Shown here in pieces: positions 1-64,000 of a stretch of DNA of 64,000 bases. Source of the DNA: Dehalococcoidia bacterium (lineage in GTDB: Bacteria; Chloroflexota; Dehalococcoidia; Bin125); NCBI GenBank assembly GCA_963555985.3, contig OY820591.1, positions 1,952,001-2,016,000 of the forward strand, in the 5' to 3' direction. How positions within the stretch are numbered: the first letter of the stretch is position 1; each line of letters begins with the position of its first letter. A model generated the notes under the pieces. That model made no database searches and was not told where the DNA came from. It worked only from the letters and a program-made list of their open reading frames with translations. The translations under genes were made by a program, and so were the position numbers.

Positions 1-404
1 CGCTCCTTGAGGATTTGGGCGACATCGACAGTCGAGCCGGGCGCTTTCTCGATCATCGTGGAGAGATACTTGCCCAGTCCGTCGTGGGTCATGCCGCGCT
101 CGACGGGGACGCCGAGGTAGGGCACGTCGCAGAACTTCACGGTGTTGTTGGGTTCGCAGAAGATGGCCTCCGAGAGATCTTTACCGACCTTGTTGCGGTC
201 GATGTCGAAGGCGGCGACGAAGTTGAGGTCGGCGATCGAGTAGCCGCCGAGCACGGCGTGCATGATGCCTGGGATTTCGTCGCCGTCCTGGGCGTTCTGG
301 TAGTGGGTGACGCCCTGTACGAGGGAGGAGGCGCAGTTGCCGACGCCGATGATGGCGACGTTGATTTTGGACTGGGGCGCGGGATCGGAGTGAGCTTCGG
401 GCAT
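1..404 (-). CDS. ino1: myo-inositol-1-phosphate synthase (5' part; runs off window start)
   Basis: Manual translation from ATG at 404: [35 protein letters not shown]...[21 protein letters not shown]...[10 protein letters not shown]; absent from ORF track. Confidence 0.9.
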
Positions 405-578
405 AGGGGTTCCTTGCGGCGAGTGACGGCGGGGGAGACTTGCCGCCGTGGCGGGGCGGAAGCTCGCCAGAGGTGCGCCGCGTCCGCCGCCTGCGAGTAC
501 TGCAAGGTAGCAGCGGGAGTGTGGGGATAGTGTTCCGCAGTGCACAGGGGTTGGGTGAGGGGTTGGGGGGTTGGGGAG

Positions 579-740
579 TCCCCCCTCTGTCCCCCGCCTG
601 CGCGGGGGCAGGCGCTGCGGGGCATCTCCCTCCGCAGTGCGGGGGGAGAGGGGAGGTTGGTTGGGGGCGTTTGTGCTGGGGGTGGCGTTTCACCCCCTCT
701 GCCCCGTTGGGGCATCTCCCCCTTGAGGGGGAGATTCTTG
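579..740. repeat. REP-like palindrome cluster, family A (CCCCCTCTG...CATCTCCCCC-N-GGGGGAGA)
   Basis: Similar copies near 2647, 6559, 6645, 8382, 11970, 13458, 17768, 20830, 22290, 23622, 26295, 27955, 51220, 59430. Confidence 0.85.
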
Positions 741-775
741 GGGGCGGGGATGACGGAATTGTGGGTGGGCATGGG

Positions 776-2197
776 TTAGAGCTGATTTCTCATGCTGGCG
801 ATGCGGCCGCGGTCGAGCGGCGGGAGGTGGAAGAACTCGATCCGGGTGGTTGGAGCTTGGGGCCGGGGTTGGGCCAGCTCGTGGCAGTAGCGGTCGGCGT
901 CCAGGAGGTCGTCGTCGCGGTCTCGGGGTTGGGGGTTGGCGGCGCGGGGGTCTCGCCACTGGTACTCGCGCATCCGGCGCGGGAACTGGACGAGCTCGGG
1001 GGTGTAGAAGGAGGTGGGCGGGTCGTTCGAGAGGCGTTCTTGGACCAGGCCGATGCCCTGGTGGACGGAGCCGGGCCCGCCCCGGCTGGGGCGGATGTCG
1101 CGCCCGCGGCGGTGGAGGTGGTCGATCCAGGCGGATTGGCTGCGGTCGGCGTTCCAACTGATCGAGCCGAAGCGCCGGCGGCAGTGGAGCATCCACTGTT
1201 CGAGCCGTTGAGTGACGCCGGGGCCGCGGTCCTCGAACTCGGCCAGGCGGATGAGGACATTGGGTCCGCAGACGGCGTAGCGGGCGGTGAGGCCGGCGAC
1301 GATGCCGGCGGTGTAGTGGGCCTGCTCGGTCTGGGCGCCGAAGTCGAGGCCGCCGAGGTAACGCTCGAAGCTGGGCAGGCGCTTATCCCAGAGGTGGCGT
1401 TTGGGGTCGAACTTGGGGTAGACCAGACCCTCGAAGGCGTCGAAGCGGCCCTCGATGAAGCGTTCGACCCAGTCGGGCGGGAGCAGGGCGCGTTGCTGTT
1501 CGGCGTAGTTGTCGGGCAGATGGGGGTTGTCCTCGATCTTGGCGGGGATGAAGACTGCTTGTCCGCCGGCGTGCTCGAGTTCAGCTTTGTTCAGTTCGCG
1601 TTGGACGAACCAGCGCTCGAACCAGCCTGGGTGGGGGTTGGAGGCGGCCACGAACCAGCGTTGCGGTTGGGCCGGGTGGCGGAGTCTGGTCAAGAGCATT
1701 TGGGCGGCTTCTTCGGCGACTTCGCCGGCTTCGTCGATCAGGACGGTGCCGTACTGCTGGGAGCCGAGGCCGGTCCAGTCGGAGAGATGGCGAAAGTGGA
1801 TCGTGGAGGGTTCGCTCGAGTACTGGAGGCTGCTGACCGTGAGGGAATGGGTGGGTGAACTGCGGCGTTGGACGGTGAGGTCGGGGTCAGCGGTGCAGAT
1901 GCGCAGGAACTCGCCCATGGTCGTGGTGTAGAGGTCTGTGAACGTGTCGCGTGCGAGCAGGATGTTGTTGCCCGGGAAGATCAAGGCCGCGTCCAGGGCG
2001 AGCTCGGCCAGGGCGCGGGTCTTGCCGCCGCCCATGGCGCCGCCGTAGCCGACCAGGGCGAGGCCGGGATTGGGCACGGTAGCGACTGCGCAACAGAGCT
2101 CGCGCTGTCTGTCCGTCGGAAAAAAACCGCGAGACTTGTGCAAGCGGTCGAACGCAACGACCGCCCGCTTTGAGCTGGGGGTATTACTGTGGCTCAT
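776..2197 (-). CDS. terL: phage terminase large subunit (PBSX/Terminase_6-like)
   Basis: Walker A YGGAMGGGKT, Walker B VLIDEAGE, AASNPHPGW, DNPHLP, RNase H-like GGLDFG and DDDLLDADRY. Confidence 0.9.
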   Translation of the reverse strand: MSHSNTPSSKRAVVAFDRLHKSRGFFPTDRQRELCCAVATVPNPGLALVGYGGAMGGGKTRALAELALDAALIFPGNNILLARDTFTDLYTTTMGEFLRICTADPDLTVQRRSSPTHSLTVSSLQYSSEPSTIHFRHLSDWTGLGSQQYGTVLIDEAGEVAEEAAQMLLTRLRHPAQPQRWFVAASNPHPGWFERWFVQRELNKAELEHAGGQAVFIPAKIEDNPHLPDNYAEQQRALLPPDWVERFIEGRFDAFEGLVYPKFDPKRHLWDKRLPSFERYLGGLDFGAQTEQAHYTAGIVAGLTARYAVCGPNVLIRLAEFEDRGPGVTQRLEQWMLHCRRRFGSISWNADRSQSAWIDHLHRRGRDIRPSRGGPGSVHQGIGLVQERLSNDPPTSFYTPELVQFPRRMREYQWRDPRAANPQPRDRDDDLLDADRYCHELAQPRPQAPTTRIEFFHLPPLDRGRIASMRNQL

Positions 2198-2540
2198 CCT
2201 CTTCCTCTTCGCTTTCCTCGTCCTCCGTCAGGGGGACGTCTTCGCCGCGCATGAGGGCGGCTGCTTGGGCGTGGACCGAGTGGAGGTGGAACTCCTTCTG
2301 CTGCTCAGCGGTGAGCGGGGCTTCGGGCAGGTGGGGGGAATGGTTGGGCCGGGGCGGGGGCTCGGGGTGGGGCACGATGCCGAGCGCGTGGTGGATCTCG
2401 CGGCTCTTGGGGTTGGCCGGGGAGAGTTCGCGGCGCAGGATGGCGAAGGCTTGGGCGCGGACGTAGCCGGGTTCGCGCTTGCAGAAGGCGAGCTCGCCGA
2501 CGCCGGCCATGGCGGACTGGTAGCTGTAGTTGAAGGGCAT
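2184..2540 (-). CDS. hypothetical protein overlapping terL start; positional small-terminase candidate
   Basis: ATG 2540 preceded by GAGAGGA; 118 aa with acidic tail; 14-bp overlap with terL. Confidence 0.5.
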   Translation of the reverse strand: MPFNYSYQSAMAGVGELAFCKREPGYVRAQAFAILRRELSPANPKSREIHHALGIVPHPEPPPRPNHSPHLPEAPLTAEQQKEFHLHSVHAQAAALMRGEDVPLTEDEESEEEEDEPQ

Positions 2541-2740
2541 GGGTCGGGGTTCCTCTCTTGCTGAATAAAGGACACTTGATCTTATATGGATGGGTGCTCG
2601 GGTGGGTAATTTGGGGGTGTGTCGTGGTTGACTGAGGGTTGGGGAGTCCCCCCCTCTGTCGCTACGCGACATCTCCCCCCGCGGAGGGGGGGAGAGGGGA
2701 GAAGAAGGGAAGGGGTGAGGTGAGGGTTGGGTGCTGGTCA

Positions 2741-2776
2741 CGGCGAGATACCCGCGACGGAGCGCGGGTATGACGG
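2741..2776. repeat. REP-like palindrome family B (GAGATACCCGCG-N-CGCGGGTATGACG)
   Basis: Copies near 8485, 12097, 21005, 51280, 51341, 62649. Confidence 0.85.
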
Positions 2777-2868
2777 AGCTTGTTTGGGGCGGGGATGACG
2801 GAGGTGGGGATTTCGCAACGGTCTCCGCAGGCGGGAGTCCGGATGCCATTCGAGACGCCGCATGGATT

Positions 2869-3909
2869 TCCTAGTCTCACAGACGAAGTGCGACAGATGA
2901 TTGAGGTGAGCCCATGGGCGCGCAGTACACGCAGTTGGACCTGGCGGAGCGATGCGCGGTTGCCCGCTTACAGGCCGAGGGGCGCTCGATCCGGCAGATC
3001 GCTGCAGCTCTGGATCGCTCGCCATCGACGATTGCTCGAGAGCTGAAACGCAACACGGCGCGCGACGGCTACCGTCCCGACTACGCCCAGCAACAGGCCC
3101 AGGCGCGGCGCTGGCGCGGTTCGCGGCTGGAACGCGACGATCAGCTGCGCGCGCGGGTGCTGCGCGAGTTGGCCCGCGGGCTCTCGCCGCAACAGGTCGC
3201 AGGCCGGCTGGCGCGCGAGGCGGGCGCGCCGGTGATCTCGCACGAGAGCATCTACCGCTTCATCTACGCCCAAGCCTCGCGGGCCAAGCCCGGCCGCGGC
3301 GGCGGTTGGCGCCAGTATCTGCCGCGGCGCAAGGCGAAACGCGGTTGGCGCGGGCGCAAAGGCGGCAGTTCGGTCGAGCGCATCCAACTGCGGCGGCCCC
3401 TGAGCGAGCGCCCGGCGGCGGCCGCCGGGCGGCTCGAAGCCGGTCACTGGGAGGCCGACCTGATGCTCTTCGGGCGCGGCGGTCCGCTCCTGCTGATGCT
3501 GCACGAGCGCTCCTCGCGGCTGCTCGTGGGCTTGCCCGTGGCGGGCAAGGCGGCCGCTCCGGTCGCGCGCCTGCTGCTCAGCCTGCTCCGCGCCTGGCCG
3601 CCCGCCCTGCGGCGCACGGTCGCGTTCGACAACGGGACCGAGTTCGCCCGCCACTACGAACTGCACCGGCTGGGCGTGGAGACCTTCTTCTGCGACCCCT
3701 ACGCGCCCTGGCAGAAGGGCGGGATCGAGAATGCGATCGGACGCCTGCGCCGGGTCCTGCCGCGCCGGCTCGACCTCGCCCAACTCAGCCTCGCGCGTTT
3801 GATCGAAGTGCTGCAGTTGTACAACAACACCCCCCGCCAGTGCCTCGACTACCTCTCCCCGGCCGAAGTCTTCGGTCGGCAGTTGTTGCAGTTGCAATGT
3901 GAACCCACC
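2869..3909 (+). mobile_element. IS30-family insertion sequence (~1.04 kb)
   Basis: Imperfect terminal IRs (TCACA-N4-AA-N-TGC-N-ACA at both ends), flanking TT duplication, interrupts a repeat that is intact at 26421-26466; ends uncertain by about 1 bp. Confidence 0.85.
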
Positions 3910-3930
3910 TTCCCGCCTGCGCGGGAATGA
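2914..3930 (+). CDS. IS30-family transposase
   Basis: HTH SIRQIAAALDRSPSTIARELKRN, ISHESIY, GHWEADL, FDNGTEF, PWQKGGIENAIG, YNNTPR. Confidence 0.95.
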   Translation: MGAQYTQLDLAERCAVARLQAEGRSIRQIAAALDRSPSTIARELKRNTARDGYRPDYAQQQAQARRWRGSRLERDDQLRARVLRELARGLSPQQVAGRLAREAGAPVISHESIYRFIYAQASRAKPGRGGGWRQYLPRRKAKRGWRGRKGGSSVERIQLRRPLSERPAAAAGRLEAGHWEADLMLFGRGGPLLLMLHERSSRLLVGLPVAGKAAAPVARLLLSLLRAWPPALRRTVAFDNGTEFARHYELHRLGVETFFCDPYAPWQKGGIENAIGRLRRVLPRRLDLAQLSLARLIEVLQLYNNTPRQCLDYLSPAEVFGRQLLQLQCEPTFPPARE

Positions 3931-4025
3931 CGGAATTGGGGATTTACGCGCGGGTCTCCTCAAGGGGGATGGGGGAGGCGATAGGATGGGTGGTACTGGG
4001 ACTGGCCAGGTATTGGGCTTTGCCG

Positions 4026-4841
4026 ATGTGCAGTGGGCGGACGACATCGACTCGCGTTCGAGCGGTTTTTCCTGATCCGCCACGACGGCCGGGGGATATG
4101 ACCAGCTTTAAACACATCGCGATCAGCGGGAATGCTCATCACCTGCTTCAGCACTTCATTGAGCGGGGCGGGCGGCCGGAGACCATGCTGGTTGGGGGCG
4201 AGCTGTATTTGAGTCCTGATTTCGGGGTGGGGCGGCGGGGATTGCGGGTGCCTGACCTGTTGGTGGCGTTCGATGTCGACATAGAGGCGTATTACCGCAG
4301 CAATGCGTATGTGATTTCGGAGCAGGGCAAGCCGCCCGACTTTGTGCTGGAGGTCGCTTCGCCGAGCACGGCGCGGGTGGATACGGGAGTGAAGCGGGAG
4401 GCGTACGCGGCGCTTGGGGTGGGAGAGTACTGGCGGTTTGACGAGACGGGGCGGTTGCATGGGGCGCGTCTGGCGGGCGACCGGCTGGTTGAGGGCGAAT
4501 ATGAGCCGCTTGCGCTAGAGGAGTTGTCGGCGGATGCGGTGCAGGGGTACAGCGCGGCGCTCGATTTGCATCTACGCTGGGAACGGGGCGAGCTGGTGTT
4601 CGTTGATCCGGCGACGGAACGTCGGATCCTGAGCTATGAGGATCAGCGTCTGCGGGCGGATGAGGAAACGGCGGCGCGGATTCGGGCGGAAGCGCAGCTC
4701 GACCAAGAAGAGGCAGCGCGCGTTCGTGAAGAAGCCGCGCGGGAGCGGGCGGAGGCCGCGCGCGAGCAGGCCGAGGCGCGAGTGCGCGAATTGGAACGAC
4801 AACTTGAGGGCCGCTCTGAGGGCGGCGAACAGGAAGCGTGA
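4026..4841 (+). CDS. Uma2-family PD-(D/E)xK endonuclease with coiled-coil tail
   Basis: VPDLLVAF, PPDFVLEVASPST, K-x3-YAALGVGEYWRFD; start codon uncertain. Confidence 0.85.
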   Translation: MCSGRTTSTRVRAVFPDPPRRPGDMTSFKHIAISGNAHHLLQHFIERGGRPETMLVGGELYLSPDFGVGRRGLRVPDLLVAFDVDIEAYYRSNAYVISEQGKPPDFVLEVASPSTARVDTGVKREAYAALGVGEYWRFDETGRLHGARLAGDRLVEGEYEPLALEELSADAVQGYSAALDLHLRWERGELVFVDPATERRILSYEDQRLRADEETAARIRAEAQLDQEEAARVREEAARERAEAAREQAEARVRELERQLEGRSEGGEQEA

Positions 4842-4844
4842 GGT

Positions 4845-6548
4845 TTGAAGTTGAGCGCTGCACTGAGGACGGTCTCGGAGATTTCTCACTGGTACGTAGA
4901 TGCGATCGCGGCAGAGCATCCGAATCTGGCGACCTCGCTGGGGATTGCGGGGGGAGAGACGGAGTTGACGGACTACTCGCCAGACGGTCAGGCGGCGCGG
5001 ACGGCGGTTCGCAAGCGGGCCGAGGCGGCGCTGGCGGAGGCGCCGATTGAGAGTGAGCGGGATCGGGTGGCGCGGGATGTGATGTTGGAGCGGTTTGAGT
5101 ATGAGGCAGAGTTGGAGTCGCAGCAGGAGCATCTGCGCTCGCTGAACATTTTGGCGTCGCCGTTGCAGAACACTCGCTCGGTGTTTGATTTGATGCCGAA
5201 GGGGTCGGAGGAGGACCAGGCGAAGATCGTCGAGCGGATGGGCGCGGTGCCGGAGGCGCTGGAACGCTATCGGGCGTCGCTGGCGGCGGGGCTGGATGAA
5301 GGGATCGTGGTGGCGCAGCGGCAGGTTCGGGGTGCGGTTGAGCAGTGCCGGGTGTGGGCGGGGCAGGGAACCCCCCTTCAGCCTTCGGCAGGAGCCAAGT
5401 CGTTCTTCCGGCAGCTTTGCGATGACCTGGGGATTGATGGCGGCGAGAACGTCACCGCGGCCGAGCGGGGCTATGCGGCGATGGGGGATTGGTTGGAGAC
5501 TGAGTACCTGCCCAAGGCGAATCCTCGCGATCCGGTGGGGCGGGAGCGGTATGCGGCGGCGTCTCGGGGGTTCAATGGGATCGAGCTTGATTTGGAGGAG
5601 ACGTATGCGTGGGGCTGGGAAGAGTTGTGGCGGATTCAGGAGGAGATGCGGGAGACAGCGGAGCGGATTTCGGCGGGGGCGTCGGTAGCGGAGGCGATTG
5701 CGATTCTGGAAGCGGACGCAGAACGCACGATTGAGGGGGAAGACGCCTTTCGGGAGTGGATGCAGGAGACGCAGGATCGGACGATGGGGGAGTTGCAGGG
5801 GCGGCATTTTGAGATCGCGGAGCCGGTGCAGCGGATCGAGGCGATGATTGCGCCTCCGGGCGGGGCGCTGGCGATGTATTACACGGGTCCGACGGAGGAT
5901 TTTTCGCGTCCGGGGCGGACGTGGTATCCGACCGGGGGGGCGACGCGGTTTCCGCTCTGGCGGGAGTTGTCGGTGTGTTATCACGAGGGGGTGCCGGGGC
6001 ATCACTTGCAGATTGGGACGACGCGCTGGCTGGGGGAGCGGCTGACGCGGTATCAGCGGCTGTTGGCGGGGACGTCGGGGTATGTGGAGGGTTGGGCGCT
6101 GTACGCGGAGCGTTTGATGGCGGAGTTGGGGTATCTGGAGGATCCGGCGTACTACATGGGGTTGTTGTCGAGTCAGGCGTTGCGGGCGGCGCGGGTGGTG
6201 GTGGATATCGGGATGCACCTGGAGTTGACGATTCCGGAGCGGGAGCCGGCGTTTGGGGGCGCGGATTACGGAGGCGAAGTGTGGCGGGGGGAGATTGCGC
6301 TGCCGTTCTTGTTGGAGCGGTCGTTCTTTCCTGCGCAGATGTTGGCGAGTGAGGTGGATCGGTATCTGGGCTGGCCGGGGCAGGCGATTAGCTACAAGGT
6401 GGGGGAGCGGGAGTGGTTGGCGGCGCGGGAGTCGGCGCGGTCGGCGCTGGGGAGCGAGTTTGATTTGAAGCGGTTTCATGCGGAGGCGTTGGAGTTGGGT
6501 CCGATGGGGTTGGGGCAGTTGCGGTCGGAGATGTCGGGGTTGGAGTGA
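4845..6548 (+). CDS. DUF885 family protein (putative metallopeptidase)
   Basis: HEGVPGHHLQ, EGWALYAE, RAARVVVDIGMH, EVDRYLGWPGQAISYKVG. Confidence 0.9.
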   Translation: MKLSAALRTVSEISHWYVDAIAAEHPNLATSLGIAGGETELTDYSPDGQAARTAVRKRAEAALAEAPIESERDRVARDVMLERFEYEAELESQQEHLRSLNILASPLQNTRSVFDLMPKGSEEDQAKIVERMGAVPEALERYRASLAAGLDEGIVVAQRQVRGAVEQCRVWAGQGTPLQPSAGAKSFFRQLCDDLGIDGGENVTAAERGYAAMGDWLETEYLPKANPRDPVGRERYAAASRGFNGIELDLEETYAWGWEELWRIQEEMRETAERISAGASVAEAIAILEADAERTIEGEDAFREWMQETQDRTMGELQGRHFEIAEPVQRIEAMIAPPGGALAMYYTGPTEDFSRPGRTWYPTGGATRFPLWRELSVCYHEGVPGHHLQIGTTRWLGERLTRYQRLLAGTSGYVEGWALYAERLMAELGYLEDPAYYMGLLSSQALRAARVVVDIGMHLELTIPEREPAFGGADYGGEVWRGEIALPFLLERSFFPAQMLASEVDRYLGWPGQAISYKVGEREWLAARESARSALGSEFDLKRFHAEALELGPMGLGQLRSEMSGLE

Positions 6549-6750
6549 GTGGTTGGGGGACCCCCCTCTGTCACTTCGTGACATCTCCCCCCGCAGTGCG
6601 GGGGGAGAGGCTCCGGGTTTAGGGGGTTGGGTGCTGGATGTGGCGTTTCACCCCCTCTGCCCCGTTGGGGCATCTCCCCCTTGAGGGGGAGATTCTTGGG
6701 GGGGCGGGGTAGTATTGAGGGACTGGGCGGTTGCCGGGGATGGAGTTGGT

Positions 6751-7518
6751 ATGGGGCGGACTTGGCGGCTGGTGTGGTTGATGGGGCTGGCGCTGGGGGC
6801 GGCGGTGGCGGCGGCTTGCGGTTCGGGTGGGGAGGAGTCTGCGGCGGCGCCGTCTCAGGCTCAGACGGAGCAGGCGCAGGTGGCGCAGGCTGCTGAGGAG
6901 GTAGCGCAGGAGGGGGAGTCGGTGGGGCCGCAGGCACCTGAGGCGGAGCCGGAGGGGGAGGAGCAGGGGGATACGGTGACGGTGGTGTCGGTGAGTTATC
7001 ACAAGGGGGTGGCGGCTGAGCGGCATGTGTTGGGAGAGCCGGATGCGCCGGTGGTGATTTTGCACTTTGGGGACTTTCAGTGACCGTTTTGCCAACGTTT
7101 CACGGCTCAGGTTGAGCCGGTGATCATTGAGCGGTTGGTGACGACGGGGATTGCGCGTTATGAGTTCCGGCAGTTCCCGGTGTTGGGCGAGCGGTCGGTC
7201 TATGCGGCGCTGGCGACGGAGTGCGCGGCGGATCAGAACGAGTTCTGGCCGCTGCATGACCGTTTCATGGCGAATGACCGGACGCTCTATACGGAGGGGG
7301 GTCTGCGGCGGCAGGCGATTGCGGAGGGGATGGACGCGGACGCGCTCTTTGAGTGCATCCGCGAGAATGCGCATCTCGAGGCGATCCAGGCGTCGCGCGC
7401 CGAGGGTCAGCGGCGGGGGGTGACGGCGACGCCGACGATCTTTGTGAACGACGTGAAGGTGGATCCGACGCTGGAGGCGATTTTGGCGGCGGTCGCCCAG
7501 GCGGGAGACGGCTCGTAG
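6751..7518 (+). CDS. DsbA/thioredoxin-like lipoprotein, selenocysteine UxxC (UGA 7081-7083)
   Basis: In-frame HFGDFQ-TGA-PFCQRF; cis-Pro GVTATPTIFVN; lipobox-like AAAC; joins track ORFs 6715-7083 and 7120-7518. Confidence 0.88.
7103..7119 (+). promoter_or_regulatory. SECIS-like hairpin
   Basis: CGGCTCA-GGT-TGAGCCG starting 20 nt after the UGA. Confidence 0.75.
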
Positions 7519-7539
7519 CGTGAAGGAGGGTGTCGAGAT

Positions 7540-8343
7540 ATGAGTGCGACGCGGACGTGGGTACTGGGGCTTGCGGTGGCCGGCGTGCTGGCGGCGCTGT
7601 CGGCGAGCGCTTGCGGCTCGCAGGGGGACGGCGAGCAGCCGGAGCAGCCGGTCAGCTATCAGGCGGGGGCGACGGAGACGACGGAGCGGCCGGATCGCCA
7701 GTCCACGGTTGCGGCCGGCCAACCGGATCAAGCCGAGCAAGCTGAGCAGAGCACGATCGATAGCGAACAAGCCGATGCGGAGCCTGAGGATGACGGCGCG
7801 GTCAGGGAAGTGCTGCGGCGTCACCGGGAGGGGTTGCAGGCGAACCGGAATGTGGTGGGCGATCCGAATGCGCCGATCACGATTGTGGAGTATTCGGACT
7901 TTCAGTGAAGCTCCTGCCGCCGGTTCGCGGCTCAGGCTGAGCCGCAGATTATCGAGGAAGTGGTGCGGACGGGGCTGGCGAAGTATGAGTACCGGCACTT
8001 TCTGATTTTTGGGGCGCAGTCGGAGTTTGCGGCGCTGGCGACGGAGTGCGCGGGGGATCAAGGTCACTGGTGGGATTTCCACGATGAGTACATGACGGGG
8101 AATGCGGTGCGTTATACGCGCAAGGGGGCGCTGGAGTACGCGGCTGAGCTGGGGATGGACGGTGAGGAGTTCAGTCAGTGTCTGGAGGACGGTCGTCATT
8201 TGGGCCGGATCGAGGCGATGCAGCGTGAGGCGTATGAGCGTGGGATACCGGGGACGCCGACGATCACGATTAATGGCGAGCGGGTGGGGAATTCGCCGGC
8301 GACGATCATTCGCCGGGTACGGGAGTTGGCCGGGGTGGAGTGA
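7540..8343 (+). CDS. DsbA/thioredoxin-like lipoprotein, selenocysteine UxxC (UGA 7906-7908)
   Basis: EYSDFQ-TGA-SSCRRF; GIPGTPTITING; lipobox-like ASAC. Confidence 0.88.
7927..7945 (+). promoter_or_regulatory. SECIS-like hairpin
   Basis: GCGGCTCA-GGC-TGAGCCGC at the same spacing from UGA as 7103. Confidence 0.75.
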
Positions 8344-8582
8344 GGGGGTTTTGGGGGATATGAGTGTACGGATCGCTTAGGGGACCCCCCTCTGTCCCCC
8401 CGCCTTCGCGGGGGCAGGCTCTACGGGACATCTCCCCCCGCAAGGGGGGAGAGGGGAGCTGGGGTTTGGGGTTGGTAGTGCTCACGGCGAGATACCCGCG
8501 GCAAGCGCGGGTATGACGGAGCTGTGGGCGCGGGAATGACGGAATGTGGGATTACGCGCAGGTCTCCTTGAGGGGGAGCGGG

Positions 8583-8789
8583 TTAGGCGGGGTCGTCTTT
8601 GGGGTGGGGGGTGTGGAGAGGGAGCGGGGTGCGCTGGGATTGTTTGCAGCGGCGGCAGCGCCAGACGACGACGATGTGGGCTTCGTAGTCGTGCTCGACG
8701 ACGCTGTGGAGGGCGGGGCGGCCGTTGTGTTGGACGCTGGGGCAGTCGGGGTTTTGGCAGCGGACTTCCTGCTTGTGCGGGCCGGTCAT
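8583..8789 (-). CDS. small zinc-ribbon protein, Com-like
   Basis: EVRCQNPDC...WRCRRC in 68 aa; AAGGAG RBS; directly downstream of the portal candidate. Confidence 0.6.
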   Translation of the reverse strand: MTGPHKQEVRCQNPDCPSVQHNGRPALHSVVEHDYEAHIVVVWRCRRCKQSQRTPLPLHTPHPKDDPA

Positions 8790-8831
8790 TGAGGCTCCTT
8801 TGGGGATTGCGAGTTTCGGGGCGTCAGTGGA

Positions 8832-10778
8832 TCAGGGATGGGGGACGCGCTCGTCGGCGGGATCGGTGAGCGGGGAGAGCGGGGGCAGGTGGGCGCGAGT
8901 CGTGATCGAGGCCGCCGAGCTGGGTTGGGTCTTGGCGGACGGGCTGACGGTGGCGAGTTCGCGCTCGAGTTCGGCTTGCTCGCGACGCCAGGCGCGATGC
9001 CGGGCGAGCGTTTCGGCGGCGTGCTCGTCGCCGATGTACTGCTCCAGATAGGCGCGCTGGTCAAGCGGATCGAGTGGATCATTGAGGCGGGCTCGTCCAT
9101 GTTCCTGGACGGCGATGCGCTGGGCGGTGGAATAGGGATCGATCCAGACGTCGATATCGAGTTCGGCGAGTTGTTCGGGGGGGACGCCGACGGTTTCGCT
9201 GCGGCGCACGCGCCCGTCGCCGGACTTGGCATAGGTCCAGACCGGGCCGCCGAAACCGCCCTCGGCGAGGGGCTTGGACATGACCAGGGCCATGTTGCGC
9301 AGCATCACCCGCACCGCGCGGGCTTGATTGCGCTTGAGTTGTTGCACCTGCAAGCTGCGCGAGCCGAGCAGCAGATTGAGCGTGTGGGGTTGGGTGTTGG
9401 GGCCGATCTCGCCGCGTTCGACCGCGCCCGCGTCGGGGGCGGCGGCGATCAGTTCGTCGGCGGACATGCGCAGGAATTCAACGAAGGCGGGGTCGATCCG
9501 AAACTCGATGCGGTGCAGCGATGCGCCCTGGGGGAGGGTGCGCGCGGCGGCGGTATCGGGCGTCAGGGCGACCCGGTTGCCGTCATCATCGGTCTGCCAG
9601 GAGCCGTCGGCGAGTTGGACCCAGTAGAGCGGGAGCGCGGTCTGTTCGGCGAGGAAGCGTCCGAGTGAACGCTCGTAGTCGTAGCCCGGCTTGACGCGAT
9701 AGACGCCTTCCATCGCGGGTTCCCAACGGTAGAGCGGATCGGGATGTTCGTTGACGTCGGCCTCGGCCAGGACGAAGGGCGGCATTTCGTAGGGATGGGG
9801 ATGGGACTTGATCAAGAGCCAGCGGTCGTTGGCGGGGGCGGGGGCGGCCAGTTCGTAGTACTCGCGGCGGGTCCAGACGGAGGCGACGCGGATGCGCTCG
9901 CCCCAACCGTCCCCCGACGGTTCATCGGCCTGGGGCGCAGCGGCCGGGCTGCCGATCGCCAGTGAGGGTTCGTCACCGAGCCGATGTAGGCGAAGCTCGA
10001 TGCGGTCTTGACGGCGCACGCGATCGCGGTAGTCGAACAGAGCCAGTTCACGGAGGACGACCGCGAGTCCAAGTCCGTTGCCGGCCCCGCGATCTTCGAT
10101 GAAGGCGAACTGATCGGGGCGGATGACCTCGATTTCCCAAGGGAAGCCGGCGTTGGCCTGCGCCTGCCGATCGCGGTTACGGCGGCTCGCTTCGGTTTCG
10201 ATCCAGTCGGCGTCGGCGTGATCGTTGGGTTGTGCGCGGCGGAAGCGTTGTCGTTCGCCGGGGTCGCGCGGCTCCGTGTCGCGGGTTTCGGCGGGCGGAT
10301 AAGCGGGCAGCCGGTCGAGCGCGCGTTGCCAGTGAAGCACGCCGAAGCAAAGGCAAACCTGTCCATAGCCGAGCGCGGCCTGGATGTTGATGCCGCTGCG
10401 TTCCTGGAGCAGGCGCAGTCCGTGCTCAAAGACGTGTTCGAGATCGTCGGCGGCGCGGCGGGCCGCGTCGGACTGATCGGGCGGCTCGACGTGGACGCGC
10501 AAGGGATGCTCGGTCAGGCGCTGGCGGAGCTGCGCCCAGGTGCGTCGGAGCAGGTCGGTCTGCCACGGTTCGGCCTTGCTGTGAGTCTTGTCGAAGCGGG
10601 GATTGACCGCTTCGCTGTTGTAGAGGTGCTGCTCGCGGTGGAGGATGCGGTCATGCAGAACTCCGAAGCGAGTCAGCGCGCCGCCGCCGGCGCGTCCGCG
10701 TCCGCCTCCCAACTGTTCGAGGATGCGATTGAGGTCGTCCTCGGAGAGGGTGTGTGCCAAGATTCGGTTGTGCGACAT
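8832..10778 (-). CDS. putative phage portal protein
   Basis: ~650 aa with portal-like segments (FPWEIEVIRPDQFAF, HPYEMPPFV, helical C-terminal half); terminase and capsid genes in the same window. Confidence 0.6.
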   Translation of the reverse strand: MSHNRILAHTLSEDDLNRILEQLGGGRGRAGGGALTRFGVLHDRILHREQHLYNSEAVNPRFDKTHSKAEPWQTDLLRRTWAQLRQRLTEHPLRVHVEPPDQSDAARRAADDLEHVFEHGLRLLQERSGINIQAALGYGQVCLCFGVLHWQRALDRLPAYPPAETRDTEPRDPGERQRFRRAQPNDHADADWIETEASRRNRDRQAQANAGFPWEIEVIRPDQFAFIEDRGAGNGLGLAVVLRELALFDYRDRVRRQDRIELRLHRLGDEPSLAIGSPAAAPQADEPSGDGWGERIRVASVWTRREYYELAAPAPANDRWLLIKSHPHPYEMPPFVLAEADVNEHPDPLYRWEPAMEGVYRVKPGYDYERSLGRFLAEQTALPLYWVQLADGSWQTDDDGNRVALTPDTAAARTLPQGASLHRIEFRIDPAFVEFLRMSADELIAAAPDAGAVERGEIGPNTQPHTLNLLLGSRSLQVQQLKRNQARAVRVMLRNMALVMSKPLAEGGFGGPVWTYAKSGDGRVRRSETVGVPPEQLAELDIDVWIDPYSTAQRIAVQEHGRARLNDPLDPLDQRAYLEQYIGDEHAAETLARHRAWRREQAELERELATVSPSAKTQPSSAASITTRAHLPPLSPLTDPADERVPHP

Positions 10779-10780
10779 GC

Positions 10781-10846
10781 GAGCGCCTTTCACCACACGG
10801 GAATGGGTAGGCGCTCAATAGTGAAATGTCAGTTCGCTGATGTCAA
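10781..10846 (-). promoter_or_regulatory. portal leader: TTGACA-17-CACTAT promoter candidate and GAGCGCCT/AGGCGCTC hairpin over the RBS
   Basis: tgtcaa at 10841-10846; inverted repeat 10781-10788 / 10809-10816 ending 2 nt before the ATG. Confidence 0.5.
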
Positions 10847-10985
10847 GATAGAATGAAGGACTTGTGTTGTCTGGGATGCGTGTTCTATAGGAAGCGGACA
10901 TAACGGAGTCGAAGAGGCGATATCCGCATTGGTCGCGGGACCGCCTCTGTCTTCGATGTCTCCCCCGCTGGGTCGAGAGAGCGGA

Positions 10986-11939
10986 TTAGTTCTGATCGTC
11001 CAGCGCCGCCTGGACGGCCTCGATGACTGAGGCGGCGTTCGCTCCGACGCGGCGGCCGTCTACGTAGATGGCGGGAGTGCGAAGGCGGCCGCCGGGATCG
11101 CCGGCTTCGGCTCGGGCGCGGCGGGCGGCGGCGTTGATCGTGGGAACGTGGGTGTTGCGATCGAGGCAGCGTTCGAACCGGGCGGCGTCAAGCCCCAGTT
11201 GTTGGGCCAGCCAGACTGCGCCTGCGCGTTGATAGAGGCGGTGGAAGCCCTGAGGCGGGATTGGTTCGGCCCTGGTCATGTAGGTGTCGTGGAATTGCCA
11301 GAAGGCGCCTTGATCGGCGGCGCATTCGACCGCTTCGGAGACGAACTCGCTCTGCGCGTGCTGGAGGACGTGGACGAACTCGATCCGGGCGAGTCCGCTT
11401 CTGACCACTGCTTCGATGATCTGCGGCTCAGCCTGAGTCGCGTACCGCTGGCAGAGGGGTCACAGGAAGTCGCTGTAGTCGATGATCAGGACGGGGGCCT
11501 GGGGATGTCCGAGGAGGTTGCGGTCGTGGAGGATGCCGGCGAGTTCGCCTTCCTGGATCGCGGCCGGATCGATTTGGGCGCTCACGGCTCCGCCGCTGTA
11601 GTAGAGGCGGCTGGAGGTTGAGAGCTCGAAGTCGGCGGCGCCCGGCAGGTTCCGTCCGCCGGCGTCGGCGGCGTAGCCGAGCCAGCGCGAGCCGTCCCAG
11701 AGCCACAAGGCGCGAACGCCTGTGGCGCGCAGGCGAGCGCCGTGCTCTCGCCACAACTCGGAGGCGGTTGCGCCGGGCGCCCAGGTTGGCCAGGCGATGC
11801 GCTGATCGCCGAAGGAGAGGTGGAGTCCGCCGGTGTCTTCGGGTCCGTGGGCGTCGGCGTGAGTGTGGAAGCCGATCGCGCCGGCAAGGATGAGCGCGCA
11901 GAGGAGGAGGCGTAGGGCGGCGGGGTTTGGGGGTGTCAC
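10986..11939 (-). CDS. secreted DsbA-like selenoprotein (UxxC, UGA 11462-11460) with extra N-terminal domain
   Basis: IIDYSDFL-TGA-PLCQRY; LRTPAIYVDG; hairpin GCGACTCA-GGC-TGAGCCGC (one mismatch) at 11441-11423; start codon uncertain. Confidence 0.85.
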
Positions 11940-12174
11940 GGTTGGCAAGATAGCTGCGGGGGTTTGCCGGACCCCCGCTGTCGCTTCGTGACATCTCCCC
12001 CTCAAGGAGACTTGTGCATAAGTCGATTTTCTCCCGTCATTGCCGCGGCGGAGCGCGGCAATCTCGCTGTGCGCACGACGATGGTGCAGATAAGGGCGTC
12101 ATACCCGCGGCAAGCGCGGGTATGACGAGGCTTGTTGGAGAGGGGATGAGAGGGTTGCGGTTGTTGCGGGGGTC

Positions 12175-13413
12175 TTAGTTTTGGGCGACGGCGCGGACGG
12201 CGACGGTTCCGCCTTCGAGGGGGTCGGTGATTTGGCCGGCGAGGCCGGGGTGGGCGGCGGGACGGTCGAAGTTGATGGAGGCGAGGTTGGCGAGGTAGTC
12301 GTCGTACTGGCGCTGGCGCAGGTTCTTGAGCTTGTCCAGGCCGGCCTGGAGGTTTTCGAGGCCGCCGGCGAGGAGGACGATCAGGGCTTCGCGCTCGGAG
12401 GTGCTGAGGCGCATTTCCTGGACGAGGGAGGCTTCGGCGCGGAGGAAGGAGATGGGCAGGCGGCGGTCGGCGTCGGGCTTGTAGCGGTCGTACCACTCGA
12501 GGTGTCCGAGGCCGTAGTCGAGGTGGCGGCGGGAGTCGGCGGCGATGCGGGCGAAGATGTCGCGCTCGACGTCGGTCTGGGCCCACTCGGAGGCGGACTC
12601 GAAGAGGGTGACTTCGTAGCTTTTGTAGACGACGTTGAGGGCGATGATCATGTCGGTGAAGGTGAGGCCCTGGTACCAGCCACGGTAGATTTGACCGAGT
12701 GGGGCTTGTCCGAGGCCGCCGCCGTTGATGAGGGCGCGCTTGCGGAGGACTTCGACCTTGCGTCCGGCGTCGAAGGCTTGGGTGGCGAGGAAGAGCTTGA
12801 CTTCGTGGAAGCCGTAGGAGATTTCTTCGAGCCAGCGGCCGATGATCTTCTGCTCGACGAGGCCGTTGTTGCTGTAGACGGTGCAGATTTGTCCGACGGC
12901 CTTTTCGAGTTCTTCGGGCAGTTCTTCGAGGCCGTTGGCCCAGTCGAGTTCGGTGGCCGGAGTCCAGCGGGCCTTGATGGCGTCTTCGTAGAGGTCGACG
13001 GCGTTTTCGGACCAGACTTCGGCCTTGTCGAAGATGGAGTAGCCGGCGGCCATGATCTGACCGGTGGTTTCGGTGCCGCGGGGGGCGTCGTTGGGGAGTT
13101 GCCAGTTGTCTGGGACGACGCCGTAGCTGCCGATGTTGATGTCGCGCAGGCGGAGACCGTCGGGGCCGGGCGTCGCCTTCAATCCAACCTCCGCCGGAGA
13201 GTTGAAGATGTTGAAGGGGGCCTTGCCGAAGGGGTTGTCGGGATGGTTTTCGAGGAAGTCGAGCCAGCCGTTGATTTTTTCTTCGCTCAGTTCGCCCCGG
13301 GCCAGGTTCTCGACTTGCTTGTCGGTGGCTTCCGAGGCTTCGATGCGTTCGAGGAGTGCGTCGGACCAGCCAGCCTTGCGGGCGCGGACTTTGGTCATGG
13401 TGGAGAGTTGCAT
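12175..13413 (-). CDS. ferritin-like (diiron oxygenase-type) protein with degenerate iron ligands
   Basis: Paralog of the upstream gene (KAEVWSENAVDLYEDA, RKRALINGGG), but the ExxH motifs read DAGRK and DSRRH. Confidence 0.7.
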   Translation of the reverse strand: MQLSTMTKVRARKAGWSDALLERIEASEATDKQVENLARGELSEEKINGWLDFLENHPDNPFGKAPFNIFNSPAEVGLKATPGPDGLRLRDINIGSYGVVPDNWQLPNDAPRGTETTGQIMAAGYSIFDKAEVWSENAVDLYEDAIKARWTPATELDWANGLEELPEELEKAVGQICTVYSNNGLVEQKIIGRWLEEISYGFHEVKLFLATQAFDAGRKVEVLRKRALINGGGLGQAPLGQIYRGWYQGLTFTDMIIALNVVYKSYEVTLFESASEWAQTDVERDIFARIAADSRRHLDYGLGHLEWYDRYKPDADRRLPISFLRAEASLVQEMRLSTSEREALIVLLAGGLENLQAGLDKLKNLRQRQYDDYLANLASINFDRPAAHPGLAGQITDPLEGGTVAVRAVAQN

Positions 13414-13599
13414 GGGGGCTCCGGCGGTTAAACGGCTGCGGTCTTGAGGGTGTCTGGGGACCCCCCTCTGTCCCTACGGGACCTCTCCCCCCGCGATGCG
13501 GGGGGAAAGGGGACCTGATTTCGGGACGACTCCCTCTGCGATGCGGGGGGAGAGGGGGCTGATTTCGGGACGGTTCTCTCCGCGCTGGGGGGAGATGGA

Positions 13600-14646
13600 C
13601 TAGTTGTCTTCGCCGACGAGGGCTCGGACTTCTGGGGCGAAGCGTTCGGCGCGGTCGAGGCCGATCACTTCGAGGCGGTGGGCGTACTCGACGAACTGCT
13701 TTTTGCGCATGAGCATGACCATGTTGTAGCCCTCGTCGAGGTGTTCAATGCCGCCGCCGGAGAGGATGGCGAGGGCTTCGCCGGTGAGGGGGTTGGTGGT
13801 CAGGCTGGTCTGCTGGCTCTGGGTGAGGAGAGCTTCCTGCATGTCGAGGATGTGGTGCAGTTCTTCCTTGCGCCAGGGTTCGGTTTCGACGGTGTACTTG
13901 AGGTGGGTGACGCCGAAGGCGAGGTGTCGGGACTCGTCCTGGGCGGAGAGGCGGAAGATGCGCTTCTCGGCTTCGTTCTGGGCGATCAGTTCGCCCATGC
14001 GGAAGAGGGTCTGGACGAAGCCCTCGCCGACGAGGTGGAGGAGGGCGGTCATTTCGGTGAAGTCGTCGGAGCTGAGCAGCTGGACGGCGCCGATGCCGGC
14101 GCCGGACATGCCGCCGCCGTTGATGAGGGTGCGCTTGCGGAAGACGTCGAGGTGTCGGGCTTCGTCCATGAGCTGGGTGCCGAGGAAGAGCTGGGACTCG
14201 AAGAATTCGGGGTGAATCTGTTCGAGGAAGCGTCCGGGGACGTCGCCGGCGATGAATTCGACCTGAGTGAGGAAGGTGCAGAGGGTGCACATGGCGCGCT
14301 CGAGGTCGGGGGACATTTCGTCGATGGTGTCCCAGGGGATGTCGCGGGCAGAAGACCACTGGCGCTGAAGCGCCTCTTCGTAGAGCAGCATGGCGGATTC
14401 GGTCCAGACGTCGGCCTTGTTCATGTGCTGGACGCTGTTGGAGGGCGAGCGTGGGTCGGCGGCGGCGCCGCGCGGGGCCCACTGTCGCTGGCGGGCTTCG
14501 TCGCGGTCGTCGACGCCGTAGGTGAGTTGGTTGATCGTCTCCAGCGTGAGCCCTTTGCGCCCGGTCTCGATCTCCATGCCCTGCTCGGTATCGACGTTGA
14601 GCCAATCGAGGTTGATTCCGGGGAGGTCGTGCTGAATCGTGGCCAT
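13600..14646 (-). CDS. ferritin-like diiron-carboxylate protein
   Basis: QVEF...DEARH...GEGF...DESRH, the complete E/ExxH/E/ExxH ligand set. Confidence 0.8.
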   Translation of the reverse strand: MATIQHDLPGINLDWLNVDTEQGMEIETGRKGLTLETINQLTYGVDDRDEARQRQWAPRGAAADPRSPSNSVQHMNKADVWTESAMLLYEEALQRQWSSARDIPWDTIDEMSPDLERAMCTLCTFLTQVEFIAGDVPGRFLEQIHPEFFESQLFLGTQLMDEARHLDVFRKRTLINGGGMSGAGIGAVQLLSSDDFTEMTALLHLVGEGFVQTLFRMGELIAQNEAEKRIFRLSAQDESRHLAFGVTHLKYTVETEPWRKEELHHILDMQEALLTQSQQTSLTTNPLTGEALAILSGGGIEHLDEGYNMVMLMRKKQFVEYAHRLEVIGLDRAERFAPEVRALVGEDN

Positions 14647-14767
14647 CAGTGCGCTCCAGGTGTTCTGAGGCGGACGTCGCAGGTCCGCGGGTGGTTTGGG
14701 AGGCATGGTACATGGTCGGGTTAGTTGGTGCAGAATCGGTCTACGTGCAGCGCGCTAGACTGCGCGC

Positions 14768-15019
14768 ATGGCTCTCAGTTCGTTCAACCCACTGACGATT
14801 CTCAACGATCTCCGCGACAACGGCGTGCCCGAAGCTCAGGCTCAAGCCGTGGTCCGGGGTTATGAGCAAACCCGTGATGACCTCGTGACTAGGAAAGACA
14901 TCGAGCTCCTTCAGGCAAACTTCGAGAAGATGTTCTGGCGCGGTATTGCTTTGCTGGCAGGTATGATCCTCGCGGCGACCGGCGCGATCATCGGTGCGCT
15001 TGCCGCATTTGGATCTTGA
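14768..15019 (+). CDS. small coiled-coil membrane protein (DUF1640/CCDC90-like)
   Basis: GVPEAQAQA, LVTRKDI, C-terminal TM helix. Confidence 0.6.
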   Translation: MALSSFNPLTILNDLRDNGVPEAQAQAVVRGYEQTRDDLVTRKDIELLQANFEKMFWRGIALLAGMILAATGAIIGALAAFGS

Positions 15020-15043
15020 CGGCTCCCACCTACACTCCTCAGC

Positions 15044-16216
15044 GTGTATCTGACGCTGCTTGAATTGTCCGAGTTTCGTTCGTGGGCGCGAATTGAGCTG
15101 GCGCTCGAGCCTGGATTGACCCTGATCTCGGGTCCTAATGCGGCGGGGAAGTCGAACCTGATTGAGGCGCTTTATCTGCTGGCGGCGCTGCGTTCGACGC
15201 GGGCGTCGGTAGAGGGTGAGTTGATTCGCTGGGGGGCGGACGCGCCGCAGACGATGCGCATTGCCGGCACGGCCGCGACCCGCGCAGGGGAGGTGGAGGT
15301 AGAGGTGGCGGTGTCGGCGCGATCGGGGACTGCGGGCGGGGGCGCGCGGATGCGGACGGGCGCTCCCTTGACGAGCAAGCGGATTCGGGTGAACGGGGTG
15401 CCACGGCGGGCGGCTGAGGCGCTGGGCGCGATCCGAGCGGTGCAATTCACGACGCTCGATCTGGAACTGCTGACTGGTTCGTCGTCGCTGCGCAGGCGCT
15501 ACCTCGATGTGGCGATCGGTCAGTTGCGGGCGGGTCATGCGTCTGCGCTCTCGCGTTATCAGCGGGCGCTGCAACAGCGCAATGCGCTGCTCAAGCGGGT
15601 TGCGGCGCATCAGGCGCGCGCATCGGAGTTGGAGCAGTGGGACGGGTTGCTGGCTTCGGCTGCTGCGCCGATCTGGAGATCGCGCTCGGCGGCGACGGCG
15701 GCGCTCGCGGCGGCTGCGGTAGTGCGGCACACTGAGTTGCGAGCGGGCAACGAGGCGCGGGAGGAGTTCGCACTGCGTTATGTTCCGGCACTGCCGGACG
15801 GTGCGAATGGCGAAGACTGGGAGGGCGCGATGGGGGATGCGCTCGCTCAGGGGCGCGGGCGCGATCTTGCACGGGGCAGCACTCAGATCGGGCCGCATCG
15901 GGATGAGTTGGCGATTGATCTGGATGGGCGGCCGGCTGCTGCGTTCGGCTCCCGCGCCCAGCAACGCGCCTGCGCGCTCGCGCTGCGGCTGGCGGAGGCG
16001 GACTATCTCGAGGCCGGCTCCGGCGAAGCGGCGATTCTGCTGCTGGATGACATCTTCAGCGAACTCGATCCTGATCGGCGCGAGCGTACGGCGTCGGCGC
16101 TCGACGGTGCGGAACAGGTGATCCTCACGACGGCGGATACGGATTCGCTGCCGGACGGCCTAGACAACCTGTCGGCGGCGTGGACGATTGAGGATGGGCG
16201 GCTGCGCGGTCGCTAG
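15044..16216 (+). CDS. recF: DNA replication/repair protein RecF
   Basis: GPNAAGKSNLIEA, RRRYLD, GPHRDEL, GSRAQQR, LLLDDIFSELD. Confidence 0.95.
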   Translation: MYLTLLELSEFRSWARIELALEPGLTLISGPNAAGKSNLIEALYLLAALRSTRASVEGELIRWGADAPQTMRIAGTAATRAGEVEVEVAVSARSGTAGGGARMRTGAPLTSKRIRVNGVPRRAAEALGAIRAVQFTTLDLELLTGSSSLRRRYLDVAIGQLRAGHASALSRYQRALQQRNALLKRVAAHQARASELEQWDGLLASAAAPIWRSRSAATAALAAAAVVRHTELRAGNEAREEFALRYVPALPDGANGEDWEGAMGDALAQGRGRDLARGSTQIGPHRDELAIDLDGRPAAAFGSRAQQRACALALRLAEADYLEAGSGEAAILLLDDIFSELDPDRRERTASALDGAEQVILTTADTDSLPDGLDNLSAAWTIEDGRLRGR

Positions 16217-16240
16217 GCTGTAGCCATTGACCGGAGCGAC

Positions 16241-16930
16241 ATGTCCACTGCCGATGCCTCATCCACCGCCCAAACCTTGGTCCGCTTCCGCCTGCCGGAA
16301 CCGCCGGAGCGGAATCCCGACGAAGTGACTTCTTACGACTACGTCCATCTGACCGGCAACCCGCATTTCCTGGCGCAGCATTTCGCCCAGCCCGAGACGA
16401 CGCTCGTCAGCGCGGAGCGCTACCTCGTCGCCGCTCGCGGCTCTCGACTGCGCCGCGTCCCCGACCTGCTGATCGCCTTCGACGTCGATCCCGAGCTGTA
16501 CTACGAGCAGAACGGCTACGTGATCGCCGACCAGGGCAAGCCGCCCGATTTCATCCTCGAGGTCGCTTCGCCCAGCACGGCGAAGATCGACACGGTCGAC
16601 AAGCGGCGCGACTACGCCGCCCTGGGCGTGCGCGAGTACTGGCGCTTCGACCACACGGGCGAGTGGCACGGCGCGCGTTTGGCCGGCGACCGCCTGGTCG
16701 GGGAGCGCTACGAGCCGATCCCGATCGTGGAGTTGTCGCCCGGCGTTTTGCAAGGCGAGAGCGAAGCCTTGGGTCTGTGGCTGCGCTGGGAGCAAGGCGC
16801 GCTCGGTTGGTACGACCCGGCGACGGGGCGGCACATCCCTACCTTCGACGCGGAGCGGGAAGGCCGCTTGGCTGCGGAAGCGCGGGTGCGGGAGCTTGAG
16901 GCGGAGTTGCGGCGGCGCGGGGAGCGCTAG
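16241..16930 (+). CDS. Uma2-family endonuclease
   Basis: VPDLLIAF, PDFILEVASPST, YAALGVREYWRFD. Confidence 0.85.
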   Translation: MSTADASSTAQTLVRFRLPEPPERNPDEVTSYDYVHLTGNPHFLAQHFAQPETTLVSAERYLVAARGSRLRRVPDLLIAFDVDPELYYEQNGYVIADQGKPPDFILEVASPSTAKIDTVDKRRDYAALGVREYWRFDHTGEWHGARLAGDRLVGERYEPIPIVELSPGVLQGESEALGLWLRWEQGALGWYDPATGRHIPTFDAEREGRLAAEARVRELEAELRRRGER

Positions 16931-16962
16931 CGGCGTATCCTCCAACCACCGACCGGAGCGAC

Positions 16963-17694
16963 ATGTCCACTGCCGATGCCTCATCCACCGCCCAGACCTT
17001 GGTCCGCTTCCGCCTGCCGGAACCGCCGGAGCGGAATCCCGACGAAGTGACTTCTTACGACTACGTCCATCTGACCGGCAACCCGCATTTCCTGGCGCAG
17101 CACTTCGCCCAGCCCGAGTCGACGCTCGTCAGCGCGGAGCGCTACCTCGTCGCCGCTCGCGGCTCGCGACTGCGCCGCGTCCCCGACCTCCTAATCGCCT
17201 TCGATGTCGATCCCGAGCTGTACTACGAGCAGAACGGCTACGTGATCTCGGACCAGGGCAAGCCGCCCGATTTCATCCTCGAGGTCGCCTCGCCCAGCAC
17301 GGCCAAGATCGACACGATCGACAAGCGGCGCGACTACGCCGCCCTGGGCGTGCGCGAGTACTGGCGTTTCGACCACAGCGGCGAGTGGCACGGCGCTCGG
17401 TTGGCCGGCGACCGCCTAGTCGGCGAGCGCTACGAGCCAATCCCGATCGTGGAGTTGTCGCCCGGCGTCTTGCAGGGCGAGAGCGAGGCCCTGGGTCTCT
17501 GGCTGCGCTGGGAGCAGGGCGCGCTGGGTTGGTACGACCCGGCGACGGGGCGGCACATCCCTACCTTCGACGCCGAGCGCGAAGGCCGCTTGGCTGCAGA
17601 AGTACGAGCAGATACGGAGCGAGCGGCGCGGTTGGCTGCGGAAGCGCGGGTGCGGGAGCTTGAGGCGGAGTTGCGGCGACGGGGAGGGCGGTAG
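16963..17694 (+). CDS. Uma2-family endonuclease (tandem duplicate)
   Basis: Near-identical to 16241-16930 with a 14-aa longer coiled-coil tail. Confidence 0.85.
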   Translation: MSTADASSTAQTLVRFRLPEPPERNPDEVTSYDYVHLTGNPHFLAQHFAQPESTLVSAERYLVAARGSRLRRVPDLLIAFDVDPELYYEQNGYVISDQGKPPDFILEVASPSTAKIDTIDKRRDYAALGVREYWRFDHSGEWHGARLAGDRLVGERYEPIPIVELSPGVLQGESEALGLWLRWEQGALGWYDPATGRHIPTFDAEREGRLAAEVRADTERAARLAAEARVRELEAELRRRGGR

Positions 17695-17832
17695 TCGGCC
17701 TCTTGGCTCTGAGCGGCTCTGGGAAGGGGGCGAGGGAGCTCAGCGGGGCCGGCTGGGGGCAGCTGGGGACCCCTCTCTGTCCCCCCGCCTTCGCGGGGGC
17801 AGGCTCTACGGGACATCTCCCCCCGCAGTGCG

Positions 17833-17950
17833 GGGGGAGAGGGGGACTTGCTTCGGGACATCTGCGCTTGCGGTGTAGGGGGAGAGGGGGACTTGCTTCG
17901 GGACATCTGCGCCTGCGGTGTAGGGGGAGAGGGGGACTTGCTTCGGGACG
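17833..17950. repeat. 45-bp tandem repeat (about 2.6 units) derived from the REP flank
   Basis: GGGGGAGAGGGGGACTTGCTTCGGGAC three times with near-identical intervening 18-mers. Confidence 0.8.
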
Positions 17951-18102
17951 GCTCGCTTGTGGTGTGGGGGAGTTGAGATTCTGGGTTTGCAGAGCTCTCA
18001 CATGACGCTTACGCGGGCTGTTCGGAGGGCTTACATATGGCCCGTAGGTTGATTGTTGTCGAGGGGGTGCCCGAGTGAGTGCGCTCCTGCGGTTAGCTGG
18101 AG

Positions 18103-18903
18103 ATGGAGCGAACGATGCAGAGCAGAGCCGGGGGTTGGATGCGATTGGGGTTGCGCTGGTTGTTGCCGCTGGCAGGGGCGGCGGCGATTGGGGTGTTGGC
18201 GGTGACGCTGGTGAGCGCGCGTCCGCATGGGGAGGGCGGCGAGCGGCGCGGTCATGGGCATGGTCTTGGCGAGGAGATTGCGGAGTTGGTCGGAACCGAC
18301 TCGGCGACGCTGCGTGAGTCGCTGAAGGAAGGCCAAACGCTGGCGCAGATCGCGGAGTCGAACGGAGTGGATGCGCAAACGGTGATCGATGCGCTGGTTG
18401 GTACGGCCAACGAGCGCATTGCGGCGGCCGTCGAAGCGGGCAAGCTGAGCGAGGCTGAAGCTGAGCAGAAGCGCGTGGAGATCGAAGAGCGGGTGACGAC
18501 GTTCGTGCACGAGGGCGGCGGCTTCAAGTGGGGCAAGCACGGCAAGCTCGGTCACCACAAGTGGGGAGGGGGCGCGAAGCTGGCGGAACTGGCGGAGTTG
18601 GCCGGGACGGACGTGGACGGCCTCAAGACCGCGCTGGGGGAGGGTCAGACGCTGGCAGAGATCGCGGAGTCGAACGGAGTGGATCCGCAAACGGTGATCG
18701 CTGCGCTGGTTGAGGCGGCCCACGCTCGGATCGACGGGGCGGTCGCAGCGGGCAAGCTGAGTGAGGCGGAAGCGGAGAGCAAGAAGTCGGAGGCGGCGAG
18801 CGCGATCGAGGATTTGGTCAACCACGGATTCGACAAGTCGAAATTGCGTAGTTGGGGCAAGGGGCGCTGGGGCGGTCTGGGAGGGAGTGTCGAGCGCAGC
18901 TGA
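18103..18903 (+). CDS. secreted/membrane-anchored protein with duplicated helical domain and His/Gly-rich linkers
   Basis: N-terminal hydrophobic segment; two EGQTLA(Q/E)IAESNGVD...AGKLSEAEAE repeats. Confidence 0.75.
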   Translation: MERTMQSRAGGWMRLGLRWLLPLAGAAAIGVLAVTLVSARPHGEGGERRGHGHGLGEEIAELVGTDSATLRESLKEGQTLAQIAESNGVDAQTVIDALVGTANERIAAAVEAGKLSEAEAEQKRVEIEERVTTFVHEGGGFKWGKHGKLGHHKWGGGAKLAELAELAGTDVDGLKTALGEGQTLAEIAESNGVDPQTVIAALVEAAHARIDGAVAAGKLSEAEAESKKSEAASAIEDLVNHGFDKSKLRSWGKGRWGGLGGSVERS

Positions 18904-18925
18904 GGAGCGGTTGCCGGACGGCGAT

Positions 18926-18956
18926 GCGGGCGCCCGCGGGGGCGCCCGTTCTGCTT
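18926..18956 (+). terminator. probable intrinsic terminator
   Basis: GCGGGCGCCC-GCGG-GGGCGCCCGT followed by a pyrimidine-rich run. Confidence 0.55.
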
Positions 18957-19189
18957 CTCCGCGCGGACGCTGACGACGTTACGTTCATGATCGTGTCGTG
19001 AGGTGTTGCACGAGATATTCATCAAACAGGCATTGGCGTTAGTTTGTAATCATGATTTGCACACCGACAGGCGACGCGAGGATTGCGCGCTGGCGAGGAG
19101 TCGATTTGAACGCCCACAGCACTGCTCGCAGGTCTCGACCGCGCCGATTCTCCCCCCCCCGCAAGTCCTGGGGTCTTTGGGGACAGGGA

Positions 19190-20737
19190 ATGAGGCGGCG
19201 GGGGCCGGCGGTGCTGGCGCTGGGGTTGTTGACGCTGTTGCTGGCCGGGGCGCTGCTTCCCTCTGAGACCAAGGCCCAGTCGGTGCCTGACAAACCGACG
19301 ATCACGGCGGTTATTCCCGTTGGGGGCTGCATCATCGTGCGTTGGACACCTCCCGCCGACGACGGTGGCTCGGCAATCCTTCAGTACAAGATCGACGATC
19401 CCGGCGCTGGCGTCGGCGAAAAAACGGTCGGGAGCAGTGTTCGGGAGGTGAAGTGGGGCAACTCCGGCTGCACCTTGTTTGGTCATCTGGAGTTCGACAT
19501 GCGAGTCCAGGCGCGCAACGCGAATGGCTGGGGGTCTTGGTCCGACCCGGTCAGTTCGACTCCGGTCAAACCGACTGTGACGGCTTCCAACCAGGCACCG
19601 ACCTCCGCGACTATCTCCGTCACCAACTTGAGCAAGGCACCGTGGTGGTATCAGGGCGACCAGCCCGGTACCGTCTGTACCGCGGTTGCGAAGGGGACCA
19701 CCTCAGTCGATTTGACAGGCCTGAGCCCGTCTAACACCTACACCTACAGGGTCTTCTACGACGACGACTGCAATACAAATTCGGAGCTCAACAGCGCGAC
19801 CTTCACCACCTCGGACCCCACCGAGCCGGCCAAGCCGGATGCGCCCACGCTGACCGTCGGGGACCAACAGATCCGCGTCTCATGGTCTGCGCCGGAGAAC
19901 AACGGCTCGGCGATCACCGACTACGACGTGCGGTACTCGTCGGATGGCGGCTCAACCTGGACGGAGTGGAATGCGTCGGACGACGGGACGACGCGCAGCG
20001 CGACGATCACGGGCTTGACGAACGGCACGACCTATCAGGTGCAGGTACGGGCGACGAACACAATCGGCGTCAGCGACTGGTCGGTCTCAGCCACGGCTAC
20101 GCCGGCGCAGCCGCAGGCCGAAGTCCATTATGAGATCGTCCTTCGAGGGGCGGTGGAGCGGGCGTCGAACGAGGACGAACCGGAACCGTTGTCGCTGTAT
20201 TTTCCGACGCGGAGTCTGAGCGATTGCGAGGAGCCGGTCGACTCGGATTGCGGCTCGCTGACTTTCCCCGACGGCGTGTATGCGGGTCTGGACGAGGCGG
20301 TCTCGGAGACGGTGCGGGAGAACATCTGGGGTTCTTATGTGGTGACGGACGAGGTTGGGACGGCGCGGGATTGGGAGCGGCGCTTCCGGGTGTGGTTGGA
20401 TACGGATCGGCTGGGCTTCGAGCTTGAGGGTCGGCGCTATTTTGCGCTGCCGAGGCGGGCGGTGTTCGATTTGGACCTGTGGGTGATCTACTACATGGCG
20501 GAGCGGGGGATGAACAGCGTGCGGCTGGCGGAGCGTCCGTTCGAGCCGATGTTGACGGTGTGTTTGCCGCTGCCGTTGGGTCAGGCTGAGGCGAGCGTCG
20601 CGGTGTGGGATAAGCGGGAGTGGGGCTGGAGGTTGCTGGAGTCGGCGGTGAGCCTGGATGAGGAGCAGGTTTGCGGGTTGACTCCGTATGTGACGGTGTT
20701 CGGTTTGGTGGCGCCTGAGTTGTCGCAGGGGCCGTGA
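19190..20737 (+). CDS. secreted fibronectin type III repeat protein
   Basis: Signal peptide; VRWTPPADDGGSAILQY, VSWSAPENNGSAITDYDV, ITGLTNGTTYQVQVRA. Confidence 0.85.
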   Translation: MRRRGPAVLALGLLTLLLAGALLPSETKAQSVPDKPTITAVIPVGGCIIVRWTPPADDGGSAILQYKIDDPGAGVGEKTVGSSVREVKWGNSGCTLFGHLEFDMRVQARNANGWGSWSDPVSSTPVKPTVTASNQAPTSATISVTNLSKAPWWYQGDQPGTVCTAVAKGTTSVDLTGLSPSNTYTYRVFYDDDCNTNSELNSATFTTSDPTEPAKPDAPTLTVGDQQIRVSWSAPENNGSAITDYDVRYSSDGGSTWTEWNASDDGTTRSATITGLTNGTTYQVQVRATNTIGVSDWSVSATATPAQPQAEVHYEIVLRGAVERASNEDEPEPLSLYFPTRSLSDCEEPVDSDCGSLTFPDGVYAGLDEAVSETVRENIWGSYVVTDEVGTARDWERRFRVWLDTDRLGFELEGRRYFALPRRAVFDLDLWVIYYMAERGMNSVRLAERPFEPMLTVCLPLPLGQAEASVAVWDKREWGWRLLESAVSLDEEQVCGLTPYVTVFGLVAPELSQGP

Positions 20738-21071
20738 TTGGGGCGCATTGGGTGCTGTGAGGAGTGCGCTTCGTCGGACGGGGCCCCTCCGTTACTTCGT
20801 GAGATGTGGTGTAGCAGATAGCACGGCGGCGTTCTCACCCCCTCTGCCTTCGGCATCTCCCTCCCCGCCTGCGCGGGGACAGGCTCTCAAGGGGGAGATC
20901 GATTTTGGTCTACGTGCAGGTCTTCCAAAAGGGGAGGTTTTGGGAGTTAGCCGACGGCACCGTCGGTGGCGCGCCGGTCGTGTTCGCGACGACGGTACAG
21001 GTCATGGCGAGATACCCGCGGCAAGCGCGGGTATGACGGAGTATTGGGTGCGAGGAGGGGAGGTTTGGGGG

Positions 21072-23558
21072 TTAGCCGAGGGTTCCGGCGGCGGCTAGGC
21101 GGGTGATGTCGGTGTCGGTGTAGTGGAGGAGGTGTCGGAGGATGTGTTCGGTGTGTTCTCCCCAGAGGGGGGCGCGCTCGGTTTTGAGGCGCTGGTTGTC
21201 CCAGAGGATGGGTTCGTGCTGGATGTGGAGGCTGGGGCCTTCGGGGGATTGGGCGTGGTGATAGTTGGCGCGCATGGCGTGGTCTTGCTCGAAGAAGTCG
21301 CGCAGGCGCTCGACGGGGCTGGCGGGGAGGCCGGCGTTGAGCAGGAGTTGGGCGGCGCTCCACTCATCGTGTTGGCTCGACCAGCTAGAGATCGCGGCTT
21401 CGATTTCGTCTTCGGCGGCTTGGCGGCCGGAAAGCGTGGCGAAGTCGTCTCGCGCGGCAAGGTCGGCTCGTCCGATCACACGGCAGAGGGATCGCCATTC
21501 GTTGTCGCTGCGGCAGGCGAGCGCCAGCCAGCGATCCTCGCCGGCCGCGGGGAAGACTCCGTGCGGAGACATCCAGGGAGAGCGGTTGCCGATGCGGGGG
21601 CGTTCGGGGATGCCGTTGAGAGCTTCGAGCAGTTCGGTGTCGAGGAGGTGGGTGGCGGTTTCGTATTGCGCAACCTCGACGTAGCTGCCCTCGCCGCTGC
21701 GCTCTCGTTGCTCCAGGGCTGCCAGGACGGCGGCGGCGAGATAGTAGGGGACGGTGAAGTCGGTGTGGAGGGTACCGAGGCAGATGGGGGGTTGGTGTCC
21801 GAAGCCGGAGCGGTAGGCGAGGCCGCTCATGCCGACGATGCCGTTGCCGTAGGAGCGCCACTCGGCGCGGGGGCCTTCGATGCCCATGACGGCGACGTTG
21901 CAAAGGATGATGGCGGGGTTGATTTGGGAGAGCACGTCGTAGCCCACGCCCCAGCGGTCGAGGACGTAGGGGGTGTAGTTGGAGGTGACGACGTCGGCGG
22001 TTTCCGCCAGCCGGAGGATCGCTTCGATTCCCTCCTCCGTCTTGAGATTGAGGGTGCAGGAGAGTTTGTTGGCGCTGCAATCGTTGAAGACGCCGTTGGT
22101 GTTGAGGGAGAAGCGATCGGGCGGTTGGACACCGATATAGCGGATGGGGTCGAGGCGTCCCTCGGATTCGATTTTGATGACTTCGGCCCCGAGGTCGGCA
22201 AGGAGGCGGGTACCGAGTGGTCCGGCGATAGCCCAGCAGAAGTCGAGGATGCGGACGCCGGCGAGGGGTTGGCGTGGGGGTGGTTGGGGGACCCCCCTCT
22301 GCCGCTTCGCGGCATCTCCCCCCGCACTGCGGGGGGAGAGGGGAGCGTGCTTCGGGGCATCTTCGTCTGTAGTGCGGGGAGAGAGGGGAGCGGGCTTCGG
22401 GGCGTCTGTTGCTGTCGGGAGGGAGGTGAGGATTTCGTGGGTGTGTTCTCCGAGCATGGGGGCTCGTTTGGCTTGGGGTTGTTGGCCTCGTTGGCGGATG
22501 GGTGGGCGGGGGAAGGTGAGGGCCTGGTTGAGTTGAGGATGGTGGACTTCTTGGTAGAAGCCTCGGGCGCGGAGGTGGGGATCGTTGGCGACTTCTTCGA
22601 CGGTGTGGATGGGGAGGACGAGCAGGCTGCGGCGCTGGCCTTCGCTGGTGAGTTGTTCGAGGGTGAGGGTCTCGCAGAGGCGGACGACCCAGGGGCGGAT
22701 TTCTTGGTTGAAGTTGAGGTTGCGATAGCCCTCGTCGTCGAAGCGCGCTTCGTGGAGGACTGCGGCGTCTTCGAAGACGCGGTCGCACCAGTCGACGAAC
22801 TTGTACCAGTGGGGCGGGTGGATGGTGAAGGTGAGCCAGTGTCCGTCGGCGCTTTGGAAGGTGGCGCCGCTGCCGATGGGGGTGTGGCGGTCGGGGGAGT
22901 GGTTGTGCCAGGGGTGATAGTTGCCGTTGGCGGTCTGGAGGGTGGTGAAGGCGACGGCTTCCTGCATCCCGACCGTGACCCAGCCGGGGTCTCCGCCGCG
23001 GCGGCGTTGGGTGATCATGGCGAGGGCGGCTTCGGCGGCGACGAGTGAGATTTGCTTGTAGGCGAGGTTGCCGGCGGGCCAGAGGGGCGGGTCTTCGGGG
23101 AAGCCATTGAGGACGATGTGTCCGCCGGCCGCCATCGCGGTCAGGTCAGTCACTGGTTCAGGTTCGCGTTCGTTGCGTCGGAAGACGCAATCGACAACTG
23201 GGATTTGGTGTGTCCAGAGGCCGTCGCGTCCGCGTTGGAGCCAGTCGGCGAGCGCCGGCGCGGGCTGCAAGGGCGCGAGCAGGGCGTCGCAGCGGGGGAG
23301 CATGGTTTCGACGGTTTGCCAGGTGTCGGGGTCGTCGAGATCGACGGCGAGGGAGCGTTTGCCGGCGTTGTAGAGGAGGTGCGCCCAGCCGCGTTCGAGG
23401 CGGTCGGCGTCTGTGTCGAGGGCGGGTTCGCGTCGGCGGAGTTGGTCTCCGCGCTGATCTTCGATGCGGATGACGTCTGCGCCGAGGTCGGCGAGCAGGC
23501 GCGCGCCGAGGGCGAGCGGCTCGTCGGTGAGGTCGAGGATGCGGATGTGATTGAGCAT
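21072..23558 (-). CDS. tandem two-domain CaiB/BaiF CoA-transferase
   Basis: Two ILD..., RLLADLGA(D/E)VI(R/K)IE and APxxGEHT units. Confidence 0.9.
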   Translation of the reverse strand: MLNHIRILDLTDEPLALGARLLADLGADVIRIEDQRGDQLRRREPALDTDADRLERGWAHLLYNAGKRSLAVDLDDPDTWQTVETMLPRCDALLAPLQPAPALADWLQRGRDGLWTHQIPVVDCVFRRNEREPEPVTDLTAMAAGGHIVLNGFPEDPPLWPAGNLAYKQISLVAAEAALAMITQRRRGGDPGWVTVGMQEAVAFTTLQTANGNYHPWHNHSPDRHTPIGSGATFQSADGHWLTFTIHPPHWYKFVDWCDRVFEDAAVLHEARFDDEGYRNLNFNQEIRPWVVRLCETLTLEQLTSEGQRRSLLVLPIHTVEEVANDPHLRARGFYQEVHHPQLNQALTFPRPPIRQRGQQPQAKRAPMLGEHTHEILTSLPTATDAPKPAPLSPRTTDEDAPKHAPLSPRSAGGDAAKRQRGVPQPPPRQPLAGVRILDFCWAIAGPLGTRLLADLGAEVIKIESEGRLDPIRYIGVQPPDRFSLNTNGVFNDCSANKLSCTLNLKTEEGIEAILRLAETADVVTSNYTPYVLDRWGVGYDVLSQINPAIILCNVAVMGIEGPRAEWRSYGNGIVGMSGLAYRSGFGHQPPICLGTLHTDFTVPYYLAAAVLAALEQRERSGEGSYVEVAQYETATHLLDTELLEALNGIPERPRIGNRSPWMSPHGVFPAAGEDRWLALACRSDNEWRSLCRVIGRADLAARDDFATLSGRQAAEDEIEAAISSWSSQHDEWSAAQLLLNAGLPASPVERLRDFFEQDHAMRANYHHAQSPEGPSLHIQHEPILWDNQRLKTERAPLWGEHTEHILRHLLHYTDTDITRLAAAGTLG

Positions 23559-23785
23559 TGGGGGAGGATAGCGGTGGGTGTTGCGGGGGCTGGTTGGGTT
23601 TGGAGTGGATTGTGGCGTGCGGGACCCCCTCTGTCCCCCCGCCTTCGCGGGGGCAGTCGCTGGGGGACATCTGCTCTTGTGGTGTGGGGAGAGTGATTGA
23701 GAATGTCTGTGTGATGTAGATTACATTTGTGGAATTTGAGTTCTCTGGGCGTCTTGGGTAAGTTTGGGTTTCCGAGCACGACTGC

Positions 23786-23854
23786 TGCGCGCCTCCGAGC
23801 GCCGAACGGACAGAGACCGTCGGCGCTCGCAGTGTTTTGAAGGAGGCGCGTATG
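23786..23854 (+). promoter_or_regulatory. RBS-sequestering leader structure of the capsid operon
   Basis: TGCGCGCCTCC (23786-23796) pairs with GGAGGCGCGTA (23842-23852) and encloses a GAGCGCCG/CGGCGCTC hairpin. Confidence 0.6.
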
Positions 23855-24262
23855 CAGACTGATGAGCCCACCCCCGCCGAGTCTCCGCCGGAGCCCTCGG
23901 AGACGGGCGTACTGGCGATCCGTGAAGCGATCCTCGAGGCGATTGGCGAGCTCTCGCAGGAGGAGCGCGAGCGCTTGACCGCGTCCGAGCAGCCGCAAGA
24001 GACCGTTCGCGTCTGGCGCGAACTGATCGCGGAGCGGGCGGCGCGGGAGCGCGAACAATCGCTGCGGCGTGAGTTGCAGAGCGAGACTCTGGCGGCTCAG
24101 CCCCAACCAACTCGAGGACTGCATACCGCTGTCGCCCCGGCCGCTGCGCCGGACACGGTCGAACAGTGGACGAATTGGATCCGGGGGATTGAGGACTCCT
24201 CGGAGCAGGCGCGACGGCGGGCCGACTTCGCGGCCTGGCTCGCCAGCCACCCCGAGGCCTGA
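23852..24262 (+). CDS. putative capsid scaffolding protein
   Basis: Acidic, helical 136-aa protein with a Pro/Ala linker directly upstream of the capsid gene; AAGGAGG RBS. Confidence 0.55.
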   Translation: MQTDEPTPAESPPEPSETGVLAIREAILEAIGELSQEERERLTASEQPQETVRVWRELIAERAAREREQSLRRELQSETLAAQPQPTRGLHTAVAPAAAPDTVEQWTNWIRGIEDSSEQARRRADFAAWLASHPEA

Positions 24263-24339
24263 GCGCAGCCTTTGGCCTCTTGCGCGCCGAGTGCGCCGAA
24301 CTTTTCTCACCACGAAGCAGGCAACGAATGGAGAACTTG

Positions 24340-25221
24340 ATGCCTGACACGCTCTCGACGCATGTCGAGTCCGCGAGCAACGAGATCATCGAGCGCACGA
24401 TCGCGCAGATGCCGCAGTCGGCCCCGATGCTCTCGCTGGCGCACAAGGTGACGATCCCGAAGGGATCGAACAAGGCGGAACTGCCCCGGGTGACCAGCGT
24501 CAGCGCCGTGCAGACGCCGGCGGAAGACGCGGAACTGAGCACGCGCTCCCGCTTCACTCTCGGGAGCAAGACGATTACGCCTACCTTCCGCGCGATCCAG
24601 GTGCGGATTCACACCCGCGCGATCAACTACTCGCGCGAAGACTTGGTTCGTCTGGTCTCGAGCGAGATGGCGCTCTCGCAGGGACAGGACATCGACACCG
24701 ATCTGCTCGGCGAGTTCGCCAACTGGCACACGGACAACGATGTCGGCACGACGAACGTGGCTCTCAAGCTCGCCGAACTACGCAAAGCGCGGCGGTTCTT
24801 GCAGTCGGTGCCCCGGGCCAAGGGCGGGCCGCCGCGCGGCGATGTGGTCGCGGTGCTATCTCCGCTGGTGGCGGAACAGTTGCTGACCGAGCTCGGCGCG
24901 CGCGGCGTGGGCGCGGGCAGCCACTACATCCCCCACGGCATCTCCGAGCAGATGATCCGGCGGTTTCACGTCTCCGAGATCTCGCTGATGGGCGCCTCCG
25001 TGTTCGTGGACGGCTACATGACGACGGACAACGCGGGCGACTACATCTGCTCGATGTTCGGGCGTGAAGCGCTGGTCTGGGCCTGTTCGATGGACTGGGA
25101 TCTCTCTGTCTTCGAGGTGCCCGAATGGCCCGGCAAGGTGCTGCGCTCGCTTGCCGACTACGAAGCCGCGATCGGCGGTTATCCCCACCACGGCTGTCAG
25201 ATCACTGCGGACGGAGAGTGA
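24340..25221 (+). CDS. major capsid protein, HK97 fold
   Basis: APMLSLAHKVTIP...AELPRV...AEDAEL...TITP...spine helix DLVRLVSSEMALSQGQDIDTDLL; 293 aa. Confidence 0.8.
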   Translation: MPDTLSTHVESASNEIIERTIAQMPQSAPMLSLAHKVTIPKGSNKAELPRVTSVSAVQTPAEDAELSTRSRFTLGSKTITPTFRAIQVRIHTRAINYSREDLVRLVSSEMALSQGQDIDTDLLGEFANWHTDNDVGTTNVALKLAELRKARRFLQSVPRAKGGPPRGDVVAVLSPLVAEQLLTELGARGVGAGSHYIPHGISEQMIRRFHVSEISLMGASVFVDGYMTTDNAGDYICSMFGREALVWACSMDWDLSVFEVPEWPGKVLRSLADYEAAIGGYPHHGCQITADGE

Positions 25222-25223
25222 TC

Positions 25224-25541
25224 ATGCCGCTCGACGAACGCGGCCTCTACGCCCCGGCCGACTTCTCCGCCCTGCGCTCGCGCCGCTTCGCCGCGCCCCA
25301 GGTTGCTGCCGGACTGCGAGTCCAGCACGGCTGCCTGCGGGAGCCGAAGCAGACTCGGCAAGGACGCGAGTATCTGGGCCGCAACCACCATCTCCTCGGC
25401 CAGGGTTTTCACGACTCACGCGAAGCGGAGCGGCTGCTGCTGGAGGCCGCTGCGCAGGAGGGTCTGCCCCACGACTCCGTCGAGATCGAGGCGCGGCCTT
25501 GGCTGGAGACCGAGATCAATGCCGGCGCGGACCCGAGCTGA
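25224..25541 (+). CDS. hypothetical protein, capsid operon
   Basis: ATG 2 nt after the capsid stop; GGAGAG RBS. Confidence 0.6.
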   Translation: MPLDERGLYAPADFSALRSRRFAAPQVAAGLRVQHGCLREPKQTRQGREYLGRNHHLLGQGFHDSREAERLLLEAAAQEGLPHDSVEIEARPWLETEINAGADPS

Positions 25542-25597
25542 ACGCACTCGGCTCCCGCGCCGGCGCGACCACCAGAGACAGGAAAGGAAACCGAACG

Positions 25598-25960
25598 ATG
25601 AACGAACGCAGCCACAGCTCCGACTCGCAGCCGACCGGCTCGGTCTGGAGCGTCTACCCGTTCCCCCTGGACAGGGGCGAGCGTCCGCTGATCTTCACCC
25701 ACGAGCAGTACCGCAGCCTGCGCACCGATGGGCGGCTGGACGAATACGACATCCTCATGCTGCAGCCCAGCCTGGAGCTTGAGCCGGGTGAGCGCGAGCC
25801 GGACGAGGACAAGCGCTGGCAGCCGGTCGCGGCCAGGAAGTACCTCAAGTACCGAGCATTGGAGTGGCGCGAAGCGGACCAAATCTCGGACCTGCCTGAG
25901 CGCTGGCAGGATCGGGCCGAGCAACTGGAAACGCTGATCGCGGAGCGCAGCTGGGACTGA
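25598..25960 (+). CDS. hypothetical protein, capsid operon
   Basis: GGAAAGGA RBS; protein-like composition from MNERSHS. Confidence 0.6.
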   Translation: MNERSHSSDSQPTGSVWSVYPFPLDRGERPLIFTHEQYRSLRTDGRLDEYDILMLQPSLELEPGEREPDEDKRWQPVAARKYLKYRALEWREADQISDLPERWQDRAEQLETLIAERSWD

Positions 25961-26013
25961 TCCGCTCGGAGCAGCACCAGCGCGCTGAGGAGCAATGCAG
26001 AACGGAGTGAGAC

Positions 26014-26256
26014 ATGACCGAACAGCGAGCAACGGCCGACCAGCCGCCTCCCGCGTGCGCGCGCGGGGCGGCTGGCGGTCCCGCCAACTGCGAGTGCGCC
26101 TCGACCGGCGCGCTCTGGCAGTATCTGCGCCGGATTGAAGGCGGACTCGACCAGATCGAGTCCCGGATCGACCGGCTCTACGTCGCGATCGGGGGCGGGA
26201 CTGTGTTGTTGGCGGCGATCAGTTTCGGAGCGGCGTTTATCGCTCGCGGGGGCTGA
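26014..26256 (+). CDS. small coiled-coil plus C-terminal TM protein (XhlA-like architecture)
   Basis: LRRIEGGLDQIESRIDRL followed by a hydrophobic helix; GGAG RBS. Confidence 0.55.
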   Translation: MTEQRATADQPPPACARGAAGGPANCECASTGALWQYLRRIEGGLDQIESRIDRLYVAIGGGTVLLAAISFGAAFIARGG

Positions 26257-26391
26257 GGGGGTGAGACGTGACGTGGCAGACGGGACCGCGGCGTTTTCAC
26301 CCCCTCTGCCCCCCCGCCTTCGCGGGGGCAGGCTCTTTGGGGCATCTCCCCCTCGAGAGACTTTCGCAACACTCCCCGAACTCCACGCTTC

Positions 26392-26466
26392 GTCATTCCT
26401 GTGAACGCAGGAATCCAGGCGCCACTCGATACGCCGCATGGATTCCCGCCTGCGCGGGAATGACGG
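26392..26466. repeat. dRS3-like repeat pair (ATTCC-N-GGAAT), uninterrupted copy
   Basis: GTCATTCCTGTGAACGCAGGAATCC...GGATTCCCGCCTGCGCGGGAATGAC. Confidence 0.75.
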
Positions 26467-26554
26467 ATATGGGGGTTTGCGACGGTCTCTCGAGGGGCAG
26501 ATTGATCGGGAGTTGAGCATCGGATGTTCCGGTGCAACGGATTGGAGGCTTCGG

Positions 26555-26788
26555 ATGGCGGAGATAGTGAATTCGGGGCGCGGGGAGCGGCCGCTTTGGC
26601 TTCCTCGCGGGAGTGTTCGGGCGCTGATTGCGTTGGGTGTGATTGGCGTTTGGGCGGTTTTGGAGACGGGCGTGTTTGGGCCTGGGGAGGCCTCGGACGC
26701 GGTGCGCTCGATGGCGGTCGCGGTGGCGGCGGGCTACGGGGTGCTGCGCGAACGTGATCGTCGGTTGCAGGAAGGGAGCGGAGTATGA
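26555..26788 (+). CDS. putative holin
   Basis: 77 aa, two hydrophobic segments, PLWLPRGSVRALIAL, basic C-terminus; overlaps the amidase start (ATGA). Confidence 0.6.
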   Translation: MAEIVNSGRGERPLWLPRGSVRALIALGVIGVWAVLETGVFGPGEASDAVRSMAVAVAAGYGVLRERDRRLQEGSGV

Positions 26789-27501
26789 GCAGCACCAGCA
26801 CGAGGGTCCGGCCGGCGCCGGATTTGAGCGGGATTCGGGGTTTGCCGGAGGGTGCGGCGACGATCTGGGCGCCTGCCCATCCGAGCAATTTCTACGCCGC
26901 TGGCTCGCCGGACCCGAAGCGGGGCGGCAGCGCTCCCTACCGGGGCGCGCCGCGCCGTATGGTAGCCATCTGCTACCACACGCCGGAGGAACCCTGGGAC
27001 GACCGCGAGACGACGCCGGAGTGGTTCGCCAATCCCCAGGCGAACGCCTCCACGGGCTACTACGCGGACAGCGACGGCGACCTGTACCAAATGGTGCGGG
27101 ACGCCGATTTCGCCTGGGCGCAGGGAGTGCGGACAGCGCAGCTGGTGCTGCCGCGGCCGCTCTGGTGGCGTGACGAATACGTCTCCTACAACACCTGCAT
27201 GGCCTCAATCGAGATCGAGGGCTACGCGGATCGGATCGGGGAGACGTTCACGGTCGGCAGCCGCCAATTCGCCTCGGTGGTGGCCTGGTCGGCCTATATC
27301 TGCCGGAAGTACGGGATTCCGCCGGAGCGGGCGTATCACCTCGGCCACTCGGAGTTGACGCAGCGCAAGCACGACCCGGGCCCGGCCTTTCCCTGGGAAC
27401 CGTTGCTGGCGGCGGTGGCGGCGCAGCTGGCGCTGGCGGAGCGGCCGCTGGAGGCGCGCGTGTTGGAGTTGGAGCGGCGCGTGTCTGTACTGGAGCGGTG
27501 A
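26785..27501 (+). CDS. N-acetylmuramoyl-L-alanine amidase (Amidase_2, endolysin-like)
   Basis: ICYHTPE, ASTGYY, AWAQG, SIEIEG, GHSEL, KHDPGPAFPW; no signal peptide. Confidence 0.88.
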   Translation: MSSTSTRVRPAPDLSGIRGLPEGAATIWAPAHPSNFYAAGSPDPKRGGSAPYRGAPRRMVAICYHTPEEPWDDRETTPEWFANPQANASTGYYADSDGDLYQMVRDADFAWAQGVRTAQLVLPRPLWWRDEYVSYNTCMASIEIEGYADRIGETFTVGSRQFASVVAWSAYICRKYGIPPERAYHLGHSELTQRKHDPGPAFPWEPLLAAVAAQLALAERPLEARVLELERRVSVLER

Positions 27502-27528
27502 TGCACTGAGGCGAGATGATCGGCTAAT

Positions 27529-27936
27529 GTGTCTTCGACAGATTTTCGGCTCGTCGGACACTACGGGAAGAAGGGCGTCCAGGTCATGGAGGACGATTCC
27601 GGAACGTATCTACGAGGCGGCGAAGACGCGCTCGCTGATCGGGTGCAGTTGTGCTGGTCGCCGACGGCGCAACTGGCGCGCGAATGGGGCGAAGAGGCTC
27701 GCTGGGAGCTGTTCGAGCAGTTGCTGACCTTGCAGGTGGAGCGGAGCGCGAATCGGGGCGCGCCGCTTGCGCCTGGGCGGTATTACGCGGAGGTGTTTGA
27801 CGACGCTGCGGAGGGCGCGCATGGGTTCCTGATTGAGATTCGGGCTGATCGATGTCGCGTAATCGAACGGGTTTGGCAAGAGAAGCCGCGGCGGGAGTTG
27901 CTGGCTTCGGTGGCGTTGGGGTTGGGTCGGTTGTAG
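27529..27936 (+). CDS. hypothetical protein
   Basis: 135-aa ORF co-oriented with the amidase. Confidence 0.6.
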   Translation: MSSTDFRLVGHYGKKGVQVMEDDSGTYLRGGEDALADRVQLCWSPTAQLAREWGEEARWELFEQLLTLQVERSANRGAPLAPGRYYAEVFDDAAEGAHGFLIEIRADRCRVIERVWQEKPRRELLASVALGLGRL

Positions 27937-28038
27937 GGGCGGACTGGGGGAGGGATCCCCCTCTGTCCCCCCGCGATGCGGGGGGAGACAGGGAGCCGGG
28001 TTCCCTCACGATGTGGTAGGAGAGGATGGAGCGAGGGC

Positions 28039-29421
28039 TTAGCGGGTGGGTTTTTGGCCGGACATGAGGGCGACGGGGCGGAGCAGCGGGGGCGGGGGCT
28101 TGACTCCTGCGCCGTTGCCGCTGCCCGCTCTCACGACTTGAGCGCCGCGAAGGTCGGTATCCGGAGTGAGGCTGATCTGCGGGGCGGCGCGCTCGTACTT
28201 GCGGATCGCCAGCCAGCCAAGCACGCCCACGGCGACCACGACGAACGTGATCAGACCAACACCCACCAGCACTTCACGCTCGCCCAGCAGATCGGCGATG
28301 ATGCCGGCGGGGCCGCCGCTGACCGACGAGATCCCCCACGACATCATCGTGAAGGCGGTCACCCGGCCGAGATAAGCCGACTCGGTGTTCATCACGATCT
28401 TGGCCTGGAGCAGCAAGGTCGGCCCTTGCAGGCCGGGACCGAGCAAAGCCATGGAAGCGATGGCCACGCCATAGGTCTGAGCCTGCGACATCACGAGATA
28501 GCCGAGGCCCATCACGCCGAGCAGCACGAAGATCAGCGGCCACGACCAGCGCGAGGTGGCCATGCCGGCTACGCCGATCGCCAGTACCGCGCTGGCGATG
28601 CCGTTGACCGTCATCATCAGACCCATGTCGGTGGAGGCGCGGTCCAGGTGTTGTTCGAGCAGCGCCGGCGTGAGCACGCGGAACATGAAGCCGATTACGA
28701 CCGTGGCCATGAAGAGGAACAGCATCAGGCGCAGGGGCGGCCGGCGGGCGACGTAGCGGATGCCGTCCATGAGGTCAGCGGCGGGACTGCGGCGCTCGCT
28801 CTGTTGCGGTTTGCCCGTATTCGGCATCACCGCCATCGAGAGCACGCCGATCGAGACCAGCACTCCCATGACGACATAGGTACCGCCGCCGCCCGCCGCC
28901 GATTCGAGCAGCAGCGCCGCGATCATCGGCGCGATCGGCATCCCCCAGCTATGCGCAAGCTGGTTCAGCGCGACCGCGTTGCCGATCAGCCTGGGACCCA
29001 CGATGTCGGCGGTAAAGGCGTTGCGCGCCGGTCCCATGAAGACGAAGGTCGCGCCCAGGATCAGGGTGAGAATGAACATCAAGGGCAAGTTGACGAGATC
29101 GAGCAAGAGCAAGACGCCGGTGAGGGCGAGCATCACCGCGCCGGCGCCCTGGCCCCAGACGATTAGGCGCTTGCGGTTGACGCGGTCGGCGATCACCCCG
29201 CCCCAGGGCGAGCCGATCAGCATCGAAATCCCGGTACCCATCGTCACCAAACCGACCGCCGAGTTGGTGCCGCCGAGGTCGTAGGAGACGACCGACATGG
29301 CGACGAACATCATCATGTAGGCGAGGGTCGCGAAGAGCGTGCCCGCGAAGAGGATGCGGAATTGTGGGTGCTCAAGCGCGAGGAAAGTGTTGGACTTCCA
29401 GCCCTGAATGCTTCGCCTCAT
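28039..29421 (-). CDS. MFS transporter
   Basis: About 12 TM segments; GGVIADRVNRKR motif A. Confidence 0.92.
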   Translation of the reverse strand: MRRSIQGWKSNTFLALEHPQFRILFAGTLFATLAYMMMFVAMSVVSYDLGGTNSAVGLVTMGTGISMLIGSPWGGVIADRVNRKRLIVWGQGAGAVMLALTGVLLLLDLVNLPLMFILTLILGATFVFMGPARNAFTADIVGPRLIGNAVALNQLAHSWGMPIAPMIAALLLESAAGGGGTYVVMGVLVSIGVLSMAVMPNTGKPQQSERRSPAADLMDGIRYVARRPPLRLMLFLFMATVVIGFMFRVLTPALLEQHLDRASTDMGLMMTVNGIASAVLAIGVAGMATSRWSWPLIFVLLGVMGLGYLVMSQAQTYGVAIASMALLGPGLQGPTLLLQAKIVMNTESAYLGRVTAFTMMSWGISSVSGGPAGIIADLLGEREVLVGVGLITFVVVAVGVLGWLAIRKYERAAPQISLTPDTDLRGAQVVRAGSGNGAGVKPPPPLLRPVALMSGQKPTR

Positions 29422-29530
29422 GCGAACAGTCTACGAGTGGGCGGTAGGATTGAGTGTCGCCGGGTTTGCCGGGGGGTGGATGGTGGCGCGGGGTTGTCGG
29501 AATCGTGAGTAGTGGCGATACGCTGGCGGA

Positions 29531-30118
29531 ATGTACGCTCAGCCGTCTCGCTGGCCGAAGGTTCTTGGGGTTGCGTTCGTTGCGGCGATCGTCGGTCTGG
29601 GGATCTGGGCGTTTGGGGTGGACAAGCCTCCGCGCACGGTGCAGGTGCAGATCGCGGTGCAGCACATTGAGGGTGAGCGGGCGCAGCTCGGAATCCGCGA
29701 GACCGATCACGAGGGGGTCGTGCATTTCTATGAGGTGACGGGCCTTGAGCTCGATTACTCGCTCGTCGATCGGCCGCGCTCGCTGTACACGGATCCGATC
29801 GTGCTCTCGAACGACCGTGAGAAAGCGCCGAGCCAAGTGCGGATCACGCTGCGCGGTGAGAGCGACAGCGAGGTCAAGCTGGGGCTGCGGGTGATGAAGC
29901 AGAACCGCCGCTGGACCAGTACGCGCTTTCCGCGCGACGAGCCGATCAGTCCGGCGGAGTGGCAGAGCGAGGAGTGGGTGTACTTGAGTGCGATCCCGAT
30001 CAACGTGGTGTATCACCAGCTTGCGGTGGAGGGGATCCGGTTGTTTGTGTACATCATGATCGCGTTGGGGGTGATCTTTGCGGTGGCCTGGTTTGTCTGG
30101 CGTCGCTGGTTGAGTTAG
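29531..30118 (+). CDS. hypothetical membrane protein
   Basis: N- and C-terminal TM helices around a soluble domain. Confidence 0.65.
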   Translation: MYAQPSRWPKVLGVAFVAAIVGLGIWAFGVDKPPRTVQVQIAVQHIEGERAQLGIRETDHEGVVHFYEVTGLELDYSLVDRPRSLYTDPIVLSNDREKAPSQVRITLRGESDSEVKLGLRVMKQNRRWTSTRFPRDEPISPAEWQSEEWVYLSAIPINVVYHQLAVEGIRLFVYIMIALGVIFAVAWFVWRRWLS

Positions 30119-30663
30119 TCGGCGAGGAGCTGTCGGAGGCCAGAGAGGAAGACCTGCAAACTCGGCGAGTGATTCGATTCCAGATCGAGCAGCGGGCCGA
30201 GTTCTTCGGCCAATTGCCTCTTTCGTCGCCCTGCGAGTTCCATGAGCTGCGTAGCGGGCTGTTGTAGATTGTCCGGGGAGCGGAAGCGCGCTTGGCCTCG
30301 GACTTGGCGAAAACGCGGATAGAGATCGGACAATGTATCGGGATCGCCGAAATACCATGCCTCGAGCTCGTAGCACACGATTCGCACCAAGATTTCGTTG
30401 CGGCGATACTCCGGCACCACCGAGGCGATGTCCGACTTTCGCTGAAGGCAGTCTGCTTTGTCCTGATCACAGAGCACGACGAAGCGAGTATTCGGAGGCC
30501 AAGACATCCGTAAGTTCGCCTCGATGAGCGGCCTCATATTTTGGTACCCGCCGGCGATGCGGAAGACAATCTGAACGTCGTTCGGGATTGGGAGCCGCTC
30601 TCGCGCCCCTTCGAGGAAGGCGCGCATCGATGGCTCTTCGATCAGGAAAACTAAGAGTCGCAT
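30115..30663 (-). CDS. DUF4276/TOPRIM-like protein
   Basis: LVFLIEEPS, VVLCDQD, ELEAWYFGD, NHSPSL. Confidence 0.8.
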   Translation of the reverse strand: MRLLVFLIEEPSMRAFLEGARERLPIPNDVQIVFRIAGGYQNMRPLIEANLRMSWPPNTRFVVLCDQDKADCLQRKSDIASVVPEYRRNEILVRIVCYELEAWYFGDPDTLSDLYPRFRQVRGQARFRSPDNLQQPATQLMELAGRRKRQLAEELGPLLDLESNHSPSLQVFLSGLRQLLAD

Positions 30664-31889
30664 CAGTCCGGATAAGCGCCTTCAAATGCGCGCGACTTCC
30701 ACATCCAACCGAGTTTGTTTCCGTAGTCGTACTCTTCGACCAATTGAGGGTACTCGCTCACTCGACGCGCTCGTGTGACTCCTCGTTCCTTAACCAGCCA
30801 AAACACTTCGTGCGGACGAACCGCATCCAGCAGGTCCGTAGAGTGTGTGGTGACGATGACCTGGCCTTGGCTGCGCTGTGAGTAACTCCACAGCTCCTCG
30901 GTCAGCAGACCCAGCAGCGAATGGTACAACTGGTTTTCTGGTTCTTCGATACACATCAGCGGATGTGGTTCAGGATCGTGAATCATCAAGAGGTACGCCC
31001 ACATCTTCAGAGTTCCGTCGGATACTGACGCGGCACTGAACGGTTCGGATAGCCCGGCGTTATAGAATTGCAGCGCGACACGACGATCAATTGTGTACTC
31101 GACATTCACGTTCGTAATTTCCGGAACGCGCTTACCAAGTGCTTTTACGGCTCGTGCGAATTCCTCTGGATGTTCGTCGTGCATGTACTTCGAGACTAGC
31201 GGTAAGTTGTCACCGTGAACGGAAACATGTTCATCTCGGCCGGCTGCGGCAGCCTGTCGTGCCTTCGATACCTGAATATCCGACAGATGAACATTACTCA
31301 GGAATTCATACAGATCGCTGGCGGCCAGATAGTACGTAAAATTGTCCTGTGACCGTGACCTGCGGAACGTCCTAGCCAGGGCCATCGGCGACCCGAGGAG
31401 CAATCGCCCTCGTTTCCATTCATGATCACGCACCTCACGTTCCAGATCTGCGTCCTCACGATCATTTTTGCTAAATTCTTGTTCTTCTGGAAACGTTTGA
31501 TCGAAATCGAACAGATTGGGTTGCACTGTGGGCGATTGGACACGCAGATATTCTTGCTTAACGACTGGAGTGGTGCCATCTAGGCCTATTTTGAGGCCGT
31601 ATGTGAAGGCGGCAGGTTCGTCTGACCGGCGGCGGGCCCTGGTCACGACCATCTCGATTTCGATGTGCCCCGTTCGGTCCCGGGTACGGACCTCGCTGAA
31701 TCCTCCGCGACGATCAACGGCTGCACGGACATTTTCGCGCAGCGAGTCCTGGATGAAGGCAAACAAGTCTATGAACGTGCTTTTGCCCGTGCCGTTGGGG
31801 CCGATAAACACTGCGAACGGCGGCACATCTGTCAGCGTCAGGTCCGCGAACACGCCGAAGTTCCGCAGTCGTAGTTCAGTGATCCTCAT
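30663..31889 (-). CDS. ABC/AAA_21-type ATPase
   Basis: GPNGTGKST, SDGT signature, IEEPENQL, TTHS. Confidence 0.88.
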   Translation of the reverse strand: MRITELRLRNFGVFADLTLTDVPPFAVFIGPNGTGKSTFIDLFAFIQDSLRENVRAAVDRRGGFSEVRTRDRTGHIEIEMVVTRARRRSDEPAAFTYGLKIGLDGTTPVVKQEYLRVQSPTVQPNLFDFDQTFPEEQEFSKNDREDADLEREVRDHEWKRGRLLLGSPMALARTFRRSRSQDNFTYYLAASDLYEFLSNVHLSDIQVSKARQAAAAGRDEHVSVHGDNLPLVSKYMHDEHPEEFARAVKALGKRVPEITNVNVEYTIDRRVALQFYNAGLSEPFSAASVSDGTLKMWAYLLMIHDPEPHPLMCIEEPENQLYHSLLGLLTEELWSYSQRSQGQVIVTTHSTDLLDAVRPHEVFWLVKERGVTRARRVSEYPQLVEEYDYGNKLGWMWKSRAFEGAYPD

Positions 31890-31890
31890 A

Positions 31891-32724
31891 TCATCGATCC
31901 TGCTCCGTGCCGACCTGGTAGATGGTCCGGTGACGCAGACGCGCCAAGTCCTCTCCCGACTCTGAACTGATCGTCACGTCCAACAGACAGTACTCGTGCA
32001 GCTTGCGCCGATAGCCGTCGGTCATGTGCCCCGAGACCACCAGCGTCTGCCCGGCCAGCATCGGCCCGAACAGCTGAATCTGACTGCCCGCGTGAATGCC
32101 CGCGTTGTAGTTGTAGGTGTGCCTGATCAGCCGCGTGCAGCGCCCGGCAATCCAGCCAGGATGCAGCCGCGCCCCTTCCCCGCGCCAGCGCGGATGCGGG
32201 TCTCGCGCGAACTCTTCCGCGTATTCCGCCGCTTCCGCCGCCGACATCGTGACTGCCATCGCCGGCAAGTCCTCACCCACGGGCAGATTCTCTCGCGTCA
32301 GCAGCGTCGGCGGATCCGCCTCCGGTACCGTCACCCGATTCTGCGCGACCGCCAGATCGCCGAGGAACGGCCCTTCGCCCATCCCAGCCACGCCGGCGAT
32401 GCAGACCTCTCCCGACTCCTTCGCCATCGTGAACTCGATCCCGCCCGCCGCATTCGCAGTCACGCGCGTCGTGATCTCGTCGCCCGGATAGACCGGACGC
32501 CGCAGCCGGAAGTCGATCCAGCCAGTGTCGAGCCATTCCTCACCCAAACCCTCGATCAGCGCCGGCGCCGCCCACGAATAGACCGTCACCCCACCCACCA
32601 ACGCGCCCTCAAAACCGAAGCGCGCCGCGCCCTCGGTCGAATGGATGATGTTCGCAATCGAGAGCGAATCTTCGCCGTCGAGAAACGCCGTGATCGTACG
32701 TTCGATCGTCGTCTGCGTGGTCAT
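31891..32724 (-). CDS. double hot-dog (MaoC-like) protein
   Basis: NIIHSTEGAARFGFEGALVGG, RRPVYPGD. Confidence 0.7.
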   Translation of the reverse strand: MTTQTTIERTITAFLDGEDSLSIANIIHSTEGAARFGFEGALVGGVTVYSWAAPALIEGLGEEWLDTGWIDFRLRRPVYPGDEITTRVTANAAGGIEFTMAKESGEVCIAGVAGMGEGPFLGDLAVAQNRVTVPEADPPTLLTRENLPVGEDLPAMAVTMSAAEAAEYAEEFARDPHPRWRGEGARLHPGWIAGRCTRLIRHTYNYNAGIHAGSQIQLFGPMLAGQTLVVSGHMTDGYRRKLHEYCLLDVTISSESGEDLARLRHRTIYQVGTEQDR

Positions 32725-32858
32725 GGCTTGCTCGCTTTCCCGGATCTCATCGCGGCCGTGATCGGCCTACGGTCTGCCGCCAGCTGAGACATACTCGCCG
32801 GTCGGCCCCGTTCGGGGTGAGGCCGAACGCTGCGCCGGGTCCGCCTCCGCCCGCGATC

Positions 32859-33737
32859 TTAGGAGGGATCGAGCAAGCGGACGAGCGTGACGTCGAGCGC
32901 ATCGGCGACTCTGACGACGGCTCCGATGGTAACGTTTTGCTTCCCCTGTTCGACCGCGCTGAGGTAGGTGCGATCAATCCCCGCTCTGGAGGCGAGTTCC
33001 AACTGGCTCCAGCCGCGAGCCTTGCGCAGCGCCTGAATACGCCGGCCGAGGCTCTTCAGATGCAGCTCGAGCGTCACCGGTTGCTCTTTGAGACCGACGA
33101 TCTCCCGCGCCCGCTGCAGCGCCTGCAACGGATCCGAAGACACGAGGTCGACCGCCGGCAGGGTGTCATCCAGCCCGGGCTGGAGCCCTCTCCCGCCCAC
33201 GAATACCGCCGGGGGATGTTCGAGCGCTTTCAGCATCGCCGCCGCCCGACTCGCCGCCGGCAGGCGATCACGATCGGAGAGGGACAGAATGACCAGGTCG
33301 GGATTCCGCTCGCGCACCAGTTGGGCCAGATCCTCAGGCGGATTGTTCTCGCCCAGATGAGCAATGTCCCATCCTTCCATGAAGAACAAGTCGGCGATCA
33401 TGCGTGATCCGAGGGCGTGAAACTCGCCCTCGACCGCGGCGATGACCACAGTGACGCCGAGATCTGCTTTGCGTGGACTGACATCACGGACGTACGCGAT
33501 CTGCTGCATGGTGATGCTGGTCGCCAGATGCTCGGCGGCGATATTGAGCTCGCCGCGGATCCAGGCTTCACCGACCTCGGCCAAGGCCGGCCCCAACACA
33601 TCCAGGTAGATCGCCGCCGGCTCAAGCTCGCGCTCGAGCGCGTCCCGAACCACCCGCGATGCCTCCTGGGTGTCGCCGCTGAGCAAGGCCGCGGTGTACC
33701 GGCCGCGCAAGAGTTTCGCTGTCGCCTGATCTGCCAT
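32859..33737 (-). CDS. cobalamin-binding regulator with C-terminal XRE HTH
   Basis: W-x9-EH (WIRGELNIAAEH), EFHALG, LGENNP; C-terminal RKARGWSQLELASRAGIDRTYLSAVEQG. Confidence 0.85.
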   Translation of the reverse strand: MADQATAKLLRGRYTAALLSGDTQEASRVVRDALERELEPAAIYLDVLGPALAEVGEAWIRGELNIAAEHLATSITMQQIAYVRDVSPRKADLGVTVVIAAVEGEFHALGSRMIADLFFMEGWDIAHLGENNPPEDLAQLVRERNPDLVILSLSDRDRLPAASRAAAMLKALEHPPAVFVGGRGLQPGLDDTLPAVDLVSSDPLQALQRAREIVGLKEQPVTLELHLKSLGRRIQALRKARGWSQLELASRAGIDRTYLSAVEQGKQNVTIGAVVRVADALDVTLVRLLDPS

Positions 33738-33780
33738 ATCTGCCGGCCTCGTCTGGAATTCTTCTTCTTGCTGAATATAC

Positions 33781-33809
33781 TTGACATGATGATGGATAAA
33801 ATCTACTTT
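33781..33809 (+). promoter_or_regulatory. sigma70-type promoter candidate for the fasciclin gene
   Basis: TTGACA-17 nt-TACTTT in an AT-rich divergent intergenic region. Confidence 0.6.
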
Positions 33810-33833
33810 TAGTCGAGGATATGCCGCATCAGG

Positions 33834-34922
33834 ATGGGAGAAGCCAACATGTTCGCGACATTCTCAGCAGGCCTTCGGGTGGATTGGTTCAGGTGGCGAC
33901 ATCTGTTTCTGGCGATTGGAGTGCTCGCCGCAGCGGCCCTCGTGGTCGTCTCGGCCTGCGCCGATGATCCTGAACCCCAGCCTCAAGACCAGCCGCAAAC
34001 CTCAACGCCGCCTGTGCAGGAGCAGCAGACGGGGACGCAATCAATGAGTTCGGCGGAGCAACCCGAGCAGCCCGAGCCGCAGTTGGGGACGATCGTCGAG
34101 ATCGCTTCGGACGACGACCGTTTCCAGACGCTGGTCACGGCCGTGGTCGCGGCCGGTCTGGCGGAGACGCTGCAAGGCGAGGGTCCGTTCACCGTCTTCG
34201 CGCCGACCGACGAAGCGTTCGCAGCCCTGCCCGAGGGCGCGCTGGAGGCGCTCTTGGAGGATATTCCCGCACTAACCGACATCCTGCTCTACCACGTCGT
34301 CGCCGGGGCGGTAACGGCCTCGGATGTGGTGGAACTGGAGTCGGCGCTCACGGTGCAGGGCGAAGCCCTGACGATCACGCTGGAGGGGGGCGTCGTGCGG
34401 ATCAACGAGGCGCGCGTGGCGATCGCCGATATCGAGGCCTCGAACGGCGTCATCCACGTGATCGACCAAGTGCTGATCCCGCCCGAGCAACCCGAGCAGC
34501 CCGAGCCGCAGTTGGGGACGATCGTTGAGATCGCTTCGGACGACGACCGTTTCCAGACGCTGGTCACGGCCGTGGTCGCGGCCGGTCTGGCGGAGACGCT
34601 GCAAGGCGAGGGTCCGTTCACCGTCTTCGCGCCGACCGACGAAGCGTTCGCAGCCCTGCCCGAGGGCGCGCTGGAGGCGCTCTTGGAGGATATTCCCGCA
34701 CTAACCGACATCCTGCTCTACCACGTCGTCGCCGGGGCGGTAACGGCCTCGGATGTGGTGGAACTGGAGTCGGCGCTCACGGTGCAGGGCGAAGCCCTGA
34801 CGATCACGCTGGAGGGGGGCGTCGTGCGGATCAACGAGGCGCGCGTGGTGATCGCCGATATCGAGGCCTCGAACGGCGTCATCCACGTGATCGACCAAGT
34901 GCTGATCCCGCCCGAGCAATAG
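33834..34922 (+). CDS. fasciclin (FAS1) lipoprotein with two domains
   Basis: [29 protein letters not shown] twice; lipobox VSAC. Confidence 0.92.
34056..34919 (+). repeat. 429-bp intragenic tandem duplication
   Basis: Units start at 34056 and 34485; two differences seen by eye. Confidence 0.92.
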
Positions 34923-34980
34923 CGTTGCCTCACAAAGGCGGCAACCGCTTCGATTGCCTCCGGTCTGAAGCACCACCGGG

Positions 34981-35007
34981 ACGGCCGCGCTGAACGCGCG
35001 GCCGTTT
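34981..35007. terminator. hairpin between convergent genes
   Basis: ACGGCCGCGC-TGAAC-GCGCGGCCGT-TT. Confidence 0.6.
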
Positions 35008-35045
35008 CCGTGAGTCCTGCTGTGTAGGGAACGTTGAACAGCCGG

Positions 35046-35861
35046 CTACTTCAGCGCAGCCTGATAGATCGTCGGCTGACGCAAACGCACCAGCTCGCGT
35101 CCGTTCTCCGAGGACAGTGTTACGTCGAGCACGGCGTACTCGTGTCCCTTACGCTCGTAGCCCGATTCGATCCGTCCGCTGACCAGGAGTCGTTGGTCGG
35201 GATGCACCGGCGCCAGGTGCTGAATCTGGCTGGAAGCGTGGATTGCGGTATAGCGCCAGCTGTGCGCGAGCAATGCGTTAGCTCGTTGGGCGATCCAGCC
35301 CGGGTGGACGCGGCGGTTGGCTCCGTACCAGAGCGGATCTGAGTCGCGCGCCAACTGTTCGGCGTAGCGCTCGGCTTCAGCGGCGCTCAGGTCGTTCTCC
35401 ATGGCGGGCAGGTCTTCGCCAAGCGGCGCGACGGCTCGCGTGATGAAAGGCCGCTCTGCTGGTTCGGGTCGGAGTGTGCGATCGTTCGCTGTCGTGATCT
35501 CGGTGTAGAAGTCGGCGATGCCGAGTCCGGCGGTTCCTCGGACGGCGATGTCGCCGTTGTTCTTGGTCATGGTGAACCCGAAGCCGCCGCCATTGGCTGT
35601 GACGCGCGTCGTGACCACCTCAGCTGGATAGACCGGCTTGCGAAGTTGGAACTCGACCCAGCCCTCGTCGAGCCAAGCGTCGCCGATGGCCTCGACCAAC
35701 GCCGCCACCGACCAGGCGTATACGGTCGTACCTCCGACGAGCGGGCCGGTGTAGCCATAGCGCGCCGCGCCCTCGGTCGAATGGATGATGTTGCCGATCT
35801 CCAGCGAGTCCTCTCCGTCGAGGAAGGCCGTGATCGAGCGCTCAACGATTGCGGTAGTCAT
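35046..35861 (-). CDS. double hot-dog (MaoC-like) protein, paralog of 31891-32724
   Basis: Shared TAFLDGEDSL...NIIHSTEGAAR and HPGWIA. Confidence 0.7.
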   Translation of the reverse strand: MTTAIVERSITAFLDGEDSLEIGNIIHSTEGAARYGYTGPLVGGTTVYAWSVAALVEAIGDAWLDEGWVEFQLRKPVYPAEVVTTRVTANGGGFGFTMTKNNGDIAVRGTAGLGIADFYTEITTANDRTLRPEPAERPFITRAVAPLGEDLPAMENDLSAAEAERYAEQLARDSDPLWYGANRRVHPGWIAQRANALLAHSWRYTAIHASSQIQHLAPVHPDQRLLVSGRIESGYERKGHEYAVLDVTLSSENGRELVRLRQPTIYQAALK

Positions 35862-37045
35862 CAGATCACTCCGTCCGCTGCGAACTCGTCCAGTTCTGCA
35901 TCGCTCAGGCCAAGCATTCCCCCGTAAACCTCACGGTTGTGCTCGCCCAAAGTCGGTGCGCGGTGCTTGACCCGCCCCGGCGTCGCCGACAGCCGCGGCG
36001 CGATCCCGGGCTGCGGCAGCGTCCCGTGCTGCTCCGACGGCACCTCCACGACCTGCTCTCGCGCGGCGAAGTGTTCGTCGGTCATCACGTCGGAGGTGGC
36101 GTAGACCTTGGTCGCGGGGACTCCGTACTGGTCGAGAGTTGCCTGGGCTTCGGCGAGCGTGAGCGTCGAGACCCATTCGGCGATGATGTCGTGGAGCGGC
36201 TGGTAGTTGGCGTTGCGTTTGCGTCGGCGCTCGAAGCGTGGGTCGGTGATCAGGTCAAGGCGTCCGATTGCTTCGCAGAGGCGCTCGAAGGTGCCTTGGG
36301 TGGCTCCGCTGATGATCAGCCAGTGGCCGTCGCTGGTGCCGAACTGCTCGGCGGGGATGACGCCGGGGAAGTAGTTGCCGGTGCGCTCGCGGTTCTTGCC
36401 TTCCCGAGCAAAGTTGGCGGCGTGGGCGCCGCTCTGCTTCCAGAGCGCTTCGTAGAGGGCGACGTCGACGTCCTGGCCGAGTCGGCCGTTGACGTCGCGG
36501 GCGCGCAGCGCGGCGAGGGTGCCGAAGGCGGCCATGATGCCGGCGCTGTAGTCGCCGATCATGTAGCCGGGGCGGACGGGCGGGTCGCCGGCGAATCCGG
36601 TGGTGTAGGTGAGGCCGGAGAAGCCGAGGGCTACGCGGTCGAAGCCGGCGCGTTCGCGGTAGGGTCCGGTCTGGCCGTAGCCGGAGACGCGGGTGACGAT
36701 CAGCGCGGGGTTGCGCTCGCGGAGTGAGTCGGGGGCGAGGTCGAGCTTTTCGAGGGTGCCGGGCCGAAAATTCTCCACCAGCACGTCGGCGCGGGCACAG
36801 AGTCGGCGGAAGAGGTCTTTGCCGCGCGGGTCGGCGAGGTTGCAGGTGACGCCGCGCTGGGAGCGGTTTTCCTGGACGTAGGAGACGGAGCCGTGGTTGG
36901 GTTCGCCGGTGCCTGGGCGTTCGAGTTTGATCACGTCGGCACCGAATTCGGCGAGCATGGTGGCGCAGAAGGGTGCGGCGAGGATCTGTCCGGCGTTGAT
37001 GACGAGGATGCCGTCAAGGGGTGGGCGAAGGTGGTCGGCGGTCAT
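35861..37045 (-). CDS. CaiB/BaiF CoA-transferase
   Basis: LAEFGADVIKLE, ENFRPG, SGYGQTGPY, APTLGEHN. Confidence 0.92.
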   Translation of the reverse strand: MTADHLRPPLDGILVINAGQILAAPFCATMLAEFGADVIKLERPGTGEPNHGSVSYVQENRSQRGVTCNLADPRGKDLFRRLCARADVLVENFRPGTLEKLDLAPDSLRERNPALIVTRVSGYGQTGPYRERAGFDRVALGFSGLTYTTGFAGDPPVRPGYMIGDYSAGIMAAFGTLAALRARDVNGRLGQDVDVALYEALWKQSGAHAANFAREGKNRERTGNYFPGVIPAEQFGTSDGHWLIISGATQGTFERLCEAIGRLDLITDPRFERRRKRNANYQPLHDIIAEWVSTLTLAEAQATLDQYGVPATKVYATSDVMTDEHFAAREQVVEVPSEQHGTLPQPGIAPRLSATPGRVKHRAPTLGEHNREVYGGMLGLSDAELDEFAADGVI

Positions 37046-37066
37046 GCGGAAATGGTACGCGACGCC

Positions 37067-37507
37067 TCACTTGGCATCAGGGAGTTCCGTGGTGGTCGTG
37101 ATCAGTGGGCTGCGAGCCAGACGGCGGTCGTGCGTCACGAGGGGCACATCAAGCAACAAGGCGGCCGCCGCGATCCAACCGTCCGCTGGGCCGACCAACG
37201 GCTCTTCGCCGCGCCGATTGCGCCGGATCGCAGCCGTTCGCACCCGTCGATAACATTCGCTGAGTTCAGGCGAGTGTTCGACCATGTAAATCTCACTGAG
37301 AACATCTTCAAGCTCCGCCGTGTCCCAAGCTTGGATCGCGCGCTGCACGGCGAGCTCGGCCACGGTCTGAAACGAGATCGCCAGCGAACGCTGATCGATG
37401 TGCCGTTGATAAGGCGCGTATTCGCTCGCTCGGTCTGGATCTCCAGCAAGCTGTGAGACGATGATGTTTGTGTCGACCACGAGATCGATCTCAATGGCGG
37501 TGTTCAT
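37067..37507 (-). CDS. PIN-domain (VapC-like) protein
   Basis: VVDTNII, TVAEL, ADGWIAAAA, LVTHD. Confidence 0.88.
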   Translation of the reverse strand: MNTAIEIDLVVDTNIIVSQLAGDPDRASEYAPYQRHIDQRSLAISFQTVAELAVQRAIQAWDTAELEDVLSEIYMVEHSPELSECYRRVRTAAIRRNRRGEEPLVGPADGWIAAAALLLDVPLVTHDRRLARSPLITTTTELPDAK

Positions 37508-38001
37508 TCGCTCTCCTGATCGGGGTCAAAGTCGCGCGATGTGCGCAGATATTCATCGAAATCGACATTGGGCAGCCGCTCATCGATCGTGCGCCAGCGG
37601 AACGGCTTGATGATCGGATCCGGCGGCTGATCCTCAGGCTGGACTTTTAGCCTCGATAGATCGAGCAACTGCACGGTTCCATGGGCATCGAGATGGGCTA
37701 AGCCGTCGGCGGAGATGAGTTTGCCGGCTGCGGCGAGCAGAGCCTCGGCATGTTCGGCCCGGAAGCGGAGCACGGCGAAATCATCAGGATTCTCCGGCGA
37801 TTGCAGCCACGCTGTACGGGCCAGGAGATCGATCTCGATCAAGCGCCCGTAGATCTCGCCGCCTTTGTGTTTCTTGCCCATCGGCGGCTCGACGCGGCGG
37901 CTGAGCTCGACGCATTCCGCGCCCTCCGGCAAAACGCGGCGAATGCGGGGAAGATCGGCGCGGGAGAGTCCGCTGATGCGCAAGGTGACGCCGTCGGCCA
38001 T
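37504..38001 (-). CDS. hypothetical protein, putative PIN partner
   Basis: ATG 38001 with AGGAG RBS; overlaps the PIN start; acidic C-terminus DFDEYLRTSRD. Confidence 0.6.
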   Translation of the reverse strand: MADGVTLRISGLSRADLPRIRRVLPEGAECVELSRRVEPPMGKKHKGGEIYGRLIEIDLLARTAWLQSPENPDDFAVLRFRAEHAEALLAAAGKLISADGLAHLDAHGTVQLLDLSRLKVQPEDQPPDPIIKPFRWRTIDERLPNVDFDEYLRTSRDFDPDQESE

Positions 38002-38042
38002 GGGAGACTCCTCGCGCCCAGCATAGGCAATTCGGCCTTGCG

Positions 38043-38252
38043 CTACTCGAAGAGGTCGCGGGGGAGGCCGGACTGTTCGATGATGCGATTCAGTGTGCTG
38101 GGCCTGAGTTCGCGGTGTCCAGGCACACTCACATTCTGTACCTGTCCATTGACGATGCCGCGAAACCGCATGTGGCTTCCGCGTTGCCGCAGGAAGACGA
38201 AACCGTGTCGTTCCAGGATTCGGACGACTTGACGCCACGACAGGACACGCAT
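38043..38252 (-). CDS. hicA: HicA toxin
   Basis: LERHGF...RQRGSH...VPGH. Confidence 0.9.
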   Translation of the reverse strand: MRVLSWRQVVRILERHGFVFLRQRGSHMRFRGIVNGQVQNVSVPGHRELRPSTLNRIIEQSGLPRDLFE

Positions 38253-38254
38253 GG

Positions 38255-38554
38255 TTAGCGAGCGATGACGAAGGGCAAATCTGCGTTGACGGTGATTGAG
38301 CCGATGTCGACCAATTCGCCGTCCTCGAAGACTTCCTCTTCAGAGATGTCGCTATTGGCGAAGTAGGCTCCGCTCAGGCGACCCTCGTACTCCTCTTGGC
38401 TCATATCTTCCAGAGTGAGTTCGACAGCCTCGATCAGCATCTCCCGCGCTTCATCAATCGTCTTGCCCTGGCTGGCGATTCTCAATTCGGGGCAATCAGA
38501 GACGAACCAGTCACCGTCTTGATAGATGTGAGCAGTGAGGGTCAGGCGTTGCAT
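38255..38554 (-). CDS. hicB: HicB antitoxin (short)
   Basis: CPEL...SQGKTIDEAREMLIEAVEL. Confidence 0.85.
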   Translation of the reverse strand: MQRLTLTAHIYQDGDWFVSDCPELRIASQGKTIDEAREMLIEAVELTLEDMSQEEYEGRLSGAYFANSDISEEEVFEDGELVDIGSITVNADLPFVIAR

Positions 38555-38676
38555 GGCGGCCTCCGATGGAGTGAGGGTATCAGGAGGGGGATTCTGATAT
38601 CAGGGGCAGGGTTCTCGGCGAGCGCTCTACGATCCAGGTAGCGATCGACTTGCGCTTTGATGGGGAGATTCAGATC

Positions 38677-40350
38677 ATGACCTACGAATTCGACCTTGGC
38701 ACATACAGCCGGACGATTACGACCTCTTCCTCTGAGGCGCAGCTCTGGTTTGACCGGGGGTTGATCTGGACCTACGGCTTCAACCATGACGAGGCGGTCT
38801 TCTGCTTTCAGCAGGCGGTCGAGGCCGATCCGGATTGCGCGATGGCTCATTGGGGGATCGCTTATGCGATTGGGCCGAACTACAACAAGCCGTGGGAGGC
38901 GTTCGGCAAGAAAGAGGTCGCGCGATCTCTGGCGACGGCGTTTGCGTCGGCGAAGCGGGCCTTGGCACTGGCGGACAACTGCACTGAGGCGGAGCGCGAG
39001 CTGATTGGGGCTTTGCAGCGTCGCTATCCGCAGGCGGAGCCGCTGGACGACATGATGGGTTGGGTTGACGACTACGCGGATGCCATGCGCGCGGTCTATC
39101 GGGAGCACTCGGACGACGCGGATATCGCGTCGCTGTTTGCCGAGGCGATGATGAACCGGACTCCGTGGTCGCTGTGGAATCTCGACTCAGGCGAGCCGGC
39201 TGAGGGGGCTGACACCGTTGAGGCGCGCGGGGTGCTTGAGGGCGCGATGGCGCACATTGCTCATTGCGGGGAGGCTCCGCATCCGGGTGTTCTGCATATG
39301 TACATCCACCTGATGGAGATGTCGCCGTTTCCGGAGCAGGCGCTGCTGGCGGCGGATCAGTTGCGGGGGATTGCGCCTCACTCCGGGCACTTGCAGCACA
39401 TGGCGACTCATATCGATGTGCTCTGCGGGGACTATCTGAACGTGATCAACTGGAATGAGCGGGCGATCCAGGCCGACCGTCCCTACCTGGAGGCTCGCGG
39501 GCCGTTCAACTTCTACACGATGTACCGCAGCCACAACTATCACTTCAAGATCTACGGGGCGATGTTCCTCGGTCAGTACGGGCCGGCGATTGAGACGGCG
39601 CGGGAGCTGCGGGCGGTGATCCCGGAGGAGTTGCTGCGGATGGAGTCGCCGAACATGGCGGACTGGCTTGAGGCGTTTGCGGCGATCGAGCAGCATGTGT
39701 TAGTGCGCTTCGGCAAGTGGGAGGAGATCCTCGAACAGGAGCTGCCAGAGGATCGCGAGTTGTATTGCGTGACTACGGCGACGATGCGCTATGCACGGGC
39801 GATCGCGCTGGCGACGCTGGGCCGGACCGATGAGGCGGCGGCTGAGGCGGAGGCGTTTGAGCGGGCGTACGCGCTGGTGCCCGAGACGCGCTATCAGTTC
39901 AACAATCCCTGCCGCGACATCCTGGCGATCGCGCAGGAGATGATGCGGGGGGAGATCGCGTACCGGCAGGGTGAGTTCGAGGCGGCCTTCGCGCATCTGC
40001 ACCACGCAGTGGAGCTGGACGACGAGCTGCACTACGACGAGCCGTGGGGCTGGATGCAGCCGGTGCGCCATGCGCTGGGGGCGCTGCTGCTGGAGCAGGA
40101 GCGGGTGGCGGAGGCGCTGGACGTGTACCGGGCCGACCTTGGCTATGACGCGGCGGTCAGCCGGCCGCGGCAGCACCTGGACAACGTCTGGAGCCTGAGC
40201 GGGTACGTGGAGTGTCTGGAGCGGACTGGTCAGGATGAGTTGGCGCAAGTTGCCAGGCAACGGCTCCACCTCGCCCAGGCGAGAGCCGACGTTCAGGTCC
40301 AGGCCTCCTGCTTCTGCCGCCTCGACATCGGGGAAGCATGCTGCGACTAG
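38677..40350 (+). CDS. TPR-repeat protein
   Basis: AQLWFDRGL...GFNHDEA...DPDCAMAHWGIAYAIGPNYN, HMYIHLME, HLQHMATHI. Confidence 0.85.
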   Translation: MTYEFDLGTYSRTITTSSSEAQLWFDRGLIWTYGFNHDEAVFCFQQAVEADPDCAMAHWGIAYAIGPNYNKPWEAFGKKEVARSLATAFASAKRALALADNCTEAERELIGALQRRYPQAEPLDDMMGWVDDYADAMRAVYREHSDDADIASLFAEAMMNRTPWSLWNLDSGEPAEGADTVEARGVLEGAMAHIAHCGEAPHPGVLHMYIHLMEMSPFPEQALLAADQLRGIAPHSGHLQHMATHIDVLCGDYLNVINWNERAIQADRPYLEARGPFNFYTMYRSHNYHFKIYGAMFLGQYGPAIETARELRAVIPEELLRMESPNMADWLEAFAAIEQHVLVRFGKWEEILEQELPEDRELYCVTTATMRYARAIALATLGRTDEAAAEAEAFERAYALVPETRYQFNNPCRDILAIAQEMMRGEIAYRQGEFEAAFAHLHHAVELDDELHYDEPWGWMQPVRHALGALLLEQERVAEALDVYRADLGYDAAVSRPRQHLDNVWSLSGYVECLERTGQDELAQVARQRLHLAQARADVQVQASCFCRLDIGEACCD

Positions 40351-40374
40351 TCAGGCCGGAGGAAACGACCGGCG

Positions 40375-40584
40375 CTACTCGAATAGGTCGCGGGGGAGGC
40401 CGGATTGCTTGATGATTGTCTCGATCGTCTTCGGAGGGATGTTTCGGTGCTGGGGCACGGTGACGTATCGCGTTCTACCGTCAACGACTCCGCGAAATCT
40501 GCGGTGGCTGCCGCGTTGTCTGATCCGAACGAAGCCGTGGCGTTCGAGAATCCGGTTGATCTCCCGCGCCGTCAGGACTCGCAT
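40375..40584 (-). CDS. hicA: HicA toxin
   Basis: LERHGF...RQRGSH...VPQH. Confidence 0.9.
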   Translation of the reverse strand: MRVLTAREINRILERHGFVRIRQRGSHRRFRGVVDGRTRYVTVPQHRNIPPKTIETIIKQSGLPRDLFE

Positions 40585-40586
40585 CG

Positions 40587-40886
40587 TCAGTGGGCCGCCG
40601 CGAACGGGAGGTCCGCATCCACCTCGATCTCGCTGGATTCGACCAAGACCGACTGGGCGAACGCTTCGTCGTCCTCCGGGATATCGCTCTGCGCCGACAT
40701 CTCACCGCTGACTCGGAATTGGTACTCCTCGGGCGTGATGTCCTCCAGGGTCAGCTCCACGGCCTCGATCAGCATCTCGCGCGCCTCATCGATCGTGTCC
40801 CCGCAACTGGCGACCACCAACTCCGGGCAGACGGAGGCGTAGCCGTCCGCTTCCCGATAGATTTCCGCGGTGTAGCGAAGCGTCAT
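40587..40886 (-). CDS. hicB: HicB antitoxin (short)
   Basis: CPEL...CGDTIDEAREMLIEAVEL. Confidence 0.85.
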   Translation of the reverse strand: MTLRYTAEIYREADGYASVCPELVVASCGDTIDEAREMLIEAVELTLEDITPEEYQFRVSGEMSAQSDIPEDDEAFAQSVLVESSEIEVDADLPFAAAH

Positions 40887-40936
40887 GGCTGCCTCCCAAG
40901 CGTCAGGCTATCAGGATGGAGATCGCCGCCCAGACG

Positions 40937-41236
40937 TCAGCGGGCGAGGACGAAGGGTAGGTCGGCGTTGACCGTAATCGAGCACTGCTCGACGAATTCG
41001 CAGCCTTCGAGGATTTCCTCTTCGGTGAAGGCGCTATTGGCGAAGTAGGCGCCGCTCAGACGGTCCTCGTATTGCTTCTGGTCCATGTCTTCCAGAGTCA
41101 GCTCCACAGCCTCGATCAGCATCTCCTGCGCGTGCTCAATCGTCTCGCCCTGGCTGCCGATTCCCAATTCTGAGCAGCGCGAGATGTACCAGCCGTCCTG
41201 CAAGTAGATATCCGCGGTGAGCGTCAGACGTTGCAT
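40937..41236 (-). CDS. hicB: HicB antitoxin (short, extra copy)
   Basis: SQGETIEHAQEMLIEAVEL; close paralog of 38255-38554. Confidence 0.85.
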   Translation of the reverse strand: MQRLTLTADIYLQDGWYISRCSELGIGSQGETIEHAQEMLIEAVELTLEDMDQKQYEDRLSGAYFANSAFTEEEILEGCEFVEQCSITVNADLPFVLAR

Positions 41237-41262
41237 GGCAATCTCCCTGGGGGCCCAGCCTA

Positions 41263-44200
41263 TCAAGACGCCGACTCCGAGATCACCGCCGCCGTATCTC
41301 CGGCCGCCAGCGCCCGGTACTGACCCAGCACCAGCTGTTTAGTCAGGTAGTGCCCGAACTCTCGGCGTTCATTCTTTTCGAGCACGGGGAACTGGTCGAG
41401 GATGTAGCCGGCGTCGTCTTTGTTGAGGCCGTAGAGGTGGAAGTAGAGGGCGTCGAGGCGGGATCGGAGTTGGCGGCGCTCCGCAACGTTCCAGATGTAA
41501 GGGTCGCCTTCGTAGCCGAGGTCGCGGGCGAAGGGAGTGAGATCATGGGCAGTGTAGGTGAGTTCGAGGACGTGGGTACGGACCAACTCGCGGGCGGTTC
41601 GGTTGCCGAAGGCGCGGTCGTAGTCGGCGGGGGTGATCATGGGGAGTTGCTCGATGGCATATTTCTTCACGTGTGTGCCAGGTATTTTGCGCCCAGCGAT
41701 ATAATCCACAGCCATCGAATTGAGGTTGGCCACTACGCACGCAGCTGATTGCGCGTCCAATCCTCCGTCATCCAACAACAATCCTACTGTATCACCGATA
41801 GCCGCATTCGGCAGGATCGTCGAGATGATCAGACGTTCGTTCGTGGCAGCGGATATATCGCGGAAACCGATGGCCCAGGCGTGATCACTTCGGCGCCTGT
41901 CAGTGACCTCAGTCAAAGGCACCCAGTGTCGAGGTTGAGCAAAGTACTTGGTGTTCGCGTGTTGTTCCGCAGTTGTTTTCACACTGACATATGGTCGCTT
42001 TGTGTTCTTTGGATTGAACGAGATCGAGTTCGCTCGGTGGTCGTACTGGTCGATCATCCGTCCTTGATACAGAGGTAACCACGTGGTCGCGCCCATTCTG
42101 AACCAATTTGGCTCCACTCTGTACGCTCCGTTGCGGTCCAACGCTTCAGAGGTCACGAACAGGTCCGCATCCCGCTTAGAATGGAACAAGCCCTGACGGT
42201 ACTTCAAGGGCCACATACGCTCGATTCTGCCATCAACAGCCGTGACAAGCGGCTTGTACCGTTCATAGATCGATGCAATTAGTTCGGCGTCTTTGCGAAT
42301 GCGGAACTGGGGAAGTTGACTTGTGTTCGGATTAATCGCTAAAAGTGATGCGCCTGATACTGAGAACGCTCGATTAGCGCTCTGAACGTCGTCTGTGCTA
42401 GTGAGCATGAAACCGAATCGAGAGTGACTGAATTCTCGGTCGATGCCGCCTACTACTAGCGCGCAGAATCGCTGCTGCGGATGAACGTCGGGAAACCACT
42501 TGGATGGTGTTTCGTCTTCTACGCCACTCGGCACTCGATCACTGTTCTCGAAGTCGAAAACGGCGAGAAGTCGTGACTCGCTAACGACGTGGCTGACATA
42601 GGCGGAAGCCAATTTCCCAGCATACACACCTGATGGGACCAGTAGACCGAATATCCCGTTGGGAGCGAGAAGATCACTTGCTCGGTCTACGAATAGACCA
42701 TACAGATTGATATCGCCGCGCCCAAAGTAGGGATACTCTGATGCAGATCGAAATAGGTCTAGAGTGTGCTTGGTCCGGTCGATTGCAGTTGCGAATTCGC
42801 TGTATAGCGGGTGATCGGACTCTCGATAGGCGTCAATCAATTTGTCCCTATCGACGGTTGACTCAGCTAACGCGACTCGTTCGTCCCGAGGCTCCCACCA
42901 TTCGATCTCGTCGATCTTGAGTTGCTCCCAGGGCGGATTGCCGATCACGGCGTCGAAGCCGCCTGCCGACATCACTTCGGGGAAGGTGAGTTCCCAATGC
43001 AAGATTCGTTCGCGTTCGACGATCGCGTTGGCGGCGTCGCGGATCTCGCGGTACTCGGGCGTCGTCGGCGTTCGCCCGGGGCGATTCTCGCCGCCCAATA
43101 GCACTGCGATTGAACGACCCGGATCACCTCTGAGGATTTCTTTGAGCGGGGCGTGAAAGGCGGTACGCTCGCGCCGTTTCATGCCGGCCGAGAGCCAGCG
43201 CAGTCCGGCGACCAGGTTGAGCGGCGTGTGCTGACCGCCCTGCCGAAAGCCGGCATCCTCGACCAGGGCGCGAGATTCCTGAATCTCCTCCAGCGTCAGA
43301 TCGAGCAGCGCATCGTGCTTTCGCGCAAAGCCGGCCGCTTCCTCGATGTACAGCTCGAAGCGCTGATTCAGCGGATACGGTCCCCACTCGTTGATGTAGG
43401 CCCGCGCCTGCTCGCCGCGAATGCCGAGCAGCGAGTCGCCTTCAACGATGCGGTGTTCGAGGTAGGGCAGGGGCAATTCACCGGTGAAGGTGTGCAGCCA
43501 GAGCGCGACGCGGGCGAGTTCGACCGCCATCGGGTTCTTGTCCACGCCGTAGATGCAGCGCTTGAGCACCATCCGCTGCAACAGCGTGCGCTCGTCCAGA
43601 CCGGCGTGGGCGTCCTGCAACTCCCACAGCTGTTCGCGCACCGGCGAGACGTAGCCGTGGCGTTCTTCCCACTCGCGGTTGACGAGCGTCACCAGTCGCT
43701 CGGCCAGCCAGTCGATCGCGGTAATCAGGAAATGCCCCGAACCCATCGCCGGATCCAGCACTCGCAGCCGCAGCACCGCCTCGGCCGGATCATTCGCCTC
43801 GCTCGGATCGGCGCGAAACGCCTCCACTCGCTCCTCAACCAGCGGCCCCAGCGTTTGCTCCACAATCAGGTCGACCAGCTCCTGCGGGGTGTAGTAGGAG
43901 CCGGAATCTTTGCGCGCGTAGGGCGAGAGCGCCATGTCCGGCTGCCCGTCCTCGTCGCGCCGAGGGACGCGCTCCAGCAGTCGTTCGTAGATGCTGCCCA
44001 ACTGTTGGACTTCGAGGTTGCGGTAGGAGACGTAGGTTCCGTTGGCCGTGTGGCTGAGGTCGTAGATGATCGGCGCCAGCTCCGCGTCGGATAATTCGAT
44101 CTCGTCGAGGATTGCGTGACTGTCGGCGAACAGTCCGCCGTTGTACGCGGTCAGCCCGAGGTCCGGTTCGCCCTGATCGATGATTGCGCGAAGGTCCTGG

Positions 44201-45225
44201 AGGTGCCGCCAGTAGCGTGTGGAACGGGTGGAGAACTGGGCTTGCCCGGACTGCTCGGCGACCGGATCGCGAACGCCGTAGCGCAGGCTCAGTGGTCGGT
44301 AGTTCGGATCCTCGGTGTTGAGCATCCCTCGGTCTTCGCCGTAGTAGATGAAGAGCAGGCGGTAGAGGAAGAGCAGCGCCGCGCGTGCGATGGCCTCGCT
44401 CTGCGCCTCCGGCTGTTTCTGCCAGAAGAGCCGCACGATCTGCGGGTAGACGTCCTTGAAGATCACGTCGGAGAGGTCGTCGGCGAGATCCGCGTCGCGT
44501 CGGCGTCCCTGTTCGAGCAAGCGATCGAGGAGGGATTCGCGCTCGCCTTCCGCCGGGAGCCAAGAGTCGCGGCGCAGCAAGAGGTAGGCGGTGCGCAGTC
44601 GGTGGTTGTCGTCTTCTTCGAGCACCTGGCTGAACAGGTCTGTGGAGACCAGCAACGAGGCCAGGTCAATCTCCCACGTGCGCTCGCGCGGACGTGTGCG
44701 GTAGGAATACAGCCGCCAGCGCGCGCCGTTCGTCAATATGCCCCAGCGCAAGGATTCGTCTGAGTCAGTCCCTCCGAGCAGCAGATACCTCTGAATCTGT
44801 TGAGCGGCCGTCTCGCTCGGCCGGCCACCGCCCGTGCCGGCGGCGTCGAAATCTCGCTGCCAGCTCTTGCACTCGACGATTCCCGTCGCGCCCAACACTT
44901 GCTCGCGCTCGGACTCGCCCAGGAGTTGTTCCATCAGGTCAGGGTCGGCGAACAGCGCGAGATCAACCTCGTCACGGCTGGTCAGCGAGCGACTAGGCAG
45001 GCGTGAATGCCAGCCGAGAGCGTCGAGGATGGGAGCGATGACACGCTCAATGGTGATCGCCTCGTCGGGCCTACGGATTCCCTGCATTCCGCTCAGGGCG
45101 GCGCGGGCGGCGGCGAGGAAGTTGTCGAAGTCGGAGGGATCCTCGATCAGTGCCTTGTACTCCGGCAATTCGCGGATATCCGCCTCCAGAAAGGCGTCGG
45201 ACCAGATCGGGATCGAGAGTGCCAT
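41263..45225 (-). CDS. type IIG (Eco57I-like) restriction-modification enzyme
   Basis: VD...ECK nuclease motif, ILTNG, GSYYTP, DPAMGSGHFL, IYGVD, GNPPW, C-terminal TRD. Confidence 0.9.
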   Translation of the reverse strand: MALSIPIWSDAFLEADIRELPEYKALIEDPSDFDNFLAAARAALSGMQGIRRPDEAITIERVIAPILDALGWHSRLPSRSLTSRDEVDLALFADPDLMEQLLGESEREQVLGATGIVECKSWQRDFDAAGTGGGRPSETAAQQIQRYLLLGGTDSDESLRWGILTNGARWRLYSYRTRPRERTWEIDLASLLVSTDLFSQVLEEDDNHRLRTAYLLLRRDSWLPAEGERESLLDRLLEQGRRRDADLADDLSDVIFKDVYPQIVRLFWQKQPEAQSEAIARAALLFLYRLLFIYYGEDRGMLNTEDPNYRPLSLRYGVRDPVAEQSGQAQFSTRSTRYWRHLQDLRAIIDQGEPDLGLTAYNGGLFADSHAILDEIELSDAELAPIIYDLSHTANGTYVSYRNLEVQQLGSIYERLLERVPRRDEDGQPDMALSPYARKDSGSYYTPQELVDLIVEQTLGPLVEERVEAFRADPSEANDPAEAVLRLRVLDPAMGSGHFLITAIDWLAERLVTLVNREWEERHGYVSPVREQLWELQDAHAGLDERTLLQRMVLKRCIYGVDKNPMAVELARVALWLHTFTGELPLPYLEHRIVEGDSLLGIRGEQARAYINEWGPYPLNQRFELYIEEAAGFARKHDALLDLTLEEIQESRALVEDAGFRQGGQHTPLNLVAGLRWLSAGMKRRERTAFHAPLKEILRGDPGRSIAVLLGGENRPGRTPTTPEYREIRDAANAIVERERILHWELTFPEVMSAGGFDAVIGNPPWEQLKIDEIEWWEPRDERVALAESTVDRDKLIDAYRESDHPLYSEFATAIDRTKHTLDLFRSASEYPYFGRGDINLYGLFVDRASDLLAPNGIFGLLVPSGVYAGKLASAYVSHVVSESRLLAVFDFENSDRVPSGVEDETPSKWFPDVHPQQRFCALVVGGIDREFSHSRFGFMLTSTDDVQSANRAFSVSGASLLAINPNTSQLPQFRIRKDAELIASIYERYKPLVTAVDGRIERMWPLKYRQGLFHSKRDADLFVTSEALDRNGAYRVEPNWFRMGATTWLPLYQGRMIDQYDHRANSISFNPKNTKRPYVSVKTTAEQHANTKYFAQPRHWVPLTEVTDRRRSDHAWAIGFRDISAATNERLIISTILPNAAIGDTVGLLLDDGGLDAQSAACVVANLNSMAVDYIAGRKIPGTHVKKYAIEQLPMITPADYDRAFGNRTARELVRTHVLELTYTAHDLTPFARDLGYEGDPYIWNVAERRQLRSRLDALYFHLYGLNKDDAGYILDQFPVLEKNERREFGHYLTKQLVLGQYRALAAGDTAAVISESAS

Positions 45226-45234
45226 GCTCCCACT

Positions 45235-46455
45235 CTACCCACCAAGCCACGCCCGCTCTGCTATCCCTGCGATCTCTTCGCCGATGAGGAGGGAGGCGGT
45301 GGCGCCGGGGCTGGGGGCGTTGAGGATGTGGATCATGCGGTCTTGATGGGCGATTTCGAAGTCGTCGGCGAGCGAACCGTCACGGCGGAGGGCTTGGGCG
45401 CGGACGCCGGCTCCGCCGCGGACGAGTTGGCGGGGTTCGAGGTTGGGCATGAGGCGTTGGAGGGCTTTGACAAAGGCAGTCTTGTTGGCGCTGCGCCAGA
45501 CTTCGCCGAGTCCGGTTTGCCAGTGCTCGCGGGCAAGGCGGAGAAAGCCGGGCCAAGTGAGGGATTCGGCCGCATCCCGCAGCGACACATCGCGCCAGCG
45601 ATAGCCCTCCCGCTTCAGCGCCAGCACCGCGTTCGGCCCGGCCTCGACCGAGCCGTCCAGCCGCCGCGTGAAATGCACCCCCAGAAACGGAAACGCCGGA
45701 TCCGGTACCGGATAAATCAGGTTCCGCAGCATCCCCCTCGCCGACGGCGCCAGCTCGTAGTACTCCCCCCGAAACGGCACGATCCGCAGCTCCCGCGTCT
45801 CCGCCGCACCCGCCGCGCGCGCGATCCGATCCGCCTGCAAACCCGCGCAGTTGACCACATAGCGCGCGCGAACCTCACCCCTCGTCGTCGCCAGCCGCAC
45901 CCCATCCGCATCGACCCGAACCCCCGACACCCGCGAGCGCAGCCGCACCGATCCGCCCGCACACTCCAGCAGCTCCCGATACTTCTCGCACACGCCCCGA
46001 TAGTCGGCGATTCCCGTCGAGGGAATGTGCAACGCCCGCACCCCGGCCGCGTTCGGTTCGAACTCGCGCAGTTCGTCCGGCCCAAGCTCGCGGATATCCG
46101 GCACACCGTTCGCGTCCCCCCGGCGATGCAGTTCCCGCATCCGCTCCAGCTCAGACTCCTGCGTCGCCACCACCACCTTCCCGCAGCGCTCCGCTCCAAT
46201 CCCGTGCTCCGCGCAAAAGGCGTACATCCGCTCCGCCCCCGCCACCGCCATCCGAGCCTTCGCCGAGCCGGGCCGGTAGTACAACCCGGAGTGAATCACC
46301 CCCGAATTATTCCCGCTCTGGTGCCGCCCAACGCCCGCTTCCTGTTCGAGCGCCAGCACCCGCAGCCCCTCCTGCCGAGTTGTCAGCGCCATCGCCGCGG
46401 AGAGGCCGAGAATCCCCGCGCCGATCACGGCGATGTCGGCGTCATGCTCAGCCAC
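45235..46455 (-). CDS. lhgO: L-2-hydroxyglutarate oxidase
   Basis: GAGILG, HQSGNNSGVIHSGLYY, PFLGVHFT, NAPSPGATASL. Confidence 0.92.
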   Translation of the reverse strand: MAEHDADIAVIGAGILGLSAAMALTTRQEGLRVLALEQEAGVGRHQSGNNSGVIHSGLYYRPGSAKARMAVAGAERMYAFCAEHGIGAERCGKVVVATQESELERMRELHRRGDANGVPDIRELGPDELREFEPNAAGVRALHIPSTGIADYRGVCEKYRELLECAGGSVRLRSRVSGVRVDADGVRLATTRGEVRARYVVNCAGLQADRIARAAGAAETRELRIVPFRGEYYELAPSARGMLRNLIYPVPDPAFPFLGVHFTRRLDGSVEAGPNAVLALKREGYRWRDVSLRDAAESLTWPGFLRLAREHWQTGLGEVWRSANKTAFVKALQRLMPNLEPRQLVRGGAGVRAQALRRDGSLADDFEIAHQDRMIHILNAPSPGATASLLIGEEIAGIAERAWLGG

Positions 46456-47533
46456 GCGGCGTCTCCGGGGCGGAGACGATCAGCCGCCCGCCTTCGGCTG
46501 TGCCGGTCACCTTAGCCACCGGCGCGGCTGCGACTCCGCGAGCATTGAGGTCGTGGAGGAGATGTGCCGATTCGACGATTCCTGCGGCGATCAGGAGACC
46601 GCCGGAGGTTTGGGGGTCGTAGAGCAGCGCTTCCTCGAAGGCGGTCAGTTCGCGCGGGCTGGAGAGTCTGGCGCCGTAGTAGTCGCGGTTGCGGCTCTGT
46701 CCGCCGCTGCCGAATCCGGCGGCGACGGCTTCTTGCAGACCGCCGAGCGCGGGGACTGCGCCGAGCTCGATGCTGAGTTCCGCGCCGCTGAGCTCGGCCA
46801 TTTCGTGCAGGTGTCCGGCGAGTCCGAAGCCGGTCACGTCGGCGATGGCGTGAACCCCGTCGATCGCGGAGGCCTCGGCTGCCTGGCGGTTGAGCGTCAT
46901 CATCTGCTCGACGGCTGCGCGCCAGTGGTCGGCGGAGACCGCGCCTTGCTGGTTGGCTCCGATCAGGACGCCGGTACCGATCGCTTTGGTGAGGATGATC
47001 GTGTCGCCCGGGAGCGCGCCGCCAGTGGTGCGGATGCGCTCGCGCGGGACTTCGCCGGTGACGGCGAGGCCGTACTTGGGTTCCTCATCGATGATCGTGT
47101 GTCCGCCGGCGATGACCGCGCCCGCTTCGCGCACTTTGTCGGCGCCGCCGCGCAAGACATCGGCGATCACGTCAGGTGGGAGGTCTTCGGGGAAGGCGGC
47201 GATGTTGAGGGCGAAGAGGACGCGTCCGCCCATCGCGTAAACATCGGACATCGCATTGGCGGCGGCGATAGCGCCGAATTGGTAGGGGTCGTCCACCAGG
47301 GGTGCGAAGAAGTCGAGGGTCTGGACGAGCGCGCGTTCGTCGTCGAGGGCGTAGACGGCGGCGTCGTCGGGGCGATCGAGTCCGACGAGCAATTGAGGGT
47401 GCTCGCTAGGGGGGAACTGGGGTCCGAGATGGCGCAGCACGTGCGCCAGGCCTTCGGGGCCGAACTTGGAGCCTCAACCGCCGCAGCGGGCGAGGTCGGT
47501 GAGGCGCACGGTGCGGTTGTCGCGTTGGGACAT
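46448..47533 (-). CDS. selD: selenide,water dikinase, Sec-containing (U20, UGA 47476-47474)
   Basis: MSQRDNRTVRLTDLARCGG-TGA-GSKFG in frame with DDAAV, TLDFF, ANAMSDVYAMGG, DVTGFGL, DPQTSGGLL. Confidence 0.93.
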
Positions 47534-47575
47534 GGCTGTTCTCGGTGTTGGTTGCCGTTGCGGGCAGGCTCAAGC

Positions 47576-48220
47576 CTACCGCGCCGTCTCTGACCAGACC
47601 CGAGCGAATGCGATCGTCAAGCCCTCGCAAGGCGGCTCCGCCGACAACTCCGCCGGTTCCCGATGCTCCACCACATCCTCATCCGGCCGATACACCCAGA
47701 CCGTCCGCGACTGCGGATCCACCAGCCAACCCAACTGCGCCCCGTTCCGCATCCACATATTCATCCTCCGTCGCTGACTGGCGAGCGATTGCGTCGACGA
47801 TCGCACCTCAACCACAAAATCCGGCACCACATGCGGATAAGGTCGTTCCCCCGACTGTGCCCGCGCCGCCGTCTCCGGGCTGAGCCAGCCAGCATCGGGC
47901 ATTCGAGCATTATCGTCCGGCAGGTGGAGGGTCGAGCTGGCGAACAGGGTGCGGCCGATACGCTCCGGATCCCACGCGCCGATCTGGAGCGTGATTTCTC
48001 CGCCGACGCCATCGCTGTCATAGTCTGGACCTGGTGACACAATCAACCTCCCCGCTTCGTCGCGCTCGAAGAACAACCGGTCGTTGAGTCCCGCGATCTC
48101 GCAGAGCAACTCATCCGTGAGCGCCACCGATTCCGGAAACTCAATCACCAACTCGTCCAACACCATCGGATGCTTGAAGCCAAGCGCTTCCGGCTTCACC
48201 TGCTTCTCGGCTGTGACCAT
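47576..48220 (-). CDS. Uma2-family endonuclease
   Basis: PDAGW, PDFVVEVRS, GWLVDP. Confidence 0.85.
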   Translation of the reverse strand: MVTAEKQVKPEALGFKHPMVLDELVIEFPESVALTDELLCEIAGLNDRLFFERDEAGRLIVSPGPDYDSDGVGGEITLQIGAWDPERIGRTLFASSTLHLPDDNARMPDAGWLSPETAARAQSGERPYPHVVPDFVVEVRSSTQSLASQRRRMNMWMRNGAQLGWLVDPQSRTVWVYRPDEDVVEHREPAELSAEPPCEGLTIAFARVWSETAR

Positions 48221-48314
48221 GCTCCACCTCTCAGAACCATGATAGGTACACTGCGTAGTACCTGAGTTCTATCCCCTTGCTCATAACCTACAGCTACGAC
48301 CGAGAGGAGCCGCG

Positions 48315-48833
48315 ATGACTGAACACTGCTGGATCGACACGCCCCTGGGCGCCATGTACCTCGCCATCAGCGACGGCGCCCTGCGCGAAGCCGGCTTCGT
48401 CGAGACCTGGGCCCGACCCGTCATGTCGCCCGGCGCCGACGAAGCGGCCGAGCAACTCTCCAGCGAGGCCGAGCGAATCCGCGACGCCGTCGCCGGCTAC
48501 TTCGACGGCGATGTCGAGGCCATCGACGCTATCGAGATCGCACCCGACGGCACCGACTTCCAGCGAGCCGTCTGGCAAGCCATCCGCGAGGTACCCGCCG
48601 GACAGACCGCCTCCTACCAGCAGATCGCCCAGGCTGTCGGCAAACCCGCCGCCTACCGCGCCGTCGGTACCGCCACCGGACGCAACCCCGTCGGCATCGC
48701 CGTACCCTGCCATCGGATCGTCCGCTCCGACGGCGGCCTCGGCGGCTACGGCGGCGGACTCCACCGCAAGGAATGGTTCCTCGAGCACGAACGCAAACAC
48801 CTGCCGACCAACAGGAACGGACGCGACCAATGA
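48315..48833 (+). CDS. ogt: methylated-DNA-protein-cysteine methyltransferase
   Basis: GTDFQRAVW, RAVG, PCHRIV, GGYGGG. Confidence 0.92.
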   Translation: MTEHCWIDTPLGAMYLAISDGALREAGFVETWARPVMSPGADEAAEQLSSEAERIRDAVAGYFDGDVEAIDAIEIAPDGTDFQRAVWQAIREVPAGQTASYQQIAQAVGKPAAYRAVGTATGRNPVGIAVPCHRIVRSDGGLGGYGGGLHRKEWFLEHERKHLPTNRNGRDQ

Positions 48834-49216
48834 CTTCCACCTCCGACCCCGCCATCGCCGAGGCCCTGGCCAACGACCTCGTCATCGACATCACCACCAC
48901 TGGCCGCAGCAGCGGCGAGGCCAAGCGAATCGAAATCTGGTTCCACAACGTCGACGACCGCTACTACATCACCGGACGCCCCGGCCCTCGCTCCTGGTAC
49001 GCCAACATCCTCGCCAACCCGGCAATCACCTTCCACCTCAAACAGACCACCGAAGCCGACCTCGAAGGCACAGCCCGACCCGTCACCGACCCAGCCGAGA
49101 AGCGAACCGTCTTCCTCTCCGCCAACAAGCTCAGCGACTACATCAACCAAGACAATGTCCAAGCCTGGATCGACGGCTCACCCCTGATCGAGGTCGTCTT
49201 CGACGAGCGCGATTAG
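48830..49216 (+). CDS. deazaflavin (F420)-dependent nitroreductase-like protein
   Basis: ITTTGRSSG, IWF, WYANILANP. Confidence 0.75.
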   Translation: MTSTSDPAIAEALANDLVIDITTTGRSSGEAKRIEIWFHNVDDRYYITGRPGPRSWYANILANPAITFHLKQTTEADLEGTARPVTDPAEKRTVFLSANKLSDYINQDNVQAWIDGSPLIEVVFDERD

Positions 49217-49539
49217 TGCCCCCCTTCATTGCCGACTTGACGTTCAACGCGACGACTCGCGAAGAGTTGGCCGACCATGGCCTCATCCTTGCCGATGCGT
49301 TGGACGTACTGGACGGCAATCCGAAGTTCTTCCCGGATAAGGGTAGACGCGCGCGCCGACGCCGCGGCCTCAGACAGCGTTGGATCATGATCGGCCCCGG
49401 ACCGGACGGTGCCCTACTCACCTTCATCGTGGACGATCCGGACGAACAGCATGTCGCCCATCTCGTCACCGGTTGGCGTTCGTCGCGAGCAGAGCGAACT
49501 CGCTACCATCAACCAGGAGGAAGAGGTAATCGACCATGA
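49216..49539 (+). CDS. BrnT-like toxin
   Basis: GTG start overlapping the previous stop; HGLILADA...WIMIG...VTGWRSSRAERTRY. Confidence 0.6.
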   Translation: MPPFIADLTFNATTREELADHGLILADALDVLDGNPKFFPDKGRRARRRRGLRQRWIMIGPGPDGALLTFIVDDPDEQHVAHLVTGWRSSRAERTRYHQPGGRGNRP

Positions 49540-49778
49540 CTCACGATCCACGATTCCCGCTTGAGGACTTTGAGGAAGAACCGATCGAAGTCGAGGTTGC
49601 AGAGAATCCGGGGGCGGTCATAGAGATTAGATTCAGTAAGGAAGAAGTTCGAGAACTCTGCGCCGAAGAGCAAGCAACCGACACATCGCTGATCGATCTG
49701 ATCCGCGAATACACCCTCTCGACCATTCGAGCGAAGCGGGAAGCGCGCCAAGCCAACCAAACCCAAGTCGCCGACTAA
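49536..49778 (+). CDS. putative ribbon-helix-helix antitoxin
   Basis: Overlaps the toxin stop; IEIRFSKEE...LIREY. Confidence 0.55.
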   Translation: MTHDPRFPLEDFEEEPIEVEVAENPGAVIEIRFSKEEVRELCAEEQATDTSLIDLIREYTLSTIRAKREARQANQTQVAD

Positions 49779-50584
49779 CCCATCCCCAACACCCCAACCT
49801 GCGCGAACATGAAGAACGGCGCCTCCGACTCCGCCCACGCCGACCAGCCCCGCGACAACCGCTCCAACTCCGCCTGATCCGCATACCCGTATTCCAACGC
49901 CTGATCCGCAATCCCGCTGTACAGAATCCGCTCCGCCCATGTCCGACCCCAGATCCGCGCCTCCTCGCCATCCATCGCCATCACGTTCGGATGAATCTCA
50001 ATCTCCGCGAACCCGGCCGACCGAACCCAGGCCGGCAACGTCCGACCCGCGTCAGGCTCCGCCCCGTTCCGATACGCCACCTCGTGATACAGCCGATTCC
50101 AGTCCGCGAACTCCGCGAACTTCGGATGCGGCGACATCGTCGCGTAGTCCGCATCCCGCACCGCCAGCAGACCGCCCGGCTTCAGTACCCGCCGCATCTC
50201 CCGCAGGGCCGCCACCGGATCGGTCAGATGCTGCAACAACTGATTCGCATACGCCACATCGAACTCCCGATCGCCGAACTCCAGACGATACACATCGCCA
50301 GCGACGAAGCGGACATTGCTGACCAATTCCTCAATCGCGTGCGCCCGAGCGTGCTCCAACACCCCAGGCGCCGCGTCCAGACCGACAACCTCGCCCGGCG
50401 CGACCGCCCGCGCCAGACCTGCCGTCACCGTCCCTGGACCGCAACCCGCATCCAGCAGACGCATCCCCGCCTCCAGCTTCGGCAACAGGAACCAGGCCTC
50501 CACCTCCGCCCGCCGACGCGCGTGCGACTGCACTACCGACTCGTGATGCCCGTGCGTATATCGATCCCGTTGCGTCTCAGACAT
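49775..50584 (-). CDS. class I SAM-dependent methyltransferase
   Basis: LLDAGCGPG, FDV, RVLKPGG. Confidence 0.9.
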   Translation of the reverse strand: MSETQRDRYTHGHHESVVQSHARRRAEVEAWFLLPKLEAGMRLLDAGCGPGTVTAGLARAVAPGEVVGLDAAPGVLEHARAHAIEELVSNVRFVAGDVYRLEFGDREFDVAYANQLLQHLTDPVAALREMRRVLKPGGLLAVRDADYATMSPHPKFAEFADWNRLYHEVAYRNGAEPDAGRTLPAWVRSAGFAEIEIHPNVMAMDGEEARIWGRTWAERILYSGIADQALEYGYADQAELERLSRGWSAWAESEAPFFMFAQVGVLGMG

Positions 50585-51188
50585 CCGCGAATCCGTCGAC
50601 CAGCCTCGTCAGCGTCGCAACCGCCCGCTTCGACAGCGCCAGCCGACGCGCCGCCGACTGACCGTTCGCCGACATCTTACGCCACGTCCGCCCAAGCGCC
50701 CGCCGCAACTGCCGATCATCCAGATCGTCCAGCAACGGCTCCAGTTGCGTCTCGAAGAACACCAGCGACAGCGCGTCCTCCAACGTTTGCGCCTCGGCGT
50801 CGCCCGCCTGCAACAGCTCCGCCTTCGACACCAACGCCGCCACCCGCTCCACCGACCGACGCGGATAGCCGCACTCCTCCAGAATCGCCGCCGTCAACTC
50901 CGCATGGACCGAATGTAGCGCCCGACGCCAGCGCAGATACCCCGAACGCCCAGCCGGAAACGACGAGCGCGGCACCATCCACCGACGAATGTGATGCGCC
51001 CGAGCCGCCAGCAACAGTGCTTCCGAGACCTCAGGATCAAGCGCTCGAACCCAACGAGTCATCATCTCCGCATGAGTCTGCTCTTTCGGGAGCGCTCGGC
51101 CGCCGACCTCAAGCCTGAAAGGATCGTCCGCATTAGCCGCGTCAATCGCGTCAATCGCGGCGCGGAAGCGTATCGGATCGTCAATCAC
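50577..51188 (-). CDS. DUF4202 family protein
   Basis: IDAANADDP, LAARAHHIRRW, GYLRWR, LEDALSLVF, TWRKMS. Confidence 0.8.
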   Translation of the reverse strand: MIDDPIRFRAAIDAIDAANADDPFRLEVGGRALPKEQTHAEMMTRWVRALDPEVSEALLLAARAHHIRRWMVPRSSFPAGRSGYLRWRRALHSVHAELTAAILEECGYPRRSVERVAALVSKAELLQAGDAEAQTLEDALSLVFFETQLEPLLDDLDDRQLRRALGRTWRKMSANGQSAARRLALSKRAVATLTRLVDGFADV

Positions 51189-51489
51189 AAGCCAGTCTCC
51201 GCCAAACAGCCTATTCGAGCCTCCCCTTGCGGGGGGAGACGTCACGTAGTGACAGAGGGTCCCTCGCACCAATCAAACTCCGTCATACCAGCGCTCCGCC
51301 GCGGCAATCTCGTCGCGTGAGCGACGACGGTGCGGATCATGGCGAGATACCAGTGGCCTGCGTGGGTATGACGGTCACTTAAGGCGCACAGAGATGGGTG
51401 CGCCGCCACTTCCTACTCGGATAGCGGAGCAAGCTGCGCTGCGGCCGCTGTACGGCTGCGGTGTCGGGCATCGAGTCAATCGTAGCCGC

Positions 51490-52413
51490 CTACGAACGCG
51501 CCGACCCCCACTCCGACGCAAAGCCCTCGCATACGTCCACCGCCCGCGCAAACGACACCCCCGACTTCGAGCGCATGTACCCAATCAGCCGCTCCAGCAT
51601 CTGCAACCGCCCCGGCCGCCCGATGATGTACGGGTGCATCGTCAGCGTGAACACGCCCCCGCGACGCCGTACCTCTTCAAACGCCTCCCGCCAGGCCGAT
51701 TCCACCTGCTCCGGCGCCGCCATCAACCGCCGCCCATCGGTCGGCGCGAACACGAAGTAGGGATAGTCGTCCAACGCCCAGTGAATCGGCAGCTCCACCA
51801 GGGACTCGCCCTCTCCCGCAGCGACCCAATAGGGAGCGTCCGAACCCATCAGCGAGGAGTCGTAAAGAAACCCGCGTTCGCGCATCAAACGCAGCGAGTC
51901 GGCGCTCAATTCCCACGACGGCGAGCGGTAGCCGACCGGGGCTGCGCCGACGATGCCTTCCAGGATCGTAGAGCCGCGATCTAGCACCTCTGCTTCCTGC
52001 TCCACGCTGAGGGTGGCAGGCGGTTCGTGCTGGTAGCCGTGATGCCCAATCTCGTGACCTGCCTCGGCGATCCGCTGCACCACGCGCGGGACCCGTTCCG
52101 CGACCCAGCCGGGGATATAGAACGAAGCCGGCGCGTTCTGGCGCGCCAGCAAGCTGAGTACGTGCGGCACCGCGACCGCCGGGCCGTAGTCGCCGAATGA
52201 GCGTGCGGAGGGGAGGTGTTCAATCGCCGGATTACGGTTGATCATCCCGGACGCGCCGTCTACGTCGAAGGAGAGCACGACCGTGCATTCGCCTGCGCCG
52301 TCGCCGCGCGCATCGTCCTCGGGCGACCAGAGGGCGGCTCCGCAGGCGGCGCAAACGCGCCGCCTGCCGCTCCAGCCGCAGATCAAGCAAGCAGCGTCCG
52401 GGGCCTCGGCCAC
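51490..52413 (-). CDS. polysaccharide deacetylase with N-terminal Zn ribbon
   Basis: SFDVD, HEIGHHGYQH, GYRSP, LTMHP. Confidence 0.88.
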   Translation of the reverse strand: MAEAPDAACLICGWSGRRRVCAACGAALWSPEDDARGDGAGECTVVLSFDVDGASGMINRNPAIEHLPSARSFGDYGPAVAVPHVLSLLARQNAPASFYIPGWVAERVPRVVQRIAEAGHEIGHHGYQHEPPATLSVEQEAEVLDRGSTILEGIVGAAPVGYRSPSWELSADSLRLMRERGFLYDSSLMGSDAPYWVAAGEGESLVELPIHWALDDYPYFVFAPTDGRRLMAAPEQVESAWREAFEEVRRRGGVFTLTMHPYIIGRPGRLQMLERLIGYMRSKSGVSFARAVDVCEGFASEWGSARS

Positions 52414-53456
52414 TATGAGAAGTCCGTAATCGTGACGAAGCCCATGGTCTGGAACGTCGTCATCGAGTCCACGACTGCCGGCACCTGGTCGATCGAGATG
52501 CGCTGGGTCACGATCGACTCTGGGTTCAGCTTGCCCGAGGCAACCATGTTCAGCATCGCCGGGTAGTTCTGGTTGGGCAGACCGAGCGAGCCGCGGAACT
52601 CGATCTCGGACATCGTGATCAGGTCGATTGGCAGCGCGACTTCACCCGCTTCTTCAGCTGAGGTGATGCCGATCTGGACGTGGATGCCGCCCTTGCGCAG
52701 AGAGTTGACCGAGTTCAGCATGGTCGCCTTGATCCCGAGGGCGTCGACCGAAACGTTGGCGCCGCCGTCGGTGATCTCTTTGACCCGCATCGGGACGTCG
52801 GACTCCAGCGCGTTGATCGTCTCTAGCGCACCTTCGGAGCGGGCCTTAGCGAGCTTGCCCTCTTCAAGGTCGACTGCGATCACCTGGGCGCCGAGCGCTG
52901 CGGCTACCTGGATTGCGGAAAGGCCGATGCCTCCGCAGCCGTTGACGACGACCCAATCTCCGCCCGAGACCTCGCCGCGGTCAGCGACCCCGTGGTAGCT
53001 GGTCATGAAGCGGCAACCCATCGCCGCGCCGGCTTCGAAGGACACGTTGTCGGGCAGCGGAATGGCGTTGAAGTCCGCGTTCGCGATCGTCGCCTTCTGG
53101 GCGAAGCCGCCGGCGAAGGCGGCGTTGTTGTCGCAGATGTTGGGCAGTCCGCCGCGGCAGAGCTGACAGTTGCCGCAGCCGTTGTGGAAGGGGGTCAGCA
53201 CGCGCATCCCGGGGCGGATGTGCTCAACGTCGTCGCCGACCGCTTCGACCGTGCCGGCCCACTCGTGACCAAGCACCGCCGGCATCGGAATCTCGAATCC
53301 CACCCAGGACAGGTCGCCCTGCCAGAGGTGCCAGTCGGAGCGGCAGACGCCGCAGGCCTCGACCCGAACCAGTGCATCCTTCGGCCCGACCACCGGGTCG
53401 TCGAATTCACGCACGACCAGCGGTTCGCGGACACCTTCCATCACGACGGCTTTCAT
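52413..53456 (-). CDS. zinc-dependent alcohol dehydrogenase
   Basis: CGVCRSD, GHE, CGNCQLC, GCGGIG. Confidence 0.92.
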   Translation of the reverse strand: MKAVVMEGVREPLVVREFDDPVVGPKDALVRVEACGVCRSDWHLWQGDLSWVGFEIPMPAVLGHEWAGTVEAVGDDVEHIRPGMRVLTPFHNGCGNCQLCRGGLPNICDNNAAFAGGFAQKATIANADFNAIPLPDNVSFEAGAAMGCRFMTSYHGVADRGEVSGGDWVVVNGCGGIGLSAIQVAAALGAQVIAVDLEEGKLAKARSEGALETINALESDVPMRVKEITDGGANVSVDALGIKATMLNSVNSLRKGGIHVQIGITSAEEAGEVALPIDLITMSEIEFRGSLGLPNQNYPAMLNMVASGKLNPESIVTQRISIDQVPAVVDSMTTFQTMGFVTITDFS

Positions 53457-53600
53457 GGGGCGCTCCAATCTCCTTTGCCAGAGGTTATGTACGCGCAAGC
53501 TAGCAAAATTTCCACCCTAACTCAGGCCTCTTCTCCATTTCCCTCTCCCCCTTTGCGGGGGCGAGGGAAAGAAGTGATAGAAGGGGGCGACGCGACGCGC

Positions 53601-54026
53601 TCACCCCACCAACCCGCCAACCCTCAACAAGACCGACACCTCATACGCTTGCAACCCCTCCCGATAGACGACCGCCGGCGCAGAAACAGCAAGCGGCAAA
53701 ACAACCGCGTCAGCACCCGAGCCGATTACCTCAAGCCGCGACCGCAAGAGCGCATCCATCCGCTCCTCCACCGCCCGCCGCGCCGCCAGCGCACGCTCCA
53801 ACGGCAACCGCCACACATACCGCCGCGCACGCTCCGCCTCCTGCCAGGTGTAGCGGTAGCGCCAGCGAAAGCTCCGAAGCTCGGCGTCGGCCTCAGCGAG
53901 TTCGGCCAACCCCAACTCAAAGCGTAGATACGCTCGGCTGCGCTCGAACCGGACATCCAACTCACGCTCGATCCGAAGCGCCTCTGCCGCCACGAATGCC
54001 ACCAGCGGGTCCTCGACTTGAGCCAT
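53601..54026 (-). CDS. hypothetical protein
   Basis: 141-aa ORF following the enoyl-CoA hydratase gene. Confidence 0.55.
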   Translation of the reverse strand: MAQVEDPLVAFVAAEALRIERELDVRFERSRAYLRFELGLAELAEADAELRSFRWRYRYTWQEAERARRYVWRLPLERALAARRAVEERMDALLRSRLEVIGSGADAVVLPLAVSAPAVVYREGLQAYEVSVLLRVGGLVG

Positions 54027-54043
54027 CAGTCCGCGCCCAACCC

Positions 54044-54832
54044 CTAGCGGTGGAAGACCGGATCGCGCTTCTCGAAGAAGGCGGTCATGCCCTCCTTCGC
54101 CTCCGGACGCCTAGCGGCCTCGCAGATCTCACGGGTCTCCCACTCCATCTGCGTCTCCAGTCCCTCGTTCCACGAGTTGTGGTAGAGCCGCTTGGCTGCG
54201 CCGATCGACTCGGTCGGACCCGCCGCCAACTGCGCCGCCAGCGCGTGCGCCGCGGACTGCAACTCGTCGTCGGGCACCACACGATTGATCATGCCCCAGT
54301 CCAGCGCCTCTTGAGCCGAAAGCATCCGGTTGGTCAGGCAAAGCTCAAGCGAGCGCCGCAGACCGACTAGGCGCGGCAGGAAGTAGGTCGAGGAACCGTC
54401 CGGCGTCAAACCGATCCGCGAGTAGGCCATCGTGAAGCGCGATGATTCGCCAGCGAGGGCGAGGTCGCCGATCAACGCAAGACTCATCCCCGCCCCGGCG
54501 CAAGTTCCGTTGATCGCTGTGATCAACGGGGCGTCCATGCGCGTGAAGCGCGAGGCTGCCGCGTGCAGGTAGGTCGTCATCTCCTTCACGTAGGTCGCCA
54601 TCTCCGGACCGGCCGGCGGAAAGCCCCGCAAATCCGCGCCCGTGCAGAAGAACCGCCCCGTGCCTCGAAAGACCACCGCCCGAACCTCAGGATCGTCGTC
54701 CACCCGGATCGAAGCGTCCATCAACTCCTTGCACATCTCCAGCGAGAGCGAGTTCGCCGCCTCCGGCCGGTTGATCGTGATCGTCGCCACGTGCTCGGAG
54801 AGTTCGTATCCCAGCGTGTTGTACTCCGTCAT
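54044..54832 (-). CDS. enoyl-CoA hydratase/isomerase
   Basis: NRPEAANSL, FCTGADL, GAG, GLTPDG. Confidence 0.92.
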   Translation of the reverse strand: MTEYNTLGYELSEHVATITINRPEAANSLSLEMCKELMDASIRVDDDPEVRAVVFRGTGRFFCTGADLRGFPPAGPEMATYVKEMTTYLHAAASRFTRMDAPLITAINGTCAGAGMSLALIGDLALAGESSRFTMAYSRIGLTPDGSSTYFLPRLVGLRRSLELCLTNRMLSAQEALDWGMINRVVPDDELQSAAHALAAQLAAGPTESIGAAKRLYHNSWNEGLETQMEWETREICEAARRPEAKEGMTAFFEKRDPVFHR

Positions 54833-54908
54833 CGAGCCACTCCTTCGCTACTGTTGGCTCACGCGAGCCGCATCACACGCAGGCTACCGCCAATCACGGA
54901 GGCGTCCG

Positions 54909-55637
54909 ATGTCCACTCAGATGGTCAGTATTCCGACGAGCGACGGCGATCTGTCCGCAGCCCTCGCCCTGCCCGAAGTAGCCGACGGTCCCGCCCCGGG
55001 CGTGCTCGTGCTGCACGAGATTTTTGGCCTCAACGAAGACATTCGCCGGATCGCCCAACGCTTCGCGGGCAACGGGTATGTGGCGCTTGCCCCGGATCTC
55101 TACTCCGTCGGCCCGCGCCTGCGACCGATCTGCATCCGCCGCACGATGAGCGCTCTCGGCTCGGGCAGCGGACGCGCCTTCGAAGACATCGAGGCGGCGC
55201 GAGCTTGGCTCGCCGCGCGCAACGACGTAGACGAATCGCGCCTGGCCGTCGCCGGATTTTGCCTCGGCGGCGGCTTCGCCCTCCTCCACGCCGCCCGCGC
55301 CCCGCTCGGAGCCGCCGCCAACTTCTACGGTCGAGTGCCCCGCGACTCCGGCGAGCTGGATGGCATCTGCCCCGTGGTCGCCGGCTACGGCGAGCGCGAT
55401 CGCATGTACGCCGCTCAGCCCGACAGATTGCGCGGACATCTGGAGCAGCTCGGCGTCGAGCATGAAGTCACCGTCTACTCCGACGCCGGCCACTCGTTCA
55501 TGAACCAGTCCGGCGGCCTGCGCGGGTTCCTGCTCCGGCACTCGCGCATGTCGGTCGGCTATCACCACCAGTCGGCTGAAGCGGCCTGGACCGCAATGTT
55601 CGATTTCTTTGAACGTCACTTGGGCGCTGAATCCTGA
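54909..55637 (+). CDS. dienelactone hydrolase family protein
   Basis: HEIFG, GFCLGG, GHSF. Confidence 0.9.
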   Translation: MSTQMVSIPTSDGDLSAALALPEVADGPAPGVLVLHEIFGLNEDIRRIAQRFAGNGYVALAPDLYSVGPRLRPICIRRTMSALGSGSGRAFEDIEAARAWLAARNDVDESRLAVAGFCLGGGFALLHAARAPLGAAANFYGRVPRDSGELDGICPVVAGYGERDRMYAAQPDRLRGHLEQLGVEHEVTVYSDAGHSFMNQSGGLRGFLLRHSRMSVGYHHQSAEAAWTAMFDFFERHLGAES

Positions 55638-55718
55638 GTCAGTACCCCCGACCGCTTTCGAGGCGCGTATCGTCAGCGCAGGAGTGGCCGCCTGGCCGCG
55701 TCTGCGAGAGGAAGCCTC

Positions 55719-56588
55719 ATGCTCCGCATTCACCCGTTCAGATTCGTTGGCCTTGCGCTCATCGCCGCCGCCGTTTCACTCTTGGCAGTGCTGGCGCTCC
55801 ACAGTCCGGCCGCGGCTGGGTCACCGAACCTGGTTGAGATCAGCGTCGGTGTCAACCCCTCCGATCCCGAACCCAGCCCTTCTGATCTCGAACCCACCAC
55901 TCTGACGATCGAGGGCGCGGCCTCCCGCAGCGTGAGCTATGACGGTACGATTGCGCGGTTCACGATCAGCGTCCTGCGTCCGACTGTGCTGGAGGCAGTA
56001 TCGGCGGGCAATCGGGCCGCCACAGCGATCGCTGACTCCGTGGTTGAGCATTGCACCACAGATGAGCCGGAAGACGCCGATCACACCACCGCCCCAACCT
56101 GCATCTCTCCCAACGGCTTGCAGACCACCGGAATCAGCATCCGCGAGGAGTTCGACTGGACCGAACAGGGCCGTGTGTCGCAGGGCTTCCGCTACGAGAA
56201 CGGACTCAGCATCGCTATTCGCGGCACCGGCTTCGCGGGCGGGCTGGTCGACCTCGTGATCACAGCCGGTGGCGACCTGGTGCGCTTCGACGGACTCGGT
56301 TTCACCACCTCACGCCGCGCCGAGATCGAGCGCCTCGCCTTACTCGACGCCATCGACGACGCCCAAGCGACCGCCGACTCAATCGCCGATCACATGGGCT
56401 ACGAGATCGTCCGCATCGTCGAACTCACCCCGATCAGCGCGCCAACTCCTTACCCGGCCGCCGAAGAAGCCAGAGCCCTCGCCGCCGATGACGCTGGCTT
56501 CGCCCCTACCCCCGTCTTCGGCGGCAGCGAGTCGATCACCTCACGAGTGCGCATGGTCTTCGAACTCCGCCCCGCGCCAGCGGACTGA
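55719..56588 (+). CDS. SIMPL (DUF541) domain protein
   Basis: Signal peptide; AIDDAQATA, final beta strand VRMVFEL. Confidence 0.75.
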   Translation: MLRIHPFRFVGLALIAAAVSLLAVLALHSPAAAGSPNLVEISVGVNPSDPEPSPSDLEPTTLTIEGAASRSVSYDGTIARFTISVLRPTVLEAVSAGNRAATAIADSVVEHCTTDEPEDADHTTAPTCISPNGLQTTGISIREEFDWTEQGRVSQGFRYENGLSIAIRGTGFAGGLVDLVITAGGDLVRFDGLGFTTSRRAEIERLALLDAIDDAQATADSIADHMGYEIVRIVELTPISAPTPYPAAEEARALAADDAGFAPTPVFGGSESITSRVRMVFELRPAPAD

Positions 56589-56597
56589 ACGGCGCAG

Positions 56598-57296
56598 CTA
56601 GCATCGGTCGTCGGCGCCGGCCTCCAGGTCGCGCGCCGACTCCAGTTCCCAGACGTACTCGAAACTGACAGTCAGCCCAGGACAGACAGGCTCCGCCGAC
56701 AACGCCTCCGGCCGCTCCACGACCTCAACCGTCCCATCGGCGCGATAGACATAGACGGCTTCCCACTCGGGCACGACCAGCCAGCCCAACTCCGTGCCTC
56801 CCGCAATCCAGGCTGCCATCTTGTGCTGTTGACTGGCCACGCTGTCGCTGCCCGAACGCACCTCGATCACAAAGTTCGGGCACGTCGGCAGGTAGGTCTG
56901 TGCTCGTTCTTCGTCCGACAGGGAGGCGAACCGCTGAGGGCTGGTCCAGGCGGCGTCCGGGGCGGCGGTGTGGCCGTCGCCGCGCTCGTATCCGCCGCTC
57001 GAGCCGGTGGTCACGCCGCCAACCCCGCCACGGACCCACGTCATCAACTGGTAACCCAACTCCAGGCTGATCTCGTCGGCGCCATATCCGGCAGGCGCCA
57101 TGATGATGAGCTCTCCGTTGGCGGTGCGCTCGAATTGCCATGGTTTGTTCAATCGGCTGATCTGCTCGAGCAGCCTGTCGGTCAACGGTGTGTCATCGGG
57201 AAAACGCAGCAGAACGGGAAGTTCCAGTGCCGAGCGGCGGACATCCTCCAACAGCGTCGACGGCTCAACGATGGGTCTGGCCGGTGTCGACACCAT
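56598..57296 (-). CDS. Uma2-family endonuclease
   Basis: ERTANGELII, APDAAW, PNFVIEVRS, GWLV. Confidence 0.85.
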   Translation of the reverse strand: MVSTPARPIVEPSTLLEDVRRSALELPVLLRFPDDTPLTDRLLEQISRLNKPWQFERTANGELIIMAPAGYGADEISLELGYQLMTWVRGGVGGVTTGSSGGYERGDGHTAAPDAAWTSPQRFASLSDEERAQTYLPTCPNFVIEVRSGSDSVASQQHKMAAWIAGGTELGWLVVPEWEAVYVYRADGTVEVVERPEALSAEPVCPGLTVSFEYVWELESARDLEAGADDRC

Positions 57297-57332
57297 GGCA
57301 ATGCCCCCTCGCGGCGATGCCTCAGCCCGCAG

Positions 57333-59348
57333 CTACTCCGCCGCAGCCGCCTGACGCACCTTCTGCGCCACGTGATCCGGCACCGGATCATAGCGCTCGA
57401 ACTCCCACGCAAACGTCCCCCGCCCGCCCGTTATCGAACGCAGATCCGTCGCGTAGTGCAGAAATTCCGCCATCGGACCTTCCGCAATCACTACCGACGA
57501 GCCCGGCAGATCATCGCCCGGCTCCATCCCCAAGACCCGCGCCCGGCGCGAGTTCAGATCGCTGATGATGTCGCCGGTCGACGACTCCGGCGCTGTGATC
57601 CGCAGACTGTGAATCGGCTCCAGCAAGATTGGCCGCGCCGACGAGACCCCCTCCTTCAGCGCCTGCGACGCCGCCAGCTTGAACGCCATCTCCGAGGAGT
57701 CCACGTCGTGATGCTTGCCGTCGTACAGCACCACCCGCAGATCCGTCAGCGGGAACGTCCCCGATGGCAGCGATTCCACCACGCCCTTTTCCACCGCCGG
57801 AATGTAGTTGCGCGGTACCGCCCCGCCCACGATCTCGTCCGCGAATTCGAACCCCGCCCCCCGAGCCTGCGGCTCTACCCGCAAGGCCACCCGCGCGTAC
57901 TGACCGTGACCTCCCGTCTGCTTCTTGTGCAGGTATTCCGCCTGCCCGACCGCCGTGATCGTCTCGCGGTAGGGCACGCGCCGATCGTGAATCTCCACCT
58001 CGACTTTGAATTTGCGCAGCAACCGATCCGCCGCCAGCTGCACATGCGACTCGCCGAGACCGCTCAGAATCGTCTCCCCCGAATCGCGGTCGCGCTCGAT
58101 CCGCAACGTCGGATCGCCCTCAACCAGCCGCGTCAGCGACGGCCCCAACTTGTCCACGTCTGCCTTCGTCTTCGGCTCAACCGCCGCTGCGAAAATCGGC
58201 GCCGGCATCTGCGGCGCGGGCGCTTGAGTACCAGTGCCTTTCACCCGCAGCGTGTCGAATGTCGTTGTATGCGAGAGCTTGGTCACCACGCCGATGTCGC
58301 CCGCCTCAAGCGACGCGGTCTGGGTCAACTCCTTGCCCCGCGCACGCGAGAGATTCGCCAACCGCTCATCTTCCCCCTTCTGCGCATTCTCCAGGTGCGA
58401 GTCCGACCCGATCGCCCCGCTCAACACGCGCAGATACGACAGCCGCCCCACAAACTCGTCTGCCGTCGTCTTGAACACGAACCCGACCGGATCGCCGCTC
58501 GGATCAGTCTCAATCCCGTCCGCAACCGGAGGCGATTCCAACGGATCGGGCAGGCTCTCCCGGATCACCCGCAACACTGCTCCCGCTCCGATGCTGGAGA
58601 CCGCCGACATCGGAATCACCGGAATCAGCGAACCGGCCAGCATCGCCGGCTTGATCGCCGCAACCAAATCCGCAGGATCGATCTCCTCGTCTTCCAGATA
58701 CATCATCATCAGGTCTTCGTCCGCCTCGACAATCTGCTCCACCAGACCCTCACGGGCGTCGGCCGCCGCCGCGGCCGCATCCGCCGGAGCCTCCGACGGC
58801 TTCGCGTCGCTCCCGATCCACGCCTCGCCCGAAAGCACGTCCACCACCCCGCTCAGGTTCGACTCCGCCCCGATCGGCAGATAGAGCGGCTGGCACTCGG
58901 AACCGAACGCCGACTGCACCGCCTCCAACGCCTCCTCCCAACTCGAATTGTCCCGATCCAACCGCGAAACCACGATCACACGCGGAATCCCCCGTCTGAC
59001 CGCCATCCGCCACGAGGTCTCCGTCCCCACCTGCACTCCCGCAGAGGCGTCCACCACCACAATCGCCGCGTCCACCACAGCCACCGACGCCACCACTTCG
59101 CCGATGAAGTCCGCGTAACCGGGGGTGTCCAGCACGTTGATCCGCAGATCCTCATGCTCCAGCGAGACGAGCGACGTGTTGATCGACATCCCCCGCTGCT
59201 GCTCCTCCGGGTCGAAGTCCGAGATCGTGTTGCCTTCCTCAATCCGGCCGATCCGCGTCGCCGCCCCGGTCGCAAACGCCAGCGCCTCTACCAGCGTCGT
59301 CTTCCCGGCCCCCTGGTGCCCCACAATGCCAACATTCCGTACCGCCAT
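57333..59348 (-). CDS. elongation factor G-like protein (EF-G2 type)
   Basis: GHQGAGKTT, DTPGYADF, GLGESH, PYRETI, KKQTGGHGQY, DSSEMAF. Confidence 0.9.
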   Translation of the reverse strand: MAVRNVGIVGHQGAGKTTLVEALAFATGAATRIGRIEEGNTISDFDPEEQQRGMSINTSLVSLEHEDLRINVLDTPGYADFIGEVVASVAVVDAAIVVVDASAGVQVGTETSWRMAVRRGIPRVIVVSRLDRDNSSWEEALEAVQSAFGSECQPLYLPIGAESNLSGVVDVLSGEAWIGSDAKPSEAPADAAAAAADAREGLVEQIVEADEDLMMMYLEDEEIDPADLVAAIKPAMLAGSLIPVIPMSAVSSIGAGAVLRVIRESLPDPLESPPVADGIETDPSGDPVGFVFKTTADEFVGRLSYLRVLSGAIGSDSHLENAQKGEDERLANLSRARGKELTQTASLEAGDIGVVTKLSHTTTFDTLRVKGTGTQAPAPQMPAPIFAAAVEPKTKADVDKLGPSLTRLVEGDPTLRIERDRDSGETILSGLGESHVQLAADRLLRKFKVEVEIHDRRVPYRETITAVGQAEYLHKKQTGGHGQYARVALRVEPQARGAGFEFADEIVGGAVPRNYIPAVEKGVVESLPSGTFPLTDLRVVLYDGKHHDVDSSEMAFKLAASQALKEGVSSARPILLEPIHSLRITAPESSTGDIISDLNSRRARVLGMEPGDDLPGSSVVIAEGPMAEFLHYATDLRSITGGRGTFAWEFERYDPVPDHVAQKVRQAAAAE

Positions 59349-59567
59349 TGCTAAAATCCCTCCCCAAGCGCAAGCGCGCCACAGCTACCGCCGATCCTAC
59401 CCGATACCCAACATCCACAACTCCCCGACAGATCTCCCCCTCAATGGGGAGATGCCGCGCAACGGCAGAGGGGGTGAAAACGCCAAACCCAGCACAACCC
59501 TCCCCCGTAAATCCGCCCTCCCTCCGCGAAGGCGGGGAGACAGAGGAGGCTCTACTCATCCCACCCC

Positions 59568-61286
59568 CTAGACCGCCAAATCCACCACCTCCAACTCCGT
59601 ACGTCCCCGCAGACCCCGCCGCAGCGACCACACCAAATCCACCTTCCGCCCCACCGACGCCGCCGCAGCGCCAAGCCGCCATCCAATCCCCGACCAACGC
59701 CGCTCACCGGCGCGCAGACTCAGACTCAAGTGCGCGTTCTCTGCGCCAACTGTCCGCACCTGCTCCACGCTCACCCCTGTACTCAGGAAGCGCGGCGTCG
59801 GATTGCCCTCGCCAAACGGCGCCAGCCGCTCGATCCAGCGCACAATCCCCGGCGTCACCGCCTCCAACGGAACCTGTGCGTCAATGCTCGTGATCGCCTC
59901 CAGCGCCGACGTCCCACCGGCTCCCGCCGCCAGTTGCGCCTCTGCCGACTCGTTCAGCCGCTGCATGATCGCGCCCAGCTTCCCAGGCTCAGCCGAAAAT
60001 CCCGCCGCCGACTGATGCCCGCCCCCGCGAATCAGCAGATCGCGCGCCGACTCCAGCATCTGCACCAGGTCGAAACCCACGCCCGTCCGGCCCGATACTC
60101 GCGCCTCCCCCTCCACAATCGACCACACGAACGCCGGCCGCGACCATTCATCCGCCAGCCGCCCTGCCACGATCCCCACGATCCCGTGATGAATCTCCTC
60201 ACCGCCCACGAACAGCGCCAGCGGCGCCTGCCCCGACGGATCCAACTGACGGCGAATCTCACGCGATGCAGCTTCCATCGCCTCTGTCGTCAACCGCCGC
60301 CGACGCTGATTCAGCCCCTCGAGCTCGTCGGCGAGCGCCCGCGCCCGCTCAGGATCGCGCTCCATCAACGTCTCCAACGCGAGCAGCGCATCATCCAGCC
60401 GCCCCGCCGCGTTGATCCTCGGCGCTAGCTGAAATCCGATCGTCTCCGTATCAACGCTGTCGCCGTTGCCCCGCCCGAACCGCAACAGCGCCCGCAAACC
60501 GGGCCGCTCCGTCGCCGCAATCGCCCGCAATCCCTGATGCACGATCCAGCGATTCTCGCCACGCAGCGGAACCACATCGGCCACGGTCGACATCGCCGCC
60601 AGATCCAGCCAGCGCTGCGGCGCGAGCTCCCGGCCCGAACGCTCCGCAAGCGCGTGCGCGAACCGGTAGGCCAAGCCCCCCGTCGAGAGATCGCCCAGCG
60701 GATGTCCCTTGGGCGCCAGCTTGGGCGTCACAATCGCCGTCGCCGCTGGCAACTCTTCAGCCGGTTCGTGATGATCCAGCACCACGACATCGAGGCCGTG
60801 CTGCTCGCGAGCCGTTTCGATCTCGCGCAGCGCCGTCACCCCGCAATCCGCCGTGATCAACACCCGCGCCCCGTCCGACGCCAGCGCTGCCACCGCCGCG
60901 TCCGACACTCCGTAGCCCTCACGCTCGCGGTGCGGTATGAACGGACGCGCCTCGATCCCGATCTCACGCAGGCCTTCGGTCACAATCGCCGTGCCCGTGA
61001 TTCCATCTACGTCGTAATCCCCGTAGACCGCCACCGGTTCTCCCCCCGCCGCTGCCCGATACACACGCTCAACTGCGATCTCCCAGTCGCCTAGCGGCGA
61101 GGGATCGGCCGGCGTCCACCACTCCGGGTTGAGAAACTCCATCGCCTCGGTCGGCGAATCAATCCCGCGCAGACGCAGCAATCGACCCACGAATGGCGGC
61201 GCGTCCAGCCCCACAATCGGCGGCGCGTCCGCCGCCTCCGCAATCCGCCAACTGCGGCCCAGCCAGCCGTCCGCACGCTCCCGCAC
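59568..61286 (-). CDS. recJ: ssDNA exonuclease RecJ
   Basis: YGDYDVDG, DCG, DHH, PRINAAGR, GGH, PFGEGNP; start approximate. Confidence 0.93.
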   Translation of the reverse strand: MRERADGWLGRSWRIAEAADAPPIVGLDAPPFVGRLLRLRGIDSPTEAMEFLNPEWWTPADPSPLGDWEIAVERVYRAAAGGEPVAVYGDYDVDGITGTAIVTEGLREIGIEARPFIPHREREGYGVSDAAVAALASDGARVLITADCGVTALREIETAREQHGLDVVVLDHHEPAEELPAATAIVTPKLAPKGHPLGDLSTGGLAYRFAHALAERSGRELAPQRWLDLAAMSTVADVVPLRGENRWIVHQGLRAIAATERPGLRALLRFGRGNGDSVDTETIGFQLAPRINAAGRLDDALLALETLMERDPERARALADELEGLNQRRRRLTTEAMEAASREIRRQLDPSGQAPLALFVGGEEIHHGIVGIVAGRLADEWSRPAFVWSIVEGEARVSGRTGVGFDLVQMLESARDLLIRGGGHQSAAGFSAEPGKLGAIMQRLNESAEAQLAAGAGGTSALEAITSIDAQVPLEAVTPGIVRWIERLAPFGEGNPTPRFLSTGVSVEQVRTVGAENAHLSLSLRAGERRWSGIGWRLGAAAASVGRKVDLVWSLRRGLRGRTELEVVDLAV

Positions 61287-61291
61287 TCGCC

Positions 61292-62539
61292 CTACGGCTC
61301 CCAGCGCTTGAACACCAGACAGGCGTTGTGCCCGCCAAACCCCATCGAATTCGAGATCGCCACCCGCACCTCCCGCTTCCGCGCCTCGTTCGGCGTGTAG
61401 TCCAGATCGCAATCCGGGTCCGGATGCTGGTAGTTGATCGTGGGCGGAATCACGCCGTCCCGAATCGCCCCGACCGTCGCCAGCGCCTCGACTGCCCCCG
61501 CAGCGCCGAGCAGATGCCCGGTCATTGACTTCGTTGAGGAGATCGAGAGGCCATATGCGCTCTCCCCAAACACCGTCTTGATCGCCATCGTCTCGAACTT
61601 GTCGTTCAGCGGCGTCGAGGTCCCGTGCGCATTCACATACTCGACCTCGCCCGGATCCACGCCCGCCCGCTCCAACGCCAGCGACATCGCCCGCACTCCT
61701 CCGTCGCCCCCTTCTGCCGGCTGCGTGATGTGATAGGCGTCGCCAACCGATCCGTACCCGCAAATCTCGGCCACGATCTTCGCCCCCCGTGCAACTGCGT
61801 AGTCCGCCCGCTCCAGCACCAGCACCGCCGCACCTTCGCCCATTACGAAGCCGTCCCGCTCCGCGTCGAATGGGCGCGAGGCCGCCGCCGGATCGTCATT
61901 CCGCTCCGATAGCGCCCGCGCCGCCGCGAATCCCGCCACCGCCATCTCGCAGATCGGCGCTTCCGCGCCGCCCACCACCATCACGTCCGCTTCGCCCCGC
62001 TGAATCGTGTACGCAGCCAGACCCAGCGCGTCCGCCGCCGATGAGCACGCCGACAACGGAGACAGGTTCGGCCCTCGAGCCTGCAACGCAATCGACACCT
62101 GCCCCGAAGCCATATTCGGCAGCATCATCGGCACTACAAACGGCGAGACCCGAGCCGGCCCTCGCGAATCGAGTACCCGAAACTGCTCCTGAGTCGTCGT
62201 GATCCCCCCGATCCCCGTCCCAATCATCACCCCCACCCGATCCGAACCGCCAAACCCTTCCGGCATCCCCGCATCCGCCGCCGCCTCATTCGAGGCCGCA
62301 ATCGCAAACTGCGAGTACCGATCCATCCGCCGCGCATCCTTGCGCGGCATATATTCCTGCGGTTTCCAGTCATCCACCTCCGCCGCAAAGCGGACCGATA
62401 GGCGCTCCGGGTCGAAGATCGAAATCGTATCTATCCCCGAACGCCCATTGACCAACGCATCCCAGGTTTCCGCCGCCGTACTCCCCACCGGCGTCACTGC
62501 CCCGATCCCCGTGACCACAATGCGCGCGTCATCAACCAT
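61292..62539 (-). CDS. fabF: beta-ketoacyl-ACP synthase II
   Basis: SACS, NAHGTST, KSMTGHLLGAAG, NSMGFGGHN. Confidence 0.95.
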   Translation of the reverse strand: MVDDARIVVTGIGAVTPVGSTAAETWDALVNGRSGIDTISIFDPERLSVRFAAEVDDWKPQEYMPRKDARRMDRYSQFAIAASNEAAADAGMPEGFGGSDRVGVMIGTGIGGITTTQEQFRVLDSRGPARVSPFVVPMMLPNMASGQVSIALQARGPNLSPLSACSSAADALGLAAYTIQRGEADVMVVGGAEAPICEMAVAGFAAARALSERNDDPAAASRPFDAERDGFVMGEGAAVLVLERADYAVARGAKIVAEICGYGSVGDAYHITQPAEGGDGGVRAMSLALERAGVDPGEVEYVNAHGTSTPLNDKFETMAIKTVFGESAYGLSISSTKSMTGHLLGAAGAVEALATVGAIRDGVIPPTINYQHPDPDCDLDYTPNEARKREVRVAISNSMGFGGHNACLVFKRWEP

Positions 62540-62797
62540 GCGAGTCTCCCTCAGATACTCCCGCAGCCTATCCCGCCCGCCTCAGATAATCACTGAATCA
62601 TCCCAGGCAAGCGCCCCCTCCAACCCAACAGCCCGCCAAAAGACCTCAGTCATACCCGCGCTCCGCCGCGGAGCCTGTCCCCGCGAAGGCGGGGATCACT
62701 CGCCCTGATCAGCACCAAACCTCTAGCCCCAGATACCAACTTCCGCATACGGAGGAAGCGCGGGAACCGCTACCCTGACCACGAAAGCGAGGCGCGC

Positions 62798-63109
62798 ATG
62801 ACCACCGAGGCAATGCCCGAACCGATCGTGCCCGAGTCCGTCTACGCCGACTATGAACAGGACCTACTCAACGACGGCGTACCGCCGGCGCAGGCGCGCG
62901 CCACGCGGCGGGCGCTGGAGCGGATCGTCGACCGCCTCGCCCTCACTCTGGCCACAAAGGCGGAATTGCAGGAGCTACGGAAGGAAATGCAGGAACTGCG
63001 CGAGCGACTGGCGCGAGTGGAAGCACGCCTCAATCTCCTAATCGGCGTCGTCTTCGTCTTCGGCAGCGGCATGATGGGCATGATGGGTGCGATTCTGAGT
63101 AAGCTCTAG
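62798..63109 (+). CDS. small coiled-coil membrane protein (DUF1640/CCDC90-like)
   Basis: GVPPAQA, LATKAEL, C-terminal TM; resembles 14768-15019. Confidence 0.6.
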   Translation: MTTEAMPEPIVPESVYADYEQDLLNDGVPPAQARATRRALERIVDRLALTLATKAELQELRKEMQELRERLARVEARLNLLIGVVFVFGSGMMGMMGAILSKL

Positions 63110-63161
63110 ACTTCCCTTGCCTTTCTCTGCGGGCATGTGAGCAGCCCTGAGCGCCGGTTCG

Positions 63162-64000
63162 CTACTGCAACCCTCCGCCGCCAAGCAACGCCTCCAGACC
63201 ACCCCCGCCTGCGCCTCCCAAACCGGCCAATCCGCCCGCATCGCCCATGCCGCCCCCAAATGCGCCCAGACTCGGAGCTTCAACCGGCTCCTCGCCCGAC
63301 AGCGAGCGCGAGGCGAGCGCCAGTGCATCCGCCACATCGCCCGCCGTGACGCCGATCGTCCCCTTCGTTCGCGCCGCCCGATTGCCCGCCTCGCCGTGCA
63401 GGTAGACACCGAGTGTGGCCGCATCGAAGGGCGACAGCCCTTGGGCCAGGAGCGCCCCGATCGCTCCGCTCAAGACGTCGCCCGTACCCGCTGTTGCCAG
63501 CGCCGGCTGCGCCAGTTCGGAGACTCGCGCTCTGCGATCGGGAGCCGCGATTACGGTGTTCGCGCCCTTGAGCACGACCTGGCAACCCCACTCGGACGCC
63601 CGATCGCGCGCCAACGTCAGACGTTGCCCCTGCACCTCGTCCACGCTCAATCCGGTCAACGTCCCCATCTCTCCCGGATGCGGAGTCAGCACCACCGGCG
63701 CGACGGCGTTCGGCAACCCGGACATGTCCTCGGACAGCAGATTCAGCCCATCCGCATCGACCACGATCCCGTTGACCGCCCCAACTTCCGGCGAGACCAG
63801 GAACTCGCGCACGAACTTCCCGCTGTGCCCATGCCGACCGAACCCACAGCCGATCACCACCGAGTCGACCGACGCCAGCTCGTCCCGAACCGTTTCCCAG
63901 GCGGCGAATCCCGAGATGACGCCCGGATCGTGTTCGGGCAGAGGCAGCAGCGTCGCCTCGGGGACAGCGCCGATCAGGTACATGGCGATCGATTGCGGCG
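63162..64000 (-). CDS. nnrD: NAD(P)HX dehydratase (3' part; start outside window)
   Basis: VVDADGLN, LTPHPGEM, VVLKG, LATAGTGDVLSG. Confidence 0.9.
   Translation of the reverse strand, partial: PQSIAMYLIGAVPEATLLPLPEHDPGVISGFAAWETVRDELASVDSVVIGCGFGRHGHSGKFVREFLVSPEVGAVNGIVVDADGLNLLSEDMSGLPNAVAPVVLTPHPGEMGTLTGLSVDEVQGQRLTLARDRASEWGCQVVLKGANTVIAAPDRRARVSELAQPALATAGTGDVLSGAIGALLAQGLSPFDAATLGVYLHGEAGNRAARTKGTIGVTAGDVADALALASRSLSGEEPVEAPSLGAFGGGMGDAGGLAGLGGAGGGGLEALLGGGGLQ

Follow-up and report, generated by a model that had tools for sequence, protein, structure and literature searches.

A dispersed set of phage-derived head, packaging, and lysis genes in Dehalococcoidia that resembles a tail-less relative of gene transfer agents

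In Rhodobacter capsulatus, a member of the Alphaproteobacteria, the gene transfer agent (RcGTA) is specified by a complete cluster that runs from head to tail genes and includes those for the tape measure and the fibres; CtrA, quorum sensing, and GafA govern its production. DNA damage induces the defective prophages PBSX (Bacillus subtilis) and VSH-1 (Brachyspira), whose particles contain packaged host DNA, and each of the two is encoded by a single contiguous cluster that includes tail genes. Capsid-forming phage-inducible chromosomal islands (cf-PICIs) bring genes of their own for capsid, portal, scaffold, and small terminase and have none for tails; these mobile islands are contiguous, include an integrase gene, and rely on a helper phage for the terL product and the tails. 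The gene set that we describe from a Dehalococcoidia bacterium has the appearance of a new relative of gene transfer agents, one without a tail. We found no description of such a system for Chloroflexota in the literature.

Three phage-gene loci among host genes

The window, that is, the whole stretch of DNA that was analysed, comprises 64,000 nt (GCA_963555985.3 OY820591.1:1952001-2016000), and the feature under study occupies positions 776-27,936. Inspection of the reading frames placed three phage-gene loci in the window, separated by host genes and located at the coordinates that an earlier note on this DNA had assigned to them; its description of the genes as phage-derived, intact, and dispersed among host genes was supported. 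The host-like GC content that it mentioned was also found (0.63-0.71 over the first 30 kb vs 0.649 for the genome), and the REP repeats said to border the loci correspond to a 55-nt REP-like repeat with seven matches in the window compared to 1.7 expected, five of which adjoin the three loci. The intervening genes encode a DUF885 protein, three DsbA/thioredoxin-like proteins, a RecF-like protein, a CoA-transferase, and an MFS protein. The first four of these types had been named correctly, but the label of a "diiron pair" for the genes at 12175-13413 and 13600-14706 is unverified because both are without a Pfam match. No replication or integration gene was recognised beside the three loci within the window, as had been claimed, and no integrase was seen there, but an IS30-type transposase gene (2914-3930; 10 copies in the genome), the sole transposase gene of the window, had been overlooked, as had three Uma2 genes. 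The source genome is a metagenome bin with an estimated contamination of 7.5%. Contigs from three runs of one study spanned the junction from the Zn-ribbon-like ORF through the portal gene to the DsbA gene (8549-12126) and also matched positions 23663-26329 and 26449-28000, in each case without differences.

The first locus is a terminase unit on the minus strand. Its terL gene (776-2197) encodes a large terminase subunit of 473 aa that, on the basis of its matches to Pfam Terminase_6N (37.8 bits, cut-off 22) and PHROG phrog_2 (E 1.3e-26), is a member of these large terminase families. Comparison of 18 sequences revealed 125 invariant residues, with GGAMGGGKT (52-60), D155-E156, D285, D351, and D429-Y437 (D429-D435 included) retained in all 18; we take the first two to be the Walker A and B motifs and the other acidic residues to be those of the nuclease. 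The adjacent 118-aa ORF (2184-2540, minus strand) is a small terminase (terS-like) candidate named by its position; it has an acidic C-terminal tail, its stop codon overlaps the terL start, and it yielded no Pfam or PHROG match. The terS-like ORF occurs in 28 copies in the source genome, 27 of them intact, and no copies were found in 24 other genomes. When its profile was aligned with those of the ORFs preceding terL in relatives, the match was weak (hhalign probability 21.5%, E 0.001). A predicted complex of the terS-like protein with TerL received weak support (0.57 vs 0.01 for the best control), with a partner pLDDT of at least 55 and at least 49% of contacts in agreement between runs; when this method was calibrated, 58 of 80 solved complexes attained the support mark, as did 2 of 110 mismatched pairs, and scores of 0.60 or lower were obtained for 7 of the 80 solved complexes and for both mismatches that passed. 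The earlier note had treated terL as one locus, but the 2.1-kb terS-like plus terL unit is present in five intact copies in the source genome. The five TerL proteins are 88-100% identical with pairwise dN/dS values of 0.10-0.28, ratios indicating that these paralogues are kept by purifying selection.

The second locus, also on the minus strand, includes a single-copy gene for a portal candidate of 648 aa (8832-10778; ATG at 10778, with an alternative GTG at 10796) and, directly downstream, a Cys-rich, Zn-ribbon-like ORF of 68 aa (8583-8789). In all 10 relatives' loci compared, the small ORF is the neighbour of the portal candidate (identity 45-58%), and it has no Pfam or PHROG match; among distant members of the portal family, 5 of 72 contain a match to the DnaJ-type CxxCxGxG pattern. 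The portal candidate lacks matches to Pfam, PHROG, and PDB sequences, and its profile lacks matches to Pfam and PDB sequences. One of 72 family members matched SPP1_portal (E 3e-3) and one viral homologue matched phrog_104 (E 7.5e-4). In both of the two viral contigs examined, a homologue with 23-33% identity immediately follows terL, and the nearest ESM Atlas clusters (score 0.95-0.97) are viral and contain P22_portal, SU10_portal, or Head-tail_con proteins. Because structure modelling was unusable (AF2 pLDDT 43), the assignment of the 648-aa protein as a candidate portal is drawn from gene position in viral contigs and language-model similarity.

The third locus is a plus-strand cassette of seven genes encoding a scaffold, a major capsid protein, three small ORF products, a holin-like protein, and an amidase. 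The scaffolding protein candidate (23852-24262, 136 aa) was named by its position before the capsid gene; it is kept in 9 of 9 relatives' loci and in 38 of 39 public loci and has no family match in Pfam or PHROG. The major capsid protein (24328-25221, 297 aa) appears to be of the Phage_capsid_4 / N4-gp56-like type. Its Pfam matches to Phage_capsid (E 1.5e-3) and Phage_capsid_4 (E 5.6e-3) were both under the cut-off, at 17.4 bits vs a cut-off of 27 for the latter (PF25209), which was detected in 11 of 112 capsid homologues of 44-65% identity. Similarity to Phage_capsid_4 clusters in the ESM Atlas was high (score 0.98), a homologue with 46% identity occupies the capsid position of a viral contig, and the protein is the only Phage_capsid match in the whole source genome, which speaks against a second prophage there; the AF2 model (pLDDT 29) was unusable. 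Downstream lie gp3 (25224-25541, 105 aa), a candidate head completion or adaptor protein gene, and gp4 (25598-25960, 120 aa), a divergent gene with a median identity of 44%; both are present in 39 of 39 loci and neither has a Pfam or PHROG match. They are followed by gp5 (26014-26256, 80 aa; 37 of 39 loci), whose sequence shows a hydrophobic segment at the C-terminus, and by gp6 (26555-26788, 77 aa; 39 of 39 loci), which has two hydrophobic segments, overlaps the amidase start, and lacks a Pfam or PHROG match. The gp6 product is termed holin-like by its position and hydrophobicity alone. The last gene (26785-27501, 238 aa; 39 of 39 loci) encodes an N-acetylmuramoyl-L-alanine amidase that belongs to the Amidase_2 endolysins according to its Pfam score (63.1 bits, cut-off 26) and its matches to endolysin families of PHROG (best E 1.6e-10). 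A further ORF (27529-27936) lies within the span given in the earlier note; its counterpart was absent in 9 of 9 relatives' loci and it probably lies outside the phage-derived set.

Distribution, selection, and related viruses

The terL, portal, and capsid genes were found together in four genera (g1, g3, g7, and g8) and in 0 of 29 other relatives searched. A search of 401 genomes of the class with the portal profile gave matches in 23, namely G000 and every searched member of g7 (15/15), g8 (5/5), and g3 (2/2), such that the gene is present in 23 of 23 clade genomes and in none of the remaining 378. The 12 carriers formed one clade (SH-aLRT 100) in an RpoB tree of 35 genomes, and one gain therefore suffices to account for them. 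Each of the capsid, portal, and terL trees recovered the genera, and all three reproduced the RpoB topology g3 / g8 / (g1, g7). The cassette gene order was kept in 39 of 39 related public loci, with single-gene misses of gp5 in two and of the scaffold gene in one, and the MFS neighbour was present in 32 of the 39; the distance matrices of the cassette genes and of this neighbour were weakly correlated (Mantel r 0.24-0.41). The DUF885, DsbA, and recF neighbours of the portal gene, together with the paralogous pair, were kept in g7 and g8. In genome G014, terL is up to ~2.6 Mb from the portal gene, and the dispersed layout recurs in single-contig genomes of other genera. Median dN/dS values, which are rough because the Nei-Gojobori method was applied to GC3-rich genes, were 0.19-0.50 for the seven cassette genes (scaffold 0.34, capsid 0.19, gp3 0.22, gp4 0.50, gp5 0.23, gp6 0.31, and amidase 0.24) vs 0.28 for the host MFS neighbour, so that dN/dS, a check proposed in the earlier note, places the cassette close to its host neighbour.

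Patchiness or pseudogenes among relatives, which that note held would speak against its reading, were not seen in bulk. The capsid gene is missing from 1 of 12 clade genomes (G002, which gave no match even with the profile and which keeps portal and terL), the portal gene of one genome (G218) is split over two frames, and one locus (L086) has a split capsid match. High-identity matches to contiguous phages, another finding that would have weighed against it, were likewise not obtained. The proposal that the genes are vertically inherited agrees with the single RpoB clade, the congruent gene trees, and the synteny of flanking host genes across genera. As judged by these comparisons, the phage-derived genes have been vertically inherited under purifying selection.

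No match was found among 50,697 phage records. Several uncultivated viruses in IMG/VR (L096-L101 and L142) encode a member of the portal family (23-33% identity) or of the capsid family (46%) and have a terL of phrog_2, as in the set described here. Unlike this set, they have a contiguous arrangement of terL, a gene in the portal position, genes for proteins of 397-835 aa and 1249-1806 aa, a gene in the scaffold position, and the capsid gene. The two large genes, compared from the six contigs L096-L101, have no counterpart in the source genome, and of all the ORFs on these contigs only the portal was matched there. The tail and connector families PhageMin_Tail, Phage_sheath_1, Baseplate_J, Phage_connect_1, and Phage-tail_3 had no match in the genome, nor did Pfam Phage_portal. 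Tail, adaptor, and tape-measure genes were thus not found with these searches (six Pfam families and the viral-contig ORFs), which are blind to novel tail proteins and leave their absence unproven.

Candidate operators and a structured leader

Sequences resembling GAAC-N4-GTTC, which we presume to be a LexA-bound motif, were located upstream of the loci by use of the pattern G[AT]AC-N4-[GA]TT[CT] (genome background 0.025 per 320 nt). The portal gene is preceded by a promoter-like site, TTGACA-17-CACTAT, whose spacer contains the box GAACTGACATTT (10824-10835, minus strand), and the box GAATTTGAGTTC (23732-23743, plus strand) is 120 nt upstream of the scaffold gene. These source genome boxes are imperfect, with two mismatches for the portal and one for the scaffold gene, and no box was detected by regular expression upstream of the terS-like gene in that genome. 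Across genomes, the scaffold gene was preceded by a box in all 10 examined, the portal gene in 9 of 11, and the terS-like gene in 6 of 9. In 15 of 22 genomes the pattern also occurred ahead of recA; the recA promoter contained a box with two or fewer mismatches in 7 of 7 clade genomes, directly after TTGACA in four of them, and the lexA upstream region contained partial boxes only. Since the boxes are common to the three loci and recA, they suggest SOS (LexA) control of all three loci. The scaffold gene is also preceded by a conserved, structured leader (23787-23849, plus strand) in which a predicted GCGCCTC/GAGGCGC stem over the Shine-Dalgarno sequence encloses a GC-rich hairpin of 12 bp with a T-rich run after it. 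The RNAalifold consensus for 10 sequences was -34.9 kcal/mol with 21 pairs, two of which show compensatory change, and no Rfam match was obtained.

Interpretation and comparison with known systems

Domestication of phage genes in this clade of uncultured Dehalococcoidia is strongly supported by the comparisons described above. The explanation that we favour, at somewhat better than even chances, is that the set is a GTA-like domesticated remnant of a tailed phage that was gained by the ancestor of the four genera, inherited vertically, maintained by selection, and pulled apart. The set would have entered the common ancestor of these genera, and host genes and rearrangements would later have separated its genes into a packaging module (terS-like and terL), the portal with its Zn-ribbon partner, and a head-plus-lysis cassette with a presumed HK97-type capsid protein. 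We infer particle formation, DNA packaging, and gene transfer by the set as follows. DNA damage would lift LexA repression at the GAAC-N4-GTTC box before each locus, procapsids would be built from the scaffold, capsid protein, and portal, the terminase would fill them with DNA, and the holin-like protein and amidase would lyse the cell and release the particles. Because no replication or integration genes of the set were recognised beside the loci, any packaged DNA would be mostly host DNA, as in GTAs.

Two other functions can be envisaged for a retained set. The genes might form a helper-dependent or defensive head module that hijacks the tails of infecting phages, or that aborts infection by packaging and early lysis, in either version with no independent transfer of genes from host to host. 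The failure to find tail genes and the attachment of the lysis pair to the head genes fit this proposal, and the terS-like, terL, portal, scaffold, and capsid genes resemble the content of capsid-forming satellites. We nevertheless regard it as unlikely, given that the dispersed genes occupy fixed, syntenic sites on the chromosomes of different genera, that no integrase and one IS30 copy only lie beside the loci in the window, and that boxes common to recA point to host SOS rather than phage-triggered control. Co-option without DNA transfer, as a protein or RNA compartment or as damage-triggered lysis and DNA release with a structural or storage capsid, would be compatible with a set that is tail-less as far as searched and with the clade genome that has portal and terL and no capsid match, in which case the parts may work separately. 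Retention of the ATPase and nuclease motifs in 18 of 18 TerL sequences and purifying selection on the five paralogues are, however, hard to explain without DNA packaging, and they count against co-option, to which we assign quite a small likelihood.

Functionless, decaying remnants of one or several prophages scattered by rearrangements could account for the missing replication, integration, and tail genes, for the IS30, Uma2, and REP-like elements around the loci, and for the one genome without capsid and the one with a split portal. This explanation is strongly disfavoured, as the portal is present in 23 of 23 clade genomes, the cassette order in 39 of 39 loci, dN/dS (0.19-0.50) is about that of the host neighbour, the gene trees follow RpoB, and all three loci have kept operator-like boxes. 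A split genome of an active temperate phage or satellite, or the scattering of a single contiguous prophage by misassembly, is barely credible: the terS-like plus terL unit is repeated, repeats can break assemblies, and the metagenome bin has an estimated contamination of 7.5%, but the dispersed layout is also seen in single-contig genomes of other genera, the contigs of three runs from one study agree across the portal and cassette stretches, and none of the 50,697 phage records was matched.

Considered as a domesticated, GTA-like phage remnant, the set shares with cf-PICIs the capsid, portal, scaffold, and small-terminase candidate in the absence of tail genes, but differs from them in having terL, in having no attached integrase, and in the fixed, syntenic position of its loci in different genera. 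As for PBSX and VSH-1, induction by damage is suggested, in this case by the recA-shared GAAC-N4-GTTC boxes; release would likewise be by a putative holin and endolysin, without self-propagation. Unlike PBSX and VSH-1, the set is tail-less as far as searched and is divided into three loci that are megabases apart in some genera. Similar to RcGTA, it consists of chromosomal phage-derived head, packaging, and lysis genes that are distributed over several loci and vertically inherited within a clade, no replication or integration gene was recognised beside its loci, and it is apparently under host regulatory control. In contrast to RcGTA, no tail gene was found, the candidate control element is an SOS-type box, and the capsid (Phage_capsid_4 / N4-gp56-like) and portal family are of unrelated lineages. 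The domestication is independent of that of RcGTA and took place in another phylum.

Gene content of the three loci

The genome totals 3.33 Mb in 11 contigs (64.9% G+C), and the window covers bases 1952001-2016000 of its main contig, which is 3.15 Mb long. The reading frames of all three loci were checked, and the observation of the earlier note that three groups of phage-like genes are separated by host genes was borne out. The first locus, on the minus strand, contains terL (776-2197, 473 amino acids) and an upstream, overlapping terS-like ORF (2184-2540, 118 amino acids). The second, also on the minus strand, contains a portal candidate ORF (8832-10778, 648 amino acids) followed by a Cys-rich (Zn) ORF (8583-8789, 68 amino acids), neither of which matched a Pfam or PHROG family. 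The third, on the plus strand, is a seven-gene cassette comprising an ORF placed like a scaffold gene (23852-24262; 136 amino acids, acidic and helical), a capsid candidate (24328-25221, 297 amino acids), gp3, gp4, gp5, and gp6 (with hydrophobic segments in gp5 and gp6), and an endolysin (26785-27501) that scored 63.1 bits for Amidase_2, for which the cut-off is 26. A further ORF (27529-27936) had been counted in by the earlier note; it has no counterpart in the relatives and probably falls outside the set. The genes separating the loci encode an IS30-type transposase, three Uma2 proteins, a DUF885 protein, three DsbA-like proteins, a paralogous pair, a secreted HTH-repeat protein, a fibronectin-domain protein, a recF-like product, a CoA-transferase, and an MFS transporter.

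The IS30-type transposase gene (2914-3930, plus strand; HTH_38 and rve core) directly adjoins the terS-like gene and has ten copies in the genome with 99-100% protein identity. Uma2-family (putative restriction endonuclease-like) genes are located at 3927-4841, 16241-16930, and 16963-17694 (plus strand), two of them forming a tandem pair with 92% identity, and the genome has at least nine. The paralogous pair (12175-13413 and 13600-14706, minus strand; 412 and 368 amino acids), named a diiron pair in the earlier note, gave no Pfam match; its members are 77-93% identical within the clade, and the genome has three such pairs. Elsewhere in the window, a low-GC stretch (0.54-0.59) at 40590-45234 (minus strand) encodes a 1323-residue Eco57I/MmeI-type restriction-modification fusion, a DUF7387 protein, and a HicB-like antitoxin; it probably represents a defence islet.

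A REP-like repeat (∼55 nt) that contains a CCCCCGC/GCGGGGG hairpin and is invariably in the plus orientation occurs at 580-636, 8385-8446, 17770-17827, 23625-23656, 26300-26352, and 27958; there are 87 matches in the genome, and the window has 7 compared to 1.7 expected. Metagenome contigs from three runs of a single study, from which the bin may derive, were free of differences over 8549-12126 (a stretch with the Zn ORF, portal gene, and DsbA genes), 23663-26329, and 26449-28000. The contigs break at the high-depth repeats (depth was ∼11,000 in the bin holding 26300-26352 and ∼20 in neighboring bins), so none spans 8001-28000. The same dispersed layout was found in single-contig genomes of other genera, which argues against the misassembly that had been named as a possible refutation. 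Whole-contig GC skew revealed no clear origin or terminus, and the placement of the window at the replication terminus was dropped.

On the basis of sequence, the identity of terL is secure. The window protein matched Pfam Terminase_6N (37.8 bits; cut-off 22) and phrog_2 (E 1.3e-26), and an alignment of 18 sequences contained 125 invariant residues, including GGAMGGGKT, D155-E156, and the acidic D285, D351, and D429-D435, which we take to be the Walker A, Walker B, and nuclease residues. The capsid candidate matched Phage_capsid (E 1.5e-3) and Phage_capsid_4 (E 5.6e-3), both below the cut-off. Among 112 homologues (44-65% identity), PF25209 was matched in 11 and PF19821 in one; the language-model similarity to Phage_capsid_4 and N4-gp56 clusters was 0.98, with 202 of 256 features in common; and a 46% identical homologue was located in an IMG/VR viral contig with the gene order terL (phrog_2), 622, 397, 1249, and 315 amino acids, then capsid. 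These homologue matches, language-model similarities, and viral-contig position link the candidate to Phage_capsid_4. An AlphaFold2 model built from a shallow 10-row alignment was of unusable quality (pLDDT 29).

The portal call is less firm than those of terL and the capsid. A profile of 11 orthologues recovered 172 representative clusters at E ≤1e-3, nearly all 620-750 amino acids in length, and SPP1_portal was touched by one of the 72 family members scanned (E 3e-3). A scan with an 18-row alignment yielded homologues with 23-33% identity in six IMG/VR contigs, one of which matched the portal family phrog_104 (E 7.5e-4). In both annotated viral contigs the homologue directly follows a phrog_2 terL and precedes genes of 744-835 and 1505-1806 amino acids; a major head protein (phrog_267, E 6e-23) was recognized after these large genes in one contig (L096) only. 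The nearest ESM Atlas clusters were viral, with P22_portal, SU10_portal, or Head-tail_con assignments and scores of 0.95-0.97. The AlphaFold2 model (shallow 11-row alignment) was likewise unusable (pLDDT 43). PDB sequence and profile searches returned nothing meaningful, and no match was obtained when 50,697 phage records were searched by tblastn with the portal, the capsid, and one of the viral portal homologues. Pfam and PHROG scans at E up to 1 were similarly unproductive for the scaffold, gp3-gp6, Zn, and terS-like proteins; the names scaffold, holin (for gp6), and terS come from position and composition alone, and a role in head completion is conceivable for gp3 and gp4.

No match to Phage_portal, PhageMin_Tail, Phage_sheath_1, Baseplate_J, Phage_connect_1, or Phage-tail_3 was obtained in the whole genome, where the window capsid is the sole Phage_capsid match, and the portal alone was matched when the ORFs of six related viral contigs were used as queries; these searches cover the named Pfam families and viral ORFs, and tail proteins of other kinds would escape them. 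The fibronectin-domain (fn3) protein encoded at 19052-20737 matched minor tail protein PHROGs only through its fibronectin domains and has paralogues elsewhere in the genome, and for these reasons it was not counted as a tail gene.

Distribution, descent, and selection

Among 40 relatives, terL, portal, and capsid genes share the same genomes, those of genera g3, g7, and g8 of the family to which the window belongs, and none of the three was detected in the six further genera of this family or the 16 other families that were searched. The sole exception to their co-occurrence is one g3 genome (G002), which lacked a capsid match even by profile. In a class-wide sample of 401 genomes, portal matches were obtained for 23 (the genome of the window, 15/15 of g7, 5/5 of g8, and 2/2 of g3) and for none of the other 378. 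The capsid cassette was found in 39 public loci, all from records titled as Dehalococcoidia, Chloroflexi, or Chloroflexota MAGs. An RpoB tree built for 35 genomes placed all 12 carriers in a single clade (SH-aLRT 100; branch length 0.33), and thus one gain explains the distribution. The capsid, portal, and terL trees each recovered the genera, all with the arrangement g3, g8, and (g1, g7) of the RpoB tree, and the portal tree also recovered the split within g8 of G014 and G022 from G019 and G007. The comparison of gene and species trees proposed in the earlier note, made here with RpoB as the species marker, showed congruence for all three genes. Separately, the Pfam RNA_pol_Rpb2_6 match at the RpoB loci (L122-L137) falls into two pieces (∼2-313 and 316-373) for many members of the family and for several further families of the class, whereas g2, g5, and most of g9 have it in one piece. 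This pattern suggests that RpoB carries a lineage-specific insertion.

The loci are also dispersed in the relatives. In G014, terL is ∼2.6 Mb from the portal gene, which is 40 kb from the capsid gene; in G024 the three loci fall inside 21 kb, like the window. The seven cassette genes have an identical order in 39 of 39 loci, with gp5 missed in two and the scaffold gene in one that begins within the cassette, and an MFS gene adjoins the cassette in 32. The portal neighbors (DUF885, DsbA-like genes, the paralogous pair, and recF) are kept in g7 and g8, not in g3. The recF neighborhood is not conserved outside the clade, and the outgroup genera thus offered no empty site for comparison.

Median dN/dS values, as rough estimates from pairwise Nei-Gojobori calculations for pairs with dS of 0.1-1.5, were 0.34 (scaffold), 0.19 (capsid), 0.22 (gp3), 0.50 (gp4), 0.23 (gp5), 0.31 (gp6), and 0.24 (amidase); the value for the host MFS gene was 0.28. 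The cassette and MFS distance matrices were weakly correlated (Mantel r 0.24-0.41), a test that MFS paralogy may confound. The portal gene of G218 is split over two frames, and one public cassette locus (L086) has a split capsid match. Taken together, the single RpoB clade, the restriction of the portal to 23 of 401 genomes, the cassette order in 39 of 39 loci, and the dN/dS range of 0.19-0.50 agree with the earlier proposal that the genes are intact and vertically inherited. We conclude that domestication and vertical inheritance are strongly supported by these sequence comparisons.

Upstream boxes and terminase multiplication

A box with the pattern G[AT]AC-N4-[GA]TT[CT] is present at all three loci, whose upstream regions are not homologous to one another. 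It was found upstream of the scaffold gene in 10/10 genomes, the portal gene in 9/11, and the terS-like gene in 6/9, compared to a genome-wide background of 0.079 per kb (0.025 per region); related genomes are not independent samples for these counts, but the three loci are. The portal box of this genome, GAACTGACATTT, lies within the spacer of a TTGACA-17-CACTAT site. In Gram-positive bacteria and in Dehalococcoides, the operator of LexA is GAAC-N4-GTTC. Of 22 genomes of the class, 15 have the pattern upstream of recA, and all seven clade genomes examined have a box with at most two mismatches at the recA promoter, directly after TTGACA in four; the lexA upstream region of this genome has partial boxes only. 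These results hint that the three loci may be one SOS-controlled set with the box as candidate operator. A genome-wide scan for the strict box gave 92 matches, 56 of them outside long coding frames, and was too noisy to define a regulon.

The scaffold gene is preceded by a 63-nt leader (23787-23849, plus strand) that is nearly invariant in 10/10 genomes of four genera. A predicted stem would pair the Shine-Dalgarno sequence and enclose a GC-rich, terminator-like hairpin followed by a T-rich run; with the leader nearly invariant and only two covarying pairs available, this structure is not proven. The leader matched no Rfam family, and a simple promoter and terminator scan returned nothing.

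The unit of ∼2.1 kb that contains the terS-like gene and terL (∼550-2700 in the window) is present in five genome copies with 87-96% nucleotide identity. All five terL copies are intact (dN/dS 0.10-0.28 and dS 0.12-0.31 between copies) and form one clade in the terL tree. The terS-like ORF is further multiplied in ∼480-bp units (2165-2643 in the window), with 28 genome copies of which 27 are intact (dN/dS ∼0.47), encoding proteins of 116-126 amino acids with an acidic tail; most adjoin unrelated host genes (e.g., G000:C1:70161-70514 and 2636129-2636482 in the genome of the window). In g7 and g8, terL is flanked by two host genes; next to their orthologues, this genome carries no more than a terS-like copy and a 69-codon fragment of terL. 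With the terS-like ORF as the query, no copy was found in 24 other genomes. In the relatives, terL is preceded by an ORF of 76-124 amino acids at 8 of the 11 loci that were read, with faint likeness to the window ORF (hhalign probability 21.5%, E 0.001). A complex of terL with the terS-like protein was predicted with weak support (median score 0.57, best control 0.01; partner pLDDT at least 55; runs agreeing in at least 49% of contacts). In calibration, 58 of 80 solved complexes and 2 of 110 mismatched pairs scored high enough to pass, and scores of 0.60 or less included only 7 of the 80 solved complexes and both passing mismatches. One idea for the multiplication is a packaging start site on every copy. 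A second and older lineage of terL paralogues, preceded by an acidic-tailed ORF of its own, is present in genus g7 (G018:C1:3458744-3460186, L094; G006:C4:98619-100133, L095).

Nature of the set

The set has phage-derived chromosomal genes, vertical inheritance, and purifying selection in common with gene transfer agents (GTAs), and a delivery device was not found as far as tested. A GTA function is a reasonable hypothesis for the set. The boldest version is a tail-less, SOS-induced, DNA-packaging particle of independent origin in the Dehalococcoidia, in which each of the five terS-like and terL units and 28 terS-like copies may have its own pac site, so that packaging would begin from many points around the chromosome and the particle would be a GTA with distributed packaging origins; we regard this version as improbable. 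To our knowledge, only a handful of independent domestications of a phage to a GTA are known, all with tails. Among the texts accessible to a full-text literature search, we found no paper on such a system in Chloroflexota.

Two features are new: the boxes that, as candidate SOS operators, link the loci, and the multiplied terminase genes. The set is clade-wide and apparently minimal for head, packaging, and lysis functions, and it appears to record a prophage whose genes were separated and interspersed among those of the host without loss of function. The candidate common operator would tie together loci that are megabases apart, and the terminase genes were multiplied in one lineage. If particles exist, they would allow genes to be exchanged within a group that is abundant but has not been cultured, and would pose the question of how a capsid that lacks a tail gets its DNA into another cell.

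When compared to the general properties of known particles, the set, known here from its genes, would work most like a GTA or a defective-prophage particle of the PBSX/VSH-1 type. It differs from RcGTA in its capsid and portal lineage, in its candidate regulation, and in that no tail genes were found. Unlike PBSX and VSH-1, it is split. In contrast to capsid-forming satellites, it possesses terL, is fixed in place, and has no integrase recognized beside its loci in the window.

Follow-up and report, generated by a model that had tools for sequence, protein, structure and literature searches.

A stem shared by the leaders of two phage-derived head genes and an operator-type promoter box in a Dehalococcoidia chromosome

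What does it mean when two phage-like head genes lying 13 kb apart on a Dehalococcoidia chromosome carry the same stem in their 5' leaders? The question arises from a 64-kb stretch of DNA (hereafter the window), in which the leader of a portal-like gene and that of a scaffold/capsid operon each contain a hairpin with the arms GAGCGCC and GGCGCTC, and from the original prediction that this stem is a common cis element joining dispersed virion modules into one regulon. For the source genome, of 3.15 Mb, the copy counts given below cover the 64 kb of the window; the features under discussion are collected in Table 1.

Table 1. Genes, promoter elements and leader structures of the window
Feature	Position	Strand	Remarks
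Large terminase	776-2077		Terminase_6N 38.1 bits (cut-off 22); phrog_2 E = 1.9e-26
Remnant of terminase-operon promoter: GAGCACCCATCC (2599-2588; box, decayed), ATA, TAAGAT	2581-2599	-	
Zinc-ribbon protein, 68 aa, CxxC...CxxC	8583-8789	-	Directly after portal gene; candidate partner or regulator
Portal-like protein, 648 aa	8832-10778	-	Viral portal-family clusters in language-model Atlas; 99 homologues
Portal-like ORF start ATG	10776-10778	-	2 nt (GC) after hairpin 1
Hairpin 1, arms GAGCGCCT (10816-10809) and AGGCGCTC (10788-10781), 20-nt loop	10781-10816	-	
-10 hexamer CACTAT	10818-10823	-	3/6 positions of TATAAT; missed by consensus scan
Decayed operator box GAACTGACATTT in promoter spacer	10824-10835	-	Weight-matrix score 4.1; relatives have GAAC-N4-[ACG]TTC
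-35 hexamer TTGACA, portal promoter	10841-10846	-	Read directly; same architecture in 20/41 orthologous leaders
Operator-type box GAATTTGAGTTC	23733-23744	+	Overlaps candidate -35 hexamer; weight-matrix score 12.2, best in window
Candidate scaffold/capsid promoter TTGAGT-17-TAAGTT	23736-23764	+	Weak; found by eye
Anti-SD strand UGCGCGCCUCC	23786-23796	+	Pairs with 23842-23852 in predicted folds
Hairpin 2, arms GAGCGCCG (23797-23804) and CGGCGCTC (23821-23828), 16 nt between	23797-23828	+	
SD strand GGAGGCGCGUA, reaching A of start codon	23842-23852	+	Sequestered by anti-SD strand (predicted folds)
Scaffold-like acidic protein, 136 aa, rich in charged residues	23852-24262	+	Named from position before capsid gene and composition
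Major-capsid-like protein, 293 aa	24340-25221	+	Sub-cut-off Pfam matches, 55 homologues

The portal-like and scaffold/capsid genes appear to belong to a phage-derived head-gene set residing among housekeeping genes of the chromosome. The large terminase of the window scores above the profile cut-off of its family. The window also encodes an amidase; tail genes were not recognized in it. An Atlas features search with homologue P0022 of the portal-like protein placed it among viral clusters in which every named family is a portal family (score 0.97). The protein itself, 28 aligned homologues and 31 distant members had no match in Pfam, PHROGs, NCBIfam or PDB, a phage tblastn search was negative, and an hhalign comparison with the P22 portal was not significant (probability 0.9%, E = 0.059). 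The scaffold-like protein matched no family. For the capsid-like protein, a 313-aa reading from 24280 matched Phage_capsid (PF05065, E = 1.5e-3) and Phage_capsid_4 (PF25209, E = 5.6e-3), both below cut-offs, and PF25209 was found in 2 of its 55 homologues of ~293 aa, which occur in the same lineage; searches of PHROGs and PDB gave no sequence match. The neighborhood of the portal gene (recF, DUF885, thioredoxins) is conserved in 35-41 of 43 loci, the zinc-ribbon gene adjoins it in 41 of the 43 (tblastn), and portal identity among relatives, at 56-70%, is similar to that of RecF, at 49-65%. Closer relatives have a portal 77-81% and a capsid protein 81-83% identical, and in one case both genes appear to lie on a single contig of 39,719 nt.

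The stem itself was described accurately at the outset. The pattern GAGCGCC-N10-30-GGCGCTC has exactly two matches in the window, at the two leader sites, against an expectation of 0.13 from shuffled sequence, and two matches were reached in 0 of 100 shuffles. Both copies have a complementary eighth pair that differs in a compensatory manner (T-A vs G-C), both are directly followed by GCA (at 23829-23831 in the case of hairpin 2), and both are oriented alike toward their gene, ending 2 and 23 nt from its start codon. Over both strands, the window contains two copies of the 10-mer GGCGCTCGCA, one at each of these sites. What the copies share is confined to the 7-8-bp arms and the GCA, the loops of 20 nt (portal) and 16 nt (scaffold) being unrelated. 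A relaxed search of the window allowing up to two arm mismatches yielded no further convincing hairpin, and the Rfam 15 covariance models found nothing at gathering score in the whole window and covered neither hairpin at E <= 1. As a regulon signal of virion genes the stem fared less well, for none was found before the terminase, capsid-proximal or amidase genes of the window. An intrinsic (Rho-independent) terminator or attenuator was considered and ruled out: scans of the gene strand detected nothing terminator-like at either hairpin, and no U run directly follows the stem, site 2 having a UUUU only 6 nt past it and site 1 none.

Could two unrelated G+C-rich leader hairpins simply have arrived at the same arms? 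The genome is 66% G+C and GCGC-rich, the single 7-mers are common in the window (17 copies of GAGCGCC and 26 of GGCGCTC), and the motif was defined after being seen. Dinucleotide shuffles of the 46 intergenic regions are expected to give 0.16 region pairs with a common 7-bp hairpin arm, and at least one such pair arose in 12.5% of 200 shuffles; the absence of conservation in orthologs, described below, also speaks for coincidence. Against it stand the shuffle expectation for the full pattern, the 10-mer found nowhere else in the window, and the location of both copies ahead of head genes. By our own estimate, which was not computed, the eighth pair, the identical GCA, the matching orientation and the closeness to start codons make pure chance unlikely, and coincidence is an improbable account of the pair as a whole.

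A second alternative is suggested by the density of REP-like palindromic repeats in the window, where at least two families, of ~15 and ~6 copies, were recognized. Perfect hairpins of at least 7 bp number 112 to 114 in ~9-9.7 kb of intergenic DNA vs ~20 in shuffles, and the 111 to 112 region pairs sharing a hairpin arm come nearly all from the REP-like families. Among relatives these families are patchy, with 26 family-1 motifs in locus L006 and 32 family-2 motifs in L029; thus, lineage-specific palindromic families do arise here. This abundance supports the idea that the leader stems belong to a small selfish repeat family of the REP/MITE kind that landed or drifted into the leaders and has no function peculiar to virion genes. 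On the opposite strand, moreover, the element reads TGC followed by the palindrome, an arrangement that we take to recall the conserved 5' tag of REP elements. The proposed family would, however, comprise two members in 64 kb, with no intergenic copy in the 858 kb from relatives, and its members would share stem and GCA alone, whereas the REP-like families of the window are alike over their full length. Both copies also lie between promoter and start codon in the same orientation, which by our estimate would be rare for random insertion, and a Pfam scan of the window detected no REP-associated transposase, the only transposase gene being of the IS30 type (2914-3930). We regard a selfish origin as rather unlikely.

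The architecture of the portal leader offers the first indication of what the stem might do. On the minus strand the TTGACA and CACTAT hexamers are separated by 17 nt and followed by a single T and the 5' arm of hairpin 1, an alternative -10 hexamer, ACTATT, lying at 10817-10822 (-), the position homologous to the CATAAT of relatives; the arm thus starts 1-2 nt past the -10 hexamer. The promoter had been predicted from its sequence and spacing, both of which hold. CACTAT departs from TATAAT at half of its positions and the consensus scan was negative, but the promoter is credible despite this weak -10 hexamer because its ortholog is conserved in relatives. Because its position is fixed by this homology (20 of 41 leaders), the predicted transcription start falls inside the 5' arm, so that a portal transcript made from its own promoter would fold weakly. 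Transcripts predicted to start at G10814 or G10812 retain 6 or 4 stem pairs, with folding energies of -15.3 and -10.0 kcal/mol (z = -1.6 and 0.0). The 61-nt portal leader taken from upstream of the -10 hexamer, by comparison, folds at -22 kcal/mol (z = -3.1). The Shine-Dalgarno (SD) sequence AAAGG (10790-10786, -) is overlapped in part by the 3' arm of hairpin 1, in line with the prediction that the stem covers the portal ribosome-binding site, and in the predicted fold of a read-through RNA the portal ATG pairs with GACAU (10830-10826). A minus-strand scan of the DNA that separates the portal promoter from the upstream gene found no terminator-like site, so read-through into the portal gene is possible. 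The N-termini of the relatives' portal proteins align from residue 2-11 of the reading that starts at this ATG.

The scaffold leader is built differently. The original prediction had placed a GTG start right behind the second stem; this GTG (23832-23834) is out of frame with the downstream open reading frame, whose candidate starts are TTG 23837 and ATG 23852. Translation probably starts at ATG 23852, which has the ribosome-binding site GAAGGAGG ahead of it; this puts the end of hairpin 2 at 23 nt, not 3 nt, from the start codon. The hairpin is extended by a bulged A and an inner helix of 3 bp in the folds (4 bp by hand), closing on a 7-nt loop. Its stem does not include the scaffold SD, which in predicted folds is covered by an outer helix formed by 23786-23796 and 23842-23852, and hairpin 2 constitutes the inner tier of the resulting two-tier helix (-43.2 kcal/mol, z = -5.5). 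The whole 97-nt scaffold leader, with the SD/anti-SD pairing, folds at -49.9 kcal/mol (z = -4.9). None of 200 shuffles folded as well as the portal or the scaffold leader, and when 64 gene leaders (-60 to +10) from the window are ranked by structure, the scaffold leader stands 2nd and the portal leader 5th. The consensus promoter scan reported none at the scaffold/capsid operon. From the candidate promoter found by eye, a transcription start is predicted near 23774, upstream of the entire structure, with hairpin 2 ~23 nt downstream. As the SD lies within the shared stem in one leader and outside it in the other, and the start is straddled by the stem in one and lies ~23 nt upstream of it in the other, a single mechanism for both is not obvious.

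Comparison with related Dehalococcoidia shows how local the element is. The hairpin motif, which had been expected to persist in orthologous leaders, was found in 0 of 41 orthologous portal leaders. Across 858,394 nt of related loci the GAGCGCC/GGCGCTC pattern has two matches, both in or beside portal coding sequence and neither in a leader, and a covariance model built from the two copies (R1) detected no further member in 922 kb comprising the window and 43 loci, its best other hit having E = 0.7. In most relatives the portal leader is A+T-rich and unstructured (z = +0.9 for L001). Eight relatives forming clade B carry a different, near-invariant GC-rich hairpin before the portal AUG, ending 0 to 6 nt from it according to the extent of outer helix formed; the source genome is thus not alone in having a structured portal leader. 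No double compensatory change was seen in this hairpin among the 8 loci, and no known RNA family in Rfam corresponds to it. A MAFFT alignment hinted at a likeness between the clade-B and window hairpins, but homology between them is not supported: a clade-B model (R2) matched neither window leader (best E 0.32, elsewhere), and there is therefore no evidence that the two are homologous. Taken by itself, the hairpin pair is a small lineage-specific cis element.

Might such an element act as DNA rather than RNA? Read in this way, it could be a repressor operator with GAGCGCC and GGCGCTC half-sites, or a pair of short inverted repeats, at 10778-10816 (TGC-palindrome) and 23797-23831 (palindrome-GCA), between which recombination could invert the 13-kb segment and swap promoters. 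Within the predicted portal transcript, site 1 would cover about +1 to +36, where operators classically lie, the two sites are mutually inverted, and inversions do alter gene order around the portal between clades. Those inversions, however, move the portal gene and its small neighbor as a unit, promoter included, and not the 13-kb segment, and no recombinase gene lies beside either site. A spacing of half-sites that differs by 4 bp (36 vs 32 bp overall) fits poorly with a rigid dimer, and each 7-mer is abundant in the window, as noted above. A DNA-level role is improbable.

The reading put forward here, tentatively and with less than even confidence, is that the lineage-specific leader hairpins occlude the translation-initiation region and damp translation of the portal-like and scaffold/capsid genes. 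At the portal gene, transcripts from its own promoter would begin within the 5' arm and escape with a weak fold. Read-through RNA would be silenced, with the complete 8-9-bp stem covering the SD and a GACAU/AUGUC helix covering the AUG. In the scaffold leader this stem would serve as the inner tier of a ~23-bp two-tier helix in whose outer tier the anti-SD (CCUCC) pairs with the SD (GGAGG). The rarity of the stem, its placement in two leaders, the strong folds, the homology-fixed portal promoter, the possibility of read-through and the structured leaders of clade B argue for occlusion. On the other side are the absence of the stem from the 41 orthologous leaders, the R1 result and the unstructured leaders of most relatives, together with transcription starts that are predicted and a genome rich in palindromic repeats; nor does plain occlusion of a ribosome-binding site need identical stems. 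Identical 7-bp arms and GCA combined with unrelated loops suggest either one trans-acting reader of the stem, such as a protein or a double-strand RNase, or the copying of one leader element to the other. The sequences, their rarity, the predicted folds, the promoter homology and the absence from orthologs are direct observations, and the transcription starts, the translational effect and any such trans factor are what we infer.

If translational occlusion by the hairpins is local, what could tie the dispersed head modules together? The expectation of a common cis element was sound in part: the stem does not qualify, and sequence comparison supports a different candidate, a GAAC-N4-xTTC box embedded in the promoters. 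We take this box to resemble the LexA (Cheo-type) SOS box, GAAC-N4-GTTC, of Gram-positive bacteria and Dehalococcoides. Of the 41 orthologous portal leaders, 20 show the full architecture cTTGAC(a/t)-N5-GAAC-N4-xTTC-t-CATAAT. The 43 loci together contain 38 strict intergenic boxes, of which 23 are directly upstream of the portal ORF (across 22 loci) and 5 more, in 4 loci, are upstream of the small-gene/terminase operon; the small genes beside operator boxes in relatives have no Pfam match. A relaxed box abuts the -10 hexamer in 6 of 12 terminase-operon promoters, several others having a one-mismatch box at the same place by eye, and in clade B an AGAAC-N4-GTTTG overlaps the -35 hexamer. The right half of the box has A or C for G in many copies. 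In relatives the terminase counterpart reads GAAC-N4-GTTC-gag-TAAGAT-CGAG, and the window copy has decayed to GAGC-N4-ATCC. A weak GAGCAC match noted earlier upstream of the terminase locus is indeed present; it is not a remnant of the stem but the left half of this decayed GAAC-N4-GTTC-type box.

These observations make it probable that the co-regulator of the modules is the GAAC-N4-GTTC-type box, read by a putative LexA or phage-type repressor, with the hairpins secondary and lineage-specific, a view that overlaps with the explanation by translational occlusion, in which the hairpins would form a post-transcriptional layer atop promoter control by a LexA-like operator. Besides the counts in relatives, the capsid operon of the window has a box upstream of it, as does an O6-methylguanine DNA methyltransferase gene (48256). 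The portal and terminase boxes of the window itself are, however, decayed, boxes scoring >= 10 are not enriched in the window (3 observed vs 3.75 in shuffles), and the identification as a LexA box is tentative, being drawn from the Gram-positive consensus.

More than 40 Dehalococcoidia species retain a terminase, a portal-like and a capsid-like gene amid their housekeeping genes, and these three appear, from their promoter sequences, to share an SOS-type operator. Kept genes with a common operator form the pattern expected of a domesticated particle system rather than of a decaying prophage. If functional, the hairpins would represent a translational safety catch that a bacterium has placed on head genes of phage origin, the operator boxes for their transcription being decayed. 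It is enticing to go further and to imagine the two hairpins as operators for a dedicated post-transcriptional regulator, the zinc-ribbon protein or a head protein being candidates, that couples portal and scaffold/capsid synthesis in a domesticated, SOS-box-controlled, GTA-like and vertically inherited system of marine and sponge-associated Dehalococcoidia, the first in Chloroflexota; this is a long shot. A literature search found no report of a gene transfer agent or domesticated particle system in Chloroflexota.

How do these elements compare with known systems? Fold-back inhibition involves an inverted repeat whose 5' arm precedes or spans the element's own transcription start and whose 3' arm covers the SD/AUG; only read-through transcripts fold and are silenced. 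Such inhibition was reportedly described by Davis, Simons and Kleckner in 1985 for the transposase mRNAs of IS10 and IS50. The portal leader has that geometry, judged from the predicted promoter position; however, the portal gene is no transposase, its start is predicted, and hairpin 2, which lies well inside the predicted scaffold transcript, would act as a constitutive clamp. A second parallel is offered by the boxB hairpins of lambda nutL and nutR and by HK022 putL and putR, paired leader hairpins that are read by one phage factor, are conserved in loop and overall shape, and act on transcription elongation. The Dehalococcoidia leaders likewise present two similar stem-loops downstream of two separate promoters in one phage-derived gene set, but here the stem alone is shared, the loops are unrelated, no downstream terminators were found, and the hairpins touch the ribosome-binding region. 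The MS2 coat operator, T4 RegA and gp32, and the P22 scaffold exemplify translational operator hairpins and autoregulated head proteins. By analogy, a structural or regulatory protein could bind such a hairpin at a virion gene's SD/AUG and so balance protein amounts; in the present case the trans factor is putative, the stem is absent from the 41 orthologs, and the scaffold SD lies outside the shared stem. Like REP/BIME elements, the pair combines a G+C-rich palindrome and a short flank that is conserved, and the genome around it hosts families of this kind; it differs in having two copies, both in 5' leaders near start codons, with loops that are not conserved.

The remaining comparisons concern the promoter element, not the hairpin, and the gene set as a whole. 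As expected of LexA (Cheo-type) boxes, the palindromic boxes lie across core elements of the portal and terminase promoters, be it the -35 hexamer, the spacer or the -10 hexamer. Many of them, though, carry A or C in place of the G of the right half, the copies before the portal and terminase genes of the window are decayed, and LexA binding is putative. Dispersed-locus gene transfer agents (GTAs) such as RcGTA differ in that the window has no identified tail genes and particle production by the Dehalococcoidia system is putative; they nevertheless offer a likeness at the level of organization, with head and packaging genes distributed over several loci among housekeeping genes, across many species, and apparently placed under a common regulatory box.

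The observation of paired hairpins holds, with one correction. The leaders of the portal-like and scaffold-like genes, 13 kb apart on opposite strands, carry the shared stem with the sequences originally read, and GAGCGCC-N10-30-GGCGCTC matches nowhere else in the window (two matches against 0.13 expected from shuffles, with none of 100 shuffles containing two); coincidence is an improbable explanation for the pair. Among 64 leaders of the window the scaffold-like one ranks 2nd and the portal-like one 5th in structure. The correction concerns the GTG after the second GCA: it does not lie in the reading frame of the ORF, which starts at ATG 23852 behind GAAGGAGG.

Features of the window and related loci (window positions unless a related locus, L-number, is named)
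Feature	Position	Strand	Remarks
Portal-like leader, -35 TTGACA	10846-10841	minus	leader of ORF 8832-10778
Portal-like leader, spacer		minus	17 nt between TTGACA and CACTAT
Portal-like leader, CACTAT	10823-10818	minus	then T
Hairpin 1, 5' arm GAGCGCCT	10816-10809	minus	20 nt to 3' arm
Hairpin 1, 3' arm AGGCGCTC	10788-10781	minus	then GC, then ATG (10778)
Hairpin 2, 5' arm GAGCGCCG	23797-23804	plus	leader of ORF 23852-24262; 16 nt to 3' arm
Hairpin 2, 3' arm CGGCGCTC	23821-23828	plus	then GCA
Outer tier, UGCGCGCCUCC with GGAGGCGCGUA	23786-23796 with 23842-23852		scaffold-like leader
Best box, GAATTTGAGTTC	23733-23744		capsid-operon leader
Operator-type box, TAGTACCTGAGTTCTA	48256-48271		precedes O6-methylguanine DNA methyltransferase gene, 48315-48833 (+)
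Box-like 16-mer AGGAACCGTCATTCCT, four copies	L039 16987-17168		intergenic; last three 24 nt apart, first 118 nt upstream
REP-like family 1 (large, tandem-hairpin)	590-750, 2637-2698, 6549-6710, 8380-8449, 11959-12020, 13449-13563, 17765-17977, 20863-20887, 22280-22431, 23619-23688, 26294-26363, 27952-27998, 51220-51259, 59423-59552		core CCCCTCTG-stem-loop-stem-CATCTCCCCCCGC-NNNN-GCGGGGGGAGAGG
Palindromic family 2	2741-2794, 8504-8536, 12034-12145, 20945-21056, 51262-51373, 62636-62671		built around GTCATACCCGCG...CGCGGGTATGAC
Clade-B hairpin, GCAGGCCCGGCGCGCCACAGGGGCTCAGGCGCTGGAACTGC	L022-L025, L029, L031, L033, L039; e.g. L023 9921-9966		~50 nt before portal start
Large terminase gene	776-2077
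IS30-type transposase gene	2914-3930	plus	HTH_38 and weak rve match
Zinc-ribbon gene	8583-8789	minus	68 aa, CxxC...CxxC
Diiron-oxidase-like pair	12175-13413, 13600-14646	minus	adjacent; counterparts at L001 13962-16396 and at corresponding places elsewhere among the loci
CoA-transferase ORF	21072-23558	minus	828 aa
Capsid-like gene	24340-25221
80-aa protein gene	26014-26256	plus	C-terminal hydrophobic segment
Amidase_2 gene	26959-27501	plus
Uma2-family genes	4098-4841, 16241-17694, 47576-48220, 56598-57251		five putative endonuclease genes in 64 kb
Eco57I/MmeI-type gene	41263-45225	minus	1320 aa, fused restriction-modification enzyme

The window is bacterial chromosome (66% G+C), and the relatives of its proteins come from Dehalococcoidia and Chloroflexota genomes. 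The large terminase is identified by Pfam and PHROGs matches above cut-off. The 648-aa portal-like product is probably a portal protein, as judged from an Atlas features search with its homologue P0022, which pointed to viral clusters with no named families other than portal ones (score 0.97); the protein itself and 31 distant family members had no match in Pfam, PHROGs, NCBIfam, PDB or phage genomes, and hhalign against the P22 portal gave a probability of 0.9%. Capsid matches of the capsid-like gene lie below threshold, and 2 of its 55 homologues carry PF25209, while the 136-aa scaffold-like protein is so called from position and composition only. Downstream of the capsid-proximal genes, the 80-aa and Amidase_2 proteins form a possible holin/endolysin pair; in one related locus (L009) their homologues lie about 6 kb from the portal gene. 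Two of the Uma2-family genes form a tandem pair, 97% identical over 300 nt (16224-16523, 16946-17245), and the restriction-modification gene adjoins two HicB-like antitoxin-type genes.

Between the phage-type genes lie cellular ones (DUF885, DsbA-like thioredoxins, recF, CoA-transferases and Uma2 nucleases). Across 43 related loci from a genome scan, the portal-like gene is 56–70% identical in 42, a conservation similar to that of RecF (49–65%), and its neighbourhood of DUF885, thioredoxins, zinc-ribbon gene, two diiron-oxidase-like genes and recF is kept in 35–41. A terminase gene lies within 10 kb of it in 13 loci and a capsid gene in none of the 43; capsid homologues are present in the same lineage, seven of them on contigs that match contigs of portal homologues in length. 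The phage-derived set thus looks dispersed and long kept, not like a recent prophage. In 41 of 43 loci the zinc-ribbon gene comes directly after the portal-like gene, and the two travel together through inversions between clades. A DnaJ-type CxxCxGxG finger is found within the protein itself in some distant portal homologues. Both diiron-oxidase-like proteins, with a faint likeness only to R2-like diiron ligand-binding oxidases, are 82–90% and 93–96% identical among relatives whose DUF885 stands mostly at 76–80% (67% in the most distant loci) and whose RecF stands at 49–65%, an unusually strong constraint for proteins without family assignment.

REP-like palindromic repeats abound throughout the window. 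Its roughly 9–9.7 kb of intergenic DNA hold 112–114 perfect hairpins of at least 7 bp, against about 20 in shuffles, and 111–112 pairs of intergenic regions have an arm in common, nearly all from two large families. Family 1 fills intergenic regions, and its stems show compensatory variation between copies; one copy, at 22280-22431, forms the join of about 50 codons between the two family III domains of the CoA-transferase ORF, where it appears to be read in frame as a linker or to have fused two genes. Expansion in relatives is patchy, with the family 1 motif hit 26 times in L006 but absent from many other loci, and with family 2 strongly expanded in L029 (32 hits) and L041 (8). Because the window is so full of such repeats, a third, tiny family of selfish palindromes is a serious rival explanation for the two hairpins, if on balance unlikely: the copies have stem and GCA in common but not loops, both lie between promoter and start codon in the same orientation, and none was found in the intergenic DNA of relatives. 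In the full 858 kb of relatives the motif occurs twice, in or beside portal coding sequence.

The stem had been expected to recur in orthologous leaders, but it is present in none of 41 portal leaders (L034 lacks the 5' end), nor was it found at L043, an actinomycete locus of 23% identity. A covariance model of the two copies, run over 922 kb, retrieved those two only, the next best hit (E = 0.7) lying outside leaders. Eight relatives, clade B, carry a different, near-invariant 40-nt G+C-rich hairpin, one per locus amid otherwise diverged flanks and 0–6 nt before the portal AUG depending on the extent of the outer helix, which has no match in Rfam. Since its model matches neither window leader and it shows no double compensatory change, homology of the structures is not claimed. 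In a quick midpoint-rooted tree of 41 rows (L032, L034 and L043 left out), the window is the first branch of the non-B clade.

The element linking the modules across the lineage is a promoter box. The architecture cTTGAC(a/t)-N5-GAAC-N4-xTTC-t-CATAAT is common to 20 of 41 portal leaders, many of which carry another box some 20 nt further downstream, and the window's TTGACA...GAACTGACATTT...ACTATT reads as its decayed ortholog. Strict intergenic boxes number 38 in the loci, 23 just upstream of the portal gene and 5 upstream of the small-gene/terminase operon; a relaxed box abuts the -10 hexamer in 6 of 12 terminase promoters examined (L004 left out). In the window's terminase promoter TAAGAT is kept and the box has decayed to GAGC-N4-ATCC, which accounts for the weak GAGCAC noted upstream of terminase. 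The transposase gene is divergent from this operon and adjoins its decayed box. The original proposal that the stem unites portal and capsid modules in one regulon is only partly supported: the modules appear to be linked, but by the box, the hairpin being lineage-specific and unproven as a shared signal. The box resembles the LexA box known from Gram-positive bacteria, GAAC-N4-GTTC, and its occurrence before the methyltransferase gene fits a DNA-damage regulon.

Our best explanation, a tentative one, is that the hairpins act as translational dampers, with identical stems that would reflect one common reader or a copied element; a role at the DNA level seems quite improbable. The scaffold-like leader is predicted to fold into a two-tier helix (-43.2 kcal/mol, z = -5.5 for 76 nt; -49.9 kcal/mol, z = -4.9 for 97 nt), and none of 200 shuffles folds as stably. 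The stem common to both leaders makes up its inner tier and, because the outer tier pairs UGCGCGCCUCC with GGAGGCGCGUA, the ribosome-binding site (SD) is hidden; the hairpin would be the core of an anti-SD clamp. Portal-like leader RNA beginning upstream of the -10 hexamer folds at -22 kcal/mol (z = -3.1), with AAAGG predicted under a 9-bp stem and AUG under a GACAU/AUGUC helix. With the 5' arm beginning 1–2 nt past the hexamer, RNA initiated at the gene's own promoter is expected to start within the arm and hence fold more weakly (-15.3 kcal/mol, z = -1.6 from G10814 with six stem pairs kept; -10.0 kcal/mol, z = 0.0 from G10812 with four). No terminator-like site was found on the minus strand between the upstream gene and this promoter. 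Read-through RNA would accordingly fold and be silenced and promoter-initiated RNA be translated, the same geometry as in fold-back inhibition.
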